Source of the DNA: a virus
Virus record (IMG/VR): IMGVR_UViG_3300050015_000276
Span: 1 to 64,000 of that record
Strand: one strand, 5' to 3'
Length of the DNA: 64,000 bases
Position numbers and translations under genes: made by a program
Notes under the pieces: model-generated
Databases searched by the model: none
What the model was told of the DNA's origin: nothing
Seen by the model: the letters and a program-made list of their open reading frames with translations, nothing else
Shown here: piece after piece, positions 1 through 64,000 of the stretch
Numbering within the stretch: the first letter of the stretch is position 1
How the letters are laid out: every line of letters begins with the position of its first letter

Positions 1-179
1 TAATAGGTTTTGGTGTATTTGTTATCGAGATAAATAGTATCAGGCATTTGTATTCCTTTCCAAAATACGAGTGCTTAGAGGACATGTGGTATTTCGGTAC
101 TACTTGTCCTCGATACTATTATTTATAATTTCAATAATTTATACTTGACAATTATTAATTTATAGTATAAAATATAATT

Positions 180-1346
180 ATGGGTAGAAAAAAACAAAAC
201 CGCATCGAAGTTATTAATGACGAAGGATTGATTTCCAAAAAGGCAATGAAAGATTCTTCAGTTGTTGCGTGGGGTAAAGAGCCAGATTTTCATCCCCTTA
301 ATCCCCTACTAACCGCCGAAGAAAAAACAATAGAAACGGAAATTGCATTAGCTGATGCTATAAATTGGTACAATGCCCTTTGTGGTGAAAAGAACATTAA
401 ATCTTTTTTTGTTGACTATGCTACCAAGAATTTTCCTTCTGAAGCTCCGAAACTCAAACATTTGGATACAGATCTCTTTATTTGTGGCACAGGACATACT
501 TACGGAATTGTTGCACGCCTTATAATGCGTGGCTGGCCTATCCGTGAACAGCATGTAGAGCGTCTGGAGGAATTGATTCGTGAATACTCTAAGATGGTTT
601 CCAAAAAGGAAGATAAACCAATAACCGTTAAGGCAAGAGATTCCAAGATTACAGAAGCGATTGGAATTGTTAACGGACAACTTGATGATTTTGGATTTGG
701 TTCTAAGAAAGGTTTTCCTGATACATGCCTGTCTAATGTAGTTTTGAAAATTGGTTGCTCTAATGCTCAACGTTTGAAAGTACAAGAACATTTTGTTCCT
801 ATGGTACTTGAATTAAAAGAAGTTATTGATGGAAAGAATGTTGAGATTAAGGAAGCATATACAGCTTACACAAAAGCCACTATTAAGAAAATTTATGATT
901 GGTTGACAGGTATGCCTTCTGTTGATGTTCTACAAATTACAAAAAAAGTCCGGAAAGCACGAAAGAAAAAAGTCAAAACTGCGGCACAATTATTGAAGAA
1001 TTTTAAGTGCCAGGTATATGATGACGAATTGAAAATCAATTCTATAAATCCAGAATCTATTATTGGCGCCCAACAGTTGTGGGTGTTCAATACCAAGACT
1101 AGAAAACTTGGAGTGTATTATGCCTCGGATGAAAAGGGACTTAGTATTTCTCGTATGTCCATTGATAATTACGATGAAGCTACAAGTTTCAGTAAGAAAA
1201 TCCGTAAACCTAAGGAAGTTGTACCGCAGGTTATTTCTGCTGGCAAAGTAGCATTACGGCATATGCTTGAAGATATCCGGGCAACAAAGTCTCCGATGAA
1301 AGGACGAGTTGGTGGTGTTGTATTACTTTTGAGAGTGGTAAAATAA
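180..1346 (+). CDS. Conserved hypothetical protein of large T4-like myoviruses
   Basis: 388-aa ORF behind TTGACA(145)-17-TAAAAT promoter; C-terminal QLWVFNTKTRKLGVY...KKIRKP resembles a family seen in T4-like phages. Confidence 0.6.
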   Translation: MGRKKQNRIEVINDEGLISKKAMKDSSVVAWGKEPDFHPLNPLLTAEEKTIETEIALADAINWYNALCGEKNIKSFFVDYATKNFPSEAPKLKHLDTDLFICGTGHTYGIVARLIMRGWPIREQHVERLEELIREYSKMVSKKEDKPITVKARDSKITEAIGIVNGQLDDFGFGSKKGFPDTCLSNVVLKIGCSNAQRLKVQEHFVPMVLELKEVIDGKNVEIKEAYTAYTKATIKKIYDWLTGMPSVDVLQITKKVRKARKKKVKTAAQLLKNFKCQVYDDELKINSINPESIIGAQQLWVFNTKTRKLGVYYASDEKGLSISRMSIDNYDEATSFSKKIRKPKEVVPQVISAGKVALRHMLEDIRATKSPMKGRVGGVVLLLRVVK

Positions 1347-1347
1347 T

Positions 1348-1698
1348 ATGGAACAAAATACAAATAATGTGAGCGTAGGAGAATATCAACTTGATCCTGT
1401 GGTTGCGTCCACAATTGTAAAACGACAGATTGTAGGTTCAGAAATTATGTCTGGAGTTGTAATGAACTCCGTAATTGATCCATTGGGAGTATTTTTTATT
1501 AATGATATTCCAAAGCGCACATCAAAAATGGAAGAAGAATGGATCCAATTTTTGATTGCATATTACAAAAAGGCTATTTATGGAAAGGCATATCGAGAAA
1601 TAGATTATCGAAGATGGGCAATAACTACTCTTGATGAAGAACTTAGAGGACTGGGAGATTATTTTAGTCGGAGTCAATATGTTCCAGAAACACTATGA
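1348..1698 (+). CDS. Hypothetical protein
   Basis: 116-aa ORF starting 1 nt after the previous stop. Confidence 0.6.
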   Translation: MEQNTNNVSVGEYQLDPVVASTIVKRQIVGSEIMSGVVMNSVIDPLGVFFINDIPKRTSKMEEEWIQFLIAYYKKAIYGKAYREIDYRRWAITTLDEELRGLGDYFSRSQYVPETL

Positions 1699-1852
1699 TA
1701 TTACCTGTCACATTTGTGGTGAGTATATAAATCCAGATGGAACTGGTTGTCCAAATCATCAAGATGACGATGATACTTTTATTGATGATTTGGAAGATGT
1801 GAGACCTGGTGTAGATTATTTTCTTGAGGATGATTATGAGGACTTCAATTGA
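1679..1852 (+). CDS. Small acidic protein with CHIC...CPNH motif (possible Zn finger)
   Basis: ATG at 1679 within track ORF 1631-1852; CxxC plus C/H, Asp-rich tail. Confidence 0.45.
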   Translation: MFQKHYDITCHICGEYINPDGTGCPNHQDDDDTFIDDLEDVRPGVDYFLEDDYEDFN

Positions 1853-2066
1853 ACTTAGACCTATTGCACCTGCCGCAATTGCTGCTGGTATTGTTGATGT
1901 ACGTGGATTGCAGATAAGTGAAACCAAGAAAGTGGTTTTTCTTATAGTTGATCCTGAAATGATGGATGACGATTTTATAGCCAAAGAAGCCAAAGATTAT
2001 TGGATCTTAGCTAAATATACTAGTAAGAATGAAACAACGAATGAACCTATTTCACAAACTCCTTAA
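1824..2066 (+). CDS. Hypothetical protein (start uncertain)
   Basis: ORF fills the gap in a tightly packed + strand run. Confidence 0.45.
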   Translation: MRMIMRTSIELRPIAPAAIAAGIVDVRGLQISETKKVVFLIVDPEMMDDDFIAKEAKDYWILAKYTSKNETTNEPISQTP

Positions 2067-2475
2067 ATTACTAAAATTCTCTCCAAAAAAGAAATTAATA
2101 TACGTTTCACCAATCGGTGCACCTACCTATAATATTCGTGAAGGACGAATGGTAGATTCTTTGGCCAATCCTGATGTATTACAGATGCTTGTTAGGACTC
2201 AAGGAGAATGTATTGTACCAAATGATTACGATACCATAGAAGATCTTGCCGGTATGATAAGTAATGCCGCCTGCGATCATGAATTTCCACGAATCATAAT
2301 GTATCCAATTGATAGTATCCGCCGAACAAAAGTTTTGGATCTTATTAAAAAGGATCATATTAATTATCCGATGTATGAATATCTTGAGGCAAATATTGTT
2401 GGCAACGACGATTTAAATTCCAAAACAATTATTTATAAATATGGAGGCAAAACACATCATGTTAAACCTATTTAA
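2029..2475 (+). CDS. Hypothetical protein
   Basis: 148-aa ORF in operon context. Confidence 0.55.
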   Translation: MKQRMNLFHKLLKLLKFSPKKKLIYVSPIGAPTYNIREGRMVDSLANPDVLQMLVRTQGECIVPNDYDTIEDLAGMISNAACDHEFPRIIMYPIDSIRRTKVLDLIKKDHINYPMYEYLEANIVGNDDLNSKTIIYKYGGKTHHVKPI

Positions 2476-2683
2476 ATTAATTGCCAAGATTAAACGCCAC
2501 TATAATAAACGACCACCTGGTATTTGGATGCCTCCGCCTGAAGATTGTATTTTAGTTTCATATCACACTACTAGAGATGGTATCCAAACCGTATCAACAT
2601 TCCATGATCCTTTTGTTTGTAATGGTGAATGCTCTCGTGGTTGGAAGTATGGTCTTTTAGACCAAGAAGATAATAGTATTTAG
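2441..2683 (+). CDS. Hypothetical protein
   Basis: 80-aa ORF overlapping the previous stop. Confidence 0.45.
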   Translation: MEAKHIMLNLFKLIAKIKRHYNKRPPGIWMPPPEDCILVSYHTTRDGIQTVSTFHDPFVCNGECSRGWKYGLLDQEDNSI

Positions 2684-2692
2684 GTGATTTGA

Positions 2693-2899
2693 ATGAAAAA
2701 TGACAATTGGTTTGAACCCTTGACGCCAGAACAGTATGAAGATTTAAAGCCATTTTTCGAGCAACCGGAATCCTTGTTATTAGACGGTGGTAAATATGTA
2801 GGTCTGCTTTGTGATTTACGGTTCTGTGGACGGCTTGGAATCAGCGCACCAGATGGCATTGATGCTAGTGTCGAAATATTTAATGTGATGAGTCATTGA
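2693..2899 (+). CDS. Hypothetical protein
   Basis: 68-aa ORF preceded by AGGTGA Shine-Dalgarno. Confidence 0.5.
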   Translation: MKNDNWFEPLTPEQYEDLKPFFEQPESLLLDGGKYVGLLCDLRFCGRLGISAPDGIDASVEIFNVMSH

Positions 2900-2939
2900 C
2901 ATCCGAGAATATAAATGTTATACTGTATTAGAGGCTGCA

Positions 2940-3884
2940 ATGATACTTGTCGATTATAATCAGGTTTGTATTTCCAATTTATTTCTCTGCTATCAACCCA
3001 CAATGAAAGTTTCTCCATATACGGTAAGCGTGACAATAGAATTGCCAGATATGAAGAATGAAACTTCTACTTTAAATTACCCTGGTATTCCGGGTCCTTC
3101 TCCTGAAATGAATGTCGATTTTCTCCGCCACATGGTGCTTAATAGCCTTCGATATTATCGTACTAAATTTGGAAATAAATATGGTCGATTAGTTATCTGT
3201 GCTGATAACAGACATTACTGGCGTAAGGATGTATTCGAGTATTATAAAGCTGGACGAAAGAAAAATCGTGATAAGTCTCCATTAGATTGGAACATGATTT
3301 TTGATACCTTGAATAAACTCCGAGAAGAAATTTCGGAATATTTACCATATCAAGTACTTAATGTTGATGGTTGTGAAGCTGATGATTTAATTGGAGTTCT
3401 TGCCAAGAAAAATCATACGGCTGAGAAGATCTTAGTATTATCAGGAGATAGAGATTTCATCCAGCTTCAGAAGTGGCCGAATATAGAACAGTATGCGGCC
3501 ATACAAAAACAATTTTTGAATACTGATAATCCTGTAGAATATCTCCGAGAGCATATTATGTTAGGTGATTCTGGAGATGGTATTCCGAATTTCAAATCTG
3601 CCGATGATATTTTTGTTTCTGGAGGACGTCAAACATCAATTCGGAAAAGTGATCTTGCTAGGTGGGTTAAAGAATCTAAACCAGAAAACTTTTGTGATAT
3701 TGGTATGCTCCGCGGATACCGAAGAAATCAAACATTGATCGATCTAGATTTTATTCCAAAAGAAATACAAAAGGCAATTGTAGATGCGTTTGATAAACCT
3801 TTTACTGAATCGCGGAAAAAGTTATTTGATTATTTTGTGCGATTTAAGTTATCCAATTTAATGGATCATATACAGGAATTCTGA
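2940..3884 (+). CDS. rnh: T4-type RNase H / 5'-3' exonuclease (FEN family)
   Basis: MILVDYNQV, LVICADNRHYWRK..F.YYKA.RKK, EADDLIG, SGDRDFIQL, GDSGDGIPN motifs; TTGACA(2896)-17-TATACT promoter. Confidence 0.95.
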   Translation: MILVDYNQVCISNLFLCYQPTMKVSPYTVSVTIELPDMKNETSTLNYPGIPGPSPEMNVDFLRHMVLNSLRYYRTKFGNKYGRLVICADNRHYWRKDVFEYYKAGRKKNRDKSPLDWNMIFDTLNKLREEISEYLPYQVLNVDGCEADDLIGVLAKKNHTAEKILVLSGDRDFIQLQKWPNIEQYAAIQKQFLNTDNPVEYLREHIMLGDSGDGIPNFKSADDIFVSGGRQTSIRKSDLARWVKESKPENFCDIGMLRGYRRNQTLIDLDFIPKEIQKAIVDAFDKPFTESRKKLFDYFVRFKLSNLMDHIQEF

Positions 3885-4318
3885 TGGCAAAAACAATAGA
3901 GGATCTCATGAGTTTAAAAATTATTCCGGAAATTTTCGATGAAGTTAGAAACTGCGGTACGTCTGAAGAAGTAAAGAAAGTTTTATGGAGTAATCAATCT
4001 CCGGCACTAAAACTTTTATTTCAATATGTTTTCCGTCCAGAATCCGCATTCACAATAACAGAACTACCAGCATTCAGGCCGGATCCGGGCCCGATCGGTC
4101 TTAGCCCATCTTCACTAAATTATGAATTGGGGCGGTTCTATGTCCTACAAGATGTCAAACAAATTCCTCTAAAGAAGAAGCAGGAAATTCTTGTTCGAAT
4201 TCTTCAAAGTATTCATCCTTCTGAGGCTGTTTTAGTTGGACAAATTATTAAGAAGGATCTTGGTATTCCACTATTGACAAAAGAATTGGTACAGAGTCTT
4301 TGGCCTTATCTATTTTAA
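3884..4318 (+). CDS. Conserved T4-like phage protein usually found next to rnh
   Basis: Overlaps the rnh stop; EILQSIHPSEA.L...IIKKDL pattern. Confidence 0.65.
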   Translation: MAKTIEDLMSLKIIPEIFDEVRNCGTSEEVKKVLWSNQSPALKLLFQYVFRPESAFTITELPAFRPDPGPIGLSPSSLNYELGRFYVLQDVKQIPLKKKQEILVRILQSIHPSEAVLVGQIIKKDLGIPLLTKELVQSLWPYLF

Positions 4319-4412
4319 AATGCCTAAGTGTGAAAATCATCCAAGAAATGAAAGTTTTTACTGGGATTCATTACATAAATTTTCTTTGTGTTTTGTATGA
4401 AAAGAAAACTTT

Positions 4413-4994
4413 ATGAAAGAAACTGAAGAAATTTATGTATCAATTGATATTGAGGCCGATGGTAAAGTTCCCGGTCTCAGTTCAATGATTAATTTTGGTG
4501 CCGCTTTTTATTTTAATAATGGAGATTTCATTGATTCATACGAGGCAAACCTTTCACCTCTTCCTCCACCAGCATCTCCCAATCCCGAAACAACTCAATG
4601 GTGGGAGCAGCAATTTGCCAAAAATCCTAAATTAAAAGATTTTCTAAATTTTAATGTCCGGCCGGCACGGGTTGTGATGCCTGATTTTCTTAAATTTAGT
4701 GAATCTGTCGGTGCTCTTTATAAAAAGCCAATGACTGTAATTGCTTATCCGGCTGGGTTTGATTGGACCTGGATGTATTGGTATCTCATTCGATTTACAG
4801 GCAAGTCACCATTTGGGTTTTCATGCCTGGATATTAAATCGTATGCTGCGGCTAAAATGAATTGCGATTATCGACATGCCGTAAAACGTAATATGCCTAA
4901 GGATTGGTTTGATAAGAAACTGAAACACAATCATACTGGGCTAGCAGACTGTCAGGAACAAGCATCACTTTTCTTTTCCATGCGGAATGCATAA
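4413..4994 (+). CDS. DEDDh 3'-5' exonuclease (Rv2179c/DUF5051-like)
   Basis: SIDIEADG (ExoI), FDW (ExoII), HTGLAD (ExoIII H-x4-D). Confidence 0.85.
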   Translation: MKETEEIYVSIDIEADGKVPGLSSMINFGAAFYFNNGDFIDSYEANLSPLPPPASPNPETTQWWEQQFAKNPKLKDFLNFNVRPARVVMPDFLKFSESVGALYKKPMTVIAYPAGFDWTWMYWYLIRFTGKSPFGFSCLDIKSYAAAKMNCDYRHAVKRNMPKDWFDKKLKHNHTGLADCQEQASLFFSMRNA

Positions 4995-5050
4995 AATCAT
5001 TGACATTCAAGAATACCTGTGATAGAATAGTTTTATATGAGGCATTCAAA

Positions 5051-5419
5051 ATGTTAGAGAATAACGACCATTATTCAGACGTACCAGGAGCATACGCTCA
5101 AATTCTTCAAAATTGTATTGATGATGCCTACCGGTTTTGGGGAACAGAATTAGGAGCTATCCAAGATATAAGGCTGTGGACTCAAAAATGGCCAAATAGT
5201 TCATGTGGGTTTTCAACTGCGAAATTTGCCAATGCAACTCCAACATTGGCGCCTACAATAGTAATTAAGTTTGACAATTTACACCGTCTGGTATATCATG
5301 GTGGAGATTTAGCATATAGATTAATTGGTAAACCAACTCTGGAATATTATGATGCTGTTAGGGCCCGTAAATTACCCGGAGCAAACGAAATCATCAAAGA
5401 TTACTACGTTAAAAATTAA
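5051..5419 (+). CDS. Hypothetical protein
   Basis: The track start TTG at 5000 is a -35 box (TTGACA-17-TAGAAT); ATG 5051 has a GAGG SD. Confidence 0.6.
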   Translation: MLENNDHYSDVPGAYAQILQNCIDDAYRFWGTELGAIQDIRLWTQKWPNSSCGFSTAKFANATPTLAPTIVIKFDNLHRLVYHGGDLAYRLIGKPTLEYYDAVRARKLPGANEIIKDYYVKN

Positions 5420-5719
5420 ATGTTGCATATTCTTACTAACCTGCCTGATATTATTAATGGCTCTTTTGAATGCTTTGGAGGAGTTTTTCTTTGTCTCAAC
5501 ATAAAAACGTTATTGAGGGATAAAAGAGTTACGGGAATTCACTGGGGAAGTACCATTTTCTTTACTTCTTGGGGATTATGGAATTTATTTTATTATCCTC
5601 ATTTAGGTCAAATGTTAAGTTTTGCTGGTGGTATTTTCATTTGCGTTGCTAATATCATTTGGGGATGTTTGCGAGTTTATTACCATTACAGAAATAAAAG
5701 GCTAAATATTAGTGAATAA
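5420..5719 (+). CDS. Three-TM membrane protein, PQ-loop/SemiSWEET-like
   Basis: 99 aa, three hydrophobic helices, RDKRVTGIHW loop after TM1. Confidence 0.55.
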   Translation: MLHILTNLPDIINGSFECFGGVFLCLNIKTLLRDKRVTGIHWGSTIFFTSWGLWNLFYYPHLGQMLSFAGGIFICVANIIWGCLRVYYHYRNKRLNISE

Positions 5720-5723
5720 TTTA

Positions 5724-5795
5724 CGGAGTGTAGCCTAGCGGCCAGGCACTTGTTTTGGGAACAAGTTCACGCAAGTTCGATTCTTGCCACTCCGA
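5724..5795 (+). tRNA. trnP: tRNA-Pro (anticodon TGG), CCA not encoded
   Basis: CGGAGTG/CACTCCG acceptor, GCCT/AGGC D stem, CTTGT-TTTGGGA-ACAAG anticodon arm, GCAAG-TTCGATT-CTTGC T arm. Confidence 0.95.
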
Positions 5796-5847
5796 CAATA
5801 TTTTAATAGGAGTCATATGAAGCTTCATTAAGATAAGGAGCATCAAA

Positions 5848-6042
5848 GTGGCACGAAAGAAAAGCGTAATTAGAGGTTGTGGCTGTTTTAGTTGTAGATG
5901 GGGAATGCATAATTCTTCCTGGGGAAAAGCCCAAGTTAAGAATGCGGTACAAAAAGTACGTCATCATACTAAAGCAGCATTGGCAATTGGAGATTATGAC
6001 AAGGCAACAGATTTTATGACTAGCACTGGTTATACGGACTAG
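5848..6042 (+). CDS. Small basic hypothetical protein (CGCFSC motif)
   Basis: GTG start with AAGGAG SD. Confidence 0.6.
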   Translation: MARKKSVIRGCGCFSCRWGMHNSSWGKAQVKNAVQKVRHHTKAALAIGDYDKATDFMTSTGYTD

Positions 6043-6140
6043 TCATTCCACTCGGTTTAATATTCGGTAACGGTTTTAATGTCCCATAGTCGTTTACTTG
6101 GTTTAATAAATGGTACAGGATTTATTTTAAGAAATTGACG

Positions 6141-6420
6141 GTATTATTCGTGTATTACCCTATTTGGGTTGCGAACAAGAAGAGGCTGCGATGCCTCCAT
6201 CTCCACCATCTCCTCCATAATTAAAGTTTTATTATGTGGGGATGAACTAGAATCGATTGGCGTTAATCAGGATATGGGGACGAATACGTGAAGTGCTCAC
6301 GATAAACAGAACAAAACAACAAACGACGAAAGCAATTTCTCGTACTTGCAAATGGCCGCCTAAAGCGGTTCAAGCAGCGCGCCCGGAGGAGCGGGGACCA
6401 GAATCCTCCACTTTCACTTT
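6141..6420 (+). ncRNA. ssrA: Circularly permuted (two-piece) tmRNA
   Basis: T arm + CATCTCC-A-CCA (6182-6208) lies upstream of GGGGATG (6238-6244), giving a G3:U70 acceptor; tag frame ...TNDESNFSYLQMAA-TAA (6319-6363); outer ends approximate. Confidence 0.85.
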
Positions 6421-6476
6421 CCAAAATAATTTTAAAATATCTCCACCTTAAACTCCTAGTTGTGCTATATATTAAT

Positions 6477-7274
6477 ATGAGACAATTAAGACTAGTACTC
6501 TTAATATCTCTATTCTGGATATTTGTGATATATTATGTTTTTATGACACAAAAATCTGGTCAGGTAGCGTTAGTAACACCAATTAATAAAGTAACAGGAG
6601 TAACTACCGAGGATCAAATTAACTGTCTTAGCTCTGCCATCTACTATGAATCAACTAAAGATCTTGATGCTCAAATTACAGCAGCAAAGAACTTGATTAA
6701 TAGTAGTAACGATTACATGAATGTTTGCACTGATCTGTCAATGCATTATCATGAGAATTGGATAGAGATATCAAAACAGAAAAACGATCAATCGATTATA
6801 GTGGCCAGAAATATCTACTGGTTACGCTTCCATTCAACCCAAGAACAAGGTATCAATTTAATTATTAGGTCTGAAGGTTTTGCAAACCATGCCTATAATG
6901 ATGTTGGATACTATTCCATAGGATTTGGTACACTTTTACGCAATAAAAAATTGTACGATGCCTATCGGTATAAAATTATAGATCAAGACGAAGGCGAAAG
7001 GCTTCTAATTGATGAAGTAATTAATATTGAAGTGGCTTTAAAATCTATGGTCAAAGTACCATTAACACCAAATCAAGAGGCAGCATTAACCTCATTCTGC
7101 TATAATGTAGGTCTCACACATTTTGTTTATTCCAAAATGTTAAATCTATTAAATGCGGGTCAATATGCTAATGCTGCTAATGAATTTCAAAGATGGAATT
7201 TAGTAAAAAGAAAAGTGTCGGAAGGTTTGGTTGCTCGCCGAGCCGCAGAAAGAAAACTTTTCTTGAAAAACTAG
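6477..7274 (+). CDS. Membrane-anchored GH24 lysozyme (endolysin-like) with SleB-like remnant
   Basis: N-terminal TM helix; LIIRSEGF..HAYND.GYYSIGFG (E-x8-D triad); LTPNQEAALTSFCYNVG; GLVARRAAERKLF. Confidence 0.85.
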   Translation: MRQLRLVLLISLFWIFVIYYVFMTQKSGQVALVTPINKVTGVTTEDQINCLSSAIYYESTKDLDAQITAAKNLINSSNDYMNVCTDLSMHYHENWIEISKQKNDQSIIVARNIYWLRFHSTQEQGINLIIRSEGFANHAYNDVGYYSIGFGTLLRNKKLYDAYRYKIIDQDEGERLLIDEVINIEVALKSMVKVPLTPNQEAALTSFCYNVGLTHFVYSKMLNLLNAGQYANAANEFQRWNLVKRKVSEGLVARRAAERKLFLKN

Positions 7275-7303
7275 TTGCAATCCATTTTTATTCATGATAT
7301 AAT
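7275..7303 (+). promoter_or_regulatory. Sigma70-type promoter of the gp33-gp59 unit
   Basis: TTGCAA-17 nt-TATAAT with TG extension. Confidence 0.7.
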
Positions 7304-7361
7304 GTAATTATACGGTCGAGGTACTATACTAGATGCTTCGACCGTATAATTGGATTCATAA

Positions 7362-7610
7362 ATGAACAATACCAAAAGTGAAGTTTTCGAAACATTATTC
7401 ATAGATCACCCTTTATTCGATATTAGTGCATCCTCATTTGCATTAGAAATTGAAAAAGTAGTAAAGACGGAAAAGGTGGACTATTTGGCGGCAGTTTGCC
7501 AACTGTGTGAACGATATGAGATTGATTTCTCAGCCGTACCAAAACTTATTACTCCAACAATGCGAGATAAAATCGAAGTGGCGGCGACTGATAGAAAGTT
7601 TAGGATATAA
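7362..7610 (+). CDS. gp33: Late transcription coactivator gp33
   Basis: FALEIEKVV...DYLAAV...CERYEID...VPKLIT..MRDKIE..A; lies just before gp59. Confidence 0.85.
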   Translation: MNNTKSEVFETLFIDHPLFDISASSFALEIEKVVKTEKVDYLAAVCQLCERYEIDFSAVPKLITPTMRDKIEVAATDRKFRI

Positions 7611-7613
7611 AAT

Positions 7614-7799
7614 ATGTTTGTACAATTTAAACCAGATTTAACTAATCCAAATGAACTGCTTGGTGATTCAGTAGTTAGGGCTTGTTGGTACGCCTATAAT
7701 GCTGGAAAAAATAATGAATGTCTCAAAAGTGTAGGTTTTAGTGGGTGCGAAGAATTTCAAAATTTTCGTGTCATTCTGGAGATTAATGAAGGACAATGA
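7614..7799 (+). CDS. Hypothetical protein
   Basis: 61-aa ORF, ATGA overlap with gp59. Confidence 0.55.
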   Translation: MFVQFKPDLTNPNELLGDSVVRACWYAYNAGKNNECLKSVGFSGCEEFQNFRVILEINEGQ

Positions 7800-8419
7800 T
7801 TCCGTTCGAGGCATTTGAGCTTTACATTGCCATAAAACAACACTTCACCAAACCTTCCTACGATTTTTTCAAATATAACGGCAAAACAACCGCATCAGTT
7901 TCCAAATTTGAATCTCGTCCAGACAAATCTTTCTTCTACAAAATTTCCAAAAAATATTCCAGATCTAAACTAATAGATCTTTATGTTGCCAATTTTGTCG
8001 ATAGCCCAGAACTCTGGATAGGCGATCTATTAGACGATACGGCCGAAGCCATATACACCGAATGGCAAAAAAAGATTGAAAGTCTTTCATACCATTTTTC
8101 TGAACAGTGTGATGGATTTTTATCTTGGACAGAATCTAAAGGAATGAAATTCAATGAATTATTCCAAATACATGATGCCGATCACCCAGTCATTCTCAAG
8201 ATGGCACTCCAAAGGATCTTATCTCTTGAATCGTTTCTTATCCTCAATAGGATACTTAATTTTGGAAAGAACTTCAATAGAAAACTAGACGATATAGTTT
8301 GGAAAGACTTTTGGTTCCGTGCCTGCAAATATGATTCGTTTCTGATAAATATAGAGAAGGAGAAATACAAATCAATTCTCCGATCTAAAATAGAAACGGA
8401 ATACCCAAATGTTACATAG
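7796..8419 (+). CDS. gp59: Helicase loader gp59
   Basis: PFEAFELYIAIKQHFTKPSYDFFKYNGKT...FESRPDKSFFYKISKKY; synteny gp33-gp59-gp32. Confidence 0.92.
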   Translation: MIPFEAFELYIAIKQHFTKPSYDFFKYNGKTTASVSKFESRPDKSFFYKISKKYSRSKLIDLYVANFVDSPELWIGDLLDDTAEAIYTEWQKKIESLSYHFSEQCDGFLSWTESKGMKFNELFQIHDADHPVILKMALQRILSLESFLILNRILNFGKNFNRKLDDIVWKDFWFRACKYDSFLINIEKEKYKSILRSKIETEYPNVT

Positions 8420-8609
8420 TGATTTAATACTCCATTATAATTCAGTTTGTGAAAAGCATAAGGAGATGAAAGAACAACGAGATAAAGCCATTGAACGTGC
8501 CAATATTGCAATAGCATTAAATGGATGTTTTGAAGTAGAATTGGCAGGCCTTCGGCAAGAACTTAAAGAAGCATATCGAGAAATATCGGAACTTAAACAT
8601 GGCAGATAA
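8409..8609 (+). CDS. Small coiled-coil protein
   Basis: Heptad pattern; overlaps both neighbours. Confidence 0.5.
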   Translation: MLHSDLILHYNSVCEKHKEMKEQRDKAIERANIAIALNGCFEVELAGLRQELKEAYREISELKHGR

Positions 8610-8787
8610 TCCATATTACACAAAAGTTACATTAGAAACTAATGACCGAAGACTAATTGAAAGAATTACTAGATTATTTAAGGAATATCCACAACACGAT
8701 TATCTCCTTACAATAGAACAAAGACCACGAAAATCTTCAGAAACTCCTATTCTTCTTACGGAAGAATTGGGAGATAATATTGATTAA
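8599..8787 (+). CDS. Hypothetical protein
   Basis: 62-aa ORF in operon. Confidence 0.5.
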   Translation: MADNPYYTKVTLETNDRRLIERITRLFKEYPQHDYLLTIEQRPRKSSETPILLTEELGDNID

Positions 8788-8900
8788 AGTCCTTGACAAT
8801 CTTCAAGGATTATGTTATACTAAATAAATTCAAGTAGTACCTACATTATGATTTGTTTGTGAACAAGACCAAAAATAAAATACAGGAAACAATACAAACA

Positions 8901-9881
8901 ATGTCCTTCTCTTCTTATAAAAAGTCACGCACAGATCTCACCAACCTAAACAAGAAAGTCGATGAGATTGCCGCAAGTTCAAATAAATATTCCAAAGATT
9001 CACGTTTCTGGAAACCTACTGTTGGTAAAGATGGTTGCGGATCGGCACGAATTAGATTCCTACCTGCCGCAGAAGGCGAAGACCTTCCTTGGGTTCAATA
9101 TCACGAACATAATTTTAATGTTGATGGTTCATATTTTGTTAATTTATGCCCAACCACATTAGGACGCGAATGTCCAGTATGTAAGGCAAATGGAGTATTA
9201 TGGAAGACTGAAATTGATGAAAATCAAAAAATTGTCCGAGATCGTAAGCGCAAGTTAGTTTATGTTTCTAATATCCTTGTTCTTAAGGATAAAGAAGCGG
9301 CCGAAAATGAAGGTAAGGTATTTCTATACCAATTTGGCCAAAAGATCTTCGAGAAGATTAAGATGGCATTAAAGCCAAAAGACGAAGAAGATCCCGCAGT
9401 TAACGTATTTGACTTTTGGGATGGCGCCGACTTCTCATTAGAAATCAAGAAAGTGGCCGGTTATCGGAATTATGATGATAGTAAATTCCGTGCACCTTCC
9501 GCATTACTTGGTGGTGACGATAAAGAACTTGAGAAGATCTTTAAGCAATTATATCCATTACAACCTTTTGTCGCCGAAACAAAGTTTAAGACTTACGAAG
9601 AGTTGGAGAAGAAGTTTAATGAAGTGGTTTCTGGAGTAAGAGGAAAGATTCAAAAGAAAGCTGATGAATTGTTTGCTGATGCTGCTCCAGTGGCTATTCC
9701 TGAAAAGAAAGTTGAACGGAAACCAAAAACAGAAGAGGAAGTAACGCCACCTTGGACCTCCTCAGAAAAGTCAACGCGTAAACCAAAAGTGACTAAATCA
9801 AAGCCAGCAGTTGTTGAGGAAGATATTCCTCTTGAAGATGATACTTTAAATTATTACGAACAATTGGCATCCGAAGATTAA
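8901..9881 (+). CDS. gp32: Single-stranded DNA-binding protein gp32
   Basis: DSRFWKP...GSARIRFLPA, CPTTLGRECPVCKAN Zn site, EGKVFLYQFGQKIFEKI, FDFWDGADF, acidic tail DDTLNYYEQLASED; ATG 8901 preferred. Confidence 0.96.
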   Translation: MSFSSYKKSRTDLTNLNKKVDEIAASSNKYSKDSRFWKPTVGKDGCGSARIRFLPAAEGEDLPWVQYHEHNFNVDGSYFVNLCPTTLGRECPVCKANGVLWKTEIDENQKIVRDRKRKLVYVSNILVLKDKEAAENEGKVFLYQFGQKIFEKIKMALKPKDEEDPAVNVFDFWDGADFSLEIKKVAGYRNYDDSKFRAPSALLGGDDKELEKIFKQLYPLQPFVAETKFKTYEELEKKFNEVVSGVRGKIQKKADELFADAAPVAIPEKKVERKPKTEEEVTPPWTSSEKSTRKPKVTKSKPAVVEEDIPLEDDTLNYYEQLASED

Positions 9882-9893
9882 AGATCATTATTT

Positions 9894-10124
9894 ATGAATA
9901 ACTTTGAACCGTTTTCGACTGAATGGTTTGACGAGGAACAAAAACAACCATTTTCTTTGTTTAAGAGAACATCACCTGAAGGTAAAGTAACTATAAGAAT
10001 TAGTAAAAATTATCAAGGAAATCCTAATAAACTCAATGAATTTAGTATGGAATATGATCCTAAATTTTTGAAAGAAACATTAACTTGGATGAAAGAAAAA
10101 GATTATACTGTTTTTGAAAGTTAA
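9894..10124 (+). CDS. Hypothetical protein
   Basis: 76-aa ORF before the terminator. Confidence 0.5.
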   Translation: MNNFEPFSTEWFDEEQKQPFSLFKRTSPEGKVTIRISKNYQGNPNKLNEFSMEYDPKFLKETLTWMKEKDYTVFES

Positions 10125-10133
10125 TCCATAAAC

Positions 10134-10172
10134 AAAAAGAGCTACCCAGAAGAAATTCAGGTAGCTCTTTTT
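10134..10172. terminator. Bidirectional rho-independent terminator between convergent units
   Basis: AAAAAGAGCTACC / GGTAGCTCTTTTT 13-bp stem. Confidence 0.85.
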
Positions 10173-10274
10173 GCATTTTAAATGACGTTTTAAGCGTTTA
10201 CCCTAGTCTACCCCCACCCCACAGTCTACGATGCAACCTACCCCGCTAGGATCGTCAAGAATCGTGCTTTTAAA

Positions 10275-12971
10275 TTACGTATTGACACTGTTTCGGCCTC
10301 TTGTATCTCGAACCGTGTTATCATGATTGCGAGGTGTGGTAGTTGATGCAATAACGTTAGTGTGGTTTACTTGAGTATTGCTAGGTGCATTTACCACGTT
10401 TGTATTTTTGCTACTGTTTTGTTCCGCTTTTTTATCCTCTATTTGACTATTGGTAGACAAAAGATTCTGTCCGGTATTTGGAGAAGTTTTGGGTGCCATT
10501 GCTACTTGTGCATCTTTATCAAATGCCAAAGCTTCAGAATTTCTCCTTTTCGCTAAAACAGAATTAAATTCAGGCTTTCCTTGTTTGTTTTTAGAATTCA
10601 CATATTCTTGTATTTTGGCCGCAGCTTCTTTATTAGAATTTGGTCCGCCAGCATTTAATATTTCTGCCACTTTTGGTTTTGATTTTGAATCTGCTAATTC
10701 TTTTTTGCTACGAGTCAAGACTCCAGGTCCTAAATTGTAAGACATATCTACAAGAGAATCAAATTGTTCTTGCGTCAATGGTACTTTAATAGCTTTATTT
10801 ACAGCATCTTCATATTTTATAATGTCTTTTTTAAGCAATTCAATTGCTTGAGGTTTTGACAGGGATTTTAAATTTTCACCAGGTTGAATTTGATGACCAA
10901 ATCCAATTGACCAATGATCTGATCCTGGAGGATCATTGTATGGTTCGGTTGCATATCCTTCAGAATTTGTTAAATTTTTAAATGCTTCGGGACTCATTTT
11001 CATTTTTGTACTTGCCTTTTTCATTACCGGATTAGATTCTTTTGAAATTTCAGATATCGGTGGTGCCGGAATATTAGATTCTAAATTTGTTGCACTTGCA
11101 GGAGACGAAATAGGATTTGCAGAATTCACACCTGGTGACATAACTGGTGCAACTGGTGGTTTAACTGCTTCAGAAAAATTGGACACTTTAGGTGAAGTCG
11201 GAACTTTTTGTTCTTTCTTTTTATCTTCATGTTGGTCTTTTTCTTCTTTTTTGAAAGTTTTTTTAGCAATATTAGGGTAATGTATTGCTACCCAATCTCT
11301 AAATGATGCTCCGCCTGTTTTATCATTTTTAGCAAAAGCATCAAATGTTTCTGATACTTTACCAAACCAATTTTGATAAGGCATATACCAAGGTTTTTTA
11401 ACATCTACTCCCTGATCGTATAAAAATTCAGATTCTAAATCTGCCCATTCTTCTTGCGAAACTCCATTTACTTTCTTATCTTTTCCATATATTTTTGAGA
11501 AAGCAGATCGATCAATCAATTTTAAAGCGGTAAGTCCACCCATCGCGGCCGCGCCCAATCCAAGCCATGCACTACTTCCTGCGCCGGCCGCTCCTTCAGC
11601 AAGACCTCCAAGGCCTCCAGTGGCTTCTGCACCACCTACCGCCGCTTCTGCACCACCAGCAACGCCTTCACCCGCACCGCCTTTACCACCTTTAAAAAGA
11701 TTCGTAACTTTCTTTAATATACCACCGCCACTTTTATTTTTTTGTAAAGCCTTAGGTGTTATAGAATTTCCAGGTTCTAATAATTTAGGAGTTTCTCCAC
11801 TATTATCACTTCCTTTTTGTTCTTGTAATTCTTCATTTTTATCAATATCTTCTTTATGCCATTTAGTTAATTGTGAACCAATATTAACAATAACTTCTTG
11901 TAAATCTCCAAGATTTGTTTTTAATGTAGAGTTAACTTCTTCAATTCCACCTAATAATTTTGGTTCACCAGGAATAGTATTTTCTTTTGGTTCAGGTGTA
12001 TTATTAATTCCACCAAAACCTGCAATTACTCCTGCCTGTTTAGGAACTAAATTTCCTTCATCATAACCTTTAAGAAATTGTCCCTTTGGTCCGCGTTTTC
12101 TTTGTAATTTGCCAGGACCTAATAATTTAGGAGCATTCTGCTGTGCTACCCAATCAGCCGGAGGATCAGTAACAATTGGTGGAGGTGGAGTAACAATCGG
12201 TTCGTCTTTTTTACGTTCAGGTGCACCTAAAATTTCTTTTAGTAGTTCAGCTTGTTCTTCCTGTTTTTTGCGTGTTTCTTCTGCCGAAACCATTCGTGGT
12301 TCATAATTCGTTGGTGGTCTTGGAGGTTTGGCATCATACTTAGTATAGTTACGACCCGCGTAATCCTGATTACCAACATCTTCGTATTCACCAGTTTTAA
12401 TATTGTCTTCAGATTGTTTCGGTTCATCTGGTGTGAAAGTTTCTGGAGTGACCTTTTCAGGCTTCTTCTTTTTTTCTTTCTCCGGTTTTGATTCCCGTTC
12501 TTCTTGTTCTTTACGGCGCTTTCTTTTTCGAGGAGAAACTATTTCTTCAACATCATCGGAATCAAATATTCTTTTACCTTTTCTACGTTTTCTTTTTTTG
12601 AAAAGTTGTTCAGGAGAATTATCTTCACGCATCTTTAATAATTTGTCTCTTTGTTTAATCAAGAAGGCAAATTGATTCTGAGCATCCAATAATCCTTTTT
12701 TTGCTTTTTCTGTTTTTTTCTTATCAAGAAGAAATTTAATTCCTAGACCAATAAGAGGAGCCTTAGATGTAAATGCATCTATCATATCTTCGGCGCCATA
12801 ACCGTGACGTTCCAAAAAAGATCCAGTTTTATTGGATGTCTTTTTACTAGATTTTGAATCGAGAGATTTTTGACTATCGGCTAATTGTCTAGCAAGTTTT
12901 TTAATTTCAATATTAAGAATTTTAATATCTCGCCGAATTAAAATTGGTTCGCCAGGATTATTTTCAGGCAT
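10275..12971 (-). CDS. Tape-measure/baseplate-hub (gp29-like) protein with C-terminal GH24 lysozyme domain
   Basis: 898 aa, K/E-rich low-complexity body, Gly/Ala-rich segment, LTNSEGYATEPYND..WSIGFGH and LTQEQFDSLVDMSYNLG; follows gp26-gp51. Confidence 0.75.
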   Translation of the reverse strand: MPENNPGEPILIRRDIKILNIEIKKLARQLADSQKSLDSKSSKKTSNKTGSFLERHGYGAEDMIDAFTSKAPLIGLGIKFLLDKKKTEKAKKGLLDAQNQFAFLIKQRDKLLKMREDNSPEQLFKKRKRRKGKRIFDSDDVEEIVSPRKRKRRKEQEERESKPEKEKKKKPEKVTPETFTPDEPKQSEDNIKTGEYEDVGNQDYAGRNYTKYDAKPPRPPTNYEPRMVSAEETRKKQEEQAELLKEILGAPERKKDEPIVTPPPPIVTDPPADWVAQQNAPKLLGPGKLQRKRGPKGQFLKGYDEGNLVPKQAGVIAGFGGINNTPEPKENTIPGEPKLLGGIEEVNSTLKTNLGDLQEVIVNIGSQLTKWHKEDIDKNEELQEQKGSDNSGETPKLLEPGNSITPKALQKNKSGGGILKKVTNLFKGGKGGAGEGVAGGAEAAVGGAEATGGLGGLAEGAAGAGSSAWLGLGAAAMGGLTALKLIDRSAFSKIYGKDKKVNGVSQEEWADLESEFLYDQGVDVKKPWYMPYQNWFGKVSETFDAFAKNDKTGGASFRDWVAIHYPNIAKKTFKKEEKDQHEDKKKEQKVPTSPKVSNFSEAVKPPVAPVMSPGVNSANPISSPASATNLESNIPAPPISEISKESNPVMKKASTKMKMSPEAFKNLTNSEGYATEPYNDPPGSDHWSIGFGHQIQPGENLKSLSKPQAIELLKKDIIKYEDAVNKAIKVPLTQEQFDSLVDMSYNLGPGVLTRSKKELADSKSKPKVAEILNAGGPNSNKEAAAKIQEYVNSKNKQGKPEFNSVLAKRRNSEALAFDKDAQVAMAPKTSPNTGQNLLSTNSQIEDKKAEQNSSKNTNVVNAPSNTQVNHTNVIASTTTPRNHDNTVRDTRGRNSVNT

Positions 12972-12987
12972 TTAAATTTCCTCTAAT

Positions 12988-13281
12988 TTATTTTACTTCT
13001 GTAGATTCGACCACTGCCTTGATATCTTTTATATCGGATTGAGCCTTTAATGTGGCTTGTGTTGCTTTACGCTTGGCTCTTTCATTTTCATATTCGCTAA
13101 CTTTCCTTGCACTAACAAATGTAGTCAAAGCTGTCGCAAATTCTTGCCAAACTTTCTCTTGGTTTCTCATTATGCCAATAAATATGAAAGAAGTGAATAC
13201 TAAAACAATAGCACCTGAAAGAGAAAATCCATCTAGGAAATGTGACCACCAATTATTGTATCTGTCATCAGGATTTGTCAT
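12988..13281 (-). CDS. Small membrane protein (holin-like possible)
   Basis: One strong TM segment, basic C-terminus; ATGA-coupled to the gp51 stop. Confidence 0.55.
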   Translation of the reverse strand: MTNPDDRYNNWWSHFLDGFSLSGAIVLVFTSFIFIGIMRNQEKVWQEFATALTTFVSARKVSEYENERAKRKATQATLKAQSDIKDIKAVVESTEVK

Positions 13282-13463
13282 CGCCTATTGATCCTTTCAT
13301 TTTCATCTTTGGCAAACTTATTCACAAGTTCTACATAGATCGCACGTTCCCATGGTATCATTTCTTCCAACTCAGTCAATGAGTACTTATAATGTAACAT
13401 CATTGCATGATTTGTTAGCATCAAATTTCCAAGAGATTCATGGCGGAGTCCGAGGCTAAAAAA
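13278..13463 (-). CDS. gp51: gp51-like baseplate hub assembly protein; frame has no start codon before its N-terminal HESL motif
   Basis: Not in the ORF track; -1 frame reads FFSLGLRHESLGNLMLTNHAMMLHYKYSLTELEEMIPWERAIYVELV, matching the HKYSLTELE.MIPWER.IY signature. Confidence 0.85.
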   Translation of the reverse strand, partial: FFSLGLRHESLGNLMLTNHAMMLHYKYSLTELEEMIPWERAIYVELVNKFAKDENERINRR

Positions 13464-14218
13464 CTTCTTGTTCCTTCAATGATAATATCAGCTTCATGTT
13501 TGCATTTTGGACATTTAAAATGCACTTCATGCCTAATAACTGGTAAGGTTTCAAAGAATTTCATAATCTTAGTAAATTGAGGTTGAGAAAGAGATTCTAA
13601 AAATGTTTTCAATTCCTCATTATCCATATATTCTTTTTCATAGGTATTACCCTTACCATCATAAATCATTTCTACGCATGATTGAATGAGAGCAAAAGAT
13701 TCATCCATATCATTACTTTCCAATACCGAATTTAAAGTTCGAAAGATTTCAAATGTTGGATATTTCATAATAATTCCAATACCATCTTGTAATTCAATTT
13801 TTGGATTATTTTCTGGATCTCTCTTTACTTCAATTTTATCTAAATTAACGGGAACATTAACAGTTACTCCGCAATAATCGCGTTTATTGCCTTCTTGGTC
13901 TTCAATTGTTTCTCCTGCGGGTAATTTATTACGACATTCGAAAGGAATGGTAACAATTTCTTCTACAGATTTACTTCGAAGTTTTAACCAAATATAATCA
14001 ATATCAAATACTGGTAATTTTTCAACATCTAAATTTCCAGAAAGAAGACAATTATTAATAACTTGTCGTAATGCTCTAATTTGGGCTTCGACATCATCAT
14101 CTACAGCAATCAAAAGTAATTTTTCTTCTTTGACTGTAAATGGTCTGTAAATAATCTGTTTTCCATTAGAAGGAAGTGTTAATGTATATTGTGGCGTATT
14201 AATCTTTGGTAATGACAT
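13421..14218 (-). CDS. gp26: Baseplate hub/tail assembly protein gp26
   Basis: MSLPKINTPQYTLTLPS...YRPFTVKEEK.LL, FDIDYIWLKLRSKSVEE, KFFETLP, CPKC. Confidence 0.92.
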   Translation of the reverse strand: MSLPKINTPQYTLTLPSNGKQIIYRPFTVKEEKLLLIAVDDDVEAQIRALRQVINNCLLSGNLDVEKLPVFDIDYIWLKLRSKSVEEIVTIPFECRNKLPAGETIEDQEGNKRDYCGVTVNVPVNLDKIEVKRDPENNPKIELQDGIGIIMKYPTFEIFRTLNSVLESNDMDESFALIQSCVEMIYDGKGNTYEKEYMDNEELKTFLESLSQPQFTKIMKFFETLPVIRHEVHFKCPKCKHEADIIIEGTRSFLASDSAMNLLEI

Positions 14219-14221
14219 ATT

Positions 14222-14962
14222 CTATTGCTCTTTTTGTGGACGTATTGTTGATTCGAATCCGGCAGGTGTTCCACCAGAAGATTCTATTGTTGTTGGTGTT
14301 CCTGAATTAATTCTCAGGTTCACCCATTTACGAAATGTAAAAGTAATTGGCAGAACATGAAATGTATTCATTATTCCATATTCTAAATGTAACTCGCCTA
14401 TTTCTTTTGGCCAGCACTGAAAAAACCTAACCCCATATGTTGCCTTGTCTGCTTCATCTAATTGATAAACATCCATTGTTGTTGCATAATCTGCAACATA
14501 ATTGAAATCAGATGTTTCTGGATCTTGGATTGTATACGACCATGCATCGAAAAAATGCTTTTCTACCATATCTCTTCCAACCATAAAAGATAACGTGGTA
14601 TTTGTATACACATCAACAAATGGAATATCAAAATATGCTCCGTAAGTTTTTACAGAATTAGTATTGAATGATTTGCCTGGTAAATCTGCCTTGTTACACA
14701 TAAAGTCAAGCCGATTGGGAATATCACTTTCAGCTATATCCATCACTTCAAAATAATTAGAAGGTAATCCTTGAGATTGTGTATTACTTCCATTTAATTG
14801 CGACTGTTGTTGTGCCGCATGTATTTGCTGTAGTGTTAAATTATTATTTTGATTTATTATGGAAGAAATATTTGGCGGTACAATTTGTACGGCAAAGCGA
14901 TTAGGTCTAGCCAATCCACCAGCTTTGGTAATTTGTGAAATGAGATCTTGTATTTTTGCCAT
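14222..14962 (-). CDS. Tail tube initiator, gp54-like (gp19 fold)
   Basis: GGLARPNRFAV, CNKADLPGK, FFDAW, YQLD, CWPKEIG; between gp2 and gp26. Confidence 0.8.
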   Translation of the reverse strand: MAKIQDLISQITKAGGLARPNRFAVQIVPPNISSIINQNNNLTLQQIHAAQQQSQLNGSNTQSQGLPSNYFEVMDIAESDIPNRLDFMCNKADLPGKSFNTNSVKTYGAYFDIPFVDVYTNTTLSFMVGRDMVEKHFFDAWSYTIQDPETSDFNYVADYATTMDVYQLDEADKATYGVRFFQCWPKEIGELHLEYGIMNTFHVLPITFTFRKWVNLRINSGTPTTIESSGGTPAGFESTIRPQKEQ

Positions 14963-14963
14963 A

Positions 14964-15692
14964 TTAACTCTTTGTTGGTGCGCCATTACTTGGAGCTACT
15001 TTAGATGCTGTTGAAGTTCTCTGAGAATTTTTTGGTAAACCGGTATTACCTATTGTCGATTTATTTCCGGAAATAATTTCATCAGAATGATTCCATACGG
15101 CCGTTTTTGATTTCTTGGCAAAATTCTCCACAGGAAGGAAAAGAGATATTTCCCAATCCGGAGCATCAATTTTAACAAGATTTGATGTTATGTGTTGTGG
15201 CAAATATTTATGAAAACAGGGTTTGAAAGCCTTAAATCTTGCCATACCTTTTAACATTTTATAAGACAGTTGTAATTTGGTTCTTTCATCTGTCAATTTA
15301 TTTGTGGCCAAGGTTGCTAACTCATGAAAAAGTAATAAACGTTGACGATATCCTAGATAATGAAAATTTATACCCATCAATGTTCCATCAGAACAAGGAC
15401 CAATAAAGAATACTAGAGGAAAACGATCATAAAAAGGAAGAGTCTTTTTTAACTTGGGATCATAGCAAAATAAATATAAACGACCTGGAAAATATTGAGA
15501 TCTAGACCTTGATGCGTCTGAAAGCATTTCTTTTCGTAATCCAGAACCACGCGAATAATGCGAATCGCCAGCAAAACCAGACAATTCTCGAATTTTATTT
15601 CGGTACCAGCGGATAGATTCTTCAATAGATTTTTGAAGAGGTTGTTTTTGCATAACCAACCTCACACGGTCAAGAATATTATTTTGTGGCAT
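14964..15692 (-). CDS. gp2: DNA end protector gp2
   Basis: GRLYLFCYDPKLKKTLPFYDRFPL, GINFHYL, W...FLPVENF. Confidence 0.92.
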   Translation of the reverse strand: MPQNNILDRVRLVMQKQPLQKSIEESIRWYRNKIRELSGFAGDSHYSRGSGLRKEMLSDASRSRSQYFPGRLYLFCYDPKLKKTLPFYDRFPLVFFIGPCSDGTLMGINFHYLGYRQRLLLFHELATLATNKLTDERTKLQLSYKMLKGMARFKAFKPCFHKYLPQHITSNLVKIDAPDWEISLFLPVENFAKKSKTAVWNHSDEIISGNKSTIGNTGLPKNSQRTSTASKVAPSNGAPTKS

Positions 15693-15709
15693 ATTGATAT
15701 TTATGGGGT

Positions 15710-16144
15710 TTATTTATAAATGTCATTTTCTGTCATAATACGCCATTCCCAACCTTTTGCTTTACAAAATGCCGCGGCAGCTTTCCATTTTGCAATATTA
15801 ACAGCATAAACCATACACTCAGCAAAATATTTTTTTGTTTTCCTTTTTGGTACTTTTGGAGGAATAGTTTGTCTTTGTGGTTTCACTTCTATCATTATAA
15901 TTTTTGTTTTATCATCTTTTGTTTTGGCATATATTACAAAATCCGGAAAATATTTGCGAATTTGATTATATCTAGGAGAAAAATAAGGAATTTGAATTTC
16001 CTCCGAACTCCATTTAAGTACCGCAAATGATGCATCGAAGTAACGCATCATTTTCCTTTCCCAACTAGATCTGTAAATTATCTTAGTTGGATCTCCAATA
16101 TATTTTTTTGGATTTGTAGGTTTATACTTTCCTGAATAGGCCAT
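15710..16144 (-). CDS. gp4: Head completion nuclease gp4 (TnsA-like)
   Basis: MAYSGKYKPTNPKKYIGDPTKIIYRSSWE, YFPDF, IEVKP, KWKAA. Confidence 0.93.
   Translation of the reverse strand: MAYSGKYKPTNPKKYIGDPTKIIYRSSWERKMMRYFDASFAVLKWSSEEIQIPYFSPRYNQIRKYFPDFVIYAKTKDDKTKIIMIEVKPQRQTIPPKVPKRKTKKYFAECMVYAVNIAKWKAAAAFCKAKGWEWRIMTENDIYK
15712..15719 (-). promoter_or_regulatory. T4-type late promoter upstream of gp2
   Basis: TATAAATA on the minus strand, 20 nt before the gp2 ATG. Confidence 0.75.
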
Positions 16145-16151
16145 ATAAATA
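16144..16151 (+). promoter_or_regulatory. T4-type late promoter upstream of gp48
   Basis: TATAAATA 16 nt before ATG; (C)ATAAATA/CTAAATA variants also precede gp5, fibre, GT, gp25, the 30080 gene and 35940. Confidence 0.75.
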
Positions 16152-16167
16152 TATATCAGAGACATCT

Positions 16168-17220
16168 ATGCCACTAACTTTTCCAACCGGCAATATTAAC
16201 GACCGACAAGGTGCGAGCAATCCATTAAATGCTCTTGAAAGTAACGGTTATAATGTTAGCAGTTTTACTTATCCAATTGATCTCACCGCAGATCCTGGCG
16301 AAAACCACATGGTGGTTTTTTATATTAATGAATCAATAAATACTCAATTCCAAACTGTAAGTTCCAACGGTGCAGTAAATAACAAAAGAAACGATTTCAC
16401 AGGAAAAGTATCTCCCGTTTCTATATCACCTTCAAATACTGGCACAGTTGTACCAGGAACTCAATTAGGAAGCAATGAACCTGCAAAGGCAACAATTAAT
16501 AGTCAAGATAATACGACAACTGCTAATTTTCGACCTATTAGCCGAGTCGCAACAACTATTGCACTTTATATTCCCCCAATGGTCCAAACATCATACCAAA
16601 CATCATGGGATACTGTTGAATTTGGAGCCGCTGGTGGTGTAGCAAAAGCAATGATGAACAAAGGCGGTCCTGATATTCTTAGAGCATTGGGTGAAGTAGG
16701 TATTGGATCAATGGCGGGTTTAGTAGAAAGTGGAAAAGATGCCGCTAAAAGTAAATTGGGAATGAATCTTGAATTGGAAGCTGGAGTATCTTTTGGAACT
16801 CGGGCCGTAAGAAATCCCAATACTGAAATGCTATTCAGATCAATTGGATTCCGCGAATATCAATTCGATTTTAAATTTACACCACGTTCTGAACAAGAAG
16901 CAAAAGCTGTCCAAAATATCATTAAAGCTTTTAAATTTTATTCAGCACCAGAAATTCGTGTTGGTGCAAATACTCCCAGATTCTATATCTGGCCTGCCGA
17001 ATTCGATATTGAATTTTGGAGTAATGGAAAACTAAATTCATTCATTAATAAGATTTCCACTTGCGCGTGCGTTGATGTTACGGTAGATTATACAGGCGCA
17101 GGAGAGTGGAGTGCATTGAGGCCTGGTGATATCAATGGAATGGGCGTGCAAACTAATCTTCTTTTGAAATTTAAAGAATTGGAAATTATCACAAAGAATC
17201 GGATACTTCAGGGGTTTTAG
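16168..17220 (+). CDS. gp48: Baseplate tail-tube cap gp48
   Basis: IALYIP, NPNTEMLFRSIGFREYQFDFKFTPRSEQEA..V.NIIKAFK, P.EFDIEF, F.ELEIITK. Confidence 0.9.
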   Translation: MPLTFPTGNINDRQGASNPLNALESNGYNVSSFTYPIDLTADPGENHMVVFYINESINTQFQTVSSNGAVNNKRNDFTGKVSPVSISPSNTGTVVPGTQLGSNEPAKATINSQDNTTTANFRPISRVATTIALYIPPMVQTSYQTSWDTVEFGAAGGVAKAMMNKGGPDILRALGEVGIGSMAGLVESGKDAAKSKLGMNLELEAGVSFGTRAVRNPNTEMLFRSIGFREYQFDFKFTPRSEQEAKAVQNIIKAFKFYSAPEIRVGANTPRFYIWPAEFDIEFWSNGKLNSFINKISTCACVDVTVDYTGAGEWSALRPGDINGMGVQTNLLLKFKELEIITKNRILQGF

Positions 17221-17229
17221 GAATAATAA

Positions 17230-17760
17230 ATGACACAATTTTTTACCAAATATCCAAAAATCACCTATGATATCGATGGTACTGGAACTAATACTCGGCT
17301 GATTATCGATATCATTCATCGAGCAAAATTCATTGATATTGTTAAGTCCAATTTGGTCATTTTTTATCCTTATCATGTCAAAGAAGGTGAAACTCCAGAG
17401 ATCATCGCTCATAAATTATATGGATCTTCTCAATATTATTGGGTAGTTTTGTTGTCAAATAATATTATGGATTTATGGAGAGATTGGCCTCTTTCGTATG
17501 ACCAGATGCAACAATATTTGATTCATCGCTACGGTTCAGTACCAACATCACAAACTACCATAGATCATCATGAGGATAAATTTGGCAATTTCATTGATCT
17601 GGCAACTTACAATAATACCTTTTCACAAGGAAGTACTATTGTGTATGCTGACCAATATGCCTTTAGGTTGAATGAAGAAAAGAAATTGATAACATTGCCA
17701 GATCCCAAATATGTGACTCAAATAGAGAACGAATTAGACCAATTTTTTGTGGTGAATTAA
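17230..17760 (+). CDS. gp53: Baseplate wedge gp53 (LysM-like)
   Basis: FFTKYPKITYD, Y.VKEGETPEIIAHKLYGSSQYYWVVLL.N, DWPL. Confidence 0.92.
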   Translation: MTQFFTKYPKITYDIDGTGTNTRLIIDIIHRAKFIDIVKSNLVIFYPYHVKEGETPEIIAHKLYGSSQYYWVVLLSNNIMDLWRDWPLSYDQMQQYLIHRYGSVPTSQTTIDHHEDKFGNFIDLATYNNTFSQGSTIVYADQYAFRLNEEKKLITLPDPKYVTQIENELDQFFVVN

Positions 17761-17761
17761 A

Positions 17762-19015
17762 ATGGACTTCGCAACAGATTTCCAAATAAAAGAAATTGTC
17801 ATTGAAGGAATTAATGGTGTAGAAACAGACATCGTTAATCAAATGGCAGAACTGAATGTATATGAAGACATTCATACTTCATGTATAACTGCCAATATTG
17901 TTGTTGATGACGCACTGAACCAAATTAAAACTCTTCCTATCACCGGACATGAATGGATTAGATTTTCTTTCAGTACTCCCGGAAAACAAGAAATATCTTT
18001 ACATTTACGGATCTTTAAAATCGATTCCCGTGAATTGGAGAAAATGCATCGGCAGGTTTATGTTATTCATTGTGTGGATAATTTAGAATTTATCAACGCA
18101 CAGACGAGAATAAGTAAGGCATATAAAGGTAAATTGATTAGTGATATCGCAACAGATATACAAACCTATTTTCTTGGTTCAAATTTTAACTTTATCGAAA
18201 CTACAAGAAACTTACATCATATCATACCAGCCTATTGGACTCCTTTCAAGACATTAAATTTCTTGGCTGCAAGAGCCAACTCAATTCAATATGCCGGATC
18301 GAATTTCATTTATTACCAAACTGTAGATGGATTTAATTTTGTATCCATTGAAAAGCTTTGCGATTCTACACCACGTATTCATTATATGGTGCAACCTGCG
18401 AATATTAGAGAAGATAGTTCATCTGGACATTCTACACGAACTGTGGATGTTGATGAAGTGGCTATCCAATCATATAAGTTTGTAAATAACTTCGATACGT
18501 TAGATAATGTAACACACGGAATGTATACTAATCGTTTGTTGTGGTACGATATTCAAAATAAAACATTCGGTACAAACGATTTTAATTATTCGGATTCTTA
18601 CAACAAATATAAACATGTGGAGTTCAATAATGTGAAAGGTGGTAGTTCACAATTATGGACATCGAAATCTGATTTTGATAATGATGCTTATGGAGAAATG
18701 CGTTTTATGTCTACTGGACTTCCAAATCAAGAAAATTATCACCAGCAATGGATTCAACAAAGAATTTCGCAGATGCAGCAACTCCAGAATGTTAGTTTAC
18801 ATGTAACTGTTCCTGGAGATAGTGAACGTAGAGCCGGTAATATAGTTCAAATTACTTTACCATCTCCTGAAGCCAATATTGAAAATCAACTCCAAATTGA
18901 TGATTACTTTACGAATCGTTATTTGGTAGCTAGTGTTCGCCATCAACTAAATCGCCAACAATATACTACTTCAGTAGATTTAATAAAGGATTCTATTGCT
19001 TCTGTGTACCCCTAA
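17762..19015 (+). CDS. Baseplate hub, gp27-like
   Basis: LNVYEDI, LPITGHE, RISKAY, FIYYQTVDGFNFVSIE, VPGD..RRAG.IV, YLVASVRH; between gp53 and gp5. Confidence 0.8.
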   Translation: MDFATDFQIKEIVIEGINGVETDIVNQMAELNVYEDIHTSCITANIVVDDALNQIKTLPITGHEWIRFSFSTPGKQEISLHLRIFKIDSRELEKMHRQVYVIHCVDNLEFINAQTRISKAYKGKLISDIATDIQTYFLGSNFNFIETTRNLHHIIPAYWTPFKTLNFLAARANSIQYAGSNFIYYQTVDGFNFVSIEKLCDSTPRIHYMVQPANIREDSSSGHSTRTVDVDEVAIQSYKFVNNFDTLDNVTHGMYTNRLLWYDIQNKTFGTNDFNYSDSYNKYKHVEFNNVKGGSSQLWTSKSDFDNDAYGEMRFMSTGLPNQENYHQQWIQQRISQMQQLQNVSLHVTVPGDSERRAGNIVQITLPSPEANIENQLQIDDYFTNRYLVASVRHQLNRQQYTTSVDLIKDSIASVYP

Positions 19016-19125
19016 AGTATTAATTCTTATAGATTTAAAATTATTCCTAAAATAGCTTGCTTTCCAGCTTGACACATGCTACAATGCTTGTGTAGCCTAT
19101 TAATGAATTTACTTAAAGATACTTT

Positions 19126-19392
19126 ATGCCTTATAACTTACCAGAACAATTAGGAAGAAGTTTGCCACAAATTGCATTAGATGTTCATATGACAACAACT
19201 GGATCATATGAAAGATCTGATAAAGACCAACAAGCAGATATTGAATTGCTTGGATATAAAATGGATCATTGGGAACCAACAGAAAATAAAAAAGATTTGG
19301 CTTTTGATAGAGCCGTATTAAATTTAATTGGTCTTGCGTGGGTTGAAACAGAATTAAAAAGAACTGAACATTATGAACTGTCCAATATGTAA
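19126..19392 (+). CDS. Hypothetical protein (inserted cassette)
   Basis: 88-aa ORF after TTGCTT-17-TACAAT (19057-19085). Confidence 0.55.
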   Translation: MPYNLPEQLGRSLPQIALDVHMTTTGSYERSDKDQQADIELLGYKMDHWEPTENKKDLAFDRAVLNLIGLAWVETELKRTEHYELSNM

Positions 19393-19648
19393 AACAAAGA
19401 TGAAAGCTGAAGTGAAATTAACTGGTGGATGTAGGGGACATGATAGTGGGTATCGTTGTTATTGTGACTCTGCCGATGTGCATATAGAATTTTCTTGTCC
19501 AAATTCTCAGACTGTTTTCTATAAAGATGGCAAATGGATCAAAAATAAAAAACGTTGTAAACAACCAAATTTGAATGTTAGTGAATTGTCGGATCAATAT
19601 TCATTAGCTCGGTGGTTATCAGAATATTATGTTCCTACTGAAGGATAA
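19373..19648 (+). CDS. Cys-rich Zn-ribbon-like protein
   Basis: MNCPIC, GGCRGH, CYCD, CPN. Confidence 0.55.
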   Translation: MNCPICKTKMKAEVKLTGGCRGHDSGYRCYCDSADVHIEFSCPNSQTVFYKDGKWIKNKKRCKQPNLNVSELSDQYSLARWLSEYYVPTEG

Positions 19649-19766
19649 GAAATATGAATAAATTATGGATGATATTGTGTGGTCGTTGTACCACATGTGG
19701 AGCCAAGAAAGTTTGGTTTAAGTCGTGTTTGTTATGTATGTTCGATTACATGAATAGGAAATAAAA

Positions 19767-20012
19767 GTGCTGGAATATCAAATAATTCTGATGGTTTATA
19801 TGTCGGCTCAAGGTGGTAGTTCAGTAAAGAAGATTATCCGAGGGTCTGATCGTGACAACATGGTAACAAAATTTAAATATATTTGTGATCTTGTCACCGA
19901 TAAAAGAAAAGTAAGAGAATTGGCATCCTGGGCTTTGGATAATAGCATTTCTGGAATTATTGTTGGGGTTGAAGGACTTTATGGTGTTGCCTATGTTAAG
20001 ATTTTGCCATAA
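19767..20012 (+). CDS. Hypothetical protein
   Basis: 81-aa ORF ending just before the gp5 late promoter. Confidence 0.5.
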   Translation: MLEYQIILMVYMSAQGGSSVKKIIRGSDRDNMVTKFKYICDLVTDKRKVRELASWALDNSISGIIVGVEGLYGVAYVKILP

Positions 20013-20020
20013 ATAGTAAT

Positions 20021-21205
20021 ATGCCTGAACCTAATTTCATGGGCCATGAATTTATATGGTTCCATTGTTTTGTAGAAAACCGTCAAGATCCCGATATGTT
20101 AGGAAAAGTCCAGGTGAGAATACTTGGATTTCATAATCCCGACAAAAGCTTTTTACCTACAGATCAATTACTCTGGGCATACATAATGATGCCGGTGAAT
20201 TCAGCTTCTATTTCAGGAATTGGTACCAGTCCTAATGGAATAGTTCCTGGTTCCTGGTGTATAGGATTTTTCAGAGATGGATCAGCATGTCAAGATCCTA
20301 TAATTATCGGAACAATAGGTGGAATTCCTCAATTAGCTGCAAATCCTTCACTAGGTTTTAATGATCCTCGAAACGATTCAGAACTGACCGAAACCCTTCA
20401 GACCGCACCAAGACACATTGCAACTCGTAAATATCCCATTGATGGTTCTGGCGCTCAATTAGAAAATGCATCGCAAGGTGAAAATTATCCTTTAGTGAAT
20501 CAGTTAGGCGAGGCTGATACTAATAGAATAGCGCGTAACCAGAATATTGATAAAACCATTCTTTCAGTTGTAAAACAAATAATTGACACTAATGTTCCTA
20601 TTGCATTTGGTGGTACATGGTCAGAAAGTCCTTTATTCTACAATGGCATTTACCCATACACAATTGTTCAAGAATTTGAAGCTGGTAGTGTTAAAGTTAT
20701 TGATAATACTCCTGGTCATGAAGGTCAATTAGATATTGATCGTTCTGGAACATCTACTCAAATTCAAACTGATGGTTCAAAAGTTGAGAAGATTGTAAAG
20801 AATGGATATACGATTATTATGTCGGATAATCATGTTCATGTGATGGGGAATGAATTTGCGAGAACGGATCATGAGTATAATTTATCTGTTGGTGGTAGAT
20901 GGAATTTAGAGGTTTCTGGAAATATTAATATCAAATCTGGTTCTGGAGGTCTTTATCTTTCAGTGGCCGGTGATGCTAATATATCATCTTCTGGAAAATT
21001 AAATTTAGAATCTTCTGGAGATACCAATGTCAAAGCAACAGGAAATATTAATATTGGTTGTGATATTGGAAAGATAAGTATGGACGCGCTGGCCTTAAAT
21101 GTAAAAGCTAAAACTGCAATATTACTTGATGCGCCATTATTATCATTAAATTCTGGAAAAGCACTTACAATTAAACCAGTATCGAGTGATAAACCTAAAG
21201 CATAA
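20021..21205 (+). CDS. gp5: Baseplate spike gp5 (OB fold + beta-helix, no lysozyme domain)
   Basis: VENRQDPDMLGKVQVRILGFH, LLWAYIMMP, CIGFFRDG..CQDPIIIGTI; C-terminal alternating beta repeats. Confidence 0.9.
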   Translation: MPEPNFMGHEFIWFHCFVENRQDPDMLGKVQVRILGFHNPDKSFLPTDQLLWAYIMMPVNSASISGIGTSPNGIVPGSWCIGFFRDGSACQDPIIIGTIGGIPQLAANPSLGFNDPRNDSELTETLQTAPRHIATRKYPIDGSGAQLENASQGENYPLVNQLGEADTNRIARNQNIDKTILSVVKQIIDTNVPIAFGGTWSESPLFYNGIYPYTIVQEFEAGSVKVIDNTPGHEGQLDIDRSGTSTQIQTDGSKVEKIVKNGYTIIMSDNHVHVMGNEFARTDHEYNLSVGGRWNLEVSGNINIKSGSGGLYLSVAGDANISSSGKLNLESSGDTNVKATGNINIGCDIGKISMDALALNVKAKTAILLDAPLLSLNSGKALTIKPVSSDKPKA

Positions 21206-21213
21206 ATATTGAT

Positions 21214-23196
21214 ATGCAAGCTGCCCAAAATACATTTGTCGAAAATCTACCTGTACTAATTGGAGATCCTGGAATAGCGGCATCTTCTATTACAGGAAGT
21301 ATAGTAGAATCACAAATTAGTTCGGTAAGTGCATTGTCAATTACGGGAACCATTAACGCATCACAAATTAATTCAGTAGATGCGTCCGATATTAATGGAA
21401 TTATAACAGCTTCAGTAATTGGTTACATTCAAGCATCCGGTATTAATGGTGTTATTAATGCTTCTACAATCGGTTATGTGACGGCATCATCTATAAGTGG
21501 CATTATTAATGCATCCACTATCGGTTATGTGGCGGCATCCGGTATTAATGGTATTATTAATGCTTCTACAATTGGATATGTCCAAGCTTCTGGAATATCC
21601 GGTGTTATTAATGCTTCTACAATTGGATATGTCCAAGCTTCTGGAATATCCGGAGTAATAACCGCTTCCGTGATTGGTTATGTGACGGCATCATCTATAA
21701 GTGGCATTATTAATGCATCCACTATCGGTTATGTGGCAGCATCATCTATAAGTGGTGTCATAACAGCATCTAGTATTGGACCAGTTAGTGCCTCGGCAAT
21801 ATATGGATTAATTGTTACTTCACAATTAGAATCTCAAATTATTAAATCTTTGGATTCCTTTGCGGAAAATATTGCCATAGTTCAAAGAGTTACTGTTTTG
21901 CCAACTACAGATGGTTTAACAGAAGGTGCATTGGCATTATTAACAACATCACATCCACCGGCATTATATATGAATCAAGGTGGAACTTGGACATTAGTTA
22001 CAGCATCTACCGCAATAACAGGACAAATAACAAGTGCTGATATTACAAATATTCAAGCATCACAAATTAATGGTTTAATTTTATCGGAACAAATATCTCA
22101 AATTCAAGCAAATCAAATTAATGGAGCAATAACAGCATCAGTAATAGGATTTATTGAATCTTCTGGAATATCTGGAGGAATTCAAGCATCACAAATAACA
22201 GCAGTTTTTGCATCACAAATTTCTGGTGCCATTACTACATCGGTGATTGGATATATTGCGGCATCTGGTATTTCTGGAGGAATTCAAGCATCACAAATTG
22301 GTTCAGTTTATGCTTCAACAATTAATGGGGCAATTACAGCTTCGGTGATTGGATATGTTGCGGCATCAGCGATTTCTGGTGACATTACAGCATCAGTAAT
22401 AGGTCCTATTAATGCATCACAAATTTCTGGAGCAATAGTTGCTTCTCAAATAAATTCAGTTTATGCTTCAACAATTTCTGGTGCCATTACAGCTTCAGTA
22501 ATTGGAACTATTAATGCATCTCAGATTAGTGGCTATATTCAAGCATCTCAGATTAATACGATTAATGCTGGATCAGTAACTATTATTGGTGGATTTTCTG
22601 GAAGTATTATTACATCTGGAACTATTGATGGTTCTTCTGTTAATTTGACAAATATAAATGCCAGTAATATTGTGACAGGAACATTGAATGCGTCTTTTAT
22701 TACTGCTGGTACTATAGGGGCTTCTGTTATATTTGGCGGAACAATAAGTGCAGATCAAATTACTGCCGGAACATTAACTGGCGTGAGCATCGATACGATT
22801 AAGGGATCATTACGTGTAACTTTAAATGTATCATATGGATTAACTATAAATAACGCAATAGCTGGCCAGGGTGCGCAATATAATTATGATGGTATTAATA
22901 TTACACACGGCTTATCTAGTGGACAATTTAGTACTAATGAAGTGTCTGTGGGAAATAATTATCAATATTCGTCAATGTCAAATGATGCTTTAATTATTAA
23001 TAGTTATTCAGTTATTAATGGTGTTAATGGATATTTTGTTGGTCCTGGTGTTAGTATCGGTACTGGTCCTGTAACGGCCGGATCTTTTGGATTTTGGGAT
23101 GGTACAGCATATTGGGCAGGTCTTACCGATACAGTTACTATAGGTGGAGTTGTATTAGTTTATAAGGCAGGTTTGTTATTTAGTCATACTCCATAA
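21214..23196 (+). CDS. Ser/Thr/Ile/Gly-rich repeat fibre or spike protein
   Basis: About eight 17-aa units I(N/T)AS(T/V)IGYVxAS(G/S)I(S/N)G(I/V) plus a second degenerate block; follows gp5. Confidence 0.7.
   Translation: MQAAQNTFVENLPVLIGDPGIAASSITGSIVESQISSVSALSITGTINASQINSVDASDINGIITASVIGYIQASGINGVINASTIGYVTASSISGIINASTIGYVAASGINGIINASTIGYVQASGISGVINASTIGYVQASGISGVITASVIGYVTASSISGIINASTIGYVAASSISGVITASSIGPVSASAIYGLIVTSQLESQIIKSLDSFAENIAIVQRVTVLPTTDGLTEGALALLTTSHPPALYMNQGGTWTLVTASTAITGQITSADITNIQASQINGLILSEQISQIQANQINGAITASVIGFIESSGISGGIQASQITAVFASQISGAITTSVIGYIAASGISGGIQASQIGSVYASTINGAITASVIGYVAASAISGDITASVIGPINASQISGAIVASQINSVYASTISGAITASVIGTINASQISGYIQASQINTINAGSVTIIGGFSGSIITSGTIDGSSVNLTNINASNIVTGTLNASFITAGTIGASVIFGGTISADQITAGTLTGVSIDTIKGSLRVTLNVSYGLTINNAIAGQGAQYNYDGINITHGLSSGQFSTNEVSVGNNYQYSSMSNDALIINSYSVINGVNGYFVGPGVSIGTGPVTAGSFGFWDGTAYWAGLTDTVTIGGVVLVYKAGLLFSHTP
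21400..21800 (+). repeat. 51-bp tandem coding repeat
   Basis: 47-nt exact repeat at 21556 and 21607 (period 51); 62-nt exact repeat at 21472 and 21676 (period 204). Confidence 0.9.
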
Positions 23197-23216
23197 ATAT
23201 TATAAAGGAATATTTT

Positions 23217-24695
23217 GTGAAAATTTTTAATGTGAATTTTTTTGTTAGATTGAAGTTGACGAATATTATCGGCTCGGCAATTGGGCCTTTAGGAAAATTA
23301 TCAGATCTTCAGGTAGTTTTTAATTTGGTTCGTTGTTCTGAAAATGAATTAAACCAAGTAAAGACGACTGATTTGGGAAATGGTATGACATCATATCAGC
23401 CTCCCAATAATAATTTTGGAATGAAAACAATTGAGTTAGAAGATAATATTTGGAAAACTTTAATTTCTGAAATAGAAGATTGGAAACAATTTAATATTAG
23501 TGATCTTGAATGGGTTAATAATTTAAAAGAAGGAAAGAAAGATTTATTTCCTGTTGTAGAAATTCCTAAACCAAAAGAAATTTCTAATGTACAATTGGCT
23601 TCTGTGGCAAGGGAATTAAATGATGCTGAGTTGGCTATATCTTTATCAGATAAAGCAATTCTTGAGAGTGATTCTATTATTCCTTATCAGATAAAGGCTT
23701 CATGTTTGGGAGATCTTTGTAGACACGAAGAGGCTCTAAAAACAGTAGATGCTGGTTTATTAAAAGCTAAAAATGATGTAGAAGGACGTCAACTTTTACA
23801 TGAGAGGGGTTTCCAAAATCTTCTTTTAGGTAATTATGATGAGGGATGGAAATATTGGGAATATAGGACTCAGAGGAAAGAGCTTGGTGAAAATCTCGCA
23901 AAGGTTTGGCCTGGTATATTAGAATGGGATGGGTCTCCAAATCAGAGAGTTTTAGTTTGTGGTGAAAAGGGTTTAGGAGATAGTATTCTTTTTGGACGTT
24001 ATTTGGAAGTTTTACAAGAACGAAATTGCACTGTGCAATTTCTAGCCTCTAAAGCATCGGCTCCTATGGCCGGAATGTTAAAAGGATATCCTGGAGTTTA
24101 TGGAACATATTGTAATGAAGATGCGATTCCACCATTATCGCAATATTGGATAACATTAGAGAGTTTACCAAAATATACAACAGAAATTCCAGAACCTTTT
24201 AAATTTCTAATTCCATTAAATTGGAAAGCTTCAAGCCGCGATGGAAGAAATTTACGTGTTGGATTTTGTTGGCATGGTAATCTAGAATATTCAGCCTCCA
24301 AACAACGCCGGCCAGAGGATTTGAAATTTTGGGAACCAGTATTACAAGTACCCGGAGTAGATTTTATAAGTCTTCAATTGGGAGAACAAGGACCTTGTAA
24401 GACTTTATTACCAGCAACAAATAGTTTGCTGGATACAGTTAAGGAAATTTGTTCTTGTGATTTGGTTATTTCTACAGATACGGCGGTAGTTCATATGGCA
24501 GCAACAACAGGTATACCAACCTGGATGCCATTGCATTATTTGAATTATTGGCCTTGGATTAAAAAAGGCGAAACTGAAACGGTTTGGTATCCATCATTGA
24601 AGATTTATCGTCAAAAAGAAAATAATAATTGGGACCACCCATTTCAAAATATTGCAGAAGATCTCATAAAGGAGAGACTGAAAGGTTCCGAGTGA
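23217..24695 (+). CDS. TPR-containing GT-B glycosyltransferase (GT9/heptosyltransferase-like C-terminus) with extra N-terminal domain
   Basis: TPR-like helices, LLLGNYDEGWKYWEYR, VLVCGEKGLGDSILFGRYL, RVGFCWHGN, DLVISTDTAVVHMAATTGIPTW. Confidence 0.85.
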   Translation: MKIFNVNFFVRLKLTNIIGSAIGPLGKLSDLQVVFNLVRCSENELNQVKTTDLGNGMTSYQPPNNNFGMKTIELEDNIWKTLISEIEDWKQFNISDLEWVNNLKEGKKDLFPVVEIPKPKEISNVQLASVARELNDAELAISLSDKAILESDSIIPYQIKASCLGDLCRHEEALKTVDAGLLKAKNDVEGRQLLHERGFQNLLLGNYDEGWKYWEYRTQRKELGENLAKVWPGILEWDGSPNQRVLVCGEKGLGDSILFGRYLEVLQERNCTVQFLASKASAPMAGMLKGYPGVYGTYCNEDAIPPLSQYWITLESLPKYTTEIPEPFKFLIPLNWKASSRDGRNLRVGFCWHGNLEYSASKQRRPEDLKFWEPVLQVPGVDFISLQLGEQGPCKTLLPATNSLLDTVKEICSCDLVISTDTAVVHMAATTGIPTWMPLHYLNYWPWIKKGETETVWYPSLKIYRQKENNNWDHPFQNIAEDLIKERLKGSE

Positions 24696-24706
24696 AATCT
24701 TCGTTT

Positions 24707-24735
24707 CCTGTACGGTACTCGTAATACCGTACAGG
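24707..24735 (+). terminator. Hairpin after the GT gene
   Basis: CCTGTACGGTA-7 nt-TACCGTACAGG 11-bp stem; weak U tract. Confidence 0.55.
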
Positions 24736-24763
24736 TGTTTATAAAGATGCTAAATATATACAA

Positions 24764-25153
24764 ATGGTACAGAAACCTATATACTCAGATATTAGTCTGA
24801 CTTTTCGAGCAAATCCCGTTACTGGAGATGTTGTAAAACTCTATGACGAAGATTCGGTTAAAGCTTCTGTAATAAACTTAGTTATGACTATGAATTATGA
24901 AATACCATTTCATCCTGAAATTGGTTGTGCCGTACAAGCATCTCTTTTTGATAATATTAGTACAATGACGGCTATTAATATTCGGCGTTCTATTTCTGAT
25001 GTGCTCCAAAATTTTGAACCGCGAGTACAGGTTATTGATGTACAAGTATCCGTTTCACCAGATTCTAATGGTTATAATGCGTTAATAATTTTTCAGGTTA
25101 TTGGACAACCTACGTCCACAACGATTACTTTATTTCTAGAAAAGGAAAGATAA
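24764..25153 (+). CDS. gp25: Baseplate wedge gp25
   Basis: YSDISLTF..NPVTGDV, SVKASVINLV.T..YEIPFHPEIG, NFEPRV. Confidence 0.93.
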   Translation: MVQKPIYSDISLTFRANPVTGDVVKLYDEDSVKASVINLVMTMNYEIPFHPEIGCAVQASLFDNISTMTAINIRRSISDVLQNFEPRVQVIDVQVSVSPDSNGYNALIIFQVIGQPTSTTITLFLEKER

Positions 25154-27250
25154 ATGTCGAATAGTTCTTCCAGTACAAAACTTTCTTTATCATCTCTTGA
25201 TTTTGACGGTATTAAAAATAATTTAATCGCATATCTACAATCTCAAACTGAATTTAGTGATTATCAGTTTGCCGGAAGTGGATTAAATGTAATTCTCAAT
25301 ATACTCGCATATAATTCCACATATTTAGCATACTATTTAAATTTCGTGGCGAATGAGTCTTTTTTGGATTCTGCTGACCGACGAGAAAATATAGTGAGTA
25401 TTGCAAAACAACTTGGTTATACTCCAACATCAAGAAAATCGGCTCAAGCAATAATTAATATAAAAATTATTCCACCAAATAATTCTAATCCGACCATTAC
25501 ACTTGTAATTCCAAAGTATACAACATTCAATACGAATGTCAGCGGAATTAATTATACGTTTGTAACGACCCAAACATATTCGGTTGATTACGATTCAGTT
25601 AATAATTGTTATAGTGCCAATAATATTTCTATTTTTGAAGGTATTCCATATACATTTCAATATACTGTTAGTACTAGTAATCCTATCAAATATGTGATTC
25701 CCAGTCCCAATATTGATACGAGCCAACTGACAGTTCAAATACAGGATAGCGCATTAAGCACTTCATTAACTACATTTAATTTAATAAATGATTTGAATGT
25801 TTTAAATGGAACATCAAATGTCTTCTTTTTACAAGAAGGTGATAATATGCAGTATGAAGTTTATTTTGGAGATGGTATTCTTGGTAAATCCTTAATAGAT
25901 GGAAATATTGTAAATTTAAACTACATCATTTGTAATGCGGATTTGCCCAATTATGCTAATACATTTGCGGTGTCTGGTAATATTGGCGGGTACTCTAATA
26001 TTATAGTTACTACAATTAATCCGGCATCTGGTGGCGCCGAACGAGAAACTAACGATAGTATTAGGTTTAATGCACCTCAAAACTACCAAACGCAAAATAG
26101 AGCCGTAACGGCTTCTGATTATGAAACTATCATTACGAGAGAATATCCGAATGTTGATAGTGTGGCAATTTGGGGTGGTGAAACAAATAATCCTCCAAAG
26201 TATGGAACAGTATTTATTAGTTTGAAACCTGTTTCTGGTTATGTTATAACTAATTTAACAAAACAAAATATTGTAACAAATATATTACAATCGAGAAACA
26301 TTGTTTCTATTGTACCTGTCATTGTAGATCCTGATTATACTTATTTGGTAATTAATTCTATTGTTAAGTATAATGACCAAAGTACTATTCTCTCGTCTGG
26401 ACAATTACAAAACAACGTTCTCAATACAATTCAAAATTTTTCAATAACAAATATTGGACATTTTGGAGATATATTTCGGTATTCTCAATTGGCAAATGTT
26501 ATTGACAATACAGATCCTTCCATATCGAATAATCTAACAACTGTTTTATTACAAAAAAGAATAATTCCTGATTTTAATAATATTGTCAACTATACATTGC
26601 AATTTTCTAATTCATTAATTCCTGGTACATTAACCAGTGATTCGTTTGTGGATTCACAAGATCAAAATTATAGTTTAGGAGAATTATATTATTTTGATGA
26701 TGATGAAAATGGAAATATTAGGATTTACAAATATAAAGGATCAGTAAAATCTTATACTAATATAAAAGCTGGTATAATTTCTTATGATACCGGAACTATT
26801 GTGTTAAACTCCTTTAAACCTTCGGTTGTAACGAATGCCTCACAAAATTTAGGTATTACTGTTCAACCTTTAATTAATGATGTGACTCCAATTCAAAATC
26901 AAATTATTGTTATTGATCCATTAAATATAACAATAAATATGAAAGTTAATTCTCCACCTTCCGTGACATCAGGGAAAAAAGCTTCTTTGATTTCAATTTT
27001 TAATGATACTCGATTTGGCGGATATAATTATTATATTGACCCAATGACAGGAAATGATTCTAATTCCGGAACATCAGTTACAACGGCGTGGGCAACAACA
27101 GCCCAGGCTGATACAATTTCTTTGGCTAATTCACAATCGATAGGTTATAAATATAATGGGTTTTGGTATTTATATCGAGTGCCTGGAATGACAGCCGATC
27201 TCGGACAATTGACCGCAGATATCGTGTCGGCTCCGGCAGATAGTTTCTAA
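25154..27250 (+). CDS. gp6: Baseplate wedge gp6 with C-terminal extension
   Basis: LDFDGIKNNL.AYL..Q.EF.DY.F.GSGL..ILNILAYN, AKQLGYTP.S, YEVYFGDG.LGK, QNRAVTASDY. Confidence 0.95.
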   Translation: MSNSSSSTKLSLSSLDFDGIKNNLIAYLQSQTEFSDYQFAGSGLNVILNILAYNSTYLAYYLNFVANESFLDSADRRENIVSIAKQLGYTPTSRKSAQAIINIKIIPPNNSNPTITLVIPKYTTFNTNVSGINYTFVTTQTYSVDYDSVNNCYSANNISIFEGIPYTFQYTVSTSNPIKYVIPSPNIDTSQLTVQIQDSALSTSLTTFNLINDLNVLNGTSNVFFLQEGDNMQYEVYFGDGILGKSLIDGNIVNLNYIICNADLPNYANTFAVSGNIGGYSNIIVTTINPASGGAERETNDSIRFNAPQNYQTQNRAVTASDYETIITREYPNVDSVAIWGGETNNPPKYGTVFISLKPVSGYVITNLTKQNIVTNILQSRNIVSIVPVIVDPDYTYLVINSIVKYNDQSTILSSGQLQNNVLNTIQNFSITNIGHFGDIFRYSQLANVIDNTDPSISNNLTTVLLQKRIIPDFNNIVNYTLQFSNSLIPGTLTSDSFVDSQDQNYSLGELYYFDDDENGNIRIYKYKGSVKSYTNIKAGIISYDTGTIVLNSFKPSVVTNASQNLGITVQPLINDVTPIQNQIIVIDPLNITINMKVNSPPSVTSGKKASLISIFNDTRFGGYNYYIDPMTGNDSNSGTSVTTAWATTAQADTISLANSQSIGYKYNGFWYLYRVPGMTADLGQLTADIVSAPADSF

Positions 27251-27251
27251 T

Positions 27252-28637
27252 ATGACAGAAAACACTATTTCACAATACATTAAAAATTCTCCGGGCGCGA
27301 CGGCTAATGTTCGTGATAATTTTCCTATAGTGTTAGATTTTCTACAGGCATATTATGCTTGGATGGAAACTTCTGGTGAACCTATTAGTGGAATATTTTC
27401 ATTATTAGATAATAGAGATGTTGATTCTACATTAAATGGATTTCTTTCTTATTTTCGTTATGAATTTTTACCTAATATTCCGGCGACAATTATTGCTGAT
27501 CCTAAAAAATTATTAAAACATGCAAAGGATTTTTATCTTGCTCGTGGATCTGAAAAATCCTTTGCATTGTTATTTCGAATTTTGTATAATGATTCCGTAT
27601 TATTTTATTATCCTAAAACTGATTTAATTAAACCATCAGATGGAAAATGGTCAGTTGATACTATCGTCAGATGCACAACCGTGAATGACACTTATAAATT
27701 TATCGGAAGACAAATTGTGGGACACACCTCCCAAACTATTGCCAACGTTGAAAATGTAGTTAAAATTTCACTAAATAATACAATCATCAGTGAAATTTAT
27801 ATTTCTAATATAACAGGCAGATCCACATTTCAAATTGGTGAAAAAATAGATGTATTGCTTTCCGATGGCACTATTGTTCAAGAAACTCTGTATGGTTTAG
27901 CTACCGGTATAAATATTATTGATACGGGTACAGCATATATTTCGGATGATATAATTATTACAGCAAAACCTACAAATGGTTCCGCTGCTATTTTTTCCGT
28001 TGATGCTGTTGATGGAATAGAAAATGGAAGAGTAGTTCAGGCAAATTTTGGAAATTTTATTACTTTGCCAACAATTGAATTGTCAAGTAATGCTTCTTCA
28101 ACTGATAATTTTTATCAGGATATGTTTATAACAATTACTGATGGCAGTGGTGGTGGACAAACAAGATTAATTGTGTCTTATGATGGCACTCATAAGTTAG
28201 CAAGTATTAATAATAATTGGGATGTTCTTCCAGATATTACAAGTCATTATAGTATTTCTCTAGGAAATATTAAAACCATTAAAGTTAAAGATTTTGGTTA
28301 TAATTATACAACACCTATATCTGCTAATTTTTCTTTATCTGGAAACGGGGATGCATTAGGAAATATTTCTATTGGCTCTGTCGGAAGATATGCTGGTAGA
28401 TATGTTAATCCAGATGGTTTCCTTTCTAATAAAAATAAAATTCAAGATAGTTATTATTACCAAGATTTTTCGTATGTATTAAAAGTCCATGAAACTTTAG
28501 ACCAATATAGGGATGTGGTCAAACAGTTATTACATCCTGCTGGCCTGGCTTTATTTGGTGATGTTGTTATTGATGGAACTTTATTTACAAGAAAAATACA
28601 TAGTGTTTCTGGTTCGATAAATATTTCTACATCTTGA
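27252..28637 (+). CDS. Baseplate wedge initiator, gp7-like
   Basis: FLQAYYAWME, KLLKHAKDFYLARGSEKSF.LLFRILY, PSDGKW, QDSYYYQDFSYVLK, LHPAG..LFG. Confidence 0.85.
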   Translation: MTENTISQYIKNSPGATANVRDNFPIVLDFLQAYYAWMETSGEPISGIFSLLDNRDVDSTLNGFLSYFRYEFLPNIPATIIADPKKLLKHAKDFYLARGSEKSFALLFRILYNDSVLFYYPKTDLIKPSDGKWSVDTIVRCTTVNDTYKFIGRQIVGHTSQTIANVENVVKISLNNTIISEIYISNITGRSTFQIGEKIDVLLSDGTIVQETLYGLATGINIIDTGTAYISDDIIITAKPTNGSAAIFSVDAVDGIENGRVVQANFGNFITLPTIELSSNASSTDNFYQDMFITITDGSGGGQTRLIVSYDGTHKLASINNNWDVLPDITSHYSISLGNIKTIKVKDFGYNYTTPISANFSLSGNGDALGNISIGSVGRYAGRYVNPDGFLSNKNKIQDSYYYQDFSYVLKVHETLDQYRDVVKQLLHPAGLALFGDVVIDGTLFTRKIHSVSGSINISTS

Positions 28638-28710
28638 AGCGGTATGACTGAATCACAATGGGCTAATATGACATCTGACCAATGGTCTTCAATAAAAGAA
28701 TAAGGAACAC

Positions 28711-30054
28711 ATGAATAAATCTTTAGAATCCAATAATTTTCGTATTTATTCGGCACAGAAATTTATTGAAGGATTACAAACTCAATTTTCTGCCAATAAT
28801 CTTTATTGTTTTATTGGAAAAACTACACCGTGGAATGATGAAGCTAATCCTGATATGCCTAATGATTCTGTTGCCGCGAGAAAGGAAACTTTCTCTGATA
28901 TGCTCGCAGTGAAACGGGTTTCACCATCTGATGTTACTTTAGTAATTCCAAATAATAGTTGGACAGCATCAGTAGTTTATTCTCAATATAACGATCAGGG
29001 TTTGCCAGCATCGGGAATCTATTACGATCAATTTGAACCAACAATAAACGCGGTGCCATTTTTCGTCATAACAAAAGATAATAATGTTTATAAATGTTTG
29101 AGTAATAGTAATGGAATGCCATCTTCTGTTATGCCAACAGGAACTAGTACCACACCGATTACACTTTCAGATGGATATATTTGGAAATTTATGTACCAAG
29201 TAGATTCAACTTCGGCATTAAAATTTCTTTCTTCGAGTTGGATTCCAATACACACATTAAATTATAATGATGGATCATTTCAATGGTCAGTCCAAGCAAC
29301 ATCAATACCAGGAGAAATATTTGCAATTCAAGTGACAAATGGGGGAACTGGTTATTCTACAGTTCCTATTATAACTGTTAATGGTGATGGAACTGGATGT
29401 ACTGCAACAGCAGTACTAACAGGAACAACATTAACTAATATTGTAGTAAATACACCGGGTGTAAATTACACCCAGGCGACGGTGACAATTGGTGGTCCTG
29501 GTACACTTGGTGCCGCAACGGTTATTTTGAGTCCTCCTGGTGGGCATGGATCTAATCCAGTTTATGAATTGGGTGCCATGTATGCTATGGTAGACGTTCA
29601 ATTTGCAAATTCTGAATCTGATAAAATTACGGTTTCTAATGATTATCGAAAATTTGGTTTGTTGTTAAATCCTTTAACATATAATTCGCCATTTTATTAT
29701 TTTCCTTTGATAGGAACATTAACCACAAATTTATTAATTAGTAACATAACAGGAACTTTTAATCCAGATGATATTGTTATCGGAAATACAAGTGGAGCAA
29801 CAGCATATGTTGTGGATTTTAATTCTACTTTAAATGGTCAGTCAAATGTATTGAGATTAACTCAAATACAAGGAACATTTCAAGTTTCTGAAACATTAAA
29901 TGATAGTACTTCCTCGGCGATTTCGGAAATTGTTTCTATTATATCACCCGACCTTGCACCAAATACAGGTTTGATATTAACGACAGAACATATTAGTCCA
30001 GTCAGTAGGTCATTAACACAATTGGAAGATATTAAAGTTGTAATACCGTTTTAG
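28711..30054 (+). CDS. gp8: Baseplate wedge gp8
   Basis: LYCFIGKTTPW, KRVS..DV..VIP...W, VYKCLSN, DGYIWKFMY, PPGGHGSNPVYELGA, EDIKVVIPF. Confidence 0.9.
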   Translation: MNKSLESNNFRIYSAQKFIEGLQTQFSANNLYCFIGKTTPWNDEANPDMPNDSVAARKETFSDMLAVKRVSPSDVTLVIPNNSWTASVVYSQYNDQGLPASGIYYDQFEPTINAVPFFVITKDNNVYKCLSNSNGMPSSVMPTGTSTTPITLSDGYIWKFMYQVDSTSALKFLSSSWIPIHTLNYNDGSFQWSVQATSIPGEIFAIQVTNGGTGYSTVPIITVNGDGTGCTATAVLTGTTLTNIVVNTPGVNYTQATVTIGGPGTLGAATVILSPPGGHGSNPVYELGAMYAMVDVQFANSESDKITVSNDYRKFGLLLNPLTYNSPFYYFPLIGTLTTNLLISNITGTFNPDDIVIGNTSGATAYVVDFNSTLNGQSNVLRLTQIQGTFQVSETLNDSTSSAISEIVSIISPDLAPNTGLILTTEHISPVSRSLTQLEDIKVVIPF

Positions 30055-30079
30055 GAAGCTAAATAGATAAGAGACAACA

Positions 30080-33000
30080 ATGCCACTTCAATTTTCAAAC
30101 GCCCCATTTTTCGATGATTTCAATGCCGCAAAAGATTTCATAAAAATATTATTCCGACCAGGATATAGTTTACAAACTCGTGAATTGAACCAATTGCAAT
30201 CTATATATGGAGAACAATTAAATCGGTTCGGACAATATATTTTTAAAGATGGTGCGATGGTTACACCTGGTCAAATAACGTTTGACCAAAATCTCTCCTA
30301 CGTTAAGGTTAATTCAACATATTCAGGATCACCCGTGAACTATGATGCTATTGATCCTTCAAAAGTCAGAACTAATGTACAACTTAAAGGCGCGACATCC
30401 GGAATTATTGCGCAGGTTGTACAAGTGTCTAGTGATATTAATACCATTTATATTAAATATGTAACTTCTGGTACAAGTAATGTGGTTGCAACGTTTTCGG
30501 ATGGTGAAGTTATTGATATTATTCCGGCTAATACCGCGATTTGTCAAGCTATTTCTTCTAATTCAACAGGATTAACATCTCAAGTATCAATTGCTTCGGG
30601 TGTTTATTTCATTTTTGGTAAATTCTTAACTGTTGATTCGCAAACTATTCGTCTTGCTGATTATGACCAATTTCCTTCTGTTAACGTTGGTTTAGAGGCA
30701 ATAGAGAATATTATAACTCCAGAGGACGATATTACCTTATACGACAATGCTATGGGGTCTCCAAATTATGCTGCTCCTGGTGCATATCGGTATCAAATTG
30801 TTTTGAATTTAGTGTCTTTGCCTATAGATGCCGTACCTGATGGCAATTTCACTTCATTGATGGTTATTTCTAATGGAGTTATTCAATCTCAAGTACAAGT
30901 AACAGCATTGAGTGAAATTGCCGATACCTTAGCTCGTAGAACATATGATACAAATGGTAATTTTATTACAACACCATTTGGTTTTGATATTCATGAGAGT
31001 CTTTTAAATGGAAATAATGGTGGAATTTATAGTTCTGGACCACTAGCTCGGGAAGATCAATTGTCATTTGGAATTGAACCCGGAAAAGCTTACGTGCAAG
31101 GTTATGAAATAAAAACTATATCTAAACAATATATTTCTTTAGATAAGGCACGGACAACCAACTTCTCTCAAAATAGCCACATAAGAGCTTATCTTGGAAA
31201 TTTTATATATGTTAATAAAGTGTTTGGATTACCAAATTATGATTTGTGGCCACAAGTTAATCTCTATGCCACTCCTATAGTTACTAGTGGAATTGCACCG
31301 GTAACTACAGTTGTAGGAACTGCTACTATTAGAGGATTTCAATTTTATCAAGGATCATTTAGTGGTTCAGGACCTATTTTTAAATGTTTTTTGACAGACA
31401 TTAATATTACCTCACCCGGTATTTCATTAAATGATGTTAGATCCTTGGCAGTAAGCGATGGAACTTTAATGACCACTGCCAACATTCTAACACAAGTGGA
31501 TATAGTAAATGTTTCTGGTAATTTTGATGTGGGAAGTACAATTACTGATGGAATAGAATCTGAAACTATTTTCGCATGGGATACAATTAATAATATTTTA
31601 TTAACTCAACCATTAACGGTAGCTATTCCGACTAATTATCCTATTATTTCGACGAGTTCATCAATTGGTAAGGCAAATATATTACAGCGCCTTACACTTT
31701 TTGATCCGGCTGACAATACTTTAATATATCAGTTACCACAGAATACTATAGCTACACTACGAGATAATAATGGTGTAAACACTACATCCTATTCTTATCG
31801 TAAAGTATTTACTCCGGTATCTGCAAGTTCAGGAACAGTTACCTTTTCTACTGGAACTAATGAAGTTTTCTCTTCTATGGATGTTAGTGATTATGTAGCC
31901 TGTATTGAAACTGGAACTAATGCTGGCGCATTAATTGATGTTACAAATGCTAATCCTTCTTTTCCTCCTAGCAATTTAACGCAATTAACATTTGATGCTC
32001 CAAACGGTACAACCGTAAAACTTTCAGCTACAGTTGATAAACAGGTGGCATCAGAAAAAACAAAAATATTACAAACACAAACATTAACTGTAAATATTCC
32101 GGCTAGAGTTTTAAATCTTGGAAAAGCTGACATTTATGCTATTGATGGTGTATGGACAGGTTCTGACAATACTGGAACAAATATTACATCGTGGTTTGTT
32201 TTAGATAATGGACAACGAGATAACCGTTATGATTTTGGCACATTGACATTATTACCGGGATATAGTTTACCTAGCACCATTTTTATTCAGTACAAATATT
32301 TTTCTCACAGTTCTGGAGATTATTTTAGTGTTAATAGCTATTTAAATTTTGATGCGTCTTTACCTGGTTATATTTCTAGTGCGACCTATTATCCATTAAT
32401 TCCATATTATAGTGGATCTAATGGTATACAATTTTCATTACGAGATTGTTATGATTTCCGTCCACGTGTGAATGATTCGGCAACGCCAACAAGTACGATT
32501 GCTAATGCCGTAGTACAATCACCACCAATATATGTGACACCAGGAAAATTAGTAAAACCTAATGATGATATCATTTCAGATTTTTCTTATTATCTGGGGC
32601 GTATTGACAAAATTTATTTGTCACAGGATGGTTATTTTGAAATAGTCAAAGGAACACCATCATTGACACCTTTGGCACCTCCAGATCCCTCATCGGGTAT
32701 GGTTGTGGCCCTTATTGGATATCCACCTTACACATTTACCCCATCAAATGTTTCGGTTAAAACCATTCCCAATAAAGTTTATACAATGGCAAAAATCGGA
32801 GATCTTGAAACTCGTATTGCTAATTTGGAATATTATACTGCATTGAATTTACTCGAACAACAAACCGCAAACATGCAAATTATTGATGCCACTACAGGAT
32901 TGAATCGTTATCAATCTGGTTTTATAGTGGATAATTTTGTTGATAATTCCGTATCAGATTATACCAATTCGGATTGTAATTTTTCTTTAGATGCTTTAAA

Positions 33001-35701
33001 TAAAATTATGCGGCCGAGGTATGACACAAATTCTGTTGCCATGCAATTCGATTCGGGTTTGAGTTCAAATGTGGAACTCAATACACTAAAACCTAATAAT
33101 AACATTATTACTTTGCCGTATACAGAATCGCCAATTGTAACGCAAGACAAAGCATCACGCCAAGAAAATATAAATCCATATAATATTTTCAGTTTTGTTG
33201 GAACAATGACATTAACTCCGGCTACAGATACTTGGGTAAGTACTGTTTATTTGCCTGATATTACTATAACGGATAATACTTTATATGACGCTGCGGCTTC
33301 TCAATTAGCAGCCACAAATACTTTAGGTACTATTTGGGATGCGTGGACAACAGATTGGGTTGGAATACCAGTAACAACATTCAATGCGCCTAATACTAAT
33401 CCAAATAATTTAATAGATCAAAGCCTGGGTAGAACAGTTCAATCAAGAACAGGGACAACAAGATCAGTTATTGCAACAACTGATACCACAACATATCAAT
33501 CAAGAACAGGGACAACAACATCCATTATTAACGTACCGCAAACAACCGTGGCAGACGTATTAGTTAATACGGGGATGGTTCCTTATTGCCGCGGCAATAG
33601 TATTCAATTTACAGCCAAAGGACTTAAACCATTCACACAATTTTGGCCATTCTTTGATATAACACCAGTAAGTGCTTATTGTACACCTTCATCTTTAGTG
33701 AGTGATGCTAATGGTATGGTATCTGGAACATTTAATTTGCCAAATCCTTCAATTACTGGAGATCCTGCATTTAGAACAGGAACTAGAGTATTTAAACTTG
33801 TAAACGATATTAATAATACTATAGCTAATATTACATCATATTGTACAGCTAATTATGTGGCTTCTGGAGTTTTAAATACCGACCAAAACACCGTCACATC
33901 TGTTGGAGTAGCTGAAATACAAACACAATCAGTAACCGATATCAGATCTATTGACAATATAACAAGTGAGCTATATGTGCCACGCGAGCCAAGAACACGT
34001 AATTATTCAGATCCTTTAGCCCAATCATTTTTGGTAAGTACATTGCAAGGTGGATTTTGTGCCACAAGTGTAGATGTGTTTTTTGCAACTAAAGACGCCT
34101 CTATTCCAGTAACGTTACAAATTCGAGAAATGCAAAATGGAACACCAACACAATCGGTTGTTCCGTTTAGTACTGTAGTTTTAAATCCTAGCCAGATCAA
34201 TATTTCGGGTGATGGAAATACAAGTACCACATTTTCCTTTCCTTCGCCTGTGTATTTGCAACAGGGTTCAGAATACGCTATTGTCTTGATGTCCAATAGT
34301 AATAGTTATTTTGTGTGGACCGCATTGATGGGAGATTATGTTTTAAATACTGATGTGTTAATTTCTCAAGTGCCGTATACTGGGTTGTTATTTAAATCTC
34401 AGAATGCTAGTACTTGGGTACCGGCACCCGTACAAGCTTTAAAGTTTACCCTTCGCCGCGCAGTATTTAGTTATGGAGTTCTTGGAACTGCTGTAGTTGA
34501 GAATCCTGTTTTGCCATCAACAGTATTGCCAAATCTCTCATTGATAACTTATAATGGATTGAATGCTGTTAGAGTTAAAACACAAACAGCACATGGTATG
34601 CCTGATGGTAGTTTTGTTACAATTAGTATACCTCCAGGAACTAGTAATTCAAATTGGTCCGCATCTTATAATGGTATTCCAGTTACACAAATAGTTCCAA
34701 CAACTAGTGGTGATTTGAGAAATTCATCGTGGGCATCCGGAATTGCCGATACTACTATTGGTTCTCGAACATATATTGTTAGAAATCCTGAATTAGATAA
34801 TTATACTATTTTTATTATGGATGGTAGTGGTCATCCGGTAAATGCATCATCATCAGGATTTACTGGAGTTTCATTGAATGTAACACAAAATTATCCGTAT
34901 GATGTTATGATGCCAATTGTAACTGAATTGAATTTTTCAGGTACTAATACTAATTATTATGTGAGAGCGATTACAGGAAAGTCTCCCCAAGGAACAAGTT
35001 TGCAAATACCATATCTGAGAACTGTAGATGGTACACAATTTATTCCAAATCAAAATATGATTTTGACAAGTCCTCAATTAGTTGCATCAGATATTAATGA
35101 AAAGCATCTAATAACTAGTGATAGTACCAAGAGTTTAATATGGCAAATTAAGTTAACATCGACTGCGGATAATCTTTCGCCCATGATTGATAGTAGTAGA
35201 TTATCCGCATTACTGATATCAAATAGGATTGATTATAGAACAAATTTAACAATTCCAGCAACTTCACCTTCTGGTGCTGAGGCCGCGTGGGTTGCTGAAA
35301 CTTTACCATCTGGAGCAACAGATGCCGCCATTTACATTACTCGGCCGGTAGCATTGGTGAATGCTGCTAACAGTATTCATTTTTGGTTGAATATTATGTG
35401 GCCATATGGATCACAAGTAGATGTTTATTATAAGATTTTATCGACAAATACAAATTCTCAATTTGCGGATGGAAATTATGTTTTGATGCTTCCTGATCCT
35501 AATACAGATTTTTCACCAGCGCAAAATGCAAATGATTTTAGGGATTATTATTGGACAAGTACTCCTAATCCTAATCTTAGTAACTTAACTGATAATATTG
35601 GGGAATTTACACAGTTTTCAGTTAAAGTGGTAATGAGATCTACAAATAGTAGCGGCGTTCCGTTATGTCGTCAAATGCGTTGCATAGCTTTGGAGACGTA
35701 A
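30080..35701 (+). CDS. Giant virion structural protein, DUF4815/VrlC-like
   Basis: PFFDDF...KILFRPG..LQ.RELNQLQS, LADTLARRTYD.NG, GKAYV.GYE, IGDLE.RI.NLEYYT.L.LLE, DPLAQSF, VDVFF..KD. Confidence 0.85.
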   Translation: MPLQFSNAPFFDDFNAAKDFIKILFRPGYSLQTRELNQLQSIYGEQLNRFGQYIFKDGAMVTPGQITFDQNLSYVKVNSTYSGSPVNYDAIDPSKVRTNVQLKGATSGIIAQVVQVSSDINTIYIKYVTSGTSNVVATFSDGEVIDIIPANTAICQAISSNSTGLTSQVSIASGVYFIFGKFLTVDSQTIRLADYDQFPSVNVGLEAIENIITPEDDITLYDNAMGSPNYAAPGAYRYQIVLNLVSLPIDAVPDGNFTSLMVISNGVIQSQVQVTALSEIADTLARRTYDTNGNFITTPFGFDIHESLLNGNNGGIYSSGPLAREDQLSFGIEPGKAYVQGYEIKTISKQYISLDKARTTNFSQNSHIRAYLGNFIYVNKVFGLPNYDLWPQVNLYATPIVTSGIAPVTTVVGTATIRGFQFYQGSFSGSGPIFKCFLTDINITSPGISLNDVRSLAVSDGTLMTTANILTQVDIVNVSGNFDVGSTITDGIESETIFAWDTINNILLTQPLTVAIPTNYPIISTSSSIGKANILQRLTLFDPADNTLIYQLPQNTIATLRDNNGVNTTSYSYRKVFTPVSASSGTVTFSTGTNEVFSSMDVSDYVACIETGTNAGALIDVTNANPSFPPSNLTQLTFDAPNGTTVKLSATVDKQVASEKTKILQTQTLTVNIPARVLNLGKADIYAIDGVWTGSDNTGTNITSWFVLDNGQRDNRYDFGTLTLLPGYSLPSTIFIQYKYFSHSSGDYFSVNSYLNFDASLPGYISSATYYPLIPYYSGSNGIQFSLRDCYDFRPRVNDSATPTSTIANAVVQSPPIYVTPGKLVKPNDDIISDFSYYLGRIDKIYLSQDGYFEIVKGTPSLTPLAPPDPSSGMVVALIGYPPYTFTPSNVSVKTIPNKVYTMAKIGDLETRIANLEYYTALNLLEQQTANMQIIDATTGLNRYQSGFIVDNFVDNSVSDYTNSDCNFSLDALNKIMRPRYDTNSVAMQFDSGLSSNVELNTLKPNNNIITLPYTESPIVTQDKASRQENINPYNIFSFVGTMTLTPATDTWVSTVYLPDITITDNTLYDAAASQLAATNTLGTIWDAWTTDWVGIPVTTFNAPNTNPNNLIDQSLGRTVQSRTGTTRSVIATTDTTTYQSRTGTTTSIINVPQTTVADVLVNTGMVPYCRGNSIQFTAKGLKPFTQFWPFFDITPVSAYCTPSSLVSDANGMVSGTFNLPNPSITGDPAFRTGTRVFKLVNDINNTIANITSYCTANYVASGVLNTDQNTVTSVGVAEIQTQSVTDIRSIDNITSELYVPREPRTRNYSDPLAQSFLVSTLQGGFCATSVDVFFATKDASIPVTLQIREMQNGTPTQSVVPFSTVVLNPSQINISGDGNTSTTFSFPSPVYLQQGSEYAIVLMSNSNSYFVWTALMGDYVLNTDVLISQVPYTGLLFKSQNASTWVPAPVQALKFTLRRAVFSYGVLGTAVVENPVLPSTVLPNLSLITYNGLNAVRVKTQTAHGMPDGSFVTISIPPGTSNSNWSASYNGIPVTQIVPTTSGDLRNSSWASGIADTTIGSRTYIVRNPELDNYTIFIMDGSGHPVNASSSGFTGVSLNVTQNYPYDVMMPIVTELNFSGTNTNYYVRAITGKSPQGTSLQIPYLRTVDGTQFIPNQNMILTSPQLVASDINEKHLITSDSTKSLIWQIKLTSTADNLSPMIDSSRLSALLISNRIDYRTNLTIPATSPSGAEAAWVAETLPSGATDAAIYITRPVALVNAANSIHFWLNIMWPYGSQVDVYYKILSTNTNSQFADGNYVLMLPDPNTDFSPAQNANDFRDYYWTSTPNPNLSNLTDNIGEFTQFSVKVVMRSTNSSGVPLCRQMRCIALET

Positions 35702-35913
35702 TGATAGTTCCGAATTATATAAAAATTGAAAACCGGCCGGGCTTGTGTAGGCATACCAAGAGTATGGGTGTTGTGAACCATGATAAACAAGCCCGGACAC
35801 AATATATAAACCAAAGAGAAAAGATCATTAATGATCAAAAAGTTATTGAACAATTGAAAACGGATGTTTTAGAATTGAAAAATTTAGTTCAACAACTATT
35901 AGATCATAAATAG
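35701..35913 (+). CDS. Small coiled-coil protein typically following the DUF4815 gene
   Basis: IKIE..PGL.R...S.GVVN.D...YI...EK; IEQLKTDVLELKNLVQQLL. Confidence 0.65.
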   Translation: MIVPNYIKIENRPGLCRHTKSMGVVNHDKQARTQYINQREKIINDQKVIEQLKTDVLELKNLVQQLLDHK

Positions 35914-35939
35914 TAATGTAAGGAAAAGGAAAAGGAAAT

Positions 35940-36323
35940 ATGAGTTTTATCACATCATTAGTTAACGAATTGAAAAAGATTTGGGCGTGGCTCGATAGTC
36001 CAAAAACACAAGCAGCATTACAACAAGCGGCGGCTTTAGCGTTAGAAGCAGCGCCAATTGTTGCTGAAATTTCATTATTGGTACCAAATAGTACATTTGC
36101 TGAAGTAGCAGCGGTTTATCAAAAATATGGAGTACCATTTGCTGCTACGGTAACTGCTGATCCAACACAAATTGGCAATTATTTACTTAATTTGGCAACT
36201 ATAGTGCTTCAGAAGAATTTACCAAAAACACAATCATCGGTTGCAGTAAGTCTTTTAAATACAGCCGTACAACTTGCAGTAACAGCATTGAAGGCTTCTG
36301 GTGGTGTTCCAGTAACCAAGTAA
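35940..36323 (+). CDS. Ala-rich hypothetical protein (last late gene)
   Basis: 127 aa, CATAAATA late promoter and AAGGA SD. Confidence 0.6.
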   Translation: MSFITSLVNELKKIWAWLDSPKTQAALQQAAALALEAAPIVAEISLLVPNSTFAEVAAVYQKYGVPFAATVTADPTQIGNYLLNLATIVLQKNLPKTQSSVAVSLLNTAVQLAVTALKASGGVPVTK

Positions 36324-36352
36324 GTTTAAACGAGAGATCTATTAGAACACTT

Positions 36353-36381
36353 AAAGCGGTACTCCATGAGTACCGCTTTTT
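36353..36381 (+). terminator. Rho-independent terminator closing the late module
   Basis: AAAGCGGTACTC-CAT-GAGTACCGCTTT followed by TT. Confidence 0.85.
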
Positions 36382-36574
36382 TCGTTTATAAGAGGTTCTA
36401 TTAGAACACTTGACAACCATTTTGTTATGTGCTAACATGCTTGTTATGCCTACTTTTCTATAGAATTTATTCAGAGACTTTCACCCAACGAAGTCATTCA
36501 ATTGACGAATTATTTTATCAATACTTATCCTGAAGATATTTTTGATGAAATATTAGAAAGGACCGGAGTAGATT

Positions 36575-36760
36575 ATGAGTGATTACAAATATGAAATGCA
36601 AATGATTGCCGAACAAGTCGCATATGATGATTATGGCTGTGATTTTTTCGATTTGTCTTCTGAAACACAATATAATATTTTCCGAAAGGCTGAAGATACC
36701 TGGTCTGAAAATATGATGGCAGAAGCAGAATCTTTATCCGATAGATTGAAAGAACGATGA
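36575..36760 (+). CDS. Small acidic hypothetical protein
   Basis: GGAG SD, ATGA overlap downstream. Confidence 0.6.
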   Translation: MSDYKYEMQMIAEQVAYDDYGCDFFDLSSETQYNIFRKAEDTWSENMMAEAESLSDRLKER

Positions 36761-37071
36761 CATATACCGAACGTCTTGAACAAGTAAAGAATGATCCCGA
36801 AAAACATGTTTCTTCGGAAAATATAAAAATGTTTTTGGATATTGGAGTTAAAGTAGAAAGTCAAGTGGTTGGCAAATTTGGTTATGTTTCTGGAATTTCT
36901 GACAATGGGTTAGTATTTATCAAACCGTCGAAATATTCTAAAATCAAATACGCCACAACATTCCAGCGAGGTGACCCGGTGGAACTTTGGATTTGTGGAA
37001 ATTATGTTCTTTTGAAAAATCCAAAATGGGTAATTGATGGAATGCTTCGGGGAAACGAAGATCTTGAATAA
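36757..37071 (+). CDS. Hypothetical protein
   Basis: 104-aa coupled ORF. Confidence 0.6.
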   Translation: MTYTERLEQVKNDPEKHVSSENIKMFLDIGVKVESQVVGKFGYVSGISDNGLVFIKPSKYSKIKYATTFQRGDPVELWICGNYVLLKNPKWVIDGMLRGNEDLE

Positions 37072-37113
37072 ATAATATTTGACAAACCAATCTTTTTATG
37101 ATACTATGACCAA

Positions 37114-37323
37114 ATGACCAAACCGTACATTGAAATAACCAAGATAACCATATTACAAAATTTCGCAACTGATGAAATTTTGATGGAAACAACTCTTCCA
37201 TCAGGAATTTATCCATACAATGATAATTCCTATGTTAAAATGCAGGTGACTCATAATCAAGGTCCAAATTATTGCAAAATATATTTTCCGGAAATTATTC
37301 CGGAAATTATAAATATCAGGTAA
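37114..37323 (+). CDS. Hypothetical protein
   Basis: Behind TTGACA(37080) promoter. Confidence 0.55.
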   Translation: MTKPYIEITKITILQNFATDEILMETTLPSGIYPYNDNSYVKMQVTHNQGPNYCKIYFPEIIPEIINIR

Positions 37324-37485
37324 ATAATACTTGACATCCGTAACATTTTATGAGATCATAAGAATATGATATTAACTTTAACAACGCCCGTAAAAAAGCT
37401 TCCCGTTGTATATCTTAGATCTAATTACAGTGGAAAATTACCAAGTTCTTAACCTAGATGTTTCTGAATAATAAAGATCTGTTTT

Positions 37486-37723
37486 CTTGGAAGTAAATTC
37501 CAAGCTAGAATGGAGGCCGAGGCAGGGTGATGCCGAGGTCTATAAACCTAATCTAGTCACCCGGACGGAATTGGTTTAATAGGGAATGGCATCTGATGTT
37601 GAAACAATACAAGGAAAAACTCCGTCAAATCGTCTGAGATGGAATCAGAAGGACGTAAATTTCAATTAAACCACAATAAAAGGACAAGGTAAGAGCCTCC
37701 AAATTAGGGCGCCTTGTCCTTTT
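37486..37723 (+). ncRNA. Candidate structured ncRNA or leader
   Basis: No ORF over 60 aa; at least six helices and two pseudoknot pairings read by eye. Confidence 0.45.
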
Positions 37724-37795
37724 GTTGTTTTGAAGGTTTTGTTATCATAACACATATTCTTGCTTTCCTCTTCTTTGTGTGCTACCTTAGATGAT

Positions 37796-38728
37796 ATGAA
37801 ATTAGAACAAATTGGTTTCTATACTCTTTCCGATCGACGGGCAGCTAATGCTAGTGAATTTTCCAACCTCTCACGGTGTGAAATTCTTTTGACTGGAAGA
37901 TGCAATTTCCATTGTCCATATTGTCGGAGCGTTGGTGGTCCAGATAAACCTTTCGAAGAAGTGGCCGCTATTGTTAGACTTTGGGCTTCTCAAGGATTAT
38001 ATGCTATCCGTTTTAGTGGCGGAGAACCTTTGATGTATCCTCGTTTGAAGGAATTAGTAGAAATAGCAAAAATTGAAGGAATTAAGAAAATTGCCATTTC
38101 TACTAATGGTTCATTTCCTCTTAATAAATATTTGGATCTTATTGCTGCCGGAGTTAATGATTTTTCTATTTCTTTGGACGCTTGTTGCGCCGAAGATGGT
38201 GATTTTATGGCCGGCGGTATCAGAGGAGCATTTGAACGGGTTACAGCAAATATAAAGGAGTTGTCTAAAGTAATATACATAACTGTTGGAGTGGTTTTGA
38301 CTACAACCAACGCGGCAAATGTTAGTAAAATTATTGAATTTGCCTCTAATCTTGGAGTTCAAGATATTAGAGTTATTCCGGCGGCCCAAGCTGGCGATAA
38401 ATTAGGTGAAATTGTTGTTTCTGAAGAACTCCTCAATAAATATCCTATTTTGAAATACCGTATCCAGAATTTGCATGACGGAAAACCCGTCCGTGGTATT
38501 CGTGATGGTGATAGCCGCAATTGTGGACTAGTTTTGGATGATATGGCTGTTTGTGGAAATCACCATTATCCTTGTATCATCTATCTTAGAGAAGGTGGTT
38601 CTCCAATAGGAAGTATGAACGATTCAAATATTCGAAGTGTCCGTGCTGAGTGGTATAGAACCCACAATACACATTCTGATCCAATTTGCCGAAAAAAACT
38701 GTTTAGATGTGTGCGTGGATTACAATAA
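37796..38728 (+). CDS. Radical SAM protein (MoaA-like N-terminus)
   Basis: CNFHCPYC, IRFSGGEP, ISTNG, SISLDA; C-terminus probably frameshifted. Confidence 0.9.
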   Translation: MKLEQIGFYTLSDRRAANASEFSNLSRCEILLTGRCNFHCPYCRSVGGPDKPFEEVAAIVRLWASQGLYAIRFSGGEPLMYPRLKELVEIAKIEGIKKIAISTNGSFPLNKYLDLIAAGVNDFSISLDACCAEDGDFMAGGIRGAFERVTANIKELSKVIYITVGVVLTTTNAANVSKIIEFASNLGVQDIRVIPAAQAGDKLGEIVVSEELLNKYPILKYRIQNLHDGKPVRGIRDGDSRNCGLVLDDMAVCGNHHYPCIIYLREGGSPIGSMNDSNIRSVRAEWYRTHNTHSDPICRKKLFRCVRGLQ

Positions 38729-38733
38729 TTGTT

Positions 38734-39030
38734 ATGAATCCTATAATATTCCATTTTAGTAGAATACAGGAATTAGATGGTACATTATTTGATTGGCTTA
38801 CGTGGCGTAATGGATCTCCATTAGATGTATTTGGAATCGAATGTCGTTCATATGATTTGGAAAGAAATGCTGATACTTTACGCCGCTATATAATTGGTTG
38901 GTGTTCGGCCGAGCAGGTATTGTGTCGTCCAAAAATTAAAAACATAGCCGTAATGTTTTTGAAAAATGACCATTATTTTTGGTTTCATTTCCGTAATCCT
39001 GAAGCGAAGAAAATATTTGACATCCATTAA
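38734..39030 (+). CDS. Hypothetical protein
   Basis: ATG 38734 within track ORF 38707-39030. Confidence 0.5.
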   Translation: MNPIIFHFSRIQELDGTLFDWLTWRNGSPLDVFGIECRSYDLERNADTLRRYIIGWCSAEQVLCRPKIKNIAVMFLKNDHYFWFHFRNPEAKKIFDIH

Positions 39031-39051
39031 CCTATTTGATAATATAAGTTC

Positions 39052-39276
39052 ATGAACACTTCATTAAACCGAGATAAGATTCAAAATTATGATACGGAAT
39101 ATGTGGTCGCTTGTTTTTCGCGCGGCCGTATTTTCTCCGAACATCGGACCACAAAAGGCGCTCAAAAGAAACTGGCCAAATATCCGGCTCTTGAAGAGGA
39201 CGATTATGCCATTTATTCTCGTAGAGAATGGAGTCTAGGATATGTGGAACCGCAATTGCATTCTATGTGGATTTGA
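39052..39276 (+). CDS. Hypothetical protein
   Basis: Behind TTGACATCC(39017) promoter. Confidence 0.55.
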   Translation: MNTSLNRDKIQNYDTEYVVACFSRGRIFSEHRTTKGAQKKLAKYPALEEDDYAIYSRREWSLGYVEPQLHSMWI

Positions 39277-39294
39277 CGCGGAGTAAAAATAATA

Positions 39295-39717
39295 ATGCAA
39301 CCACAATGGAAGTATCTTGATACCATAGGTGACAGAGATCCTATTACCAATTGGGGTGGATTTGTCTATGTTGACGAACTCGGAAACTATGACCCCGAAC
39401 TGGTATGGTTTGAGTCTGATTATAATGGCTCTTGTTACGAAATTACAAATGTAAGAATTTCTCGTATTATACTCGAAAGAAATTCTCTAGAGGAATGGTG
39501 GTACGATAAATTGCAAAGTGTTGCCGATTTTTCTGGTTGTCCTCTTGAAGAATTACAACAAATGGCAATTAGTAATGTTTATTTGGAAAAAGCTTTGTTG
39601 TATGCTTATCTTCTGAGTTATTTTGGAGCATACGAGTTCGACCAGGAACCAATCACACTCACCGAAGATGAGGCATACCGAAAGTATTCTTTGGAAATAA
39701 CAGGAAAGGAACTATAA
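39295..39717 (+). CDS. Acidic hypothetical protein
   Basis: 140-aa ORF coupled to the next gene. Confidence 0.65.
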   Translation: MQPQWKYLDTIGDRDPITNWGGFVYVDELGNYDPELVWFESDYNGSCYEITNVRISRIILERNSLEEWWYDKLQSVADFSGCPLEELQQMAISNVYLEKALLYAYLLSYFGAYEFDQEPITLTEDEAYRKYSLEITGKEL

Positions 39718-40127
39718 TGGAAAATAATTATGAACCTTTGACAGGACATACCAGTCCAGAGACCGCTTACTTGGTGGAAGATTATCCATATGGATTTAGG
39801 CTCCGATGCAAGATTAGATATTGGCTTGAATTCAAGTCTGGACAAGGTTTCCGTTTTGTATCACAGACCACAAATCCAAAGAGAACTGGTGAGTTTTGGA
39901 ACAAACCGAAAGCCAGCACTTATTCTATGCTCGGAATGATGGTAAAGAATATTACTCCAGGAGATAAATTTGGGCACATCACCTGGATCGGTGTAAATAT
40001 GTATCATTTTGAGGATTTGAAATCGTTCGGCGAAAAATACAGTTCTTCTTTTGACCAGAACCAACAGACCACGTTTGATCTGGCAACAAAGGCTTATAAG
40101 AAGTATATGGCTCGACAAGTATCCTAG
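39717..40127 (+). CDS. Hypothetical protein
   Basis: 136-aa ORF, AGGA SD. Confidence 0.65.
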   Translation: MENNYEPLTGHTSPETAYLVEDYPYGFRLRCKIRYWLEFKSGQGFRFVSQTTNPKRTGEFWNKPKASTYSMLGMMVKNITPGDKFGHITWIGVNMYHFEDLKSFGEKYSSSFDQNQQTTFDLATKAYKKYMARQVS

Positions 40128-40171
40128 AAATAACACTTGACATCCAGACTTCGATATATTATCATAGTTTT

Positions 40172-40516
40172 ATGATGAAACGCAGCAGACACACCAAAGA
40201 AGATATGGCAATTAGGTATGAGTTCGCCTTGCAATATCTGGATGATAAATTTTTGAAGATTGATTTTCCATCAATCTATGTCCTTGTCGCTCGAAAAGGA
40301 GAAGGATTGAAAAAGAAACTTCGTTTTTTTATTTCCAGCAAGGGTGAAATTGAGGACATAACCGTGAAGGTTGCTGATATTACTGGCTTTCCTCTTTACG
40401 ATTGTTTTGATTATTTTGCCATCTATACTCACCGTACAAATAAGTTTGATATTGTCCAGAAGGTTTCGGAGAAACTCTTTGGAAATCCGAATGCCATAAC
40501 AATGGAAAAGCTTTAA
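40172..40516 (+). CDS. Hypothetical protein
   Basis: Behind TTGACATCC(40137) promoter. Confidence 0.6.
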   Translation: MMKRSRHTKEDMAIRYEFALQYLDDKFLKIDFPSIYVLVARKGEGLKKKLRFFISSKGEIEDITVKVADITGFPLYDCFDYFAIYTHRTNKFDIVQKVSEKLFGNPNAITMEKL

Positions 40517-40581
40517 TCGATTGACAATCCAATCAATCTGCGCTATACTGGTGAGTACGTTAATTCAAATAAAGGACAAAC

Positions 40582-41598
40582 ATGTCTGCAAAAAAGCCAT
40601 TTGCATTAGCTGTTGGAGATATTGTTGCTAAGTATGGAAAGATCATTTCCCGGCGAGACTTGATTGCTTACTGTCATGAGTTCCATATTATGCTGCCTGC
40701 AATTATCAGGCAGTATCGAGCCGGCCGAGGGTTTTTTAATTTGGAGCCATTACTGAATATGGCACAACAAACGAATAGCCAAATTTCAGATCCCGTTCCG
40801 CCTCCTCCAGAAATGACGGATGAAGAAATTGAAGTGGATATTAATTCTAGGTTTGCCAGCCTTGATCTGATGGCTTATGGGGTAGTTAATGGTGATTTCC
40901 GTTCTTTGATTGTTAGTGGTAATCCAGGTACAGGAAAGACTTTTACTCTCGAATCTATCATGGATGCCGCTGCGAATACTTCAAAGATCCTTTTTATTCC
41001 TGTCAGAGGATATGTTCGGGCAACTGGTCTTTATCGTTTGATGTATGAAGCCCGGCATAAGGAATGTGTCCTTCTCCTAGATGACAGTGACAGTATATTC
41101 CAAGATGAAATTTCCCTCAACCTCCTGAAAGCTGGTTTGGATACCACAAAACGCCGGCATATTTCCTGGCGTTCGGAAAAGAATTTTGTGAACGATGAAG
41201 ATGAGGATATTCCGAAGGAATTTGATTTTCTCGGAGCAATCGTCTTTATTTCCAATATAAACTTCCAACGTGAAATTGCGCGCGGAACTAAGATTGCTTG
41301 CCATTTGGACGCACTCATGAGTAGGTCGTATTACTTGGACTTGAATCTCCTGAGCACGCGGGAACTTATTGTCCGTATCAAGAGTGTTGTGGCACACACA
41401 AATATCCTTAGTGGTATGAAAATTAGTAAAAAGGACTCTGAAACAATTCTGGAATATATTACTACGAATAAGGATAAATTCCGTGAATTGAGTCTCCGGA
41501 CTGTGATTAAGCTTGGCACGATTTGGCGCGCCTCGGCCGGCGATGTTGATAAGTTCGAGAAAATGACTTCCGCGACGTGTTTGGTAAGAGGACGTTAA
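40582..41598 (+). CDS. AAA+ family ATPase
   Basis: Walker A GNPGTGKT, Walker B LLLDDSD, LKAGLD, GAIVFISN, ALMSRS, LSLRT. Confidence 0.85.
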   Translation: MSAKKPFALAVGDIVAKYGKIISRRDLIAYCHEFHIMLPAIIRQYRAGRGFFNLEPLLNMAQQTNSQISDPVPPPPEMTDEEIEVDINSRFASLDLMAYGVVNGDFRSLIVSGNPGTGKTFTLESIMDAAANTSKILFIPVRGYVRATGLYRLMYEARHKECVLLLDDSDSIFQDEISLNLLKAGLDTTKRRHISWRSEKNFVNDEDEDIPKEFDFLGAIVFISNINFQREIARGTKIACHLDALMSRSYYLDLNLLSTRELIVRIKSVVAHTNILSGMKISKKDSETILEYITTNKDKFRELSLRTVIKLGTIWRASAGDVDKFEKMTSATCLVRGR

Positions 41599-41608
41599 AG
41601 GAATAATT

Positions 41609-41998
41609 ATGAGTAAACTGACATTGAATCGTAGTGATTGGAAACTGGTAGGCCACTTTGGTGTGGACGCCGGATTGTGTTGGATTGGTGACCCGTGTTA
41701 CATCCTTCACAAAGACAAGCCAGCTTACGAAGGCGCAACGCCGGAAGGTCTGCCGGAAAGTCTTGGCAAGGATTGGGGCGAGTTTTGCAATAAGTTGGAT
41801 CATAGCGGCCCTTTATTGCAGAGCTTTCCTTACGCAATGGGGCACGAAGGTTTGGGCATCTGTGTGTCCACCGGCTTCGGCGACGGCATGTATCCTGTCT
41901 ACGCTCACATCTCCGAAGAAGGTGATTGGGGAAAGCGTGTGAGTGCAATCTTCATTGACTTCCTGGGTGCGTTTGAGGATGAAAACGAAGAGGAATAA
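41609..41998 (+). CDS. DUF4241-like protein
   Basis: GVDAGLCWIGDPCY and STGFGDGMYPVY motifs. Confidence 0.65.
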   Translation: MSKLTLNRSDWKLVGHFGVDAGLCWIGDPCYILHKDKPAYEGATPEGLPESLGKDWGEFCNKLDHSGPLLQSFPYAMGHEGLGICVSTGFGDGMYPVYAHISEEGDWGKRVSAIFIDFLGAFEDENEEE

Positions 41999-42070
41999 TA
42001 TGGTTATTAAGAAACCCGGATGGTCCATGTTGTTTTGGATGAAATGATTGATAAGGGAGAAGGAGATTAG

Positions 42071-42302
42071 TATGAAACGTGGAAACTTTGAAATCGTTCC
42101 GATTCTGGAACAACATTGTTCTGAAAAGGAACATTCTACCGGAGAAGTAATGGGTGTTAAATTTATTGATCCGAAAGGACAAGAAATTTGTGTTTATGTC
42201 AATTGTGGATCTCCAGATTATATTACTATCATCTCCAGTGATAGTATTGTTGTCCAACCGTGGTCAACCAACGTGGTACGGGTCCAACATTCCAAACTTT
42301 AA
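42071..42302 (+). CDS. Hypothetical protein
   Basis: ATG after AAGGAG SD within track ORF 42048-42302. Confidence 0.55.
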
Positions 42303-42515
42303 TATTTGATTTCCTAATTTCTTTGTGATACAATAAATTATGCTAAAATATAAATGCCCTGAATGTGGAGGAAAAACAAAGAACCGCATTCAGGTTAAAG
42401 ATGGAAGTGAGAAAATCGCAGCACCTTGTGGTGGATGCCAGGTCAAAATATCCGAGAAGACCCACGAAATTATTGCCAAAATTTGTTTGGATTATGTAAA
42501 AAGGAATAATTACAA

Positions 42516-43133
42516 ATGAGATTACTATACACTCTGGCATTTTGTTTTCCTCTTATGGCTCAAAGCCATTTTTCTAACCTGAATAAGTTGGAAACCAGAA
42601 CCTCGCGGTTAATGCCGCAATCAACGGATTGTATAACCAAACCCTGCCAGAGTGTTGTTAATGTGGCTTGGGATTCTCAGGGTGTTCCTGATAGTAATCC
42701 TAATGTGTGGGGAAACGCCGGGTTTGTATTAGTTAATATTCCCTTTGTTAATGTTCCAGTTGGATATAGAGTTCGCATCATACGAATGTTTGGAGATTAT
42801 ATCGCATGGATCCATGGTATAGTCCAGCCGGCCACCCACACCGGGATTTTGTTTGGATTTATGCGGACACAAGATCTCCGAGAAAAAACCGGTCTTGGTT
42901 CCCTTAATATGTCATATGGTTCGGACCAGTGTTTTATGTACCATCAAGGCGCATTGTCTACTGGAGATTTCACCCAGTATTTTGACCACGATGTTTCGGC
43001 AGGAGGACTTCTCCAACCGGACAATACTATGTTGCTCCAAATTGCCGTGTTTGAAAATGAAACCGGTTCAAGTGTCCACCAAGAAGTAACATCTAACGTG
43101 GTGTATCAATTCGAGCCAAATAAAATAAATTGA
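42516..43133 (+). CDS. Secreted beta-rich protein with signal peptide
   Basis: MRLLYTLAFCFPLMAQ N-terminus; no C-terminal anchor. Confidence 0.65.
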   Translation: MRLLYTLAFCFPLMAQSHFSNLNKLETRTSRLMPQSTDCITKPCQSVVNVAWDSQGVPDSNPNVWGNAGFVLVNIPFVNVPVGYRVRIIRMFGDYIAWIHGIVQPATHTGILFGFMRTQDLREKTGLGSLNMSYGSDQCFMYHQGALSTGDFTQYFDHDVSAGGLLQPDNTMLLQIAVFENETGSSVHQEVTSNVVYQFEPNKIN

Positions 43134-43164
43134 CATCCGTTTGTAATTGTGATATTATGTAGTT

Positions 43165-43725
43165 ATGAATACTTTTCTAAGATTTCTAATTTCAATGGCA
43201 TTTGCACTTAGTTGCTTTGCCTCCACATTAACATTGATGAATGCTCCTACGGGCCAAACAGGACCTTATGATCTCCTGATAGATGGTACCAATGTCCAAG
43301 GTGTTTGTGTTACCTACAATATTGATATTCCTATTGGTTATACCTGGCAAGCCACCGAATACCAGGTGACTGATTTTGCAGATCCTGGAGTACAAGTCCA
43401 ATACTTCCAGGCTGAATGGCTAACACAGCAATTTGCTTCAAATCCAAATGACTATGCTGGAATCCATGATGCTATTTGGAATATTTTCGAACCCGGAACA
43501 TTCAGTGGTTTTAATGTTTCGGCATGGCAAACTTCTGCTGAACAAAATTACGGATCAGTTGATCCAAATTCCTTTAATATTTATGTGCCAAATCCAGTTA
43601 ATAGTTCACAAACTTTCCTCACTCAAAATTCTGGTGCTACTCCAGAACCGAGTTCTATTCTGCTAATTCCGGCCGGAATTGGTCTTATTGTACTCGGAAA
43701 ATTCAAACATAAGTCAGTAGTATAA
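43165..43725 (+). CDS. PEP-CTERM sorting-domain protein
   Basis: Signal peptide (FLISMAFALSCFA), Ser/Thr/Asn-rich body, C-terminal TPEPSSILLIPAGIGLIVLGKFKHK (PEP + TM + basic tail). Confidence 0.85.
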   Translation: MNTFLRFLISMAFALSCFASTLTLMNAPTGQTGPYDLLIDGTNVQGVCVTYNIDIPIGYTWQATEYQVTDFADPGVQVQYFQAEWLTQQFASNPNDYAGIHDAIWNIFEPGTFSGFNVSAWQTSAEQNYGSVDPNSFNIYVPNPVNSSQTFLTQNSGATPEPSSILLIPAGIGLIVLGKFKHKSVV

Positions 43726-43942
43726 TTCCTATCCTTGGGGTGGCTAGACTTATGTTTGGCCACCTCCTCTCAAATAAATTTTAGGTTTAGTTGACATCCA
43801 ACAAAACATTTGATACACTTTTAATTATGCAATATACTAGCATGATGGTCAATTCGAATTGGAACCTACTACGGGCAGTTACCGCGCAGTTCCGGAATGC
43901 CGAGGAATTAAAGTGGTTATCTATAACGATTAGGAGAATTTT

Positions 43943-44203
43943 ATGAATAAACGAACTGTAAAAGAACGTGAACTGAAACCTGGAATGGTAATTCGTCCAT
44001 TAGATGTCACGTCTCAATTTGCCTTCTCGGATAATGTGGTTACCAAAGTAACGGATCGATTTATCACACTTGCTCGCCCATATGCCACCGGACATCTTTT
44101 GAATACGGCTTGTGGCACTTGTCTGATAGGGCTGGAAAAGTATGATGTTAATCCCAATAGTGATTGGGAATGGGAATTGTTGGAAGAAAATCGGTGGGTA
44201 TAG
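43943..44203 (+). CDS. Hypothetical protein
   Basis: AGGAG SD. Confidence 0.6.
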   Translation: MNKRTVKERELKPGMVIRPLDVTSQFAFSDNVVTKVTDRFITLARPYATGHLLNTACGTCLIGLEKYDVNPNSDWEWELLEENRWV

Positions 44204-44310
44204 TAAAATGGAAGAAAGTGTCATTCTGTTCTTTTATGGACTTTCGGCCATTTCCTTGTTTTCATCGTTAGTTGTCTTTGTTCGCCAAAATCTTCGAAGG
44301 ATAAATTAAA

Positions 44311-44544
44311 ATGACAACGATGATAAGGATAATTAAGATAGATGGAGTCAAATACAAATTCAATTCCACTAATTTGTGGAAATACTTGTGTGTTTATTAC
44401 TCTACCTCTTTCATATTGTATTTCCCAATTCATTATATTTTTCCGGTATGGACTTTATTTGCATTTTCTGTGATGTGTATTGTGAATGCCGCAGCATGGC
44501 CATATAAATTTCCGTGGTTGGTGGAAACTAAGGAAATTACATAA
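44311..44544 (+). CDS. Small two-TM membrane protein
   Basis: Hydrophobic C-terminal half. Confidence 0.4.
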   Translation: MTTMIRIIKIDGVKYKFNSTNLWKYLCVYYSTSFILYFPIHYIFPVWTLFAFSVMCIVNAAAWPYKFPWLVETKEIT

Positions 44545-44628
44545 TGTTCTTCCCAGTAATTACTGGGAAGGGTGCGTTATCATAAACAAAGACTTGACAT
44601 CCACCAAAGTATTTGATACCCTTGGTTC

Positions 44629-46221
44629 ATGAGCGCGATTACATATTCACCTCAACAGCAGGCAGTCTTGGATTTTACATCCAAGAATGGCCATGGCAAC
44701 TGCTTAATTACAGCCGTGGCCGGGTCTGGCAAGACTTTCACCCTTATGCAGGCAGTTCCTGGTTTAGAGGGATACATTGCCATTGCGGCTTACAATACAG
44801 CAATTGCCAACGAGATTGAAAGTAAACTCCAAGGAGTTCAGTTACAAGATGGAAGCCGTGTATATGTTGGAACAGTTCATCGGTTTGGACGCAAGGCTTT
44901 GTCTAAGGTTTATCCCAAGGGCAAATTACCTGCCCGTGGTGATAAGTCCAAGATTGACCAGATGATGGCATTGGTTTTCAATCCGAAAACCAAAGAAGTT
45001 GGCGTACCTCAGCATCTCCAGAGTTTTGCGAGGAAGTGTTACAATCTGGCACGTCAACAAGGCGCAGGTGTCTTACCTGAATTCCAGTTTTCCAATCAGG
45101 CAGCATGGCTTGATATGGTTGAACATTTTGATCTCCGTGATGATTTTGCCAATGCAGATGGCGATCTACCTCTGGATGTTGAACAGCTAGTCCGCGATGG
45201 CATTAACTGGGCTTGCCGTCTTATCAAATATGGCATTACAATCTTGGATAAACTTTGGGATTTCGAGGATATGATTTATGCTGTCCTCTACCAGAATCTC
45301 AGGATCGAACCAAACAATTGGGTCCTTGTGGACGAAGTTCAGGATATAAATCCTACTCGGAGAGCCTTGATTAAGAAGATGTTGGCGGTTGGTGGACGTG
45401 CAATCTTTGTTGGAGATCCAAAACAAGCAATATATGGATTTACTGGTGCCGATGCCAAATCATTCGAGAATATCCGAAAAGAATTTGATTGCACGGATTT
45501 GCCGCTCACGTGGTCATTCCGATGTGCAAAGACGATTGTTCGTTTTGTGCAGCAGTGGGTTTCCCATATTGAATCCCATCCTGATGCTCCTGAGGGAGAA
45601 GTGATTCAGACGGATGAACAGGGAATGTGGGAATTGAATCCAAATACAGATGATGCTATCCTTTGCCGCAATAATGCTCCTTTATGCCAGTTATTTTTTG
45701 AATTGTTGAAAAGAGGTATTCCATCTCATGTGGAAGGTAAGGACATTTCAGGAAAGCTACTTAAAATGGCCTCTCGCTGGCCTTCTTTGAAGTCCTTGGT
45801 TGCCCTTGGTGGAAAACTTGAAGAATATAAGGAACGTCAAATTCAAAAGGGATTACAATCTGGACGTGAAGATAAAGCGGAAGAAGTTGCTGATGTTGTG
45901 GATGCTATCCAGGCTGTGATTGCTGGTTTACCTTTTGGAAGCAAAGTTGAAGATCTGAAACGAGTTATCGCGGAAATGTTCGAAGATACCCAGGATGGAA
46001 AGAAACCAAAGAATTTAACACTTACAAGTATTCACCGTTCAAAGGGAAGAGAATGGAATCGTGTATTTTGGTATGGCCGCAATCGTTGGAACCCGAGCAG
46101 CTACGCTCGCCAAAAATGGCAAATGGAGCAAGAAACAAATCTACAATATGTCGCGGGAACTCGGGCGAAGATGACATTGGTGGATGTTAGTGTAGTTATT
46201 CCTCCAAAGAAAATGAGGTAA
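44629..46221 (+). CDS. UvrD/Rep-like superfamily 1 helicase
   Basis: AVAGSGKT, LVDEVQD, VGDPKQAIYGFTGA, LTWSFRC, ILCRNN, TSIHRSKGREW, YVAGTRAK. Confidence 0.93.
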   Translation: MSAITYSPQQQAVLDFTSKNGHGNCLITAVAGSGKTFTLMQAVPGLEGYIAIAAYNTAIANEIESKLQGVQLQDGSRVYVGTVHRFGRKALSKVYPKGKLPARGDKSKIDQMMALVFNPKTKEVGVPQHLQSFARKCYNLARQQGAGVLPEFQFSNQAAWLDMVEHFDLRDDFANADGDLPLDVEQLVRDGINWACRLIKYGITILDKLWDFEDMIYAVLYQNLRIEPNNWVLVDEVQDINPTRRALIKKMLAVGGRAIFVGDPKQAIYGFTGADAKSFENIRKEFDCTDLPLTWSFRCAKTIVRFVQQWVSHIESHPDAPEGEVIQTDEQGMWELNPNTDDAILCRNNAPLCQLFFELLKRGIPSHVEGKDISGKLLKMASRWPSLKSLVALGGKLEEYKERQIQKGLQSGREDKAEEVADVVDAIQAVIAGLPFGSKVEDLKRVIAEMFEDTQDGKKPKNLTLTSIHRSKGREWNRVFWYGRNRWNPSSYARQKWQMEQETNLQYVAGTRAKMTLVDVSVVIPPKKMR

Positions 46222-46705
46222 GATATTCCGAGGCTCTTTTTAGGGTTTCGGAATTGTCTTTGAATTGCCCCAATCCTCTATTACAAGCATCACATAATAA
46301 TCCTCGGATTGTTCCGGATATATGATTGTGGTCTACGGCTAATTTTTTATGGTTTTGTGGTTTCAAACATATAGCACAGACACCATTTTGTTTGGAAAAC
46401 ATATTATCGTATTCCTCAATAGAAATACCAAACATATTCCTCAGATATTGGTTCCTTTTGGTTCTTTTGTATTTTGGAGTTTTTTCGTATTTCTGTTTAT
46501 AGGCTTTATGTTGCGGAGTTTTAGAATATTCTTTGCTGTATTCTCGTTTACTATCGGAGTTATTATATTCTTTCCGACAAGAGATGCATCCATAATCTCT
46601 GGTATTTTTTAGAGTTGTTCCACAATTTTTACAAGGTTTTCCGTTGTAGGTTTTGGCGCCGGCGGCTTTGGCTTCTTTTCTGGACGAATAAATAGTTTCA
46701 GACAT
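46196..46705 (-). mobile_element. Free-standing EndoVII-type HNH homing endonuclease
   Basis: CKNC/CISC Zn finger, CAIC...LAVDHNH.SG.IRGLLC..CN.GLG; antisense to neighbours; late promoter TATAAATA (minus, 46773-46780). Confidence 0.88.
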
Positions 46706-46825
46706 TCGCGGTACCTCCGTACCACATTGTTTAGAGGTCAAGTGATACGCAAATATCACTTGACCTCACATATATTTATACAACCTCTATTGACATTCCA
46801 AATAAAATGTGAGATACTTGGGAGT

Positions 46826-46915
46826 ATGTTAAATTTGATGTATGTCGCCGGTACGCGTGCGAAAACCACGTTAGTTGATGTTATAGTTCCTATACCGTTA
46901 AGGAGATACAAATGA
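46826..46915 (+). pseudogene. Duplicated helicase C-terminal fragment (29 aa)
   Basis: LMYVAGTRAKTTLVDV versus helicase LQYVAGTRAKMTLVDV. Confidence 0.8.
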
Positions 46916-47117
46916 TAGATGATTTAGAGAAGTTGAAATTGAAAATCCGGGCGATGGGAAAACCAAAATGATTCACGAAGTAGAATGGAAACGGTCACGC
47001 TGGCAAGATTTGATTCACCCCAAAGCGTGGAAATGTTTTGCGGATACTCATAAATCTAATCCGTGGGCAGGACCTTGGTATTGGCGAAGTGTTAAGATTC
47101 ATTAAAGGACAAGCATT

Positions 47118-47321
47118 ATGGCTGAAATTTCTGACGAACGGATTGATGAAATTCTTTATGCTCCTACTGAGGCCTGGATGTTGGTAGAGGATGTCCAGGT
47201 ACTTGCTTCCTCAGTAAAGCAATATAGAGAGTTTATGGAGCGAGAAAGATTAAGATTGGAAAAGGCATTTCAGTCTCTAATCGGAAGAAGGATAAAATAT
47301 GGCGATAATGGTACCCGATAA
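47118..47321 (+). CDS. Hypothetical protein, tandem paralog A
   Basis: DERIDEILYAPTEAWML. Confidence 0.65.
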   Translation: MAEISDERIDEILYAPTEAWMLVEDVQVLASSVKQYREFMERERLRLEKAFQSLIGRRIKYGDNGTR

Positions 47322-47499
47322 ACGGATCGATGAAATTCTCCTTACACCTACTGAATTGTGGATGTTGGAGAAAGATGTCCGCTCACTTGCATTTGAAGTA
47401 AAACGTGATAGGAAGTTTATCCGTGAAATGTTGTTGGACGAAGCGTGCCGGACTACTGGTTTGTTTTCCAGCCGGCCGTCGGAGAATAAGGAGGAATAA
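47299..47499 (+). CDS. Hypothetical protein, tandem paralog B
   Basis: DKRIDEILLTPTELWML. Confidence 0.65.
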   Translation: MAIMVPDKRIDEILLTPTELWMLEKDVRSLAFEVKRDRKFIREMLLDEACRTTGLFSSRPSENKEE

Positions 47500-47850
47500 T
47501 ATGGTACTACGCCAAGATCATGAAATTTTGTTCTGACTTTTCTTGGAATGTAATATATTACATATTGTTGCCATTTAAAGTGGTTACATTCTGGGGATCC
47601 ATAGCTTGTATTGGCTGGTTCCTTTATGCTCTTGGTATATGGATTTGGCCGATCCTTTGGAGTTAATATGCAAAAAGAAATGACACTCTCCGAACATGCA
47701 GAAGCCTGGTGGAGTGACCAAGGTAATATAGTTCCGGAACCATATTCTGAAGAATGGGTGGCTATGTATGTGCAATGGCACACGTATGCCTTTAAGGATT
47801 TCCCAGATTAAGTCTTGACATCCATTAAAGTATTTGATACACTTGGGTAT

Positions 47851-48135
47851 ATGCGAGAAGAAATAACACCTGAAGAAATGGACTACTCTATCGAAAAAAT
47901 TCGGGAAATGAGAAAGCGGTGGGGCTTTGACGGTTTCACGGCGGACACATGTGGAAACTGCAAAGCAACCGTTAATGTGCTGAATGACATGCCTGGATGG
48001 TCTTGCCCATGCGGACATTACAATGTCCAGAGTTGGAGTAGTTGTCGGATTCCGCATGATACACCCATGTATGGTCCAAGCCGAGCGAAAATTTTAATGG
48101 CATATGGTGAGGAAATTCCTGGGTTCCGTTTGTGA
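47851..48135 (+). CDS. Zn-ribbon protein
   Basis: CGNC...CPCGH; behind TTGACATCC(47815) promoter. Confidence 0.6.
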   Translation: MREEITPEEMDYSIEKIREMRKRWGFDGFTADTCGNCKATVNVLNDMPGWSCPCGHYNVQSWSSCRIPHDTPMYGPSRAKILMAYGEEIPGFRL

Positions 48136-48150
48136 TTTGAGGAGAAGACT

Positions 48151-48375
48151 ATGATATCTATTAACATTACCGCCACCGTAGAATGTTCCGATTGTGCAAT
48201 TGAAATGGAAGTGGAATTGACACGGCTGTTTTCCACTTCGAGCAATATGTGGGATGATCGGAATGTTGAGACTCAATTGGTGAAGGCTGGTTGGGAAGAA
48301 AGTGGGGATAGTTGGATTTGTGATTCTTGTGTCCGTTGTGGTGAGGAAGTCTGGGATGAGGATGAGGAAGAGTAA
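48151..48375 (+). CDS. Acidic Zn-ribbon protein
   Basis: CSDC...CDSC, GGAG SD. Confidence 0.6.
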   Translation: MISINITATVECSDCAIEMEVELTRLFSTSSNMWDDRNVETQLVKAGWEESGDSWICDSCVRCGEEVWDEDEEE

Positions 48376-48446
48376 ATGACATTCATGTTCTTTCTTTTGT
48401 GCTTTTATTTTGGATTTAATATGGGCGAGATTTGTGAGAGGAACAA

Positions 48447-48782
48447 ATGAATATGACAGCATCATCCAAGGCACGTATTGAAGCGTGGTTTGACGAATTT
48501 ATCCGATCTGATTATGTGACGGGACTAACATCAGATAAGGACTCGGATTTGATTAATCACAGGGAACGTGCGGAAAGATGTTATAATGCCGCGGAATGTG
48601 GCGCCGATGGAAAGACACCTGCCGATTATATTGAGGATTGGCGTGAAGCATTACGTGCAATAATAAATGGACGTCCAGGCCATTATGTACCTGGACGATT
48701 TTTGGATGCTGTGGAAGACCATATTGATTCGGTGGAATCACAGCATGAATTTCAAGGATCTTTATTTCAGGAGATTGGATAA
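48447..48782 (+). CDS. Hypothetical protein
   Basis: 111-aa ORF, GAGG SD. Confidence 0.65.
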   Translation: MNMTASSKARIEAWFDEFIRSDYVTGLTSDKDSDLINHRERAERCYNAAECGADGKTPADYIEDWREALRAIINGRPGHYVPGRFLDAVEDHIDSVESQHEFQGSLFQEIG

Positions 48783-48855
48783 TATCCAGCCCTTCGGGGC
48801 TTGAGCGTGTTATGATAACACTTTCTTGAGTTCAGGTTCTCCAGACCCTCAATAA

Positions 48856-48950
48856 TCGCGTAGGACCGCTCTAGGTTGCATTTGTTAATACGGGCTGTGG
48901 GGTGATAAGGGGTCTACTGGAGTAATGCAACCTAGAGCGGTCCTACGCGA
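48856..48950. repeat. 27-bp perfect inverted repeat with 41-nt G-rich spacer
   Basis: TCGCGTAGGACCGCTCTAGGTTGCATT (48856-48882) / AATGCAACCTAGAGCGGTCCTACGCGA (48924-48950). Confidence 0.95.
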
Positions 48951-49140
48951 CCTTTGCGCATTTGAATTGTTTATGACGGGGCCTGTGGCCAGCAAATACT
49001 TCGGACATTGCAGATTGTGACAAATTATGGAGTTTACAAAATTGATTTAAGCCAGATATATTTTCTTGATGTCCATCTGGATTGGGTGGATTAACTACGG
49101 TATTTGTAATACGGTAAATATAATAAATATTGGTAGACAT
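48943..49140 (-). pseudogene. Internally deleted GIY-YIG homing endonuclease remnant
   Basis: YYIYRITNTV followed directly by NPDG..ISGLNQFCKLHNLS.SAMS.V..G.R..HK (NUMOD/HTH-like tail); AAGGA SD; TATAAATA (minus, 49200-49207). Confidence 0.6.
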
Positions 49141-49229
49141 TTTGTGTTCCTTTGTAACACGGAATGTGGTATGTGGTTTATTAGTGTAAGCCACATACCT
49201 ATTTATAGGAAAATAAAGAGGAACAAAAT

Positions 49230-50466
49230 ATGCAACCTACCAGTAGGGAAACGTTTATACAATACTGTAAAGCGAATTTAGGAGATGGAATTATACACAT
49301 CGAACTAACAGACGCCCAGGCTAATAATTGTGTGGATGACGCGCTTACGATGTGGAGAGAATACAGTTATGAGGGAACGCAGCGGACGTACCTTAAGCAC
49401 CAAGTGACGGCTCAAGATATGATTAACCACTGGATACCGTGTGACGATTCCATTATGTCAGTGGTAAGAATAATTCAATGCAACGAGGGAAATTTAAATA
49501 TTTTTGATGTCCGGTATCAACTCCGTTACTGTGTAGCGGCTTAAGGAAGTAATTTCTTAAGCAAACTCCGTTAATTGCTGGAAACTCCTTTCATAGAGGA
49601 CAATCAGCAGCCAAGCCAAGGAAACTCTTGGAAGGTTCAACGACTATGGCAATTGCCAGTAGGGTTCAAGTGGACTCGAAATGCGGAGCATCCAACAATC
49701 ATTGGATGGTGATATAGTCTGATCTCCTAGGTAACTAGGAGAGGTTAAATGGCAACGATTTAACCGCAACATAAATGTTACAAGACTTTTATAATTTCTC
49801 TAACGTTTCCATAAATGTTTGTGGCTTTTTCGAGTAATCGGAAAATGAAAACTCTGTTAATTGCTGGAAACTCCTTTCATAAAGGACAATCAGCAGCCAA
49901 GCCAAGAAAGTAATTCTTGGAAGGTTCAACGACTAGGATTTAATCCGTAGGGAATAGTATTCCCGAAATGCAGAGCATCCAGATTTCCTGGATGGTGATA
50001 TAGTCTGATCTCCTAGGTAACTAGGAGAGATTAAACGGTAACGGTTTAATCGTAACATAAATGGCAACATTACGTCATTACCATGGAGAAACTCCGGCTC
50101 ATTGATTGGCTCATGAACCCGGAACCCACAATATCTTTTGAGCGTCTTGCCAATCGCATCTATGTTAATGCGGATTGGGGATACAGAGTAAAGCAAGGAG
50201 ACTTCTTTGTATTCGAAGTATACCAATGGCTTGATGAACTTTCATATCCACGTATTTGGACAGATAGATGGTTAAAATCATATGCCACCTGTTTGATGCG
50301 GAGAAATTGGGGTTCTAATTTAAAGAAATTTAATGGTATCCAAACCCTTGGTGGTGTCCAATTAAACGGACAACAAATCTATGACGAAGCGATGGATGAA
50401 AAGAAAGATTTAGAAGATATCCTTTATCGTGATTATCAGATACCACCTAGATTGTTTATTGGCTAA
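49230..50466 (+). CDS. gp13: Neck protein gp13, spliced from exons 49230-49526, 49778-49812 and 50064-50466 (244 aa)
   Basis: FIQYCKANLG...IELTDAQ...CVDDAL; spliced junctions read FDVRYQLR-LQDFYNFSNVSM-QHYVITMEKL; WLKSYATCLMRRNWGSNLKKF.G..TLGGV.LNGQQIYDEA. Confidence 0.92.
49527..49777 (+). ncRNA. Group I intron (IA2-like), gp13 intron 1, 251 nt, no ORF
   Basis: P AATTGCTGGAAAC, Q AATCAGCAG, R TTCAACGACTA, S GATATAGTC; P1 CCGT/GCGG with U.G; P7.1 and P7.2; terminal G49777. Confidence 0.93.
49813..50063 (+). ncRNA. Group I intron (IA2-like), gp13 intron 2, 251 nt, no ORF
   Basis: Same P/Q/R/S elements; P1 CCAT/GTGG with U.G; P10 ATGTT/AACAT; terminal G50063. Confidence 0.93.
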
Positions 50467-50468
50467 TA

Positions 50469-50500
50469 TCTTCAGGACGGAATTAATTCCGTCCTGAAGA
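50469..50500. repeat. 32-bp perfect palindrome
   Basis: TCTTCAGGACGGAATT AATTCCGTCCTGAAGA. Confidence 0.95.
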
Positions 50501-50559
50501 ACCCGTTATCATAACGGTCGTTAATTGACATCCTCAATGTTCTTTGTTACCCTTGTTAT

Positions 50560-50820
50560 ATGATGAATAAATCACCCGAAACGAGAATTATTGCGGTCTC
50601 TCCAGGGCCACTTGGAAATTGGTCAAAAACTCGTAAGTTGTTTTGGAGTGGCGATCTTTTGCATATTGAGAGACCTGCCACACATCAAGAATTTATTAAT
50701 TCGCATCGGATTGATCCGGAAACCATTTTTTTGGCCCTAAATCAATTTGATTATTATCTTGTCCACTATGTTGGCAGGATAGATATCGTTGAATGGTTAA
50801 AATTGCGTGATGTATCATGA
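50560..50820 (+). CDS. Hypothetical protein
   Basis: First gene of the cassette with promoter 50525. Confidence 0.55.
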   Translation: MMNKSPETRIIAVSPGPLGNWSKTRKLFWSGDLLHIERPATHQEFINSHRIDPETIFLALNQFDYYLVHYVGRIDIVEWLKLRDVS

Positions 50821-51000
50821 CGACCCAAGAACGCATTGCATCTAACAGAGCCATGGAGGCCCGGATAGCTCCTATACTCAAAGCTAAAGCGGCGAAGGAG
50901 AATTTTAATTGTATTAGGACAGAGGTAAAACGAGAAAAGCGTTTATCCCGAATTAATTTTTTGTCTTGACATCCGCAATGTTCTTTGCTATCATCATTAC

Positions 51001-51420
51001 ATGCTAAGCATTGACGCCGAGAAAATTGCCTGGGACCTGATACAACAATACGCTCCAGGCTGGTCATTTGAATTTGACCGAGGCACTCGCCGCTGCGGCT
51101 GTTGCAATTATCGGAAACTCCAGATATCGCTCAGCCTTCAATATGTCCAATTGAATTCCGAGGAATGTGTGCGGAATACCGTTCTGCATGAACTGGCTCA
51201 CGCCCTTGCTGGATTTGCGGCACACCACGGACCTGATTGGCAATGGTGGTGCCGCAAGTTAGGTGCTCGTCCAGAACGCCTGAATACGGAAGCGGTGGTG
51301 ATCTATAATGTATTCGCAGATTGCCAGTGTGGACCGAATACGCACAAGAAAATGCGGATGCCTAAGGGTACACGGATTTGCCTCAGATGCCGCCAAGAAT
51401 TGACTTGGAGAAGGATATAA
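51001..51420 (+). CDS. SprT-like zinc metalloprotease
   Basis: RRCGCC, TVLHELAHALAG, HHGPDW, C-terminal CQC/CLRC. Confidence 0.88.
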   Translation: MLSIDAEKIAWDLIQQYAPGWSFEFDRGTRRCGCCNYRKLQISLSLQYVQLNSEECVRNTVLHELAHALAGFAAHHGPDWQWWCRKLGARPERLNTEAVVIYNVFADCQCGPNTHKKMRMPKGTRICLRCRQELTWRRI

Positions 51421-51422
51421 TC

Positions 51423-51770
51423 ATGATACAAGAACCGGTTGGTTATATTTTTACCACATGGGAACTTTCCACGTATGATGTTCTTGGGAACGCCCGTGAT
51501 GGATATGAAGTGAATGATTTTTATGCTGTGCATGTAGTGGAAATTAATATTCCACAAACTAGATACAATACTGGAACGAAATATGAATTTCTTGGTGCAG
51601 CTCCTACTGACCGGCAAATTAAAAAAGCTTTTGGTCTCCGATGCCAAATTCGTACCGAAGGAGATGACATGCAAATTTTTGTGGAACGTGAACGTGATGG
51701 ATATCCCATAGGACAAATGATTTGCATATCACATGAATCATTGAGTCCTGTCCGAAAGAAAAAGGCATAA
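51423..51770 (+). CDS. Hypothetical protein
   Basis: ATG 51423 with GGAG SD. Confidence 0.6.
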   Translation: MIQEPVGYIFTTWELSTYDVLGNARDGYEVNDFYAVHVVEINIPQTRYNTGTKYEFLGAAPTDRQIKKAFGLRCQIRTEGDDMQIFVERERDGYPIGQMICISHESLSPVRKKKA

Positions 51771-52216
51771 CATGCAGAGAAACCCAAATCGGTTAACTTC
51801 CAATCCTCTTAAGCTTCGTGAGGATATGGAATTTAAGGAAACTCACAAGACTCCAAACGGCCGGATTTTCAATTGTTGTAACAAAGTTGGTGCGCCAAAC
51901 GGTTGCAAACATGGCCGTTATTTTCTTCCGAAAGCCAGGTGGGACAAGTCTCTCAGAGATCACCGGTAATCCTGGGCGGAAACGCCCAAGACATCGTTAT
52001 CATAAGTGATTCCTATTTGACATCCATGATTTACTGTGCTATAGTATAACTATGAAAAGCTTACAACCTTTCAATAGTCAATATGACGCGATCCTGTGGT
52101 GTGTGGATAATGCGTGTGGTGAGTGTGTTGTCTTTCTTTCCGACTGGCGCCGGGCGGTTAGGCTAGCACCCATAGGCGGGAAATGGTATTGGGATTACGC
52201 GACATAGGAAAATCCG

Positions 52217-52432
52217 ATGATTAATAATCCAGAACGACCCCAGGCCACAATGGACATCGGTGAGTTTATGCTTTCCGTTGATGACCGGAAAGTAAAGCCT
52301 TTCCATTGTGAGAATTGTGGTGATACCTACGAGCCATGTGAACACTGGTCACAGGAAGAGAAATACGACCTGGAACATCCTGAATTTGATTTTTATGTGG
52401 ATCTTCAATATCCGGAAGAAGGAGAATGGTAA
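52217..52432 (+). CDS. Small Cys/His protein
   Basis: CENCG..YEPCEH. Confidence 0.55.
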   Translation: MINNPERPQATMDIGEFMLSVDDRKVKPFHCENCGDTYEPCEHWSQEEKYDLEHPEFDFYVDLQYPEEGEW

Positions 52433-52842
52433 GAGCCATGACCTGTCTAATTTGTGGTCAAACAATCACGTTAACAGGCAACACCACCACTAACGGCCGA
52501 GCTATTGGTTCCTGCGGTGATGCTTTCCGGCATTTTTCCGCGCCGCGCGCCGGTGATGGTGCCACGATCAGTAGTGGTTCGGATGCCTATCCAGCAACCA
52601 TAACGGAAATAAGTAAAGGTGGAAAGATAATCACATTACTCCATGATGACTTCAAAGTGGTTAGTGGTAGTGTTCTTGATGGATCGGCCGAATATGAGTT
52701 CCGACCAGGGCCGTCTAATGGCCGGCAAGATGTTGCAACCTGGCGAGAGAAGGAACAAGGTTATCGCCTACAAGGATGTAAACGTGGTTATGGATGGGTA
52801 ACTATCGGCCGGCGAGTCAAGTATTACGATCCACATTTCTAA
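52426..52842 (+). CDS. Hypothetical protein with N-terminal CLIC
   Basis: 138 aa; GDGAT...SDAYPATI...YYDPHF. Confidence 0.65.
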   Translation: MVRAMTCLICGQTITLTGNTTTNGRAIGSCGDAFRHFSAPRAGDGATISSGSDAYPATITEISKGGKIITLLHDDFKVVSGSVLDGSAEYEFRPGPSNGRQDVATWREKEQGYRLQGCKRGYGWVTIGRRVKYYDPHF

Positions 52843-52846
52843 AGAT

Positions 52847-52917
52847 TGGCACAAGTAGTTTATAGTAAAACGTCCACCACTTATTCGTGGAAGATACCCT
52901 GTAAAGGTCTTGTGCCA
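52847..52917 (+). ncRNA. Degenerate tRNA-like cloverleaf
   Basis: 9-bp outer stem, TA then GTTT/AAAC D arm, TCCAC/GTGGA arm with 9-nt loop, weak T arm. Confidence 0.4.
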
Positions 52918-53017
52918 TAGAAAGGGAGAGCCGATCACTCTCCCTTTCCGCGATTCCTACGTATTATGATAACGCTTTCTTGTTGACATCCACTATAGTA
53001 TCTGTTATACTTTAAAT

Positions 53018-53242
53018 ATGAAACTTGATCGGCACGATAACCTGATCGTCCTCATCAACACATACAACGAGTCCAGTTCCCCGTCAGTTCCGCGAACCGA
53101 TGATGAACACTCCATCGAACGCAGCCGCGCGAAGATCGCCCTGGGCTCGATTCGGCGCAACTACACAGAGGGTGTGGATTACAAAGAGCTTTCGAACGGC
53201 GCATTGTGGCCGGTTTCCGCACCTGCGGGAAAGGTGGCGTAA
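53018..53242 (+). CDS. Hypothetical protein
   Basis: First gene behind promoter 52983. Confidence 0.55.
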   Translation: MKLDRHDNLIVLINTYNESSSPSVPRTDDEHSIERSRAKIALGSIRRNYTEGVDYKELSNGALWPVSAPAGKVA

Positions 53243-53243
53243 G

Positions 53244-53513
53244 ATGCTACTATTAACTCCGGAAGTCAAGGAAGCCATCAGGGCGCATAATAACCGTGCT
53301 TCGGAACCATGCTACAACGAGCATTGGAACACGGCGAACCACACCGGCACAATGCGGGCACGGTACCTCGTAACGTGCGCCTTGACTCGGAAACACGGCA
53401 TTTGTTGTGGTTCGATGAAAGTCCGGAAGGCAACGTCGGCGCTTGTCGTAGACTACTTAGTTGGCAATTCCAAGGATCGAGAATGGGCTTTTACTCGGGT
53501 GGAGGTGGCGTAA
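53244..53513 (+). CDS. Hypothetical protein
   Basis: ATG 53244 after AGGTGG SD. Confidence 0.5.
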   Translation: MLLLTPEVKEAIRAHNNRASEPCYNEHWNTANHTGTMRARYLVTCALTRKHGICCGSMKVRKATSALVVDYLVGNSKDREWAFTRVEVA

Positions 53514-53592
53514 GATGCAAAACATACAACAGACGTGCGTGGAATGCAGTCATGTGGCAAACGTGCGGTCGGATTGAGCGTCCTGGGCGTGC

Positions 53593-53778
53593 ATGAACTG
53601 CGGAAAGGTCCATAAGGTCGAGAAATTCCAGTGGGTTCGGATGGCGAGCGGGGATTCGGCATCGAGTTTGGCGATGTATGAGCGGGATATGAAGGCGTCC
53701 GGGTTGCCGGTAAAGGTCGAAAAAGACGTGACTGGCCGCTTTGTAATCTACCAGTACATCGAAAACAGGCTTCTTTGA
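53593..53778 (+). CDS. Hypothetical protein
   Basis: 61-aa ORF. Confidence 0.45.
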   Translation: MNCGKVHKVEKFQWVRMASGDSASSLAMYERDMKASGLPVKVEKDVTGRFVIYQYIENRLL

Positions 53779-53860
53779 ATTGCAGACGGCGCAACCTTTG
53801 CGCCGTAATGCAGCGGGAATGGGCTTTTACTCGGGTGGAAGGAAACTAAAGGATAACCAA

Positions 53861-54253
53861 ATGAAATCTCATATTACAATGGAACAAAAACTCTGTGGTG
53901 TCTGTGGAAAAGGTCACGACACCGGCATACTTTTGTTAGACCGCCAACTCCGGCAACGTTTTGAATCACACACATTGACTTTAGGTTGGAGTATGTGTCC
54001 AGAATGTCAGGAACATTATGATTCGGGGTATGTGGCGTTAGTAGGAGTGGACGAAACCAAATCAGGAAAGACTCCTAATGGAAATATCAAACCGGAAGAG
54101 GCATACCGGACCGGTGAAGTAGTATACCTGAAATTTGAGGCATTTGATCGGGTTATGGCCGTTTCTGGATTTAACCCTCACGGTAAACGGTATCCTATGA
54201 TGTTCTGCGATCCGGAAGTAATTAAGGTCATAGTTGAAAGGAGTCAAAAATAA
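53861..54253 (+). CDS. Zn-ribbon protein
   Basis: LCGVCG...MCPECQ; AAGGA SD. Confidence 0.65.
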   Translation: MKSHITMEQKLCGVCGKGHDTGILLLDRQLRQRFESHTLTLGWSMCPECQEHYDSGYVALVGVDETKSGKTPNGNIKPEEAYRTGEVVYLKFEAFDRVMAVSGFNPHGKRYPMMFCDPEVIKVIVERSQK

Positions 54254-54322
54254 GATTTGACATCCCTACAACCGTGTGCTATTATTAAGCATACTCGAAG
54301 CGTTACAGGAGAAATAAACAAT

Positions 54323-54628
54323 ATGAAAACTTATGATTATTTTGGCAACCTCGATTCTCCCTGGACTAACGGAAAGGCAACCGGTATGTTCCAGAAGGAA
54401 AAGATTGATCCTACTCTTTTCAAGATTAATGCCATCAAGGCACTCCGCGAGTGGGGAGAAACCACTCTTACCGTTAACATCGGACTGAAAGAGGCGAAGG
54501 ATTTTATCGAAGTCCTGATCGAACGCCAACGCAAGGAACGGCTTACGGAAACTGTCCGTAAAGCCTTGGTTGATTCGGGAGTTTCATTTATCGAGTATTC
54601 GGAAGTCAAGGACACGATTTGCTGGTAG
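54323..54628 (+). CDS. Protein with ribosomal bL12 C-terminal-like motif
   Basis: KINAIKALREW...IGLKEAKDFIE. Confidence 0.7.
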   Translation: MKTYDYFGNLDSPWTNGKATGMFQKEKIDPTLFKINAIKALREWGETTLTVNIGLKEAKDFIEVLIERQRKERLTETVRKALVDSGVSFIEYSEVKDTICW

Positions 54629-54742
54629 TCCATCACAAGTTTGGGCCATTGCTGCCATTACACGACCACCGAGTCGGACGGCTGCCTTGGCCCAATTTCC
54701 ATTTAAGGAAAGTATGGAACACAAGAAATAAGGAGAACGAAA

Positions 54743-54952
54743 TTGTCCTACGTTGATCCAAACTACAAATCCAAGAAGGAATTCGTCGCGGCCGTAAAGG
54801 CTGGGACAAAACATCAAACCTACAACCCTTCCGGAATGTTTCCTACCACTCGGAATGGCTCGGATGTAATTGAAGGACCGCACTATCCTCAACCGCATAA
54901 GTGGTATGCTTCGGTCATTGTCCAGGATGGTGTGGTTGTGAAAGCCAAGTAA
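54743..54952 (+). CDS. Hypothetical protein
   Basis: AAGGAG SD, 69 aa. Confidence 0.65.
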   Translation: MSYVDPNYKSKKEFVAAVKAGTKHQTYNPSGMFPTTRNGSDVIEGPHYPQPHKWYASVIVQDGVVVKAK

Positions 54953-54962
54953 GGAGAATTAA

Positions 54963-55169
54963 ATGAAATTTCTAATTGAGATCGTAGGCGATACACAACC
55001 GGAATTACTCCGTAGTCTGGAAGAATGTAGTAAAAGGCTCCGGTCAGGTGGATGTTATCTGTATCGTGGTTCTGTTACGATGGAGCCGTCCAGTTATATA
55101 ACAGAAGATGAATTCCATCAGCAACACGCCGCATCGCATCCGCAACGAACAATGCCATGGATTGATTAA
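54963..55169 (+). CDS. Hypothetical protein
   Basis: AAGGAG SD. Confidence 0.55.
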   Translation: MKFLIEIVGDTQPELLRSLEECSKRLRSGGCYLYRGSVTMEPSSYITEDEFHQQHAASHPQRTMPWID

Positions 55170-55181
55170 AAAGGAAAACAT

Positions 55182-55438
55182 ATGAAAGCATCATATGTTG
55201 AAATTAAGACAGTACACAAACAAAAAACTTGGGAGTTATTTATGGATCTATGATTCCCAATGGTGAGATTTTTACTGGGGTAATTGCCAATTGTGCCAAT
55301 CGACTTTTTGTCAAACTGGAAAATATAATTTATCCTTTGGATAGGGAGGTTTATTCGGTTACAGCTAGGTGGACTGAACCGTGTATTAGGAGTTACAAAC
55401 CGGTTAGAAGCCTTACCGTCACGGTAGAAACAGACTAA
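55182..55438 (+). pseudogene. Frameshifted paralog of 58021-58299
   Basis: ATG 55182 frame stops at 55253; the -1 frame carries IPNGEIFTG...RLFVKLE...YKPVRSLTV; A6 run at 55222-55227. Confidence 0.55.
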
Positions 55439-55535
55439 CAAAAAAGGAAATGTGGATCCACATTTCCTTTATAAACTATTGTTATGATAACAATTTCTAG
55501 TTGACATCCAGGCTCGATAATGTTACATTGGTAAC

Positions 55536-55868
55536 ATGATGAAACACACGCCGAAGCAAGAAAAGAGATTTGCGGCCCTTGCCACCAAGATGGGCATTGA
55601 TGTTGTGGATGCCGAAAGCATTTGCCGATGTGCCTCTGGTATTTGGGATTACATTGGCTTTGATTGCCTCGAAGCCAATGGAGGTAAGGACATGCGTCGA
55701 TCCGAGGTCATTGAGGTTGTTATGGATGCAAGTCACATGACCACGGGTGATAGCAGGAAGCGGCTCACCGCGCCGGCCTTGGCACTTCTTCAGTCATATC
55801 AGCATTCCGATGACATCGCCGCACTCCTCAAGGAATTCGAATTCACCCACGCATTATACGGTATGTAA
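55536..55868 (+). CDS. Hypothetical protein
   Basis: First gene behind promoter 55501. Confidence 0.65.
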   Translation: MMKHTPKQEKRFAALATKMGIDVVDAESICRCASGIWDYIGFDCLEANGGKDMRRSEVIEVVMDASHMTTGDSRKRLTAPALALLQSYQHSDDIAALLKEFEFTHALYGM

Positions 55869-55880
55869 AAGGAAAACATC

Positions 55881-56240
55881 ATGGAAAATAATTTTGACGC
55901 GAAAGAACTCAAGGACCTAGGTATTTTGCCAGTCGGAGAAACTGTCCACTTCAATATGCCATGTGGCACGTTCTTGTCTGTCTGCCGAGTCGACCGTGGA
56001 TTCTTGGTTGCTGTGACCGATAAGGAAAACCTGGTACTCCCGGGAGTTTATAAGCCTCTATACGGAACTGGGTTTAAACAAAACGCCAAGCAGGTCAATT
56101 TGAATTTGATTGACATGTGGATCGAAACGTGGTCCGATGTGACCAACAATTTTGTGTTTTATGTGGAATGTAAGGCTATTCCGATGCTCCGGATGCTGTT
56201 GGCCCACATGTCCAAGAATCCGGATAGGGATCGTTTTTAA
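55881..56240 (+). CDS. Hypothetical protein
   Basis: AAGGA SD. Confidence 0.6.
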   Translation: MENNFDAKELKDLGILPVGETVHFNMPCGTFLSVCRVDRGFLVAVTDKENLVLPGVYKPLYGTGFKQNAKQVNLNLIDMWIETWSDVTNNFVFYVECKAIPMLRMLLAHMSKNPDRDRF

Positions 56241-56450
56241 GAGAAACCACATGGTGGAAACGAGTCAGAGGTTCCCCAATGGGTGCGCTTCAAGACGTTG
56301 GTGTGATGGAACTAGATCGTCGGAGAGATCGTAGTATAGTATAACCATTATAAACCAACATACAATACCGGAGAGGTCTGCCTCTCCGGTATTTCCGGCC
56401 GCAAGAATACGTTATCATAACACAATCCACATTGACATCCATTATTCACT

Positions 56451-56672
56451 ATGCTATACTTGTATTGTATGAAACAAAAAGACCCGTTATATGAAATTCT
56501 GATCCAGTTTGTGAGTCTGAACCTGAATACACTTACCGGATTGGAACAGAAGATTATGGACATTGCCTGCGTGCGTGGTGAGTATCTCATGCCGACCAAT
56601 TGCCATGCAGAGTTTATGCCGCCGGTCAAAATTGATCCAATTTACAGGAGCAAAGCTCCATGCAAGAATTAA
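56451..56672 (+). CDS. Hypothetical protein (start probably 56469)
   Basis: Behind promoter 56432. Confidence 0.45.
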   Translation: MLYLYCMKQKDPLYEILIQFVSLNLNTLTGLEQKIMDIACVRGEYLMPTNCHAEFMPPVKIDPIYRSKAPCKN

Positions 56673-56914
56673 AAAAGCTTATGACACCACCAGTGCCGAA
56701 GCCTGTCCTTTATCTGGTCCATTTTTGCGACCAGTGCTATCTTTCCACCTGGGATGGCAAGAGTAGTCGGGATGATCTGCGTCCTTATTACCGGTCGGGG
56801 AATTCGGAACTCTGCGAGCGGGGTCCGACTCGGTTCGATACCGTGGAAGAAGCATACAAGTCAGTACGCCTTGATGGCGATCATTTTGAAATAAAGGAAA
56901 GGGTAAAGGTATGA
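56660..56914 (+). CDS. Hypothetical protein
   Basis: AGGAG SD; CDQC. Confidence 0.55.
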   Translation: MQELKKLMTPPVPKPVLYLVHFCDQCYLSTWDGKSSRDDLRPYYRSGNSELCERGPTRFDTVEEAYKSVRLDGDHFEIKERVKV

Positions 56915-57132
56915 CAACGCAATATGGAGAGATTGTTTTTGATGAAAACGGCTACGCGGCGGGGGCTATTTGGATTCCTTCGTGCACGAAGCGGACATTG
57001 ACTCAGAATTGGCGAGTAAAGTCTTTTACAAGCCGTCCTGGAGAGTCCAACACAACGTTGGTCAAGACTGAAAGCGAAGCACGGGAATCTGTCCTTGCCA
57101 CTGGATGTTTCGAGGTTGAAAATGCCAATTAA
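56911..57132 (+). CDS. Hypothetical protein
   Basis: Coupled overlap with the previous gene. Confidence 0.55.
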   Translation: MTTQYGEIVFDENGYAAGAIWIPSCTKRTLTQNWRVKSFTSRPGESNTTLVKTESEARESVLATGCFEVENAN

Positions 57133-57460
57133 CACGCAAGATTACATAAACGCCACGTCCGGAATCGGTCCACTCGCAAAGGAGTGGACCGATAAGCCGC
57201 ACAGGCTCGTATACGACCTAGTCCGGGAACTCCTTGCAGTCCAAAGGGTTCTCGATACACAAACTCCAAAGACAGTACTTGTATTTGGCGATTGCTCCAG
57301 CGGCCGCTTTTATTTGGTATTGAAAGACAGGAGTGACGGAAATGCGCGCATTTATTATCGTTCCGGTTCTCAGATATTACATGATACTTGGCCCACCTGG
57401 TTCTCTTCCAGAGAAGCGGCCGAGAAGGATATAAAAGACTCCGAGATCTTTGCGATCTAA
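57095..57460 (+). CDS. Hypothetical protein (start probably 57122)
   Basis: GAGG SD before ATG 57122. Confidence 0.55.
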   Translation: MPLDVSRLKMPINTQDYINATSGIGPLAKEWTDKPHRLVYDLVRELLAVQRVLDTQTPKTVLVFGDCSSGRFYLVLKDRSDGNARIYYRSGSQILHDTWPTWFSSREAAEKDIKDSEIFAI

Positions 57461-57601
57461 TAGACCATAGGCCAATATACCATACCATGTTGTTGGAAGA
57501 ATAACCATATGGAGTTTCATATAACATGGTATGGTATACGAAAAGCGATATAACAATATCATTGTGCGTTGCAACGGATGTATTTGTTATTAGGAGAATA
57601 A

Positions 57602-57790
57602 ATGAGAAAAGCCGATTCCGGTAGGCCTCACGGTAATTATGATGGTAAGGATAAAGAACAGTGTTGTTCCTGTGGTAAGGAGACCAACTATCTAATGGAA
57701 AATGGTGAATGTATGAGGTGTTGGAGTTCCTATGCAAGTATATTCCAATTCAGTGGAATAAAGGATAGTTATATTAAAAAGGAACAATGA
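57602..57790 (+). CDS. Small Zn-ribbon protein
   Basis: CSCG...CMRC, AGGAG SD. Confidence 0.5.
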   Translation: MRKADSGRPHGNYDGKDKEQCCSCGKETNYLMENGECMRCWSSYASIFQFSGIKDSYIKKEQ

Positions 57791-58020
57791 GTTCTAGAGT
57801 TCTAGAGTTCTGGAGAGTTCCAAGCTGTGGCGGTATCTGTCCGTATCTGTCCTTCAAACCCACAATCCATCGGAGAAACACAAAGACCTCCGTGTCCTTG
57901 CAAGGCCTCATTATCATAACGGCCTCCGTATCCTCTGTTATCATAACGTCCTCTTCCATTTCATACTCACGTTATGATAAACGAATCTTGTTGACATCCA
58001 CCCTACAATTTGATACACTT

Positions 58021-58299
58021 ATGAATATGCAAGCACGCAAAAATTACGTACACTTCGAAGATCGGGTTGATTTGAAGGAGACTCCAAACAAGGATATTCC
58101 ACTCAATCAGATGTTCGCCGGGTCCATCGGGTCCATCGGCTCCTATGAGGACCGGCTCTTTATCAAATTGGAAGCCGACGCCGGCCGTTCCTGGATCTAT
58201 TGCGTCGATGCCCCGCTTGGCGCCACCGGCGAATACAGGACAGATCAACCGGACGTTACCAATTACAGGCCCGTGATTTCCCTGACCGCCAAGATTTGA
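58021..58299 (+). CDS. Hypothetical protein, paralog of 55182-55438
   Basis: IPLNQMFAG...RLFIKLE...YRPVISLT; behind promoter 57991. Confidence 0.6.
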   Translation: MNMQARKNYVHFEDRVDLKETPNKDIPLNQMFAGSIGSIGSYEDRLFIKLEADAGRSWIYCVDAPLGATGEYRTDQPDVTNYRPVISLTAKI

Positions 58300-58340
58300 A
58301 AGGCCTTGACATCCACCACAACGTGTGAGACAATATACCT

Positions 58341-58733
58341 ATGATACTCACTATCAATGCAATGAAAGAAGCCGGCCGGGACATCGTTCTGGATGACCTG
58401 ACCATCCGGGTGACAGATGTTCCGCTGGACCGGACCAGCGATGTGGAATACTATCGCAATAAGTATTTGACGCAGGTGGAGGAAGTGTCCAAAGTCAATG
58501 CCGAACTCCGCAGTGTCCAGGATATGCTGACCGCCGAACGGAACGCCAATGCCGGAACCGTATCGCTGGCCCTTGTCCGGGATTGGCTCAATACCGTCCG
58601 GGATGGCGCCGTGTATTCCGCGGTGGAACGGATCAACCTCATCAAGGCTGTCCGGTTGCTCACCTACATGGGCCTGAAAGAATCCAAGGATCTGGTGGAA
58701 TCGTTTATTACCGTCAACTATAACCACTCCTAA
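58341..58733 (+). CDS. Coiled-coil protein with bL12 C-terminal-like motif
   Basis: RINLIKAVRLLTYMGLKESKDLVE. Confidence 0.75.
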   Translation: MILTINAMKEAGRDIVLDDLTIRVTDVPLDRTSDVEYYRNKYLTQVEEVSKVNAELRSVQDMLTAERNANAGTVSLALVRDWLNTVRDGAVYSAVERINLIKAVRLLTYMGLKESKDLVESFITVNYNHS

Positions 58734-58746
58734 TCATCCATTCCGT

Positions 58747-58778
58747 ACCGGAGGCCTCTCACGCAGGAGGCCTCCGGT
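58747..58778 (+). terminator. GC-rich hairpin, near-duplicate at 61142-61165
   Basis: ACCGGAGGCCTC-8 nt-GAGGCCTCCGGT followed by TTCC. Confidence 0.75.
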
Positions 58779-58888
58779 TTCCTCTATTACCTACGTTATG
58801 ATAACGCAAGCTTGGTTTCTGTTATGATAACGCGGCCTTCCACCATTATTTTCTTGCATTCCATAGAATACTCTGTTACCCTTATAAC

Positions 58889-59164
58889 ATGATGAAAAAG
58901 ACGACCGACCCAGCCCTCAAAGCCGCGTTGAAGCTGATTGCCAAGGCCCTCACGGATGCAGAGCCGTATTCCGCCTACCGCATTCGGAACGTCCGCTACA
59001 ACCTGCTACGGGCCCGTGGGATTGCAGCCAATCGGACTTACGAACGCACCAATCCGGAAATCGAGAAGTTCGTCCATGTCCGGCCCGTGACCGTTCGCCA
59101 CATCAACCGCATGTCCTCCGGGAACAAGGGCCGCACGGCCTTGTCCATGGCGCTTGCTGCGTAG
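58889..59164 (+). CDS. Basic hypothetical protein
   Basis: Behind a variant promoter TTGCATTCC (58854). Confidence 0.55.
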   Translation: MMKKTTDPALKAALKLIAKALTDAEPYSAYRIRNVRYNLLRARGIAANRTYERTNPEIEKFVHVRPVTVRHINRMSSGNKGRTALSMALAA

Positions 59165-59231
59165 AGATCACACGGCATCACCGGGGTCCGTAGTGGACCC
59201 CGGCAACCCAGCGGCGTCAATTGGAGGTGCT

Positions 59232-59534
59232 ATGCAAAGACTACGAATCAAGAAGGCCGTGCTAGTGTACCAAGCTGGCATAGCTAACGTGTTCACAGTA
59301 CGGAGCTTTAATATGGCAGACTTTGGACGGGATGGCGAGCGCATTCTGCAAGGGGACTTTCGAACATGCGAATGTTTCGCCCGTGGTCTAGTGGCTGCCG
59401 GTGTCCATGTGACTAGCGCCCACTGCAACCAAGCGGGTGATATTGCTAGTGCGCACTGGCTTGAGGGCTTGGAGAGTGCCCCATTCTTTGAGTCAATGGT
59501 CCCAGTGTATGGGATGACAGACAGAGTTAAGTAG
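59232..59534 (+). CDS. Hypothetical protein
   Basis: GGAGG SD before ATG 59232. Confidence 0.65.
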   Translation: MQRLRIKKAVLVYQAGIANVFTVRSFNMADFGRDGERILQGDFRTCECFARGLVAAGVHVTSAHCNQAGDIASAHWLEGLESAPFFESMVPVYGMTDRVK

Positions 59535-59571
59535 AGGCTCCAGCTAAGCGGCAGTCCGAGCTAAGATTCCT

Positions 59572-59766
59572 ATGCGCCCAACACATCATATCCTTCATCC
59601 CGCTGTTGGATGCAATAAGTCAGGCGAGGTGCGTTATCCTCGCCTGACTTCCGTAATGGTAGAGCCATTTGGAAATAGTATGGTTCAGCTTACATTTCCT
59701 GGTGGTGAATCCATTGCAGTGTGGGATGCCGCCATTGCAGTAAAAGAACTAAGGAGAATCAAATGA
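59572..59766 (+). CDS. Hypothetical protein
   Basis: 64-aa ORF. Confidence 0.45.
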   Translation: MRPTHHILHPAVGCNKSGEVRYPRLTSVMVEPFGNSMVQLTFPGGESIAVWDAAIAVKELRRIK

Positions 59767-59939
59767 AAGAACGATTACGGAAGATCCTACCGGATACACC
59801 TCTCCAAGGACCTGGTTGGTCCCTGAACTTCTGGCCTTTGATTGGATTGGTATCCATGGCCATTCCATGGGCCTTAACAATCTTGATAATTTTCCTTGTG
59901 TTGCATATCCTGGCCAATGTTCCATTCGTGGTTCTCTGA
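59763..59939 (+). CDS. Small membrane protein
   Basis: AAGGAG SD, ATG 59763, hydrophobic C-terminus. Confidence 0.55.
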   Translation: MKERLRKILPDTPLQGPGWSLNFWPLIGLVSMAIPWALTILIIFLVLHILANVPFVVL

Positions 59940-59953
59940 TACCGTTTTGGTAA

Positions 59954-60310
59954 TTATGAATTATTTCTGAGATAGTGAATGGCTTTTTCTAAGAGTTCAA
60001 TACTATCATTGAAGCTTCCAAGTGCCATGTTACACTTCTGGCAAAGTAAAGAACGAATTTTTCCTGTGATGTGATCGTGGTCCACAGCTAGTTTTTTGAC
60101 TTTTCCTTTCCATGTAACTGTTTCGAGATTTCCACAAATAGCACATAAAGAATTTTGTTTTTTCATTAGAGAGTCAAACTCAGTTGGGGAGATTCCAAAA
60201 CGTCTTTGGCGGCCAAGTGCCACTGCACGACCAGGATGTTTTATGTTGTAACGATCTCTTCGTTCTTTTCCTAGTCTTTTTATGTTGGAGAGTTCTTCAA
60301 GTGTTATCAT
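59954..60310 (-). mobile_element. Second EndoVII-type HNH homing endonuclease
   Basis: CAICG...KKLAVDHDH.TG.IRSLLC..CN.ALG; antisense; CTAAATA late promoter. Confidence 0.88.
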
Positions 60311-60526
60311 TCGTTATTCTATTTAGCGCATTTGGGAATCGCGAATAGCGAATGGAGTTTTATCCTCAAGGGCACGTTATTATAAGTGGTTCTTGCCTTT
60401 AAATGCGCGTTTAATGAGTGGGGCCCTTGTTACCCCCTTACCCCCGCTCACAAATGCAACCTACCCCTGTAGGATCGTCAAGAAACAGCTATTGACAAAC
60501 GATCATGAACACTGTAATATGGTCCT

Positions 60527-60733
60527 ATGATGAAAAACGTGATAGAACCGATGAGCCCCATGATAAAACAGTGCATTACTGTTAGCCGATCCTTTGTAAA
60601 GGAGAGTATCTGTCGGCTTTTGGTCCGCCTCCTTGGGCTTAAGCCGATACCTTATACTGCCTGGGAAGTTCTCGGTGAAGGTGGCCGGGATCATGAGTCT
60701 TTTAATAGGTCGCGCCAGGAGGAGAGTCTATGA
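60527..60733 (+). CDS. Hypothetical protein
   Basis: Behind TTGACA(60492) promoter. Confidence 0.45.
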   Translation: MMKNVIEPMSPMIKQCITVSRSFVKESICRLLVRLLGLKPIPYTAWEVLGEGGRDHESFNRSRQEESL

Positions 60734-61011
60734 GCCCCACAATGAAGAAACAGGATGCCTCCTCTGCCATCGCGTTGTCCTTGGCCGCGGAGGTAGTAGA
60801 TCAAATAACAATCATCCTTTCCAGTGTTGATGATGCCATGTCATCCACAGATTTGGCAGCATCACACCCGGCCCGCATCAATTTGCTGGATATCAAGGCT
60901 GCGGCACTCAGGATATCGAGCCGTTGTAACCAGACCAATTCGGTGTTCCAGCGTACTGGTATCCGATTGGGCCGTGGTTCCTTCGATGCCATCTGCGATA
61001 ACATGTATTAA
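60730..61011 (+). CDS. Stand-alone HisKA/DHp-like helical hairpin without the phospho-His
   Basis: LAAEVVDQITIILS...HPARINLLDIKAAALR. Confidence 0.55.
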   Translation: MSPTMKKQDASSAIALSLAAEVVDQITIILSSVDDAMSSTDLAASHPARINLLDIKAAALRISSRCNQTNSVFQRTGIRLGRGSFDAICDNMY

Positions 61012-61336
61012 AGCCTCCAATTGGAGGCCATACACCAGTTATGATAAGCGATTCTTGTTGACATCCACGATGAAGCGTTCGCCGACAGGTTTGGCTATCT
61101 CCGAGTTGTAGTTTGCTCCGTATCGGTCCAATAGCAGAGAGCCGGAGGCCTTGCAAGGCCTCCGGTTTTCCTCAAGGCCCGTGTTATCATAACAGAAGCT
61201 TGACACGATCCCAGCGATCCTCCAGAGGGGCCCTGCTACCCTATCAACCCTAGTGGCAGGATCGATCCTAGAGCGAACCTGCGCGATTATTTTGACAGTT
61301 GACAAAGGCCCCGCGACACTGCTATCATGAGGTTGT

Positions 61337-61531
61337 ATGAAACCCAAGAAACTGAAATACTTCACAACCCGTAAGTATATGGGAGATGATGCCTACTCCT
61401 GGGCTGTGTTCCGCAAGGGTGTTAGCAACCCGATCTGTTCTGGCTGTTCCAAAAACGAGGCCCGGTACCATGCGGGAGAGATCGAGAAGAATTACATCCA
61501 GATGTTGACTGACCAGGGTGCCAAAGTATGA
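61337..61531 (+). CDS. Hypothetical protein
   Basis: Behind TTGACA(61300) promoter, GAGG SD. Confidence 0.6.
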   Translation: MKPKKLKYFTTRKYMGDDAYSWAVFRKGVSNPICSGCSKNEARYHAGEIEKNYIQMLTDQGAKV

Positions 61532-61776
61532 CAATCACCGAACTGGCGTCCTCCGTTAACAAGGCAGTGTACTTTGTGGCCGGAGATCTCAAATTCACCT
61601 GCATGGTCACGGATGCCCGTATGTCATGGGGTAAGCCACAATTCCAGATCAGACCAGTGACCGGGTTGGGTACTCGGTGGGTCGAGTTCTCCTCAATCGA
61701 ACCCGTCGAATCCATTCCACAGATCAAAAAACCCTTGACAACCGTTTCATACTCTGCTAAACTGGTCCTACGATGA
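61528..61776 (+). CDS. Hypothetical protein
   Basis: Coupled overlap. Confidence 0.55.
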   Translation: MTITELASSVNKAVYFVAGDLKFTCMVTDARMSWGKPQFQIRPVTGLGTRWVEFSSIEPVESIPQIKKPLTTVSYSAKLVLR

Positions 61777-62377
61777 AACGTGAAAGCTACCGACACACAA
61801 CGAACGCCTATTATGAAAACCGGGCCGCAAGCCGACCCCGCCAAGTGTGGAAGAAAGCCAAGATAGATGGACAGCCCAGCCGGCGCTTTGCCGCAGCCAA
61901 TGGTGAGATCGGCGCCATTCCGGTCCATGTGAATCCTCGGGTCGTGTAGTCCAACAAGTTTGGGGCCGATAACGCCGTGCCGTTGCCGCAAGAGCCGTCC
62001 ACGGAAGGTCCGGCCCCAATTCGTACACCAATAAGGAGAATGTCATGAAGAATACAAACGATTTCGCCGTCAGGCGCGGCCGGACCTTCACCACGTTTTC
62101 GACTTCCATAGCCGCCGCGGCCTACCAGAATGTTACGCTCGGATAGGTCCTGATGGTCCGGACCGCATCGGGTTGGAAGAACCTGTTCTAGAAGTCCAAG
62201 TTTGTGGTTGCCGGGAGGTAGACATCCATAGTGAATGGAGGCTGGCTCTGAACCCCAGCCTCCATTTTCCGGTCTATAACTCACTTATCATAACGGGACC
62301 TTGGCGATCTAATAGCCAACGATCTAATAGCATGTATACTACTTGACAATCCATATACATTCTGATACACTTACCCT

Positions 62378-62581
62378 ATGATCGACATGCAGAATTTCAT
62401 GAAAAGGCCAGACTCCTTCGACATGAAGATTGCTATGGTCAATGGAAGTCCGGTCTGTATATTCCGGGATTGCCATTTGGACAAGCCAGGTATGGAGATG
62501 GTTTTCCCGAATGCTCCAGTTGTCACGTCTCCATTGGATGCCTGGGACCTGGCACTCCGTGAAGATGAGGATAAGTATTAG
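62378..62581 (+). CDS. Hypothetical protein
   Basis: Behind TTGACAATCC...TGATACACT promoter (62344). Confidence 0.6.
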   Translation: MIDMQNFMKRPDSFDMKIAMVNGSPVCIFRDCHLDKPGMEMVFPNAPVVTSPLDAWDLALREDEDKY

Positions 62582-62915
62582 CCATGGAGCGAAAATACTA
62601 TATTCCGTTTGTCATGGAGGTGACAGTGGTATCCAGGCCTCCAATGCCTTGGGCTTTGCTCTATGATGGAAAAGAATCCACCAATCTGGAAATCTTACCT
62701 GGAGGCCTGTTTCTAATAGGCCTATTGGTCTCCGTATGGATATCATCTCCATAAGGAGATGGAAGGATGCGTTATGATAAGAGTATCTAATAGAATGGAA
62801 GGATCTGTTATGGTAACAAATGGAACTAATAGCCACATGCTTTGCTTATGATAACGCGACCTTGAACCAAAGGAAACGCCCGGGCCTCGGAGGCCCGGGC
62901 GTCGGTCGGAGTGGA

Positions 62916-63356
62916 TTACTCGGTGACGGTCAGGTCGGCGACGGTCTCGGGAGCAGGCCCCTCGATCAGCTTCGGTTCGGTATTGACGGGCGGAGCGGTG
63001 CGCTTGGACTTCGCTTCGCGCTTCGGTTTCGCTTCCTTCTTGGCTTTCGGCTCGACAACGGCGACGGCAGCCTTGGAGGCAGACGCGGCGAGCTTGAACA
63101 CGGACAGGTTGTAGATGCCCGGGGTGTTTTTGACTTTCGCCGACAGGTTGCGCCCGATGAAATACGGCATATATTTCTTGCCCCGGAGGGACTGGTTGGC
63201 GGTGATCAATTGCTTGGAGGACAGCTTGGTCTCGCCCTTGTGGAACGCGATGATATCCTGAATGATCTTGAACTGGTCGGTGGATAGCGCGTACCCGCGG
63301 AATAGCGTGTGCGGAGTCCCCTTCTCAGTCGTCCCGTCGATAATCTTGAAAGACAT
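62916..63356 (-). CDS. GC-rich gene for a basic protein with K/A/P-rich tail (possible DNA binder)
   Basis: AGAGGAG SD; minus-strand TTGACC...TGATACACT promoter about 63405-63433; PKAKKEAKPKREAKSKR tail. Confidence 0.75.
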   Translation of the reverse strand: MSFKIIDGTTEKGTPHTLFRGYALSTDQFKIIQDIIAFHKGETKLSSKQLITANQSLRGKKYMPYFIGRNLSAKVKNTPGIYNLSVFKLAASASKAAVAVVEPKAKKEAKPKREAKSKRTAPPVNTEPKLIEGPAPETVADLTVTE

Positions 63357-63667
63357 GTGTTTAATTCTCCTCTGTTTTCGTTTGTACTGTTTCAGTACTC
63401 TATAAGTGTATCAAATGCGGGGACGTGGTCAAGCGTTTTTGGTAAGAAAAAGGCGAAGCCGAAGCGAAAGCCGCATTAAAGTATTTTAATGTTAAAAAGC
63501 TTGACATTCCATCGGTTCTATTGCGCAAGCTTGCGTTATCTGTTTCCTTTTCCAAGCTTGCGTTATCATAAGCGAAGCTTGCGCTGCCAAGGTCACGTTA
63601 TCATAAGCGAAGCTTGGAACCAAAGGAAAGGGGGATCCTTTTGATCCCCCGATCCGTTTCTATTAGG

Positions 63668-63853
63668 TCAGGCGTCCTTGAGACCCCAATACCACTCCCG
63701 ATCTATTAGTTCCTTGCGGAGTGTAACCAGCCGCGCTATTAGAGCGGCCCGCGTTTCAGGGTCCGTGACACTCTGCAAGCGGTACTCGGTCAGGCAGATA
63801 TCGCTTTTGATCCCCGAGGTTCGAACCTCATTGATTGAATCCAAAAAACTCAT
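63668..63853 (-). CDS. Hypothetical protein
   Basis: AGGAGG SD before ATG 63853. Confidence 0.6.
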   Translation of the reverse strand: MSFLDSINEVRTSGIKSDICLTEYRLQSVTDPETRAALIARLVTLRKELIDREWYWGLKDA

Positions 63854-64000
63854 GAGGCCCTCCTGATTACTGCGGGTTCTATTGACCGGACCAGAACTGC
63901 GGGTCCATGGATGGGCCGCGCGGGCAGGTGCACCCAGAAGCATAGCAGTACTATTAGAACCTGCACTTTTCACCTCCAAAGACCACTGATATTAGCAGCC

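What the first reader, a model, noticed from the sequence alone, without database searches (positions are those of the whole stretch)
6141..6420. Circularly permuted (two-piece) tmRNA in a phage
Seen: the 3' end of the tRNA-like domain (GAGGC-TGCGAT-GCCTC, CATCTCC-A-CCA, 6182-6208) precedes the 5' end (GGGGATG-AACTAGAATCGA, 6238-6256) with a 29-nt intervening segment. The acceptor has G3:U70 and A73. Nested cross-piece pairings: TATTCGT(6145)/ACGAATA(6280), CCTATT/AAT-AGG, CAA/TTG. The tag frame ACA AAC GAC GAA AGC ... ATG GCC GCC TAA gives (A)TNDESNFSYLQMAA; the resume codon is uncertain. Established: two-piece tmRNAs occur in alphaproteobacteria, some betaproteobacteria and some cyanobacteria, and a C-terminal AA is a ClpXP degron. 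Inference: an independent permutation or acquisition in a phage whose other genes (PEP-CTERM) do not point to those hosts. The T loop has only 6 nt. No smpB is in this window.
Basis: partly seen in the sequence, partly recalled or inferred. Interest (0 to 1): 0.85.

Follow-up and report, generated by a model that had tools for sequence, protein, structure and literature searches.

The report
Two-piece tmRNA gene in a phage
A complete 180-kb T4-like phage carries a genuine split (circularly permuted) ribosome-rescue RNA gene, but such genes are already described in related phages and this one sits at the same conserved spot, so it is an inherited, slightly unusual member of a known kind, not a new invention.

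Summary
Window 6145-6412 (+) is a circularly permuted, two-piece tmRNA gene: Rfam tmRNA_permuted 78.2 bits (cut-off 47) and alpha_tmRNA 52.6 bits (cut-off 50). It has a 7-bp acceptor stem with G3:U70, A73 and an encoded CCA, cross-piece P2 helices, a tag frame ending MAA-stop, and a 3' pseudoknot.

Two-piece tmRNAs in T4-like phages are published (Melnitz and pelagimyophages; PMC9004378), and this scan has noted them many times on other DNA. The gene lies in the same slot (exonuclease - tmRNA - gp33 - gp59 - gp32) as in Melnitz, HTVC008M, at least 12 IMG/VR contigs and two closer relatives, so it was inherited within the phage lineage. It is not an independent permutation.

Covariation over 25 homologues supports the fold (95% of cells paired against 45-50% for slid controls).

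Peculiarities:
- The T-loop has 6 nt, a variant also seen in one unrelated viral contig.
- The resume codon is not Ala; it lies between 6316 and 6325.
- No smpB is present anywhere in the genome.
- ARAGORN misses this whole clade at default settings.
- The gene looks mosaic: the tRNA-like half resembles other phages, the PK1 and tag region matches the sister phage at 79%, and the 3' pseudoknot is of alphaproteobacterial type.

Verdict: new member of a known kind, modest interest.

The parts
5000..5028 (+). Nearest complete phage early-type promoter upstream (TTGACATTC, 11 nt, TGATAGAAT). It is the inferred source of the transcript that carries tRNA-Pro and the tmRNA.
   Evidence: Its motif matches the genome's recurrent TTGACATCC-N12-TGnTAnnnT promoters. 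No promoter-like site lies between 5400 and 6145 on the + strand. Use of this promoter is inferred, not shown.
5724..5796 (+). tRNA-Pro(UGG), 350 nt upstream of the tmRNA. The tRNA-then-tmRNA order is conserved in relatives.
   Evidence: ARAGORN and Rfam tRNA at 59.6 bits. A tRNA also precedes the tmRNA in L210 and L212.
6145..6208 (+). Acceptor piece (3' half of the tRNA-like domain). It holds the P2 5' strands (6145-6178), T-stem and loop GAGGC-TGCGAT-GCCTC (6182-6197), the 3' acceptor strand CATCTCC (6198-6204), A73 and the encoded CCA (6205-6208).
   Evidence: RF04321 alignment, co-fold, and covariation in the T-stem, acceptor stem and P2.
6209..6237 (+). Intervening segment of 29 nt, predicted to be removed during maturation. 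It forms a small hairpin, CATAAT/ATTATG.
   Evidence: Fold at -2.0 kcal/mol. Spacers in relatives range from 6 to 142 nt and are also hairpin-forming. Excision is inferred by analogy with Caulobacter.
6238..6286 (+). Start of the coding piece: 5' acceptor strand GGGGATG (6238-6244), D-region AACTAGAATCGA (6245-6256) and the P2 3' strands (6257-6286).
   Evidence: RF04321 alignment. The junction pair U6257:A6178 is a compensated version of the usual C:G (GC 21, AU 4).
6287..6324 (+). PK1-position hairpin CGTGA-AGTGC-TCACG (6287-6301) and an A-rich leader (6302-6324) that contains the resume-codon window.
   Evidence: Identical hairpin in the sister genome. Leader lengths are 23, 24 and 24 nt in the three orthologues. 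79% identity to the sister over 6284-6362. A pseudoknot partner for the hairpin loop was not found.
6325..6363 (+). Core tag reading frame GAC...GCC GCC TAA, encoding DESNFSYLQMAA plus stop. It may start up to three codons earlier (ACA 6316, ACA 6319 or AAC 6322).
   Evidence: Frame and orthologous tags DDSFVLPMAA and DEFNYSLPLAA. ARAGORN at -ps80 gives the same tag. Indels inside the tag are multiples of 3.
6354..6370 (+). Hairpin GGCCGC-CTAAA-GCGGTT that presents the TAA stop codon in its loop.
   Evidence: Present in the unconstrained and in both constrained folds.
6368..6412 (+). 3' domain with a predicted H-type pseudoknot: CCC 6382-6384 pairs with GGG 6393-6395, and GGAGGA 6385-6390 pairs with TCCTCC 6404-6409. 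The model's 3' end is ...CCTCCACT at 6412.
   Evidence: The alpha_tmRNA model aligns through to 6412. About 77% identity to the 3' pseudoknot of 9 of 30 sampled bacterial alpha-type tmRNAs: score 22 against shuffles of 15.2 +/- 1.5, with 1 of 200 shuffles reaching it. The outer stem folds at -10 kcal/mol. The pseudoknot itself is inferred.
7362..9881 (+). Downstream synteny anchors: gp33 late-transcription coactivator (7362-7610), gp59 helicase loader (7796-8419) and gp32 (8853-9881).
   Evidence: Pfam Trans_coact, PHROG gp59 and gp32, and the same order downstream of the tmRNA in relatives.

Best explanation
Window 6145-6412 (+) is a two-piece (circularly permuted) tmRNA gene, ssrA, inherited vertically within a lineage of T4-like myoviruses.

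Inferred mechanism:
1. It is transcribed early as part of a longer + strand transcript, probably from the promoter at 5000 together with tRNA-Pro.
2. The precursor is cut by host tRNA-processing enzymes. RNase P would cut 5' of G6238, and 3' trimming would expose A-C-C-A at 6208. The 29-nt spacer is discarded.
3. This leaves a 64-nt acceptor piece and a coding piece of about 175 nt, held together by the acceptor stem and the P2 helices.
4. Host AlaRS charges the RNA through G3:U70 and A73. Host SmpB delivers it to ribosomes stalled on broken mRNAs, since the phage has no smpB.
5. Translation resumes in the A-rich leader (between 6316 and 6325) and adds a tag of (A)[0-3 residues]DESNFSYLQMAA. 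Its hydrophobic-Ala-Ala end should route the tagged protein to host ClpXP-type proteolysis.

The benefit to the phage would be keeping ribosomes free while host mRNA is being degraded.

Shown here: the gene's identity, its fold, its conservation and its synteny. Inferred: processing, charging, the SmpB partnership, the resume codon and the physiological role.
For: - Model scores: RF04321 78.2 bits against a cut-off of 47, E = 2.7e-13, full-length 1-213. RF01849 52.6 bits against 50, full-length to 6412.
- Acceptor: a 7-bp stem with G3:U70, plus A73 and CCA.
- Fold energy: the tmRNA-type fold with 29 forced pairs is within 2.9 kcal/mol of the optimum.
- Covariation: a model built from this copy alone finds 24 homologues. 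On that alignment 95% of cells are paired, against 45-50% for slid controls, and 28 of 32 pairs change on both sides. G3:U70 is kept in 25 of 25.
- Orthologues: the three differ by compensated changes in P1, the T-stem, P2a, P2b and P2c, including a co-inserted U:A pair.
- Tag: the frame is conserved with 3n indels and an [ML]AA-stop ending.
- Synteny: the same slot is used in Melnitz (annotated SsrA), HTVC008M, at least 12 IMG/VR contigs, L210 (96.1 bits) and the sister genomes (88.6 bits).
- Precedent: Melnitz and pelagimyophage two-piece ssrA (PMC9004378).
Against: - The T-loop has 6 nt where all other orthologues and isolates have 7. One unrelated contig, L008, shares the 6-nt form, and nothing is known about how it functions.
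- One of the two usual D-region G residues is A (AGA instead of AGG or GG).
- No in-frame GCN resume codon exists, and the resume site cannot be fixed.
- Only a hairpin, not a demonstrable pseudoknot, occupies the PK1 position.
- ARAGORN does not call the gene at default settings.
- The alpha-model score is barely over its cut-off.
- There is no dedicated promoter or terminator.
- No expression, processing or charging data exist.
- The host, and therefore its SmpB, is unknown.
Confidence: 0.85

Rival explanations
1. The gene is a genuine tmRNA homologue but no longer rescues ribosomes. The shortened T-loop and altered D-region would make it either a decaying copy or a decoy that soaks up host SmpB or AlaRS and so inhibits host trans-translation.
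For: - The 6-nt T-loop is unique among the three orthologues and three isolates.
- The D-region reads AGA instead of GG.
- There is no Ala resume codon.
- It is sub-threshold in ARAGORN.
- Precedent: the TLD-only RNA of mycobacteriophage DS6A, and the observation that a TLD-like molecule inhibits tmRNA (PMC4131195).
Against: - All helices are intact with compensated changes, including changes private to this copy: the U:A co-insertion in P2c and the U:A junction pair.
- The tag frame is open and ends in MAA-stop inside its hairpin.
- The same 6-nt T-arm occurs in an independent 140-kb viral contig, L008, alongside an ANDSMGAYALAA tag, so it is a maintained variant.
- The U54...A58 core of the T-loop is present.
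Confidence: 0.1
2. One reading: the permutation arose independently in this phage, or the gene was recently captured from a bacterial host that has a two-piece tmRNA.
For: The alpha_tmRNA model passes its cut-off. The 3' pseudoknot is about 77% identical to that of a subset of bacterial alpha-type tmRNAs, and no phage relative shares it.
Against: - The permuted gene sits in the same slot across a broad phage clade.
- The PK1 and tag module is 79% identical to the sister phage.
- Apart from the 3' domain, similarity to 30 bacterial copies is at the random level.
- Real alpha tmRNAs score 213-312 bits on the alpha model, against 52.6 here.
- Capture of the 3' module alone is not excluded; see the section on the most novel reading.
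Confidence: 0.04
3. The region is not an RNA gene but encodes a protein (ORF 6257-6451, 64 aa, TTG start), or is a chance match.
For: An ORF of 64 codons overlaps the region.
Against: The CM E-value is 2.7e-13. The covariation follows the RNA structure. The orthologues conserve the helices and the short tag frame, not this ORF.
Confidence: 0.01

Closest known systems
ssrA of Methylophilales phage Melnitz and Pelagibacter phages HTVC008M and Mosig (Buchholz et al. 2022, PMC9004378)
   Same: All are permuted two-piece tmRNAs in T4-like myoviruses with no phage smpB reported. The genomic slot is the same, upstream of gp33-gp59-gp32. The spacer forms a hairpin that ends just before the GGGG 5' end. 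All match RF04321 (113, 94 and 91 bits against 78 here).
   Different: - Only about 40% protein identity in core genes, and no nucleotide similarity outside the tRNA-like domain.
- No glnA riboswitch follows the gene here.
- 6-nt against 7-nt T-loop.
- The isolates have Ala or Gly resume codons (ANDNYVPVDYALAA, ANFNEYALAA, GEDNFALAA). Here there is no GCN.
- The 3' pseudoknot here is of bacterial alpha type, which they lack.
Orthologous tmRNAs of the closest uncultured relatives: L212-L214 (sister genomes, gp59 81% aa) and L210 (gp59 53% aa)
   Same: Same locus, with the same upstream tRNA and small ORF and the same downstream genes. The tags are homologous (DDSFVLPMAA, DEFNYSLPLAA). The PK1 hairpin is identical or compensated. 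ARAGORN misses them too at default settings.
   Different: - They have canonical 7-nt T-loops, different acceptor and T-stem sequences, and spacers of 115 and 6 nt.
- Their 3' domains fit the beta_tmRNA model (55 and 68 bits, both below the cut-off of 84), not the alpha model.
- The sister does not encode the final A of CCA.
Bacterial two-piece tmRNA of Alphaproteobacteria (Caulobacter; Keiler, Shapiro and Williams 2000, cited in PMC9004378; Rfam RF01849)
   Same: Same gene order (acceptor piece, spacer, coding piece), same two-piece architecture, and a similar 3' pseudoknot motif GGAGG...CAGAA.CCTCCACT.
   Different: It scores 52.6 bits where genuine members score 213-312. The tRNA-like domain, P2, PK1 and tag show no specific similarity. 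It is phage-borne, with no adjacent or genomic smpB.
One-piece tmRNAs of mycobacteriophages (Bxz1 group) and the TLD-only RNA of phage DS6A (Hudson et al. 2014, PMC4131195)
   Same: Phage-encoded tmRNA-type RNAs that depend on host SmpB.
   Different: They are not permuted. The one-piece model RF00023 gives no hit at this locus.

Membership tests
Two-piece (circularly permuted) tmRNA, Rfam RF04321 | Score at or above the curated gathering threshold, over the full model | tested here: met
   78.2 bits against 47, model positions 1-213 of 213, E = 2.7e-13.
Two-piece (circularly permuted) tmRNA, Rfam RF04321 | Permuted gene order: T-arm, 3' acceptor strand and CCA, then a spacer, then the 5' acceptor strand and the mRNA-like part | tested here: met
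   6182-6208, then a 29-nt spacer, then 6238 onwards. The one-piece model gives no hit here.
Two-piece (circularly permuted) tmRNA, Rfam RF04321 | Alanine identity set: 7-bp acceptor stem with G3:U70 and discriminator A73 | tested here: met
   GGGGATG pairs with CATCTCC including G:T at position 3, followed by A and CCA. G3:U70 is kept in 25 of 25 homologues.
Two-piece (circularly permuted) tmRNA, Rfam RF04321 | T-arm with a 5-bp stem and a 7-nt T-loop | tested here: inconclusive
   The 5-bp stem is present and covaries. The loop is TGCGAT, 6 nt, one short of the TGCGAAT and TGCGATT loops of relatives. The same 6-nt form, TTCGAT, occurs in L008. Its functional effect is unknown.
Two-piece (circularly permuted) tmRNA, Rfam RF04321 | Cross-piece P2 helices that hold the two RNAs together | tested here: met
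   Model alignment, constrained fold at -64.2 against an optimum of -67.1 kcal/mol, compensated changes among orthologues, and 79.6-93.0% of cells paired in the four P2 helices (helices 1-4), with two-sided changes in all 20 of their pairs. That alignment is fitted to the model.
Two-piece (circularly permuted) tmRNA, Rfam RF04321 | Short tag reading frame ending in hydrophobic-Ala-Ala, with the stop codon in a hairpin loop | tested here: met
   ...CAA ATG GCC GCC TAA, with TAA in the loop of the 6354-6370 hairpin. Orthologous tags end PMAA and PLAA.
Two-piece (circularly permuted) tmRNA, Rfam RF04321 | Defined resume codon (usually GCN) preceded by a pseudoknot (PK1) | tested here: inconclusive
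   There is no in-frame GCN. The candidates are ACA 6316, ACA 6319, AAC 6322 and GAC 6325. A 1-nt leader indel relative to the orthologues excludes starts further upstream. Only a hairpin was found at the PK1 position.
Two-piece (circularly permuted) tmRNA, Rfam RF04321 | Maturation into two RNA molecules, alanylation, and SmpB-dependent tagging | not testable with these tools
   No transcript or biochemical data are available. No smpB is present in the phage genome, so host SmpB would be needed.
Alphaproteobacterial tmRNA lineage, Rfam RF01849 | Score comparable to genuine members, and specific similarity along the whole molecule | tested here: not met
   52.6 bits is just over the cut-off of 50, but nine genuine bacterial members score 213-312. 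Only the 3' domain is specifically similar. The orthologues in sister phages fit the beta model better. Beta scores 33.2 here, and the cyano model gives no hit.
Syntenic phage ssrA of the pelagimyophage / Melnitz-like T4-like clade | Location between the exonuclease block and gp33-gp59-gp32 on the same strand | tested here: met
   Here the order is Rv2179c-like exonuclease 4413-4994, tRNA, tmRNA, lysozyme, gp33 7362-7610, gp59, gp32. The same order is seen in Melnitz, HTVC008M, L210, L212 and at least 12 IMG/VR contigs. Cyanophage S-H9-2 has the backbone without the tmRNA.

The most novel reading that the evidence does not exclude
Phage tmRNA genes in this lineage may evolve by swapping modules, not as single units. 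Relative to its sister phage (70-85% protein identity in the flanking genes), this copy keeps the PK1 and tag module at 79% nt identity. Its tRNA-like half, however, is of a type found in unrelated viral contigs and includes a rare 6-nt T-loop. Its 3' pseudoknot is of alphaproteobacterial type, where the sister's and L210's are beta-like. If the 3' module, or the tRNA-like module, was copied from the host's own tmRNA, it would mark the host of an uncultured phage. It would also mean that phages retune their ribosome-rescue RNA to each host's SmpB and processing machinery.
Probability: 0.3. Interest if true: 0.5.

Novelty: new member of a known kind. Interest (0 to 1): 0.3.

Why it matters
The practical value is mostly for annotation. 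It extends phage-borne two-piece tmRNAs beyond the marine and aquatic isolates where they were described, into a distinct, uncultured T4-like clade.

It also shows that ARAGORN, the tool used for the published census, misses this clade at default settings: this copy, its sister, L210, L008 and nine further copies. The reported marine bias of two-piece phage tmRNAs may therefore be partly a detection bias.

The conserved insertion slot (exonuclease - tmRNA - gp33 - gp59 - gp32) offers a simple way to find more copies. The mosaic pattern and the 6-nt T-loop are leads for how phage tmRNAs adapt to host SmpB, AlaRS and RNase P, but neither is established.

Tried and rejected
1. Nucleotide search of 5600-6900 against 50,697 phage records found no match.
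2. The IMG/VR scan with the 3' acceptor 16-mer was too generic: 116+ loci, only short hits to the tRNA-like domain.
3. The genome-contig scan with the permuted acceptor pattern gave 35 hits. All 11 that I read were chance matches in GC-rich coding DNA without a T-arm, and ARAGORN at a relaxed threshold made no plausible permuted-tmRNA call at the pattern site in any of the 35. The scan therefore says nothing about a donor.
4. The metagenome scan with the 19-mer 5' end gave 11 hits. Ten are chance matches at a bacterial gene end; only L160 is a real relative.
5. The unconstrained co-fold recovers the acceptor stem, T-arm, stop hairpin and 3' stem but not P2. The interaction energy is no better than shuffles (83 of 200 as low), so MFE alone does not show the cross-piece pairing.
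6. Alignment-free duplex z-scores for P2 are weak across the family (this copy -1.9), so I did not use them as evidence.
7. RNAalifold on a MAFFT alignment recovers only the acceptor stem, because the sequence alignment fails in P2.
8. I rejected the idea that the 6-nt T-loop alone explains ARAGORN's miss: the sister and L210 have canonical loops and are missed too.
9. I rejected TTGAC at 6134 as a promoter: it has no -10 element and would start inside the RNA.
11. Taxon names for the bacterial genomes that carry the 3' motif could not be obtained, so no host call was made.
12. L210's parent assembly is not held, so it could not be searched.

Full report
**What the window is.** The window is the first 64 kb of a complete 179,687-bp viral record with direct terminal repeats (CheckV 100%) and 37% G+C. 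It is a T4-like myovirus. PHROG and Pfam hits identify the gp6 and gp7/8-type baseplate wedge proteins, gp32, the gp59 helicase loader, T4 RNase H and the gp33 late-transcription coactivator. The nearest isolates are Pelagibacter phages Mosig and HTVC008M and the OM43 phage Melnitz (about 40% aa identity in gp6), followed by T4-like cyanophages at 35-42%.

**Checking the observation.**
- The Rfam covariance model for permuted tmRNA (RF04321) matches 6146-6363 over its whole length at 78.2 bits (cut-off 47; E = 2.7e-13 for the window).
- The alphaproteobacterial model (RF01849) matches 6098-6412 at 52.6 bits (cut-off 50).
- At this locus the beta model reaches 33.2 bits (cut-off 84). The cyanobacterial and one-piece models give nothing.
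- It is the only tmRNA in the genome, and there is no smpB anywhere in it.
- ARAGORN does not report the gene at default settings. It calls a permuted tmRNA with tag DESNFSYLQMAA only at -ps80.

**Anatomy.**
- Acceptor piece, 6145-6208: three P2 5' strands, the T-arm GAGGC-TGCGAT-GCCTC, the 3' acceptor strand CATCTCC, A73 and an encoded CCA.
- Spacer, 6209-6237: 29 nt that fold into a small hairpin.
- Coding piece, starting with GGGGATG at 6238. With the 3' strand this gives seven pairs including G3:U70.
- Then follow the D-region, the P2 3' strands (6257-6286), a hairpin at the PK1 position (6287-6301) and an A-rich leader.
- The tag frame ends ATG GCC GCC TAA (6352-6363). The stop codon sits in the loop of a hairpin (6354-6370).
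- A 3' domain (6382-6409) can form an H-type pseudoknot.

Forcing the model's P2 register (29 pairs) costs only 2.9 kcal/mol relative to the unconstrained optimum (-64.2 against -67.1). The third is more likely in another register.

**Is the fold real?** Thermodynamics alone is not convincing for the AU-rich P2 helices. Comparative evidence is.
- I built a covariance model from this copy's core (6145-6286) with the structure above. It found 24 other permuted tmRNAs among the fetched phage and bacterial loci.
- On the resulting alignment 95% of cells form standard pairs, against 45-50% when partners are slid and 68% when shuffled.
- 28 of 32 pairs show changes on both sides. G3:U70 is invariant in all 25 sequences.
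- That alignment is fitted to the model and so leans towards the structure. The ungapped T-stem, acceptor and P2a columns, however, do not depend on gap placement.
- Independently of that alignment, the three closest orthologues differ by compensated changes in P1, the T-stem, P2a, P2b and P2c. In this copy's P2c a U:A pair is inserted on both strands.
- The usual junction pair, C of UCGAC with G of GGAC, is U:A here, in L137 and in L160.

**Where it came from.**
- Two-piece tmRNAs in phages are published. Buchholz et al. 2022 (PMC9004378) described an alpha-type two-piece ssrA in Melnitz. They found 53 two-piece calls among 18,146 phage genomes, 50 of them marine or aquatic, and permuted tmRNAs in 17 of 47 Melnitz-like contigs.
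- RF04321 finds the gene in Melnitz (113 bits), Mosig (94) and HTVC008M (91).
- In all of them it lies between an exonuclease block and gp33-gp59-gp32. Here the order is Rv2179c-like exonuclease (4413-4994), tRNA-Pro, a small ORF, the tmRNA, a lysozyme, gp33 (7362-7610), gp59 and gp32.
- The tmRNA-gp33-gp59-gp32 block recurs in at least 12 IMG/VR contigs.
- Through gp59 I found closer relatives. L210 (gp59 53% aa) and the sister genomes L212-L214 (gp59 81%, gp33 78%, gp32 70% aa) have the same gene order. Each has a tRNA followed by a permuted tmRNA at the same place, at 96.1 and 88.6 bits.
- Cyanophage S-H9-2 has the same backbone with no room for the gene.
- The gene is therefore a lineage trait at a conserved slot. 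It is not an independent permutation or a recent capture.

**The tag.**
- The three orthologues share an identical or compensated PK1 hairpin.
- Their A-rich leaders are 23, 24 and 24 nt long.
- Their homologous tag cores are DESNFSYLQMAA (here), DDSFVLPMAA (sister) and DEFNYSLPLAA (L210). Indels inside the tags are multiples of three.
- The 1-nt difference in leader length rules out a shared start further upstream. The resume codon here must therefore be one of ACA 6316, ACA 6319, AAC 6322 or GAC 6325, none of which is the usual GCN.

**Peculiarities.**
- *The T-loop.* It has 6 nt, whereas the isolates, the sister, L210 and the other IMG/VR copies that I read have 7. An unrelated 140-kb viral contig, L008, has the same T-arm with TTCGAT, so this is a recurring natural variant and not an assembly error.
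- *Detection by ARAGORN.* ARAGORN at default settings also misses the sister, L210, L008 and nine further phage copies. At -ps80 it gives wrong tags for the sister and L210. The published ARAGORN-based census therefore probably under-counts this clade.
- *Mosaic structure.* Relative to the sister, the PK1 hairpin with its leader (27/32) and the tag are conserved (79% nt over 6284-6362).
  - The T-arm with the 3' acceptor strand matches L008 (27/33) and L124 (23/33). The 5' acceptor strand with the D-region matches L160 (22/22) and L148 (18/22). The sister scores 7/33 and 7/22 on these segments.
  - The 3' domain matches no phage copy. It aligns at about 77% with the 3' pseudoknot of 9 of 30 sampled bacterial alpha-type tmRNAs: score 22 against shuffles of 15.2 +/- 1.5, with 1 of 200 shuffles as high. 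The sister and L210 score 12 and 15.
  - The sister's and L210's 3' domains fit the beta model instead.
  - Genuine alpha tmRNAs score 213-312 bits on RF01849, against 52.6 here. I therefore do not file this gene as a member of the alphaproteobacterial lineage.

**Expression.** The phage's recurrent early promoter is TTGACATCC, about 12 nt, then an extended -10. Complete copies lie at 2896 and 5000, and none lies directly upstream of the tmRNA. The TTGAC at 6134 has no -10. No glnA riboswitch follows the gene, unlike in Melnitz. I infer co-transcription with tRNA-Pro from the promoter at 5000, followed by processing by host tRNA-maturation enzymes.

**Mechanism and rivals.** The most likely account (confidence 0.85 for identity and inheritance, lower for function) is a working two-piece tmRNA. 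It would be charged by host AlaRS and delivered by host SmpB to ribosomes stalled on damaged mRNAs during infection, adding a degradation tag that ends in MAA. The main rival, at about 0.1, is that the shortened T-loop and altered D-region make it a decaying copy or an SmpB decoy. The intact, compensated helices, the open tag frame and the recurrence of the 6-nt T-arm in L008 argue against that rival, but only biochemistry can decide.

**Verdict.** This is a new member of a known kind. The scan has already noted phage two-piece tmRNAs on other DNA many times (1,630 notes in at least 1,028 genomes hold those words), though not this sequence. The module-swapping reading is the most novel possibility that the evidence leaves open.

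Noticed in passing
window 49517-49741 and 49803-50027 (+): Two full-length group I introns (103.5 and 95.9 bits) lie only about 60 nt apart. They appear to split one + strand gene, with exon-like ORFs at 49230-49544 and 50083-50466 and a mini-exon between the introns.
   Followed up: partly
window 6462-7274 (+): A phage lysozyme (Pfam PF00959) with an extra N-terminal region of about 125 aa sits between the tmRNA and gp33. The sister genomes lack it at this position, and L210 has a shorter lysozyme there. This slot is therefore recombinationally active.
   Followed up: partly
L212:2719-3012 (sister genome; also L213, L214): The orthologous tmRNA has a 115-nt spacer that forms a long hairpin extending the acceptor stem. 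The gene encodes ACC-T instead of ACCA, so the terminal A would have to be added after transcription.
   Followed up: partly
L008, L126, L128, L129, L131, L133, L137, L140, L148, L160, L210, L212, L213 (13 loci, with L212 and L213 the same sister lineage): ARAGORN at default settings misses these phage permuted tmRNAs. RF04321, or my own model R1, finds them. ARAGORN-based censuses of phage tmRNAs are therefore likely to be incomplete.
   Followed up: yes
L210 (NCBI assembly GCA_003191745.1, contig QGNH01000780.1, 20,983 bp): A contig deposited within an NCBI genome assembly is plainly a T4-like phage fragment (RNase H, gp33, gp59, gp32, tmRNA). It was probably binned with a bacterial genome. 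The parent assembly could not be searched.
   Followed up: no
window 2896, 5000, 37331-61058 (+): The phage has a recurrent promoter with the consensus TTGACATCC, about 12 nt, then TGnTAnnnT (an extended -10). There are 39 matches with at most 1 mismatch, against 19.8 expected by chance. Most lie after 37 kb, and two lie upstream of the tmRNA region.
   Followed up: partly
genome 125603-145836 (beyond the window): ARAGORN finds 13 tRNA genes in the genome. Twelve are clustered at 125-146 kb. Only tRNA-Pro (5724-5796) sits next to the tmRNA.
   Followed up: no
L217 (Synechococcus phage S-H9-2, MW147367.1 125740-138621): This cyanophage keeps the backbone RNase H ... PhoH - exonuclease - gp33 - gp32, with only 17 nt between the exonuclease and gp33. 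The tmRNA slot is empty in at least some cyanophages.
   Followed up: partly

What the first reader, a model, noticed from the sequence alone, without database searches (positions are those of the whole stretch)
13278..13470. Programmed -1 frameshift (U_UUU_UUA) fusing gp26 to gp51, a lambda G/GT-like chaperone switch in a T4-like phage
Seen: gp26 ends ...EGTRS-F-L-ASDSAMNLLEI*, with codons AGT TTT TTA (minus strand 13465-13457), a perfect X_XXY_YYZ heptamer. The -1 frame is closed by a TGA four codons earlier and contains no ATG/GTG/TTG before the HESLGN motif. It reads FFSLGLRHESLGNLMLTNHAMMLHYKYSLTELEEMIPWERAIY... and its stop overlaps the next ATG. The predicted fusion is 313 aa versus 265 aa. 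Established: U_UUU_UUA is the HIV-1 slippery site, and -1 shifts make G/GT tail chaperones next to tape-measure genes in many tailed phages. Inference: gp26/gp51 are the T4-superfamily G/GT pair. Caveat: two other A-run indels in this window mean a missing T from sequencing error is possible.
Basis: partly seen in the sequence, partly recalled or inferred. Interest (0 to 1): 0.8.

Follow-up and report, generated by a model that had tools for sequence, protein, structure and literature searches.

The report
Frameshift-made tail chaperone pair gp26/gp51
This T4-like phage makes a short and a long version of its tail-assembly chaperone from one gene, by slipping back one base on a run of six Ts; the signal is real and present in every relative examined, but citing papers indicate it was already described for T4-like phages in 2022.

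Summary
On the minus strand, the gp26 gene (14218-13421, PF12322 at 3.7e-60) carries an in-phase T_TTT_TTA heptamer at 13463-13457. The -1 frame is open from there to the TGA at 13280-13278 and encodes the 59-residue "gp51" module. The predicted products are 265 aa and 313 aa.

- All 91 related loci examined, plus Vibrio phage KVP40 and Aeromonas phage Aeh1, have T_TTT_TTN in the same phase with the gp51 module in -1.
- The site is constrained at synonymous positions across 75 unique sequences. The base before the run is always T and the first Phe codon is always TTT. The second Phe codon is TTC in 60 of 68 cases, against a 25% background.
- T4 encodes the two forms as separate divergent paralogues. 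T4 gp26 ends at the slip-site column, and T4 gp51 is collinear with the predicted fusion.
- The window's 180-kb genome has only one PF12322 gene.
- The three best structural matches to the gp26 model's N-terminal domain include the HK97 tail assembly chaperone.

It is not new. Two papers cite Vladimirov, Gautam and Davidson (Virology 2022) for identifying gp26/gp51 as the tail assembly chaperones of T4-like phages, with poly-T shift signals. I could not read that paper itself.

This clade differs in three ways: a Leu codon (UUA/UUG) in the A site, an 11-codon unconserved 0-frame tail, and an ATG overlapping the gp26 stop.

The parts
13421..14218 (-). gp26 / short chaperone form (TAC-N) ORF, 265 aa including the 11-codon 0-frame tail; stop TGA at 13423-13421
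   Evidence: ORF list. PF12322 at 3.7e-60 and phrog_150 at 2.3e-65. AF2 model pLDDT 87. Model residues 1-94 match TAC structures 3fgx, 2ob9 and 3klu at Z 5.4-6.7.
13457..13463 (-). Slippery heptamer T_TTT_TTA (U_UUU_UUA), in phase with gp26 codons AGT TTT TTA
   Evidence: The same in-phase T_TTT_TTN occurs in 91 of 91 related loci and in KVP40 and Aeh1. Synonymous-site constraint shown.
13472..13477 (-). GAAGGA (Glu-Gly codons), a Shine-Dalgarno-like motif; its GG lies 9 nt 5' of the heptamer. Possible stimulator (inference).
   Evidence: GARGGN sits at this fixed position in nearly all 74 unique contexts. It cannot be separated from conservation of the E-G residues.
13424..13456 (-). 0-frame tail of the short form (ASDSAMNLLEI), overlapping the start of the -1 module
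   Evidence: Not conserved in length or sequence: 0-2 codons in most relatives, 8-11 in L002, L016-L020 and the window. pLDDT below 50 in the model.
13278..13457 (-). -1 frame 'gp51' C-terminal module, 59 codons plus the TGA stop; together with residues 1-254 of gp26 it gives the 313-aa long form (TAC-NC)
   Evidence: phrog_634 at 2.1e-19 from residue 2, and phrog_150 positions 231-281. tblastn matches in 475 phage records. Alignment A2. Collinear with the T4 gp51 C-terminus.
13419..13421 (-). ATG in the -1 frame overlapping the gp26 stop (TGATG); a possible coupled start for a stand-alone 47-aa peptide (rival)
   Evidence: The Met is not conserved at this position (L018 has LIL; cyanophages have Y/F).
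14222..14986 (-). Upstream neighbour: tail-tube-family protein (gp54/gp19-like), 254 aa
   Evidence: phrog_45 at 2.4e-37 and phrog_3629 at 3.5e-36. PF23849 is weak.
12988..13281 (-). 97-aa predicted membrane protein between the chaperone genes and the large downstream gene; its ATG overlaps the gp51 stop
   Evidence: Only a weak phrog_14388 hit. A small ORF sits at the same place in Mosig, Cr30 and phiN3.
10275..12971 (-). 898-aa low-complexity protein with a C-terminal phage lysozyme domain; candidate tape measure by position only
   Evidence: PF00959 at residues 669-813. No similarity to T4 gp29. The nearest named ESM-Atlas clusters are T4_Tape_measure at 0.85, which is a lead only. Cr30 annotates the gene at the same position as tape measure.

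Best explanation
The gp26 gene encodes the tail assembly chaperone of this T4-like phage and yields two proteins with the same N-terminus.

Most ribosomes read straight through U_UUU_UUA and stop 11 codons later, giving the 265-aa short form (TAC-N, equivalent to T4 gp26). A minority slip back one base on the heptamer: the P-site tRNA-Phe moves from UUU to UUU and the A-site tRNA-Leu from UUA to UUU. These ribosomes continue in the -1 frame through the 59-residue gp51 module, giving a 313-aa long form (TAC-NC, equivalent to full-length T4 gp51).

By analogy with lambda G/GT and with genetics on T4 gp26/gp51, both forms are expected to act on the tape-measure/hub complex during tail initiation and to be absent from the virion.

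Shown here: the signal, its conservation and codon-level constraint, the collinearity with T4 gp51, the single gene copy, and the chaperone-like fold.

Inferred: that the shift is ribosomal rather than transcriptional, its efficiency, the stimulators, and the molecular role of each domain.
For: 1. Conservation. The in-phase T_TTT_TTN heptamer, followed by a 58-76-codon -1 ORF carrying the gp51 motif, is found in 91 of 91 loci. These are 80 IMG/VR contigs, 10 cultured phages infecting cyanobacteria, Pelagibacter, Pseudomonas, Caulobacter and Sinorhizobium, and the window. It is also present in KVP40 and Aeh1.
2. Codon-level constraint over 75 unique sites. The third base of the preceding codon is T in 75 of 75 (background 81%). 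The P-site codon is TTT in 75 of 75 (background 75%). The A-site Phe codon is TTC in 60 of 68 (background 25%). The preceding residue varies (S, N, D, A) while its T is kept.
3. The -1 translation matches phrog_634 from residue 2, upstream of any start codon, and matches the C-terminal end of the gp26 family profile phrog_150. The stretch before the first Met is conserved: L9, N11, T15 and N16.
4. T4 gp51 residues 1-201 match PF12322 at 3.9e-52 and its tail matches phrog_634. In the multiple alignment, T4 gp26 ends ...GLKEFFELL at the slip column and T4 gp51 runs through it.
5. Copy number fits. T4, RB49 and RB43 have two PF12322 genes. KVP40, Aeh1 and the window's complete 179,687-bp genome have one.
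6. Fold. The three best of 48,161 chains all align to residues 1-94 of the gp26 model. They are 3fgx, 2ob9 (HK97 tail assembly chaperone) and 3klu, at Z 6.7, 5.6 and 5.4.
7. Synteny. The order is tail-tube-family gene, chaperone, small ORF, large tape-measure-like gene.
8. Literature. PMC10885494 and PMC12846349 cite Vladimirov et al. 2022 for exactly this system.
Against: - No expression data exist for this uncultured phage.
- The window has no convincing downstream stem-loop or pseudoknot: z = +0.4 over 60 nt and -0.9 over 117 nt.
- The conserved FF residues and the E-G residues could explain part of the nucleotide conservation.
- An ATG overlapping the gp26 stop (TGATG) could start a free 47-aa peptide.
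- The loci are phylogenetically related, so the naive probabilities overstate independence.
[quoted passage not shown] I could not read it, so I cannot say whether that phrase also concerns the poly-T sites.
Confidence: 0.72

Rival explanations
1. The same two products are made, but by transcriptional slippage. RNA polymerase stutters on the T6 run and adds one U to a fraction of the mRNAs, which then read gp26-gp51 as one frame. The junction would be SFFSLGLR.
For: The signal is a homopolymer run, and a few relatives have T7-T9 (L062, L075, L077, Cr30, phiN3). No conserved downstream RNA structure was found. The title of Vladimirov et al. 2022 mentions a non-translational mechanism, although the PRFect paper explains this as separate genes.
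Against: - Most sites are only T6. As far as I recall, efficient bacterial RNA polymerase slippage needs runs of about 8-9.
- T7 is avoided: the A-site codon is TTC in 60 of 68 Phe cases against a 25% background. This is the opposite of what 'longer is better' predicts.
- The run is always in the X_XXY_YYZ phase. No case of xxV TTT TTT occurs, although it would give an equally long run.
- From my own recollection, T6N heptamers are established ribosomal shift sites in other phage tail chaperone genes, for example P2 E/E'.
Confidence: 0.12
2. There is no recoding. gp51 is a free 47-aa protein started at the ATG (13421) that overlaps the gp26 stop, by translational coupling. The T-run is only the codons of a conserved Phe-Phe/Leu motif.
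For: TGATG overlap, with a weak GGA 7 nt upstream. Cr30 and phiN3 also have an ATG within a few codons of the heptamer that overlaps the 0-frame stop (TGATG). Database records annotate gp51 as a separate small gene.
Against: - The 12 -1-frame residues upstream of that ATG are conserved and belong to the gp51 profile.
- The Met is missing at this position in L017-L020 and in cyanophages, where the first ATG lies about 20 codons into the conserved module.
- Annotated starts differ from record to record.
- Synonymous positions of the heptamer are constrained.
- T4 gp51 is a full fusion.
Confidence: 0.07
3. Assembly or sequencing error: the true run is T7 and gp26-gp51 is a plain fused gene. Alternatively, the gene is a fresh pseudogene.
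Against: - The same frame relation holds in 91 independent loci, including finished genomes of cultured phages.
- A permanently fused gene would leave no short form, whereas T4 keeps a separate short gp26.
- The closest relatives, L012-L020, share TTTTTTA or TTTTTTG.
Confidence: 0.02

Closest known systems
T4-like phage tail assembly chaperones gp26 (TAC-N) and gp51 (TAC-NC), as described by Vladimirov, Gautam and Davidson, Virology 2022 (known to me only through PMC10885494 and PMC12846349)
   Same: Orthologous genes: PF12322 domain plus the gp51 C-terminal module. A poly-T shift signal sits at the 3' end of the short gene, and there are short and long forms.
   Different: T4, RB49 and RB43 encode the long form as a second, separate gene and need no shift. 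The window uses one gene. Its clade has UUA/UUG (Leu) instead of UUC (Phe) in the A site and an 11-codon 0-frame tail.
Lambda G/GT tail assembly chaperones (-1 shift at G_GGA_AAG; Levin 1993 and Xu 2004, cited from memory)
   Same: Two N-terminally identical products made by a -1 shift near the end of the short ORF. The gene lies between the tail tube gene and a large tape-measure-like gene. The proteins are expected to be absent from virions.
   Different: No detectable sequence similarity. gp26 is about twice the size of gpG and carries a four-Cys motif. The heptamer differs. This is a contractile-tail phage with a baseplate hub.
P2 E/E' (myophage chaperone pair with a T_TTT_TTG heptamer; Christie 2002, cited from memory)
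   Same: A T6N slippery heptamer in a contractile-tail phage chaperone gene; L013 in the window's clade has exactly TTTTTTG.
   Different: Unrelated in sequence; the proteins are much smaller.
HK97 gp10 tail assembly chaperone structure (PDB 2ob9), with 3klu (YqbN) and 3fgx
   Same: Residues 1-94 of the gp26 model superpose on these chains over 85-86 residues at Z 5.4-6.7. They are the three best of 48,161 chains.
   Different: Z is below 8 and sequence identity is 7-9%. gp26 has about 160 further residues (an alpha/beta domain with a Cys4 site) that have no counterpart in these chains.

Membership tests
T4 gp26/gp51 family (Pfam PF12322, PHROG 150/634) | PF12322 T4_baseplate domain over its full length | tested here: met
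   Residues 9-254, profile positions 2-218 of 219, E 3.7e-60; phrog_150 at 2.3e-65.
T4 gp26/gp51 family (Pfam PF12322, PHROG 150/634) | gp51-type C-terminal module collinear with the end of the gp26 domain | tested here: met
   The -1 translation hits phrog_634 at 2.1e-19 and phrog_150 positions 231-281. In the multiple alignment, T4 gp51 runs through the junction and T4 gp26 ends at it.
Phage tail assembly chaperone pair (TAC-N / TAC-NC, lambda G/GT type) | [quoted passage not shown] | tested here: met
   At sequence level only: the heptamer plus an open -1 ORF without a start codon, conserved in 91 of 91 loci. Whether both products are made is not testable with these tools.
Phage tail assembly chaperone pair (TAC-N / TAC-NC, lambda G/GT type) | Gene lies between the tail tube gene and the tape measure gene | tested here: inconclusive
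   The upstream neighbour is tail-tube family (phrog_45 at 2.4e-37). The downstream 898-aa protein shows no similarity to T4 gp29. Only an Atlas lead at 0.85 to T4_Tape_measure and Cr30's annotation of the gene at the same position support it.
Phage tail assembly chaperone pair (TAC-N / TAC-NC, lambda G/GT type) | TAC fold as in HK97 gp10 | tested here: met
   The VIA-align wide search puts 3fgx, 2ob9 and 3klu as its top three at Z 6.7, 5.6 and 5.4, with 85-86 residues aligned on model residues 1-94. In Foldseek, 2ob9 has the highest probability (0.6-0.77) but E is about 0.3. The strength of this match is moderate.
Phage tail assembly chaperone pair (TAC-N / TAC-NC, lambda G/GT type) | Required for tail assembly and absent from the mature virion | not testable with these tools
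   Known for T4 gp51 (PMC3004832). No data exist for this uncultured phage.
Canonical bacterial -1 programmed ribosomal frameshift site | X_XXY_YYZ heptamer in the 0-frame phase | tested here: met
   U_UUU_UUA at 13463-13457, read as AGU UUU UUA. The phase is invariant in relatives.
Canonical bacterial -1 programmed ribosomal frameshift site | Downstream stimulatory stem-loop or pseudoknot | tested here: not met
   Window: z = +0.4 over 60 nt and -0.9 over 117 nt. Some relatives do have strong hairpins (S-WAM1 z -6.9, P-SSM2 z -3.7, L012 z -3.9), but no conserved structure exists.
Canonical bacterial -1 programmed ribosomal frameshift site | Upstream Shine-Dalgarno-like stimulator about 10 nt 5' of the site | tested here: inconclusive
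   GAAGGA at 13477-13472, with its GG 9 nt 5' of the heptamer. GARGGN is at the same place in nearly all relatives. It encodes the conserved E-G residues, so the two constraints cannot be separated.
Transcriptional slippage (RNA polymerase stuttering) sites | Long homopolymer run (about 8-9 or more), with no dependence on reading phase | tested here: not met
   T6 in 82 of 91 loci. T7 is avoided at the synonymous A-site position (60 of 68 TTC), and the phase is invariant.

The most novel reading that the evidence does not exclude
The comparative data may add three details.
1. The shift is ribosomal and phase-locked, with U_UUU_UUC actively preferred over U7.
2. The conserved Glu-Gly codons 9 nt upstream double as an internal Shine-Dalgarno stimulator, and lineages that lack them (L062, L075, L077) compensate with T7-T9 runs.
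3. The window's clade has re-tuned the site (Leu UUA/UUG in the A site, stop moved 11 codons downstream, overlapping ATG), so that it may make three products: short, long and a free gp51 peptide.
Probability: 0.3. Interest if true: 0.4.

Novelty: already known. Interest (0 to 1): 0.3.

Why it matters
The chaperone pair and its recoding signal are needed to build the tail of a very abundant group of marine and soil phages. Public records still annotate "gp51, baseplate hub assembly catalyst" as a free 45-60-aa gene with arbitrary start codons, or omit it. Sullivan et al. 2010 listed Aeh1 as lacking gp51, yet the module is there in the -1 frame.

The practical value is therefore correct annotation, with ribosomal_slippage joins on gp26. 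The finding also gives a clear example of one function being encoded either by one gene plus a frameshift or by two paralogous genes. The window's phage has a Leu codon in the A site, so its junction peptide would separate ribosomal from transcriptional slippage.

Tried and rejected
- Pairwise BLASTP of the predicted fusion against T4 gp51 and gp26 gave only weak hits (E 0.001 and 2e-6). Profiles and a multiple alignment were needed.
- The downstream 898-aa protein could not be tied to T4 gp29. BLASTP gave E 0.34. A genome-wide search with gp29 found nothing. PHROGs on residues 1-624 found nothing.
- The search for a downstream RNA stimulator found nothing in the window and no conserved structure in relatives.
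- The PDB search by sequence profile found nothing.
- Foldseek against the PDB gave no hit with E <= 0.001.
- The promoter and terminator scan between gp26 and gp51 was unremarkable.
- The only tRNA in the window is tRNA-Pro, so no phage tRNA-Phe or tRNA-Leu bears on the site.
- The primary paper (doi 10.1016/j.virol.2021.11.003) is not held. Three further literature searches gave no fuller account of it.
- I did not fold the 313-aa fusion.
Full report
**1. What is in the sequence.**
On the minus strand an ORF runs from 14218 to 13421 (265 aa) and ends ...IIIEGTRSFLASDSAMNLLEI*. It is a full-length member of Pfam PF12322 "T4_baseplate" (E 3.7e-60) and of PHROG 150 "baseplate hub", the T4 gp26 family.

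Codons AGT TTT TTA occupy 13465-13457, so an X_XXY_YYZ heptamer T_TTT_TTA lies at 13463-13457 in the 0-frame phase. The -1 frame has a stop four codons before the two Phe codons. It is then open for 59 codons after the heptamer, to the TGA at 13280-13278. It reads SLGLRHESLGNLMLTNHAMMLHYKYSLTELEEMIPWERAIYVELVNKFAKDENERINRR. That TGA overlaps the ATG of the next ORF.

The predicted fusion is 254 + 59 = 313 aa.

Two details need adding.
- A tandem ribosomal slip would keep Leu at the A site, so the junction is SFLSLGLR. SFFSLGLR would arise only from an mRNA with an extra U.
- TTG and ATG codons (13424 and 13421) follow directly after ...HESLGN. The ATG overlaps the gp26 stop as TGATG, the classic arrangement for coupled re-initiation.

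A T6 run alone means nothing here: the window has 91 of them, fewer than the 185 expected from shuffles.

**2. The -1 ORF is the gp51 module and is coding upstream of any start codon.**
The 61-residue -1 translation matches PHROG 634 "baseplate hub assembly catalyst" (E 2.1e-19) from its second residue. It also matches positions 231-281 of the 282-position gp26 profile PHROG 150. tblastn finds it in 475 phage records, nearly always from query residue 1, with the match lying across both the annotated "gp26" and "gp51" features.

In an alignment of 31 such modules, the stretch before the first common Met is conserved. L9, N11 and T15 are at 90% or more, and N16 is invariant. By contrast, the 0-frame tail after the heptamer is conserved in neither length nor sequence. 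It is 0-2 codons long in most relatives and 8-11 in L002, L016-L020 and the window. It is disordered in the structure model, with pLDDT below 50 for residues 256-265.

**3. Conservation of the signal.**
I examined ten cultured phages: P-TIM40, Pelagibacter phage Mosig, S-WAM1, P-SSM2, syn9, ACG-2014b, ACG-2014d, Pseudomonas phage Milchi, Caulobacter phage Cr30 and Sinorhizobium phage phiN3. I also examined 80 IMG/VR contigs found with the gp26 protein.

All 91 loci, the window included, have T_TTT_TTN in the same phase at the end of gp26. The last base is C in 71, A in 10, T in 9 and G in 1. In 87 loci a 58-76-codon -1 ORF with the H..L.N....N..LM.HHKYSLTELE.M.PWER motif follows; in the other four the contig ends within the ORF. 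The window's nearest relatives (L012-L020, 58-69% identity) have TTTTTTA or TTTTTTG, and L017-L020 share the 11-codon 0-frame tail.

Over 75 unique sites:
- The codon before the run is AGT, AAT, GAT, TCT or GCT, so its third base is always T (background for such codons in the same genes: 81% T).
- The P-site codon is always TTT (background 75%).
- The A-site Phe codon is TTC in 60 of 68 cases (background 25%).

The naive probabilities are 1e-7, 4e-10 and 9e-28. They overstate independence because the loci are related. The pattern is still clear: synonymous positions are held to a specific heptamer, and a T7 run is avoided.

**4. The T4 comparison.**
In T4, gene 26 (208 aa, minus strand) and gene 51 (249 aa, plus strand) are divergent neighbours. 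T4 gp51 residues 1-201 match PF12322 at 3.9e-52. The whole protein covers PHROG 150 positions 13-280, and its residues 147-246 match PHROG 634. T4 gp26 covers only positions 14-235.

In a MAFFT alignment of predicted fusions with both T4 proteins, T4 gp26 ends ...RGLKEFFELL exactly at the slip-site column. T4 gp51 continues collinearly (...[45 protein letters not shown]...) along the -1 module. So T4 makes the short and long forms from two paralogous genes, and the predicted fusion is the counterpart of full-length T4 gp51.

Copy number agrees with this. T4, RB49 and RB43 have two PF12322 genes. KVP40 and Aeh1 have one, and both carry GAT TTT TTC, a stop one codon later, and the gp51 module in -1. 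The window's own genome is a complete 179,687-bp record with terminal repeats and has a single PF12322 gene. A long form can therefore come only from this locus.

**5. Is it a tail assembly chaperone?**
An AlphaFold2 model of gp26 built on 45 sequences has mean pLDDT 87 and pTM 0.81. Foldseek found nothing significant, although the HK97 tail assembly chaperone 2ob9 had the highest probability (0.6-0.77).

The Foldseek-independent search of 48,161 chains put three structures on top, all aligned to model residues 1-94:
- 3fgx (Z 6.7, 86 residues)
- 2ob9, the HK97 tail assembly chaperone (Z 5.6, 85 residues)
- 3klu, YqbN (Z 5.4, 86 residues)

From memory, 3fgx and 3klu are the prophage proteins grouped with HK97 gp10 by Pell et al. 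2013. These Z values are moderate. The point is that the three best hits all align to the same N-terminal domain and include a known chaperone.

Gene order fits as well. A tail-tube-family gene (14986-14222; phrog_45 at 2.4e-37) comes first, then gp26/gp51, then a 97-aa membrane protein, then an 898-aa low-complexity protein. I could not confirm the last as a tape measure. It shows no similarity to T4 gp29. Only a language-model lead to T4_Tape_measure clusters at 0.85 supports it, together with Cr30's annotation of the gene at the same position.

**6. Mechanism.**
The best-supported reading is a programmed -1 ribosomal frameshift on U_UUU_UUA.

In favour of a ribosomal rather than a transcriptional shift:
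- The phase never varies.
- xxV TTT TTT, an equally long run in another phase, never occurs.
- T7 is selected against.
- T6 is short for RNA polymerase stuttering. This last point rests on my own knowledge.

Possible stimulators:
- The GAAGGA at 13477-13472, whose GG lies 9 nt 5' of the heptamer. GARGGN is at that position in nearly all relatives. The three lineages without it (L062, L075, L077) have T7-T9 runs. The motif also encodes conserved Glu-Gly, which T4 gp26 partly keeps (Arg-Gly) without any frameshift, so this remains an inference.
- In most relatives, a 0-frame stop one codon after the heptamer. The window lacks this.
- The window has no significant downstream structure (z +0.4 and -0.9), though some relatives do.

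Rivals, with my estimates: transcriptional slippage (0.12), a free gp51 peptide from the overlapping ATG with no fusion (0.07), and sequencing error (0.02). The free peptide could also be made in addition to the fusion.

**7. Comparison with what is known.**
Sullivan et al. 2010 noted that cyanophage and marine vibriophage gp51 lack the first ~200 residues of T4 gp51, and that Aeh1 lacks gp51 (PMC3037559).

The PRFect paper states that some T4-like phages carry a short chaperone gene and a separate long fused gene instead of frameshifting. It cites Vladimirov, Gautam and Davidson, Virology 2022 (PMC10885494). The phage Adele paper cites the same work for poly-T -1 frameshift signals in TAC-N genes of T4-like phages (PMC12846349). 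The primary paper is not in the library, so I know its content only through these summaries.

On that basis, both the identification of gp26/gp51 as the G/GT counterpart and the poly-T signal are published. I found no experimental demonstration of the fusion in the papers held.

**8. Verdict.**
The feature is real, ancient and widespread. Its novelty is low ("already known").

The remaining interest lies in three places:
- The codon-level evidence for a phase-locked heptamer.
- This clade's variant site: Leu in the A site, a long 0-frame tail, and an overlapping ATG.
- The systematic mis-annotation of gp51 in public records.

Earlier notes of this scan gave only context. They describe the genome as a complete 180-kb T4-like phage and place gp5 elsewhere in the window. 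None concerns this locus.

Noticed in passing
window 10275-12971 (-): An 898-aa Lys/Pro/Gly-rich protein with a phage lysozyme domain (PF00959, residues 669-813) sits where a tape measure is expected. Cyanophage records call the gene at the same position 'endolysin' or 'hypothetical'. It shows no similarity to T4 gp29, and the genome has no gp29 homologue. It may be a tape measure with a built-in lysozyme.
   Followed up: partly
window 12988-13281 (-): A 97-aa protein with one predicted membrane helix lies between gp51 and the large gene, and its ATG overlaps the gp51 stop. A small ORF sits at the same place in Mosig, Cr30 and phiN3. Its function is unknown.
   Followed up: no
L098 (Aeromonas phage Aeh1, NC_005260 119007-119723 and downstream): Sullivan et al. 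2010 listed Aeh1 as the one T4-like phage lacking gp51. The gp51 module is present in the -1 frame after GAT TTT TTC at the end of gp26.
   Followed up: yes
L101/L104 (Escherichia phage RB43, NC_007023 64622-65903): RB43 has two PF12322 matches in tandem on the same strand (profile positions 1-189 and 60-219). T4 and RB49 instead have a divergent pair. I did not resolve whether these are two genes or one interrupted gene.
   Followed up: no
L062:2717-2725, L075, L077 (IMG/VR contigs): Three divergent lineages lack the upstream Glu-Gly / GARGG motif and have longer T runs (T7-T9) at the shift site. This may be a different balance of stimulators, or a shift towards transcriptional slippage.
   Followed up: partly
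window 13424-14218 (-), residues C95, C116, C236, C239: Four nearly invariant cysteines, including a CPKC motif just before the slip site, suggest a zinc site tying the C-terminal hairpin to the middle of gp26. T4 gp26 and gp51 keep the CP(E/K)C motif.
   Followed up: no
window 15710-16165 (-): The gp4-like head closure protein (phrog_218 at 3.5e-52) also matches Pfam PF08722, the TnsA-like endonuclease N-terminal domain (6.7e-21).
   Followed up: no
phage records (e.g. NC_031944 S-WAM1, NC_062734 ACG-2014d, NC_027130 ACG-2014b): In many deposited genomes the gp51 module is not annotated at all. Where it is annotated, its start codon differs from record to record. None of the ten regions inspected marks a joined (frameshifted) CDS.
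   Followed up: partly

Follow-up and report, generated by a model that had tools for sequence, protein, structure and literature searches.

A candidate operator in the stem-loop promoter cassettes of an uncultured T4-like phage

Introduction

Promoter-early stem-loop (PeSL) cassettes have been described in the T4-type phages RB49/phi1, T4/PST, and KVP40/nt-1 (Arbiol et al., 2010, PMC2839356; Comeau et al., 2014, PMC4122927). In these cassettes, the early promoter is of the sigma-70 type with a 17-nt spacer and is immediately preceded by a stem-loop terminator, an AT-rich stretch precedes the -35 element, and a Shine–Dalgarno sequence stands at the end; neither description mentions a palindrome (PMC2839356; PMC4122927).

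Here, we analyzed a 64-kb stretch of DNA (the window) from an uncultured T4-like phage of ~180 kb, in which a preliminary description had noted a short palindromic box in repeated hairpin-promoter cassettes. With a probability of about 0.5, the box is a phage operator for a dimeric phage-encoded binder, most probably of the P0001 protein family, that has been built into one subclass of PeSL-type cassettes, with repression as the likeliest mode of action.

Distribution and architecture of the site

We counted 23 boxes (GTTATNATAAC, at most one mismatch) in the window versus 3.9 ± 2.1 expected from 100 shuffles, none of which (0/100) reached 23. All 21 coordinates in the preliminary description match at this tolerance (21/21); the two additional matches, at 28450 and 60376, are both T-centered. 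The match at 28450 lies inside a baseplate gene and is probably due to chance; that at 60376..60386 (GTTATTATAAG, no strand assigned) has full CAAG-N5 / N5-CTTG flanks, scores 23 bits, and is a real site. The whole 179.7-kb genome contains 30 matches with at most one mismatch, and every C/G-centered copy is located between 37,741 and 63,607. A 29-bp weight matrix (threshold ≥10 bits) recovered 25 matches in the genome, of which 22 are inside the 37.7–63.6 kb block and one more is at 64,633; a shuffled genome gave 0. The term 'genome-scale' regulon, as originally applied, thus overstates the range of the sites, which occupy a single ~26 kb block, and many identical early promoters elsewhere are box-less. 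This block is hyperplastic, with a GC content of 0.40–0.51 versus ~0.35.

The 11-mer GTTAT(C/G)ATAAC, originally taken as the whole site, forms the core of a longer palindrome of 29 bp, (C)AAG-N5-GTTATSATAAC-N5-CTT(G). The core has an information content of 1.7–1.9 bits per position, the symmetric AAG/CTT outer arms lie one helical turn out, and there is no conservation beyond ±15; this pattern was seen independently in the window, in the relative G001, and in metagenome loci. Complementarity between the left and right arms is no higher within a site than when arms of different sites are compared (z 0.9, p 0.19). Because there is no within-site arm covariation, the symmetry reflects a consensus of the kind that a symmetric protein would impose, not hairpin pairing. 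Tandem sites are spaced 26–27, 34–38, or 46–49 bp apart (mode 36), in steps of approximately one helical turn. The box is a conserved, position-fixed site of the kind that a dimeric DNA-binding protein would read, which supports the regulatory reading in the preliminary description.

A reading in which the box is itself functionless, a passenger segment of a cassette multiplied by duplication, is already disfavored and highly improbable. Cassettes have clearly spread by copying, but hairpin sequences and N5 spacers vary between copies while the core keeps its information content, boxes also stand alone or in promoter-less arrays, and the motif persists among phages whose shared proteins are only 50–76% identical.

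Promoters and cassettes

The cassettes have the order terminator-like hairpin, box, near-consensus promoter, and apparently leaderless ATG. The promoter is TTGACA, 17 nt, TAnnnT, and in most cases TGn stands ahead of the -10 element. The distance from the end of the box to TTGACA is 9–10 nt at 50525, 52017, 52983, 55501, 56432, 57991, and 61058, in agreement with the fixed spacing claimed for these seven positions. A gap of 9–10 nt to TTGAC(A/T) is found in these seven window cassettes and in nine cassettes of G001 (16 in all); the gap at 44594 is 7 nt. If transcription starts at the ATG, the box center is near -50/-51. The outer CTT(G) arm adjoins or overlaps the -35 element. Because the ATG lies 6–8 nt past the -10 hexamer, with no room for a Shine–Dalgarno sequence between them, the transcripts appear to be leaderless, as judged from the sequence. 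Among upstream 60-nt stretches, 12 of the 16 tested fold at -15 to -33 kcal/mol (z -2.9 to -5.9), including all eight at which a strong hairpin had been reported to precede the box.

Within the window, TTGACATCC is repeated exactly 18 times, on the + strand in every case; eight of the copies have a box 7–10 nt upstream and 10 do not. Genome-wide, this promoter architecture recurs at 38 places on the + strand, most of them box-less; thus, the box promoters are a subclass, and the box is an add-on control element.

All cassettes detailed here are on the + strand. The cassette at 37681..37798 consists of a hairpin (37681–37720), a box (37741–37751), a weak -35 element (TTGCTT, 37760–37765), and a -10 element (TACCTT, 37783–37788), and heads a radical-SAM gene (ATG 37796, to 38728). 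At 44549..44631, a hairpin is followed by a box with one mismatch (44576–44586), the -35 sequence TTGACATCC at 44594 (gap 7), the -10 element TACCCT at 44617, and a UvrD-like helicase gene (ATG 44629, to 46221). The cassette at 50469..50562 has a hairpin of -23.7 kcal/mol (50469–50500), a box at 50505–50515, -35 at 50525 (gap 9), -10 at 50548, and an apparently leaderless ATG at 50560. The same succession of hairpin, box, -35, -10, and ATG is found at 51970..52054 (box 51996–52006; -35 at 52017, gap 10; TATAGT at 52040; ATG 52052), 52921..53020 (box 52963–52973; -35 at 52983, gap 9; TATACT at 53006; ATG 53018), and 56364..56471 (hairpin 56364–56393; box 56411–56421; -35 at 56432, gap 10; TATACT at 56455; ATG 56469). 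It also occurs at 55443..55538 (hairpin 55443–55470; box 55481–55491; -35 at 55501, gap 9; TACATT at 55524), where the ATG at 55536 begins the gene of a 110-aa protein common to G001.

Other cassettes have several boxes or additional motifs. Three tandem boxes at 57910, 57937, and 57971 (spacing 27 and 34) precede -35 at 57991 (gap 9), -10 at 58014, and ATG 58027 in the cassette at 57910..58029, and in that at 58747..58891 a hairpin of -27 kcal/mol (58747–58778) is followed by boxes at 58795 and 58821 (spacing 26), the -35 element TTGCAT at 58854, the -10 element TACCCT at 58877, and the gene of a 91-aa protein (ATG 58889) conserved in G001, L007, L008, and L013. The cassette at 62240..62380 has a hairpin, a box (62284–62294), CTAATAG motifs at 62309 and 62324, -35 at 62343, and -10 at 62366, and heads the gene of a 67-aa protein (ATG 62378) conserved in L007, L008, and L011. 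The copy at 61004..61066 (hairpin; box 61038–61048; TTGACATCC at 61058, gap 9) is decayed, because no -10 element or ORF lies behind 61058. At 61142..61205, a hairpin of -33 kcal/mol is followed by a 31-bit box (61183–61193) and by TTGACA at 61200 (gap 6), a -35 element that begins in the CTTG arm of the box.

Boxes without a promoter also occur, with no strand assigned. A perfect box at 48809..48819 follows a hairpin and has no recognizable + strand promoter behind it. Three boxes at 62771..62855 (spacing 36 and 38), interleaved with CTAATAG, are flanked by a pair of convergent terminators in the DNA immediately 3' of the candidate regulator gene, and an equivalent array of 2–5 boxes follows the regulator gene in L007, L008, and L011. 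The two strongest boxes (63562..63607; 31 bits each, spacing 35) lie just after the minus-strand terminator (63630–63650) of a neighboring minus-strand gene.

The view that boxes mark accessory early genes and sit in PeSL-like hairpin-promoter cassettes is supported, and the attribution of one to four small ORFs to each cassette is roughly right, except that internal promoters without a box, at 50966, 54257, and 58306, make some units longer.

Relatives and cassette exchange

The same sites occur in seven metagenome contigs and in another two relatives whose genomes are near-complete. G001 (176.8 kb) has 17 perfect boxes in one ~20 kb block, and both G001 and G002 (175.7 kb) keep boxes and P0001 homologs. 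The 50.5–64.5 kb region of the phage analyzed here (G000) shares few genes with the G001 block, and those are reordered or inverted; among the shuffled, unrelated genes of the two blocks, only the cassettes align at the DNA level, which supports the proposed role of the cassettes as PeSL-like exchange units.

Such isolated homology would also suit a palindrome that serves chiefly in recombination or DNA structure (as a cruciform, or as a crossover site for cassette exchange, as in integron attC or PeSL mini-circles), with any effect on transcription incidental, and recombination with formation of mini-circles has been documented for PeSLs (PMC2839356; PMC4122927). This is nevertheless improbable: tyrosine and serine recombinases (PF00589 and PF00239, with search controls positive in 14/14 and 12/14 genomes, respectively) are absent from the complete genome, the arms lack the covariation that a hairpin or cruciform would need, and homologous exchange needs a conserved cassette only, not a palindrome. 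The fixed distance to the -35 element and the phased tandem arrays point instead to a protein that is bound to the DNA and acts together with RNA polymerase.

Candidate reader protein

P0001 (62916..63356, - strand; 146 aa, pI 9.9), named as a possible regulator in the preliminary description, is predicted to have a confidently folded domain of 94 residues (AF2 model, pLDDT >90 for residues 1–94; pI 10.1) and a disordered Lys/Ala/Pro-rich tail, with the near-invariant residues P64, I67, and N70 in or adjoining the predicted third helix. It had no match in Pfam, NCBIfam, or PHROG, and a Foldseek search with the model gave no match. The best structure matches (Z 4.2–4.7) mix winged-helix and EF-hand chains; with the helix-strand-helix-helix-strand-strand fold of solved winged-helix domains as the yardstick, BlaI, Rex, Fur, STIV F93, MecI, and Zur gave Z of 3.0–3.7, and EF-hand chains scored equally or higher (Z 4.7). 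No classical regulator family was matched among ~50 ORFs scanned across 37–64.5 kb, most of them inside the block, and HTH_3 was not found in the genome.

The P0001 gene has a predicted promoter (63405..63432, - strand; TTGACC, 16 nt, TG-n-TACACT), a Shine–Dalgarno sequence, and hence a transcript that is not leaderless, and an intrinsic terminator (62875..62903, - strand; a 13-bp stem, then TTTCCTTTGG). The boxes nearest to this type-1 gene, those at 63562..63607, are 130–175 nt upstream of its -35 element, which counts against P0001 as the reader. However, all seven metagenome loci retrieved by P0001 similarity alone (7/7) carry boxes, up to 11 in 6–7 kb versus a chance expectation of ~0.15 (a base-composition estimate, not a tool result), in arrays that are dense and helically phased at every locus, and P0001 paralogs in G001 and L007 have 2–3 boxes 20–45 nt upstream of their own -35 elements. 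These associations lend real support to the candidacy of P0001. The co-occurrence could be inherited linkage, because the loci with boxes are all related to one another through a shared syntenic module, and other conserved genes of this module (P0112, and those for proteins of 67, 82, 58, and 91 aa) are equally linked to boxes. P0001 is the best candidate for the box reader.

Alternatively, P0001 might be a histone-H1-like or nucleoid-type architectural protein, for which the boxes nucleate coating, bridging, or insulation of the whole accessory block, such as by a terminator-reinforcing roadblock, in place of classical repression or activation of single promoters. The character of its tail, the promoter-less arrays of 36-bp period between convergent terminators, and the presence of >20 sites in 26 kb, always following terminators, are consistent with such a role, which we nonetheless consider improbable, as exact phasing to the -35 element in 16 cassettes is needless for coating, and there is no evidence of spreading.

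An operator of a host transcription factor (Fur/PerR-like or another global regulator), copied by the phage to tie accessory genes to a host signal, is unlikely. Palindromes with fixed promoter phasing are typical of host regulators, the elevated GC content of the block suggests foreign, possibly host-derived DNA, and binding of the box by a phage protein is itself something that we infer. However, when one genome each of 185,579 bacterial and archaeal species was scanned for the exact extended site (AAG-N5-GTTATSATAAC-N5-CTT), a search from which the true host may be missing and in which degenerate sites are missed, 81 loci were found (versus ~70 by chance, by our own calculation), taxonomically scattered and each with one site; no genome in this set had more than one. 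Because single sites at the level of chance were all that the scan gave, nothing in it indicates a host regulon, and the Fur/PerR-like regulator suggested earlier gained no support from it. Furthermore, the arrays are densest around a family of phage genes, not at random promoters.

Proposed mechanism

We favor a phage-encoded reader on balance. In the proposed mechanism, a dimeric protein, most probably of the P0001 family, would read the 29-bp two-fold symmetric operator in those PeSL-type early cassettes that head small accessory genes of the GC-elevated block. The site in a cassette would span about -65 to -37, with its promoter-proximal arm touching the -35 element, and accumulation of P0001 might lead to a timed shut-off or dosing of the accessory gene set by repression. 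Repression appears likeliest because the box promoters are already near-consensus (TTGACA, 17 nt, TGn-TAnnnT); this, together with a CTT(G) arm that abuts or overlaps the -35 element, disfavors the activator or alpha-CTD contact proposed in the preliminary description, although a site centered near -50 could also serve an activator. Arrays of 2–5 sites around regulator genes may provide high-affinity nucleation or autoregulation, and the conserved 40–75-bp cassette may supply homology patches where related phages exchange genes.

Comparison with known systems

In T4 middle promoters, a MotA box at -30 replaces the -35 element, and AsiA appropriates sigma. Middle-mode transcription in T4 has been reviewed (PMC2988021). 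The system described here would likewise have a phage-encoded factor that reads a short box upstream of the -10 element and thereby defines a temporal subclass of prereplicative promoters; unlike T4 middle promoters, the -35 element is an intact consensus, and the palindrome is centered near -50. Searches of the genome for MotA_activ and AsiA gave no match, a weak result given that the search controls were silent. P1 C1-type repressors act at many dispersed operators, in systems that maintain lysogeny. As with C1, a repeated operator would place many scattered promoters, with sites near the regulator's own gene among them, under the control of a single phage protein, but in a T4-like, presumably virulent phage, and through a long symmetric operator upstream of, not over, the -35 element.

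The closest resemblance is to PeSLs, with which the box cassettes share an upstream stem-loop terminator, sigma-70-like hexamers with a spacer of ~17 nt, repetition between small ORFans in hyperplastic regions as the sole conserved DNA between shuffled genes, and decayed half-cassettes. In the subclass with boxes, the AT-rich stretch of the PeSL is replaced by a 29-bp palindrome with G/C-containing arms; furthermore, unlike PeSLs, the box cassettes have no Shine–Dalgarno sequence, the ATG following 6–8 nt after the -10 element, and a linked family of candidate regulator genes travels with them. Rather than a new kind of system, the box cassettes are known T4-type promoter plus stem-loop cassettes with a candidate operator added.

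Genome context and the GC-elevated block

The phage genome (G000) is a single contig of 179,687 bp with direct terminal repeats, and the window is the first 64 kb of it. The first 30 kb encode T4-type baseplate proteins recognized by Pfam (gp5 OB domain, gp6, gp8, and a baseplate wedge protein). Neither megablast of the 50–58 kb region nor tblastn of P0001, a 146-aa protein (62916–63356, minus strand), gave a match among cultured phages, and the lysozyme domain was the only part of an 898-aa ORF matched by tblastn against the same phages; by sequence comparison, no cultured phage is close to G000. GC content rises from ~0.35 to 0.40–0.51 over 40–65 kb, and then falls back to 0.33. A 5-kb stretch outside the window, at 95–100 kb, has a GC content of 0.59 (vs. 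~0.35 for the genome). Two near-complete relatives were available: G001 (IMGVR_UViG_3300050015_000167; 176,794 bp, complete, with terminal repeats), found by an exact-pattern scan of IMG/VR, and G002 (175,698 bp, 98% complete), recovered via a UvrD-like helicase.

Genes with recognizable domains that are driven by box promoters or by promoter-early stem-loop (PeSL) cassettes include those for a radical SAM protein (37796–38728), an AAA ATPase (40582–41598), and a SprT-like metalloprotease (51001–51420). An endonuclease VII-like gene (59954–60310, minus strand; Pfam E 8e-23) and a second minus-strand ORF (46196–46759) that matches the same endonuclease VII-like gene of G001 lie inside the plus-strand cassette block, and are probably mobile nuclease genes. 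Two paralogous small proteins (54257–54628 and 58341–58733, plus strand), with a homologue in G001 (6227–6562), show weak similarity to the C-terminal domain of ribosomal L7/L12 (E 2e-4 and 1.5e-6, respectively), and could be a phage mimic of the ribosomal stalk protein.

A 29-bp palindromic site

The preliminary description reported a recurrent 11-bp palindrome, GTTAT(C/G)ATAAC (the box), and this observation is borne out: the window has 23 matches to GTTATNATAAC at ≤1 mismatch vs. 3.9 ± 2.1 in shuffled sequence, and of the 30 matches genome-wide, those that are C/G-centred all fall within 37,741–63,607. The 11 bp are the core of a longer element, the true length of which is 29 bp according to an alignment of 78 sites from the window, G001, and six metagenome contigs. 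Core positions carry 1.7–1.9 bits each, and are flanked by symmetric outer arms of 0.6–0.9 bits, (C)AAG at −14 to −11 and CTT(G) at +11 to +14, with weak C/G symmetry at −7/+7 and no conservation outside ±15. The full form, CAAGGTCC-N-GTTATSATAAC-N-GGACCTTG, is plain in metagenome loci. With a 29-bp weight matrix, 25 genomic sites score ≥10 bits, whereas a shuffled genome has none; 22 of the 25 are inside the block, and one more is at 64,633, just beyond the window. The motif strings were found in no relevant paper in a literature search.

All 17 perfect boxes of G001 lie within one GC-elevated block of ~20 kb that spans the ends of the record, and 9 of these are 9–10 nt before TTGAC(A/T), in the same leaderless layout as in G000. 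The equivalent block of G002 contains about a dozen boxes, mostly T/A-centred, with the arms and CAAG flanks unchanged. The P0001 homologues of G002 are more divergent; a change of specificity there was considered and rejected, as the centre differs in most boxes but the arms are the same.

Within sites, the spacer positions of the two arms are no more complementary than arms taken across sites (139 observed vs. 130.8 ± 8.8; p 0.19). The symmetry therefore reflects a consensus set by something external, such as a symmetric dimer, rather than pairing selected in each copy, and a hairpin or cruciform reading of the box is not supported. The distance from inner to outer half-site is ~1 helical turn, such that, on one face of the DNA, each subunit would touch two adjacent major grooves. 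The box is likely to be a protein operator.

If the protein were a host factor, as the preliminary description allowed, sites would be expected in host genomes; however, when 185,579 prokaryote species, represented by one genome each, were searched for AAG-N5-GTTATSATAAC-N5-CTT, 81 loci were found vs. ~70 calculated by chance, with one site each and in unrelated taxa. There is thus no sign of a host regulon, and a host factor would be compatible with this result if the host is absent from the scanned species or has degenerate sites.

Promoter cassettes and predicted leaderless messages

The promoter element TTGACATCC occurs as 18 exact copies in the window, on the plus strand only, and in eight of these a box ends 7–10 nt upstream. 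A genome-wide scan for TTGAC(A/T), 16–18 nt, TAnnnT, 4–9 nt, and ATG/GTG gave 38 matches on the plus strand of G000 and four on the minus strand, nearly all with a 17-nt spacer, TGn before the −10, and just 6–8 nt between the −10 and the start codon. This leaves no space for a Shine–Dalgarno sequence, and early mRNAs of this T4-like phage are thus predicted to be leaderless. The form TTGACA(TCC), in which the TCC after the −35 is conserved, is seen for example at 145, 39017, 40137, and 43130, and beyond the window at 114675, 140222, and 176098. Many promoters have no box (e.g., 39017, 40137, 43130, 47815, 50966, and 140222), several of them with an identical TTGACATCC. The box is thus an optional addition, carried by one subclass of these otherwise identical, near-consensus promoters.

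With +1 set at the ATG, the core is centred at ~−50/−51, and the whole site covers ~−65 to −37; its promoter-proximal arm, CTT(G), either lies directly against the −35 (CTTG-TTGACA) or shares bases with it (cTTGACA at 61200). Were these MotA-type middle promoters, the −35 would not be expected to be intact, as it is in the box promoters; MotA/AsiA domains also gave no match, in a search whose controls were likewise silent.

Strong GC-rich hairpins (−15 to −33 kcal/mol; z −2.9 to −5.9) were found in 12 of the 16 tested stretches upstream of boxes, including all eight hairpins that had been named in the preliminary description. Most are followed by TTTCC-type tails, and few were recovered by a strict consensus terminator scan, because their T-tracts are short. 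The core stays fixed while hairpins and spacers vary, and boxes also occur without promoters, both of which argue against the box being a passenger sequence. The stretch 61004–61066 is a decayed cassette, with a hairpin, a box, and a perfect TTGACATCC but neither a −10 nor an ORF, akin to the “half PeSLs” of Comeau et al. (2014; PMC4122927).

Boxes around P0001 genes

Seven metagenome contigs were retrieved by similarity to P0001 alone (49–68% identity), and all seven carry boxes; the three longest have 11 in 7.0 kb, 11 in 6.0 kb, and 10 in 3.8 kb, vs. a chance estimate of ~0.15 calculated from base composition. Each type-1 P0001 gene has two boxes ~230–275 nt upstream and an array of two to five boxes past its 3′ end. 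Type-2 paralogues (5352 in G001; 5363 in locus L007, minus strand) have two or three boxes 20–45 nt upstream of their own −35, which would be the usual layout for autoregulation. Tandem spacings cluster at 26–27, 34–38, and 46–49 bp (mode 36), suggestive of steps of one helical turn, although only suggestive, because homologous arrays in kin are not independent.

The P0001 gene has a Shine–Dalgarno sequence, its own predicted promoter (TTGACC, 16 nt, TACACT; 63432–63405), and an intrinsic terminator. A conserved inverted repeat, ACATTAAA-N4-5-TTTAATGT, lies ~60 nt upstream of this promoter (window ~63440–63465, minus strand; also in L007, L008, and L011), and in L007, L008, and L011 a GTTAAC-N4-GTTAAC motif separates the two upstream boxes; both are candidates for further control sites of the gene. 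Another palindrome, the 7-bp CTAWTAG, occurs 36 times in the genome, and nine of these copies fall in the 1.65 kb surrounding the P0001 gene (62309, 62324, 62713, 62787, 62826, 63660, 63703, 63736, and 63951), interleaved with boxes as in L007, L008, L011, L012, L013, and G001. CTAWTAG may be read by a second factor or by a P0001 paralogue.

All box-bearing loci have in common a syntenic module of P0112, P0001, and 67-, 82-, 58-, and 91-aa proteins, so that the co-occurrence of P0001 and boxes could reflect inheritance, and the other module proteins are formally candidates as well. P0112 (122 aa; 64106–64474, minus strand; L014:106–474) is found beside P0001 at 58–92% identity in L007, L008, L011, and G001, with a degenerate box ~160 nt upstream of its start (centre 64633), and is an alternative candidate box reader or a partner of the reader. 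P0112 and the 67-, 82-, 58-, and 91-aa proteins have no family match. Pfam identified no classical regulator among ~50 ORFs scanned across 37–64.5 kb, most of them inside the block, and the HTH_3 domain is absent from the G000 genome.

The P0001 family and its predicted structure

A word-indexed search of 5.8 billion proteins gave only eight relatives of P0001, and an exhaustive profile search gave 102 clusters at 50% identity, which are exclusively metagenomic and for the most part viral. There are two paralogues in G001 and two more distant homologues in G002; IMG/VR, searched with close and mid-distance alignments of the family, returned only G001. No Pfam family was found for P0001 and 92 relatives, and no PHROG for P0001 and nine other block proteins; NCBIfam gave nothing, a profile search of PDB sequences gave noise (E > 0.6), and the ESM Atlas gave only unnamed viral clusters.

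An AlphaFold2 model from 11 sequences (pLDDT 55) was replaced by one from 93 sequences, in which residues 1–94 form a confident domain (pLDDT > 90) in the order beta-hairpin, helix, strand, helix, short helix, strand, and helix, followed by a disordered Lys/Ala/Pro-rich tail. The folded domain has a pI of 10.1, and the nearly invariant P64, I67, and N70 are in or beside the third helix. Foldseek of the model against PDB and BFVD gave nothing significant, and two VIA-align runs gave Z ≤ 4.7, with winged-helix binders (BlaI, Rex, Fur, MecI, STIV F93, and Zur) intermixed with EF-hand chains; a winged-helix assignment was thus not made. P0001 is thus a plausible candidate DNA-binding protein. Its earlier nomination as a regulator gains from the boxes on every contig that it retrieved, but its fold is unassignable and the other module proteins are equally linked.

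Proposed mechanism

We give about an even chance (roughly 0.5) to the overall reading, in which a dimeric protein encoded by the phage, probably P0001, acts on one subclass of the early cassettes of PeSL type. Within it, repression is slightly favoured as the effect of the box, because the promoters are near-consensus to begin with, the site contacts the −35 and occupies the region used by the alpha C-terminal domains, and the regulator itself is made from an early-type promoter. On the first two of these grounds, the activator or alpha-CTD contact that was originally suggested is not favoured. Repression would time the shut-off, or set the dose, of accessory genes that are potentially toxic, and the promoter-less arrays next to the regulator genes would then serve for nucleation, looping, or titration. 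The histone H1-like tail in the P0001 model suggests an architectural or insulating role as a live alternative.

A bolder and rather doubtful version of the dimer reading is that the P0001 family is a new class of sequence-specific DNA-binding regulator with a histone H1-like tail. It would bind the 29-bp palindrome as a dimer, in arrays with a phasing of half-integral helical turns, and would silence (or insulate) a GC-rich, mobile island of accessory cassettes with leaderless starts, with island and regulator travelling together among T4-like phages.

The operator is known to base resolution and is kept in three near-complete genomes and seven contigs; with a named candidate reader in addition, the idea is open to direct testing, although the phage is uncultured. 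If correct, it would give a function to a wholly unannotated viral protein family, and would show accessory-gene islands carrying their own control system while shuffling between phages.

Comparison with PeSL cassettes

The flanks of the block are collinear between G000 and G001 (AAA ATPase, helicase, and gp13 exons); inside, only ~8 genes are common, and these are reordered or inverted. DNA-level similarity inside the block is confined to the cassettes, at 40–75 bp each. Homologous exchange at the cassettes is likely, although the palindrome is unnecessary for such exchange. A role of the box as a site-specific recombination element is not supported: no tyrosine or serine recombinase was found in G000 by searches whose positive controls gave matches, and arm covariation within box sites is absent.

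In T4-type phages, early genes are controlled by promoter strength and sigma appropriation. Cassettes as the sole conserved DNA between shuffled genes are the signature described for PeSLs (PMC2839356, PMC4122927). In the PeSL papers, the described elements are AT-rich upstream of the −35 and include a Shine–Dalgarno sequence, and a palindrome is never mentioned (PMC2839356, PMC4122927). The box cassettes of G000 differ in the addition of an upstream 29-bp operator, a predicted leaderless start, and a linked candidate regulator family. To our knowledge, no description of PeSLs includes an extra layer of control in which some of the early cassettes have an operator and regulator of their own. 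What is new here, as read from sequence, is a PeSL-like cassette that combines a 29-bp operator and a putative leaderless start with a linked, previously unannotated candidate regulator family.
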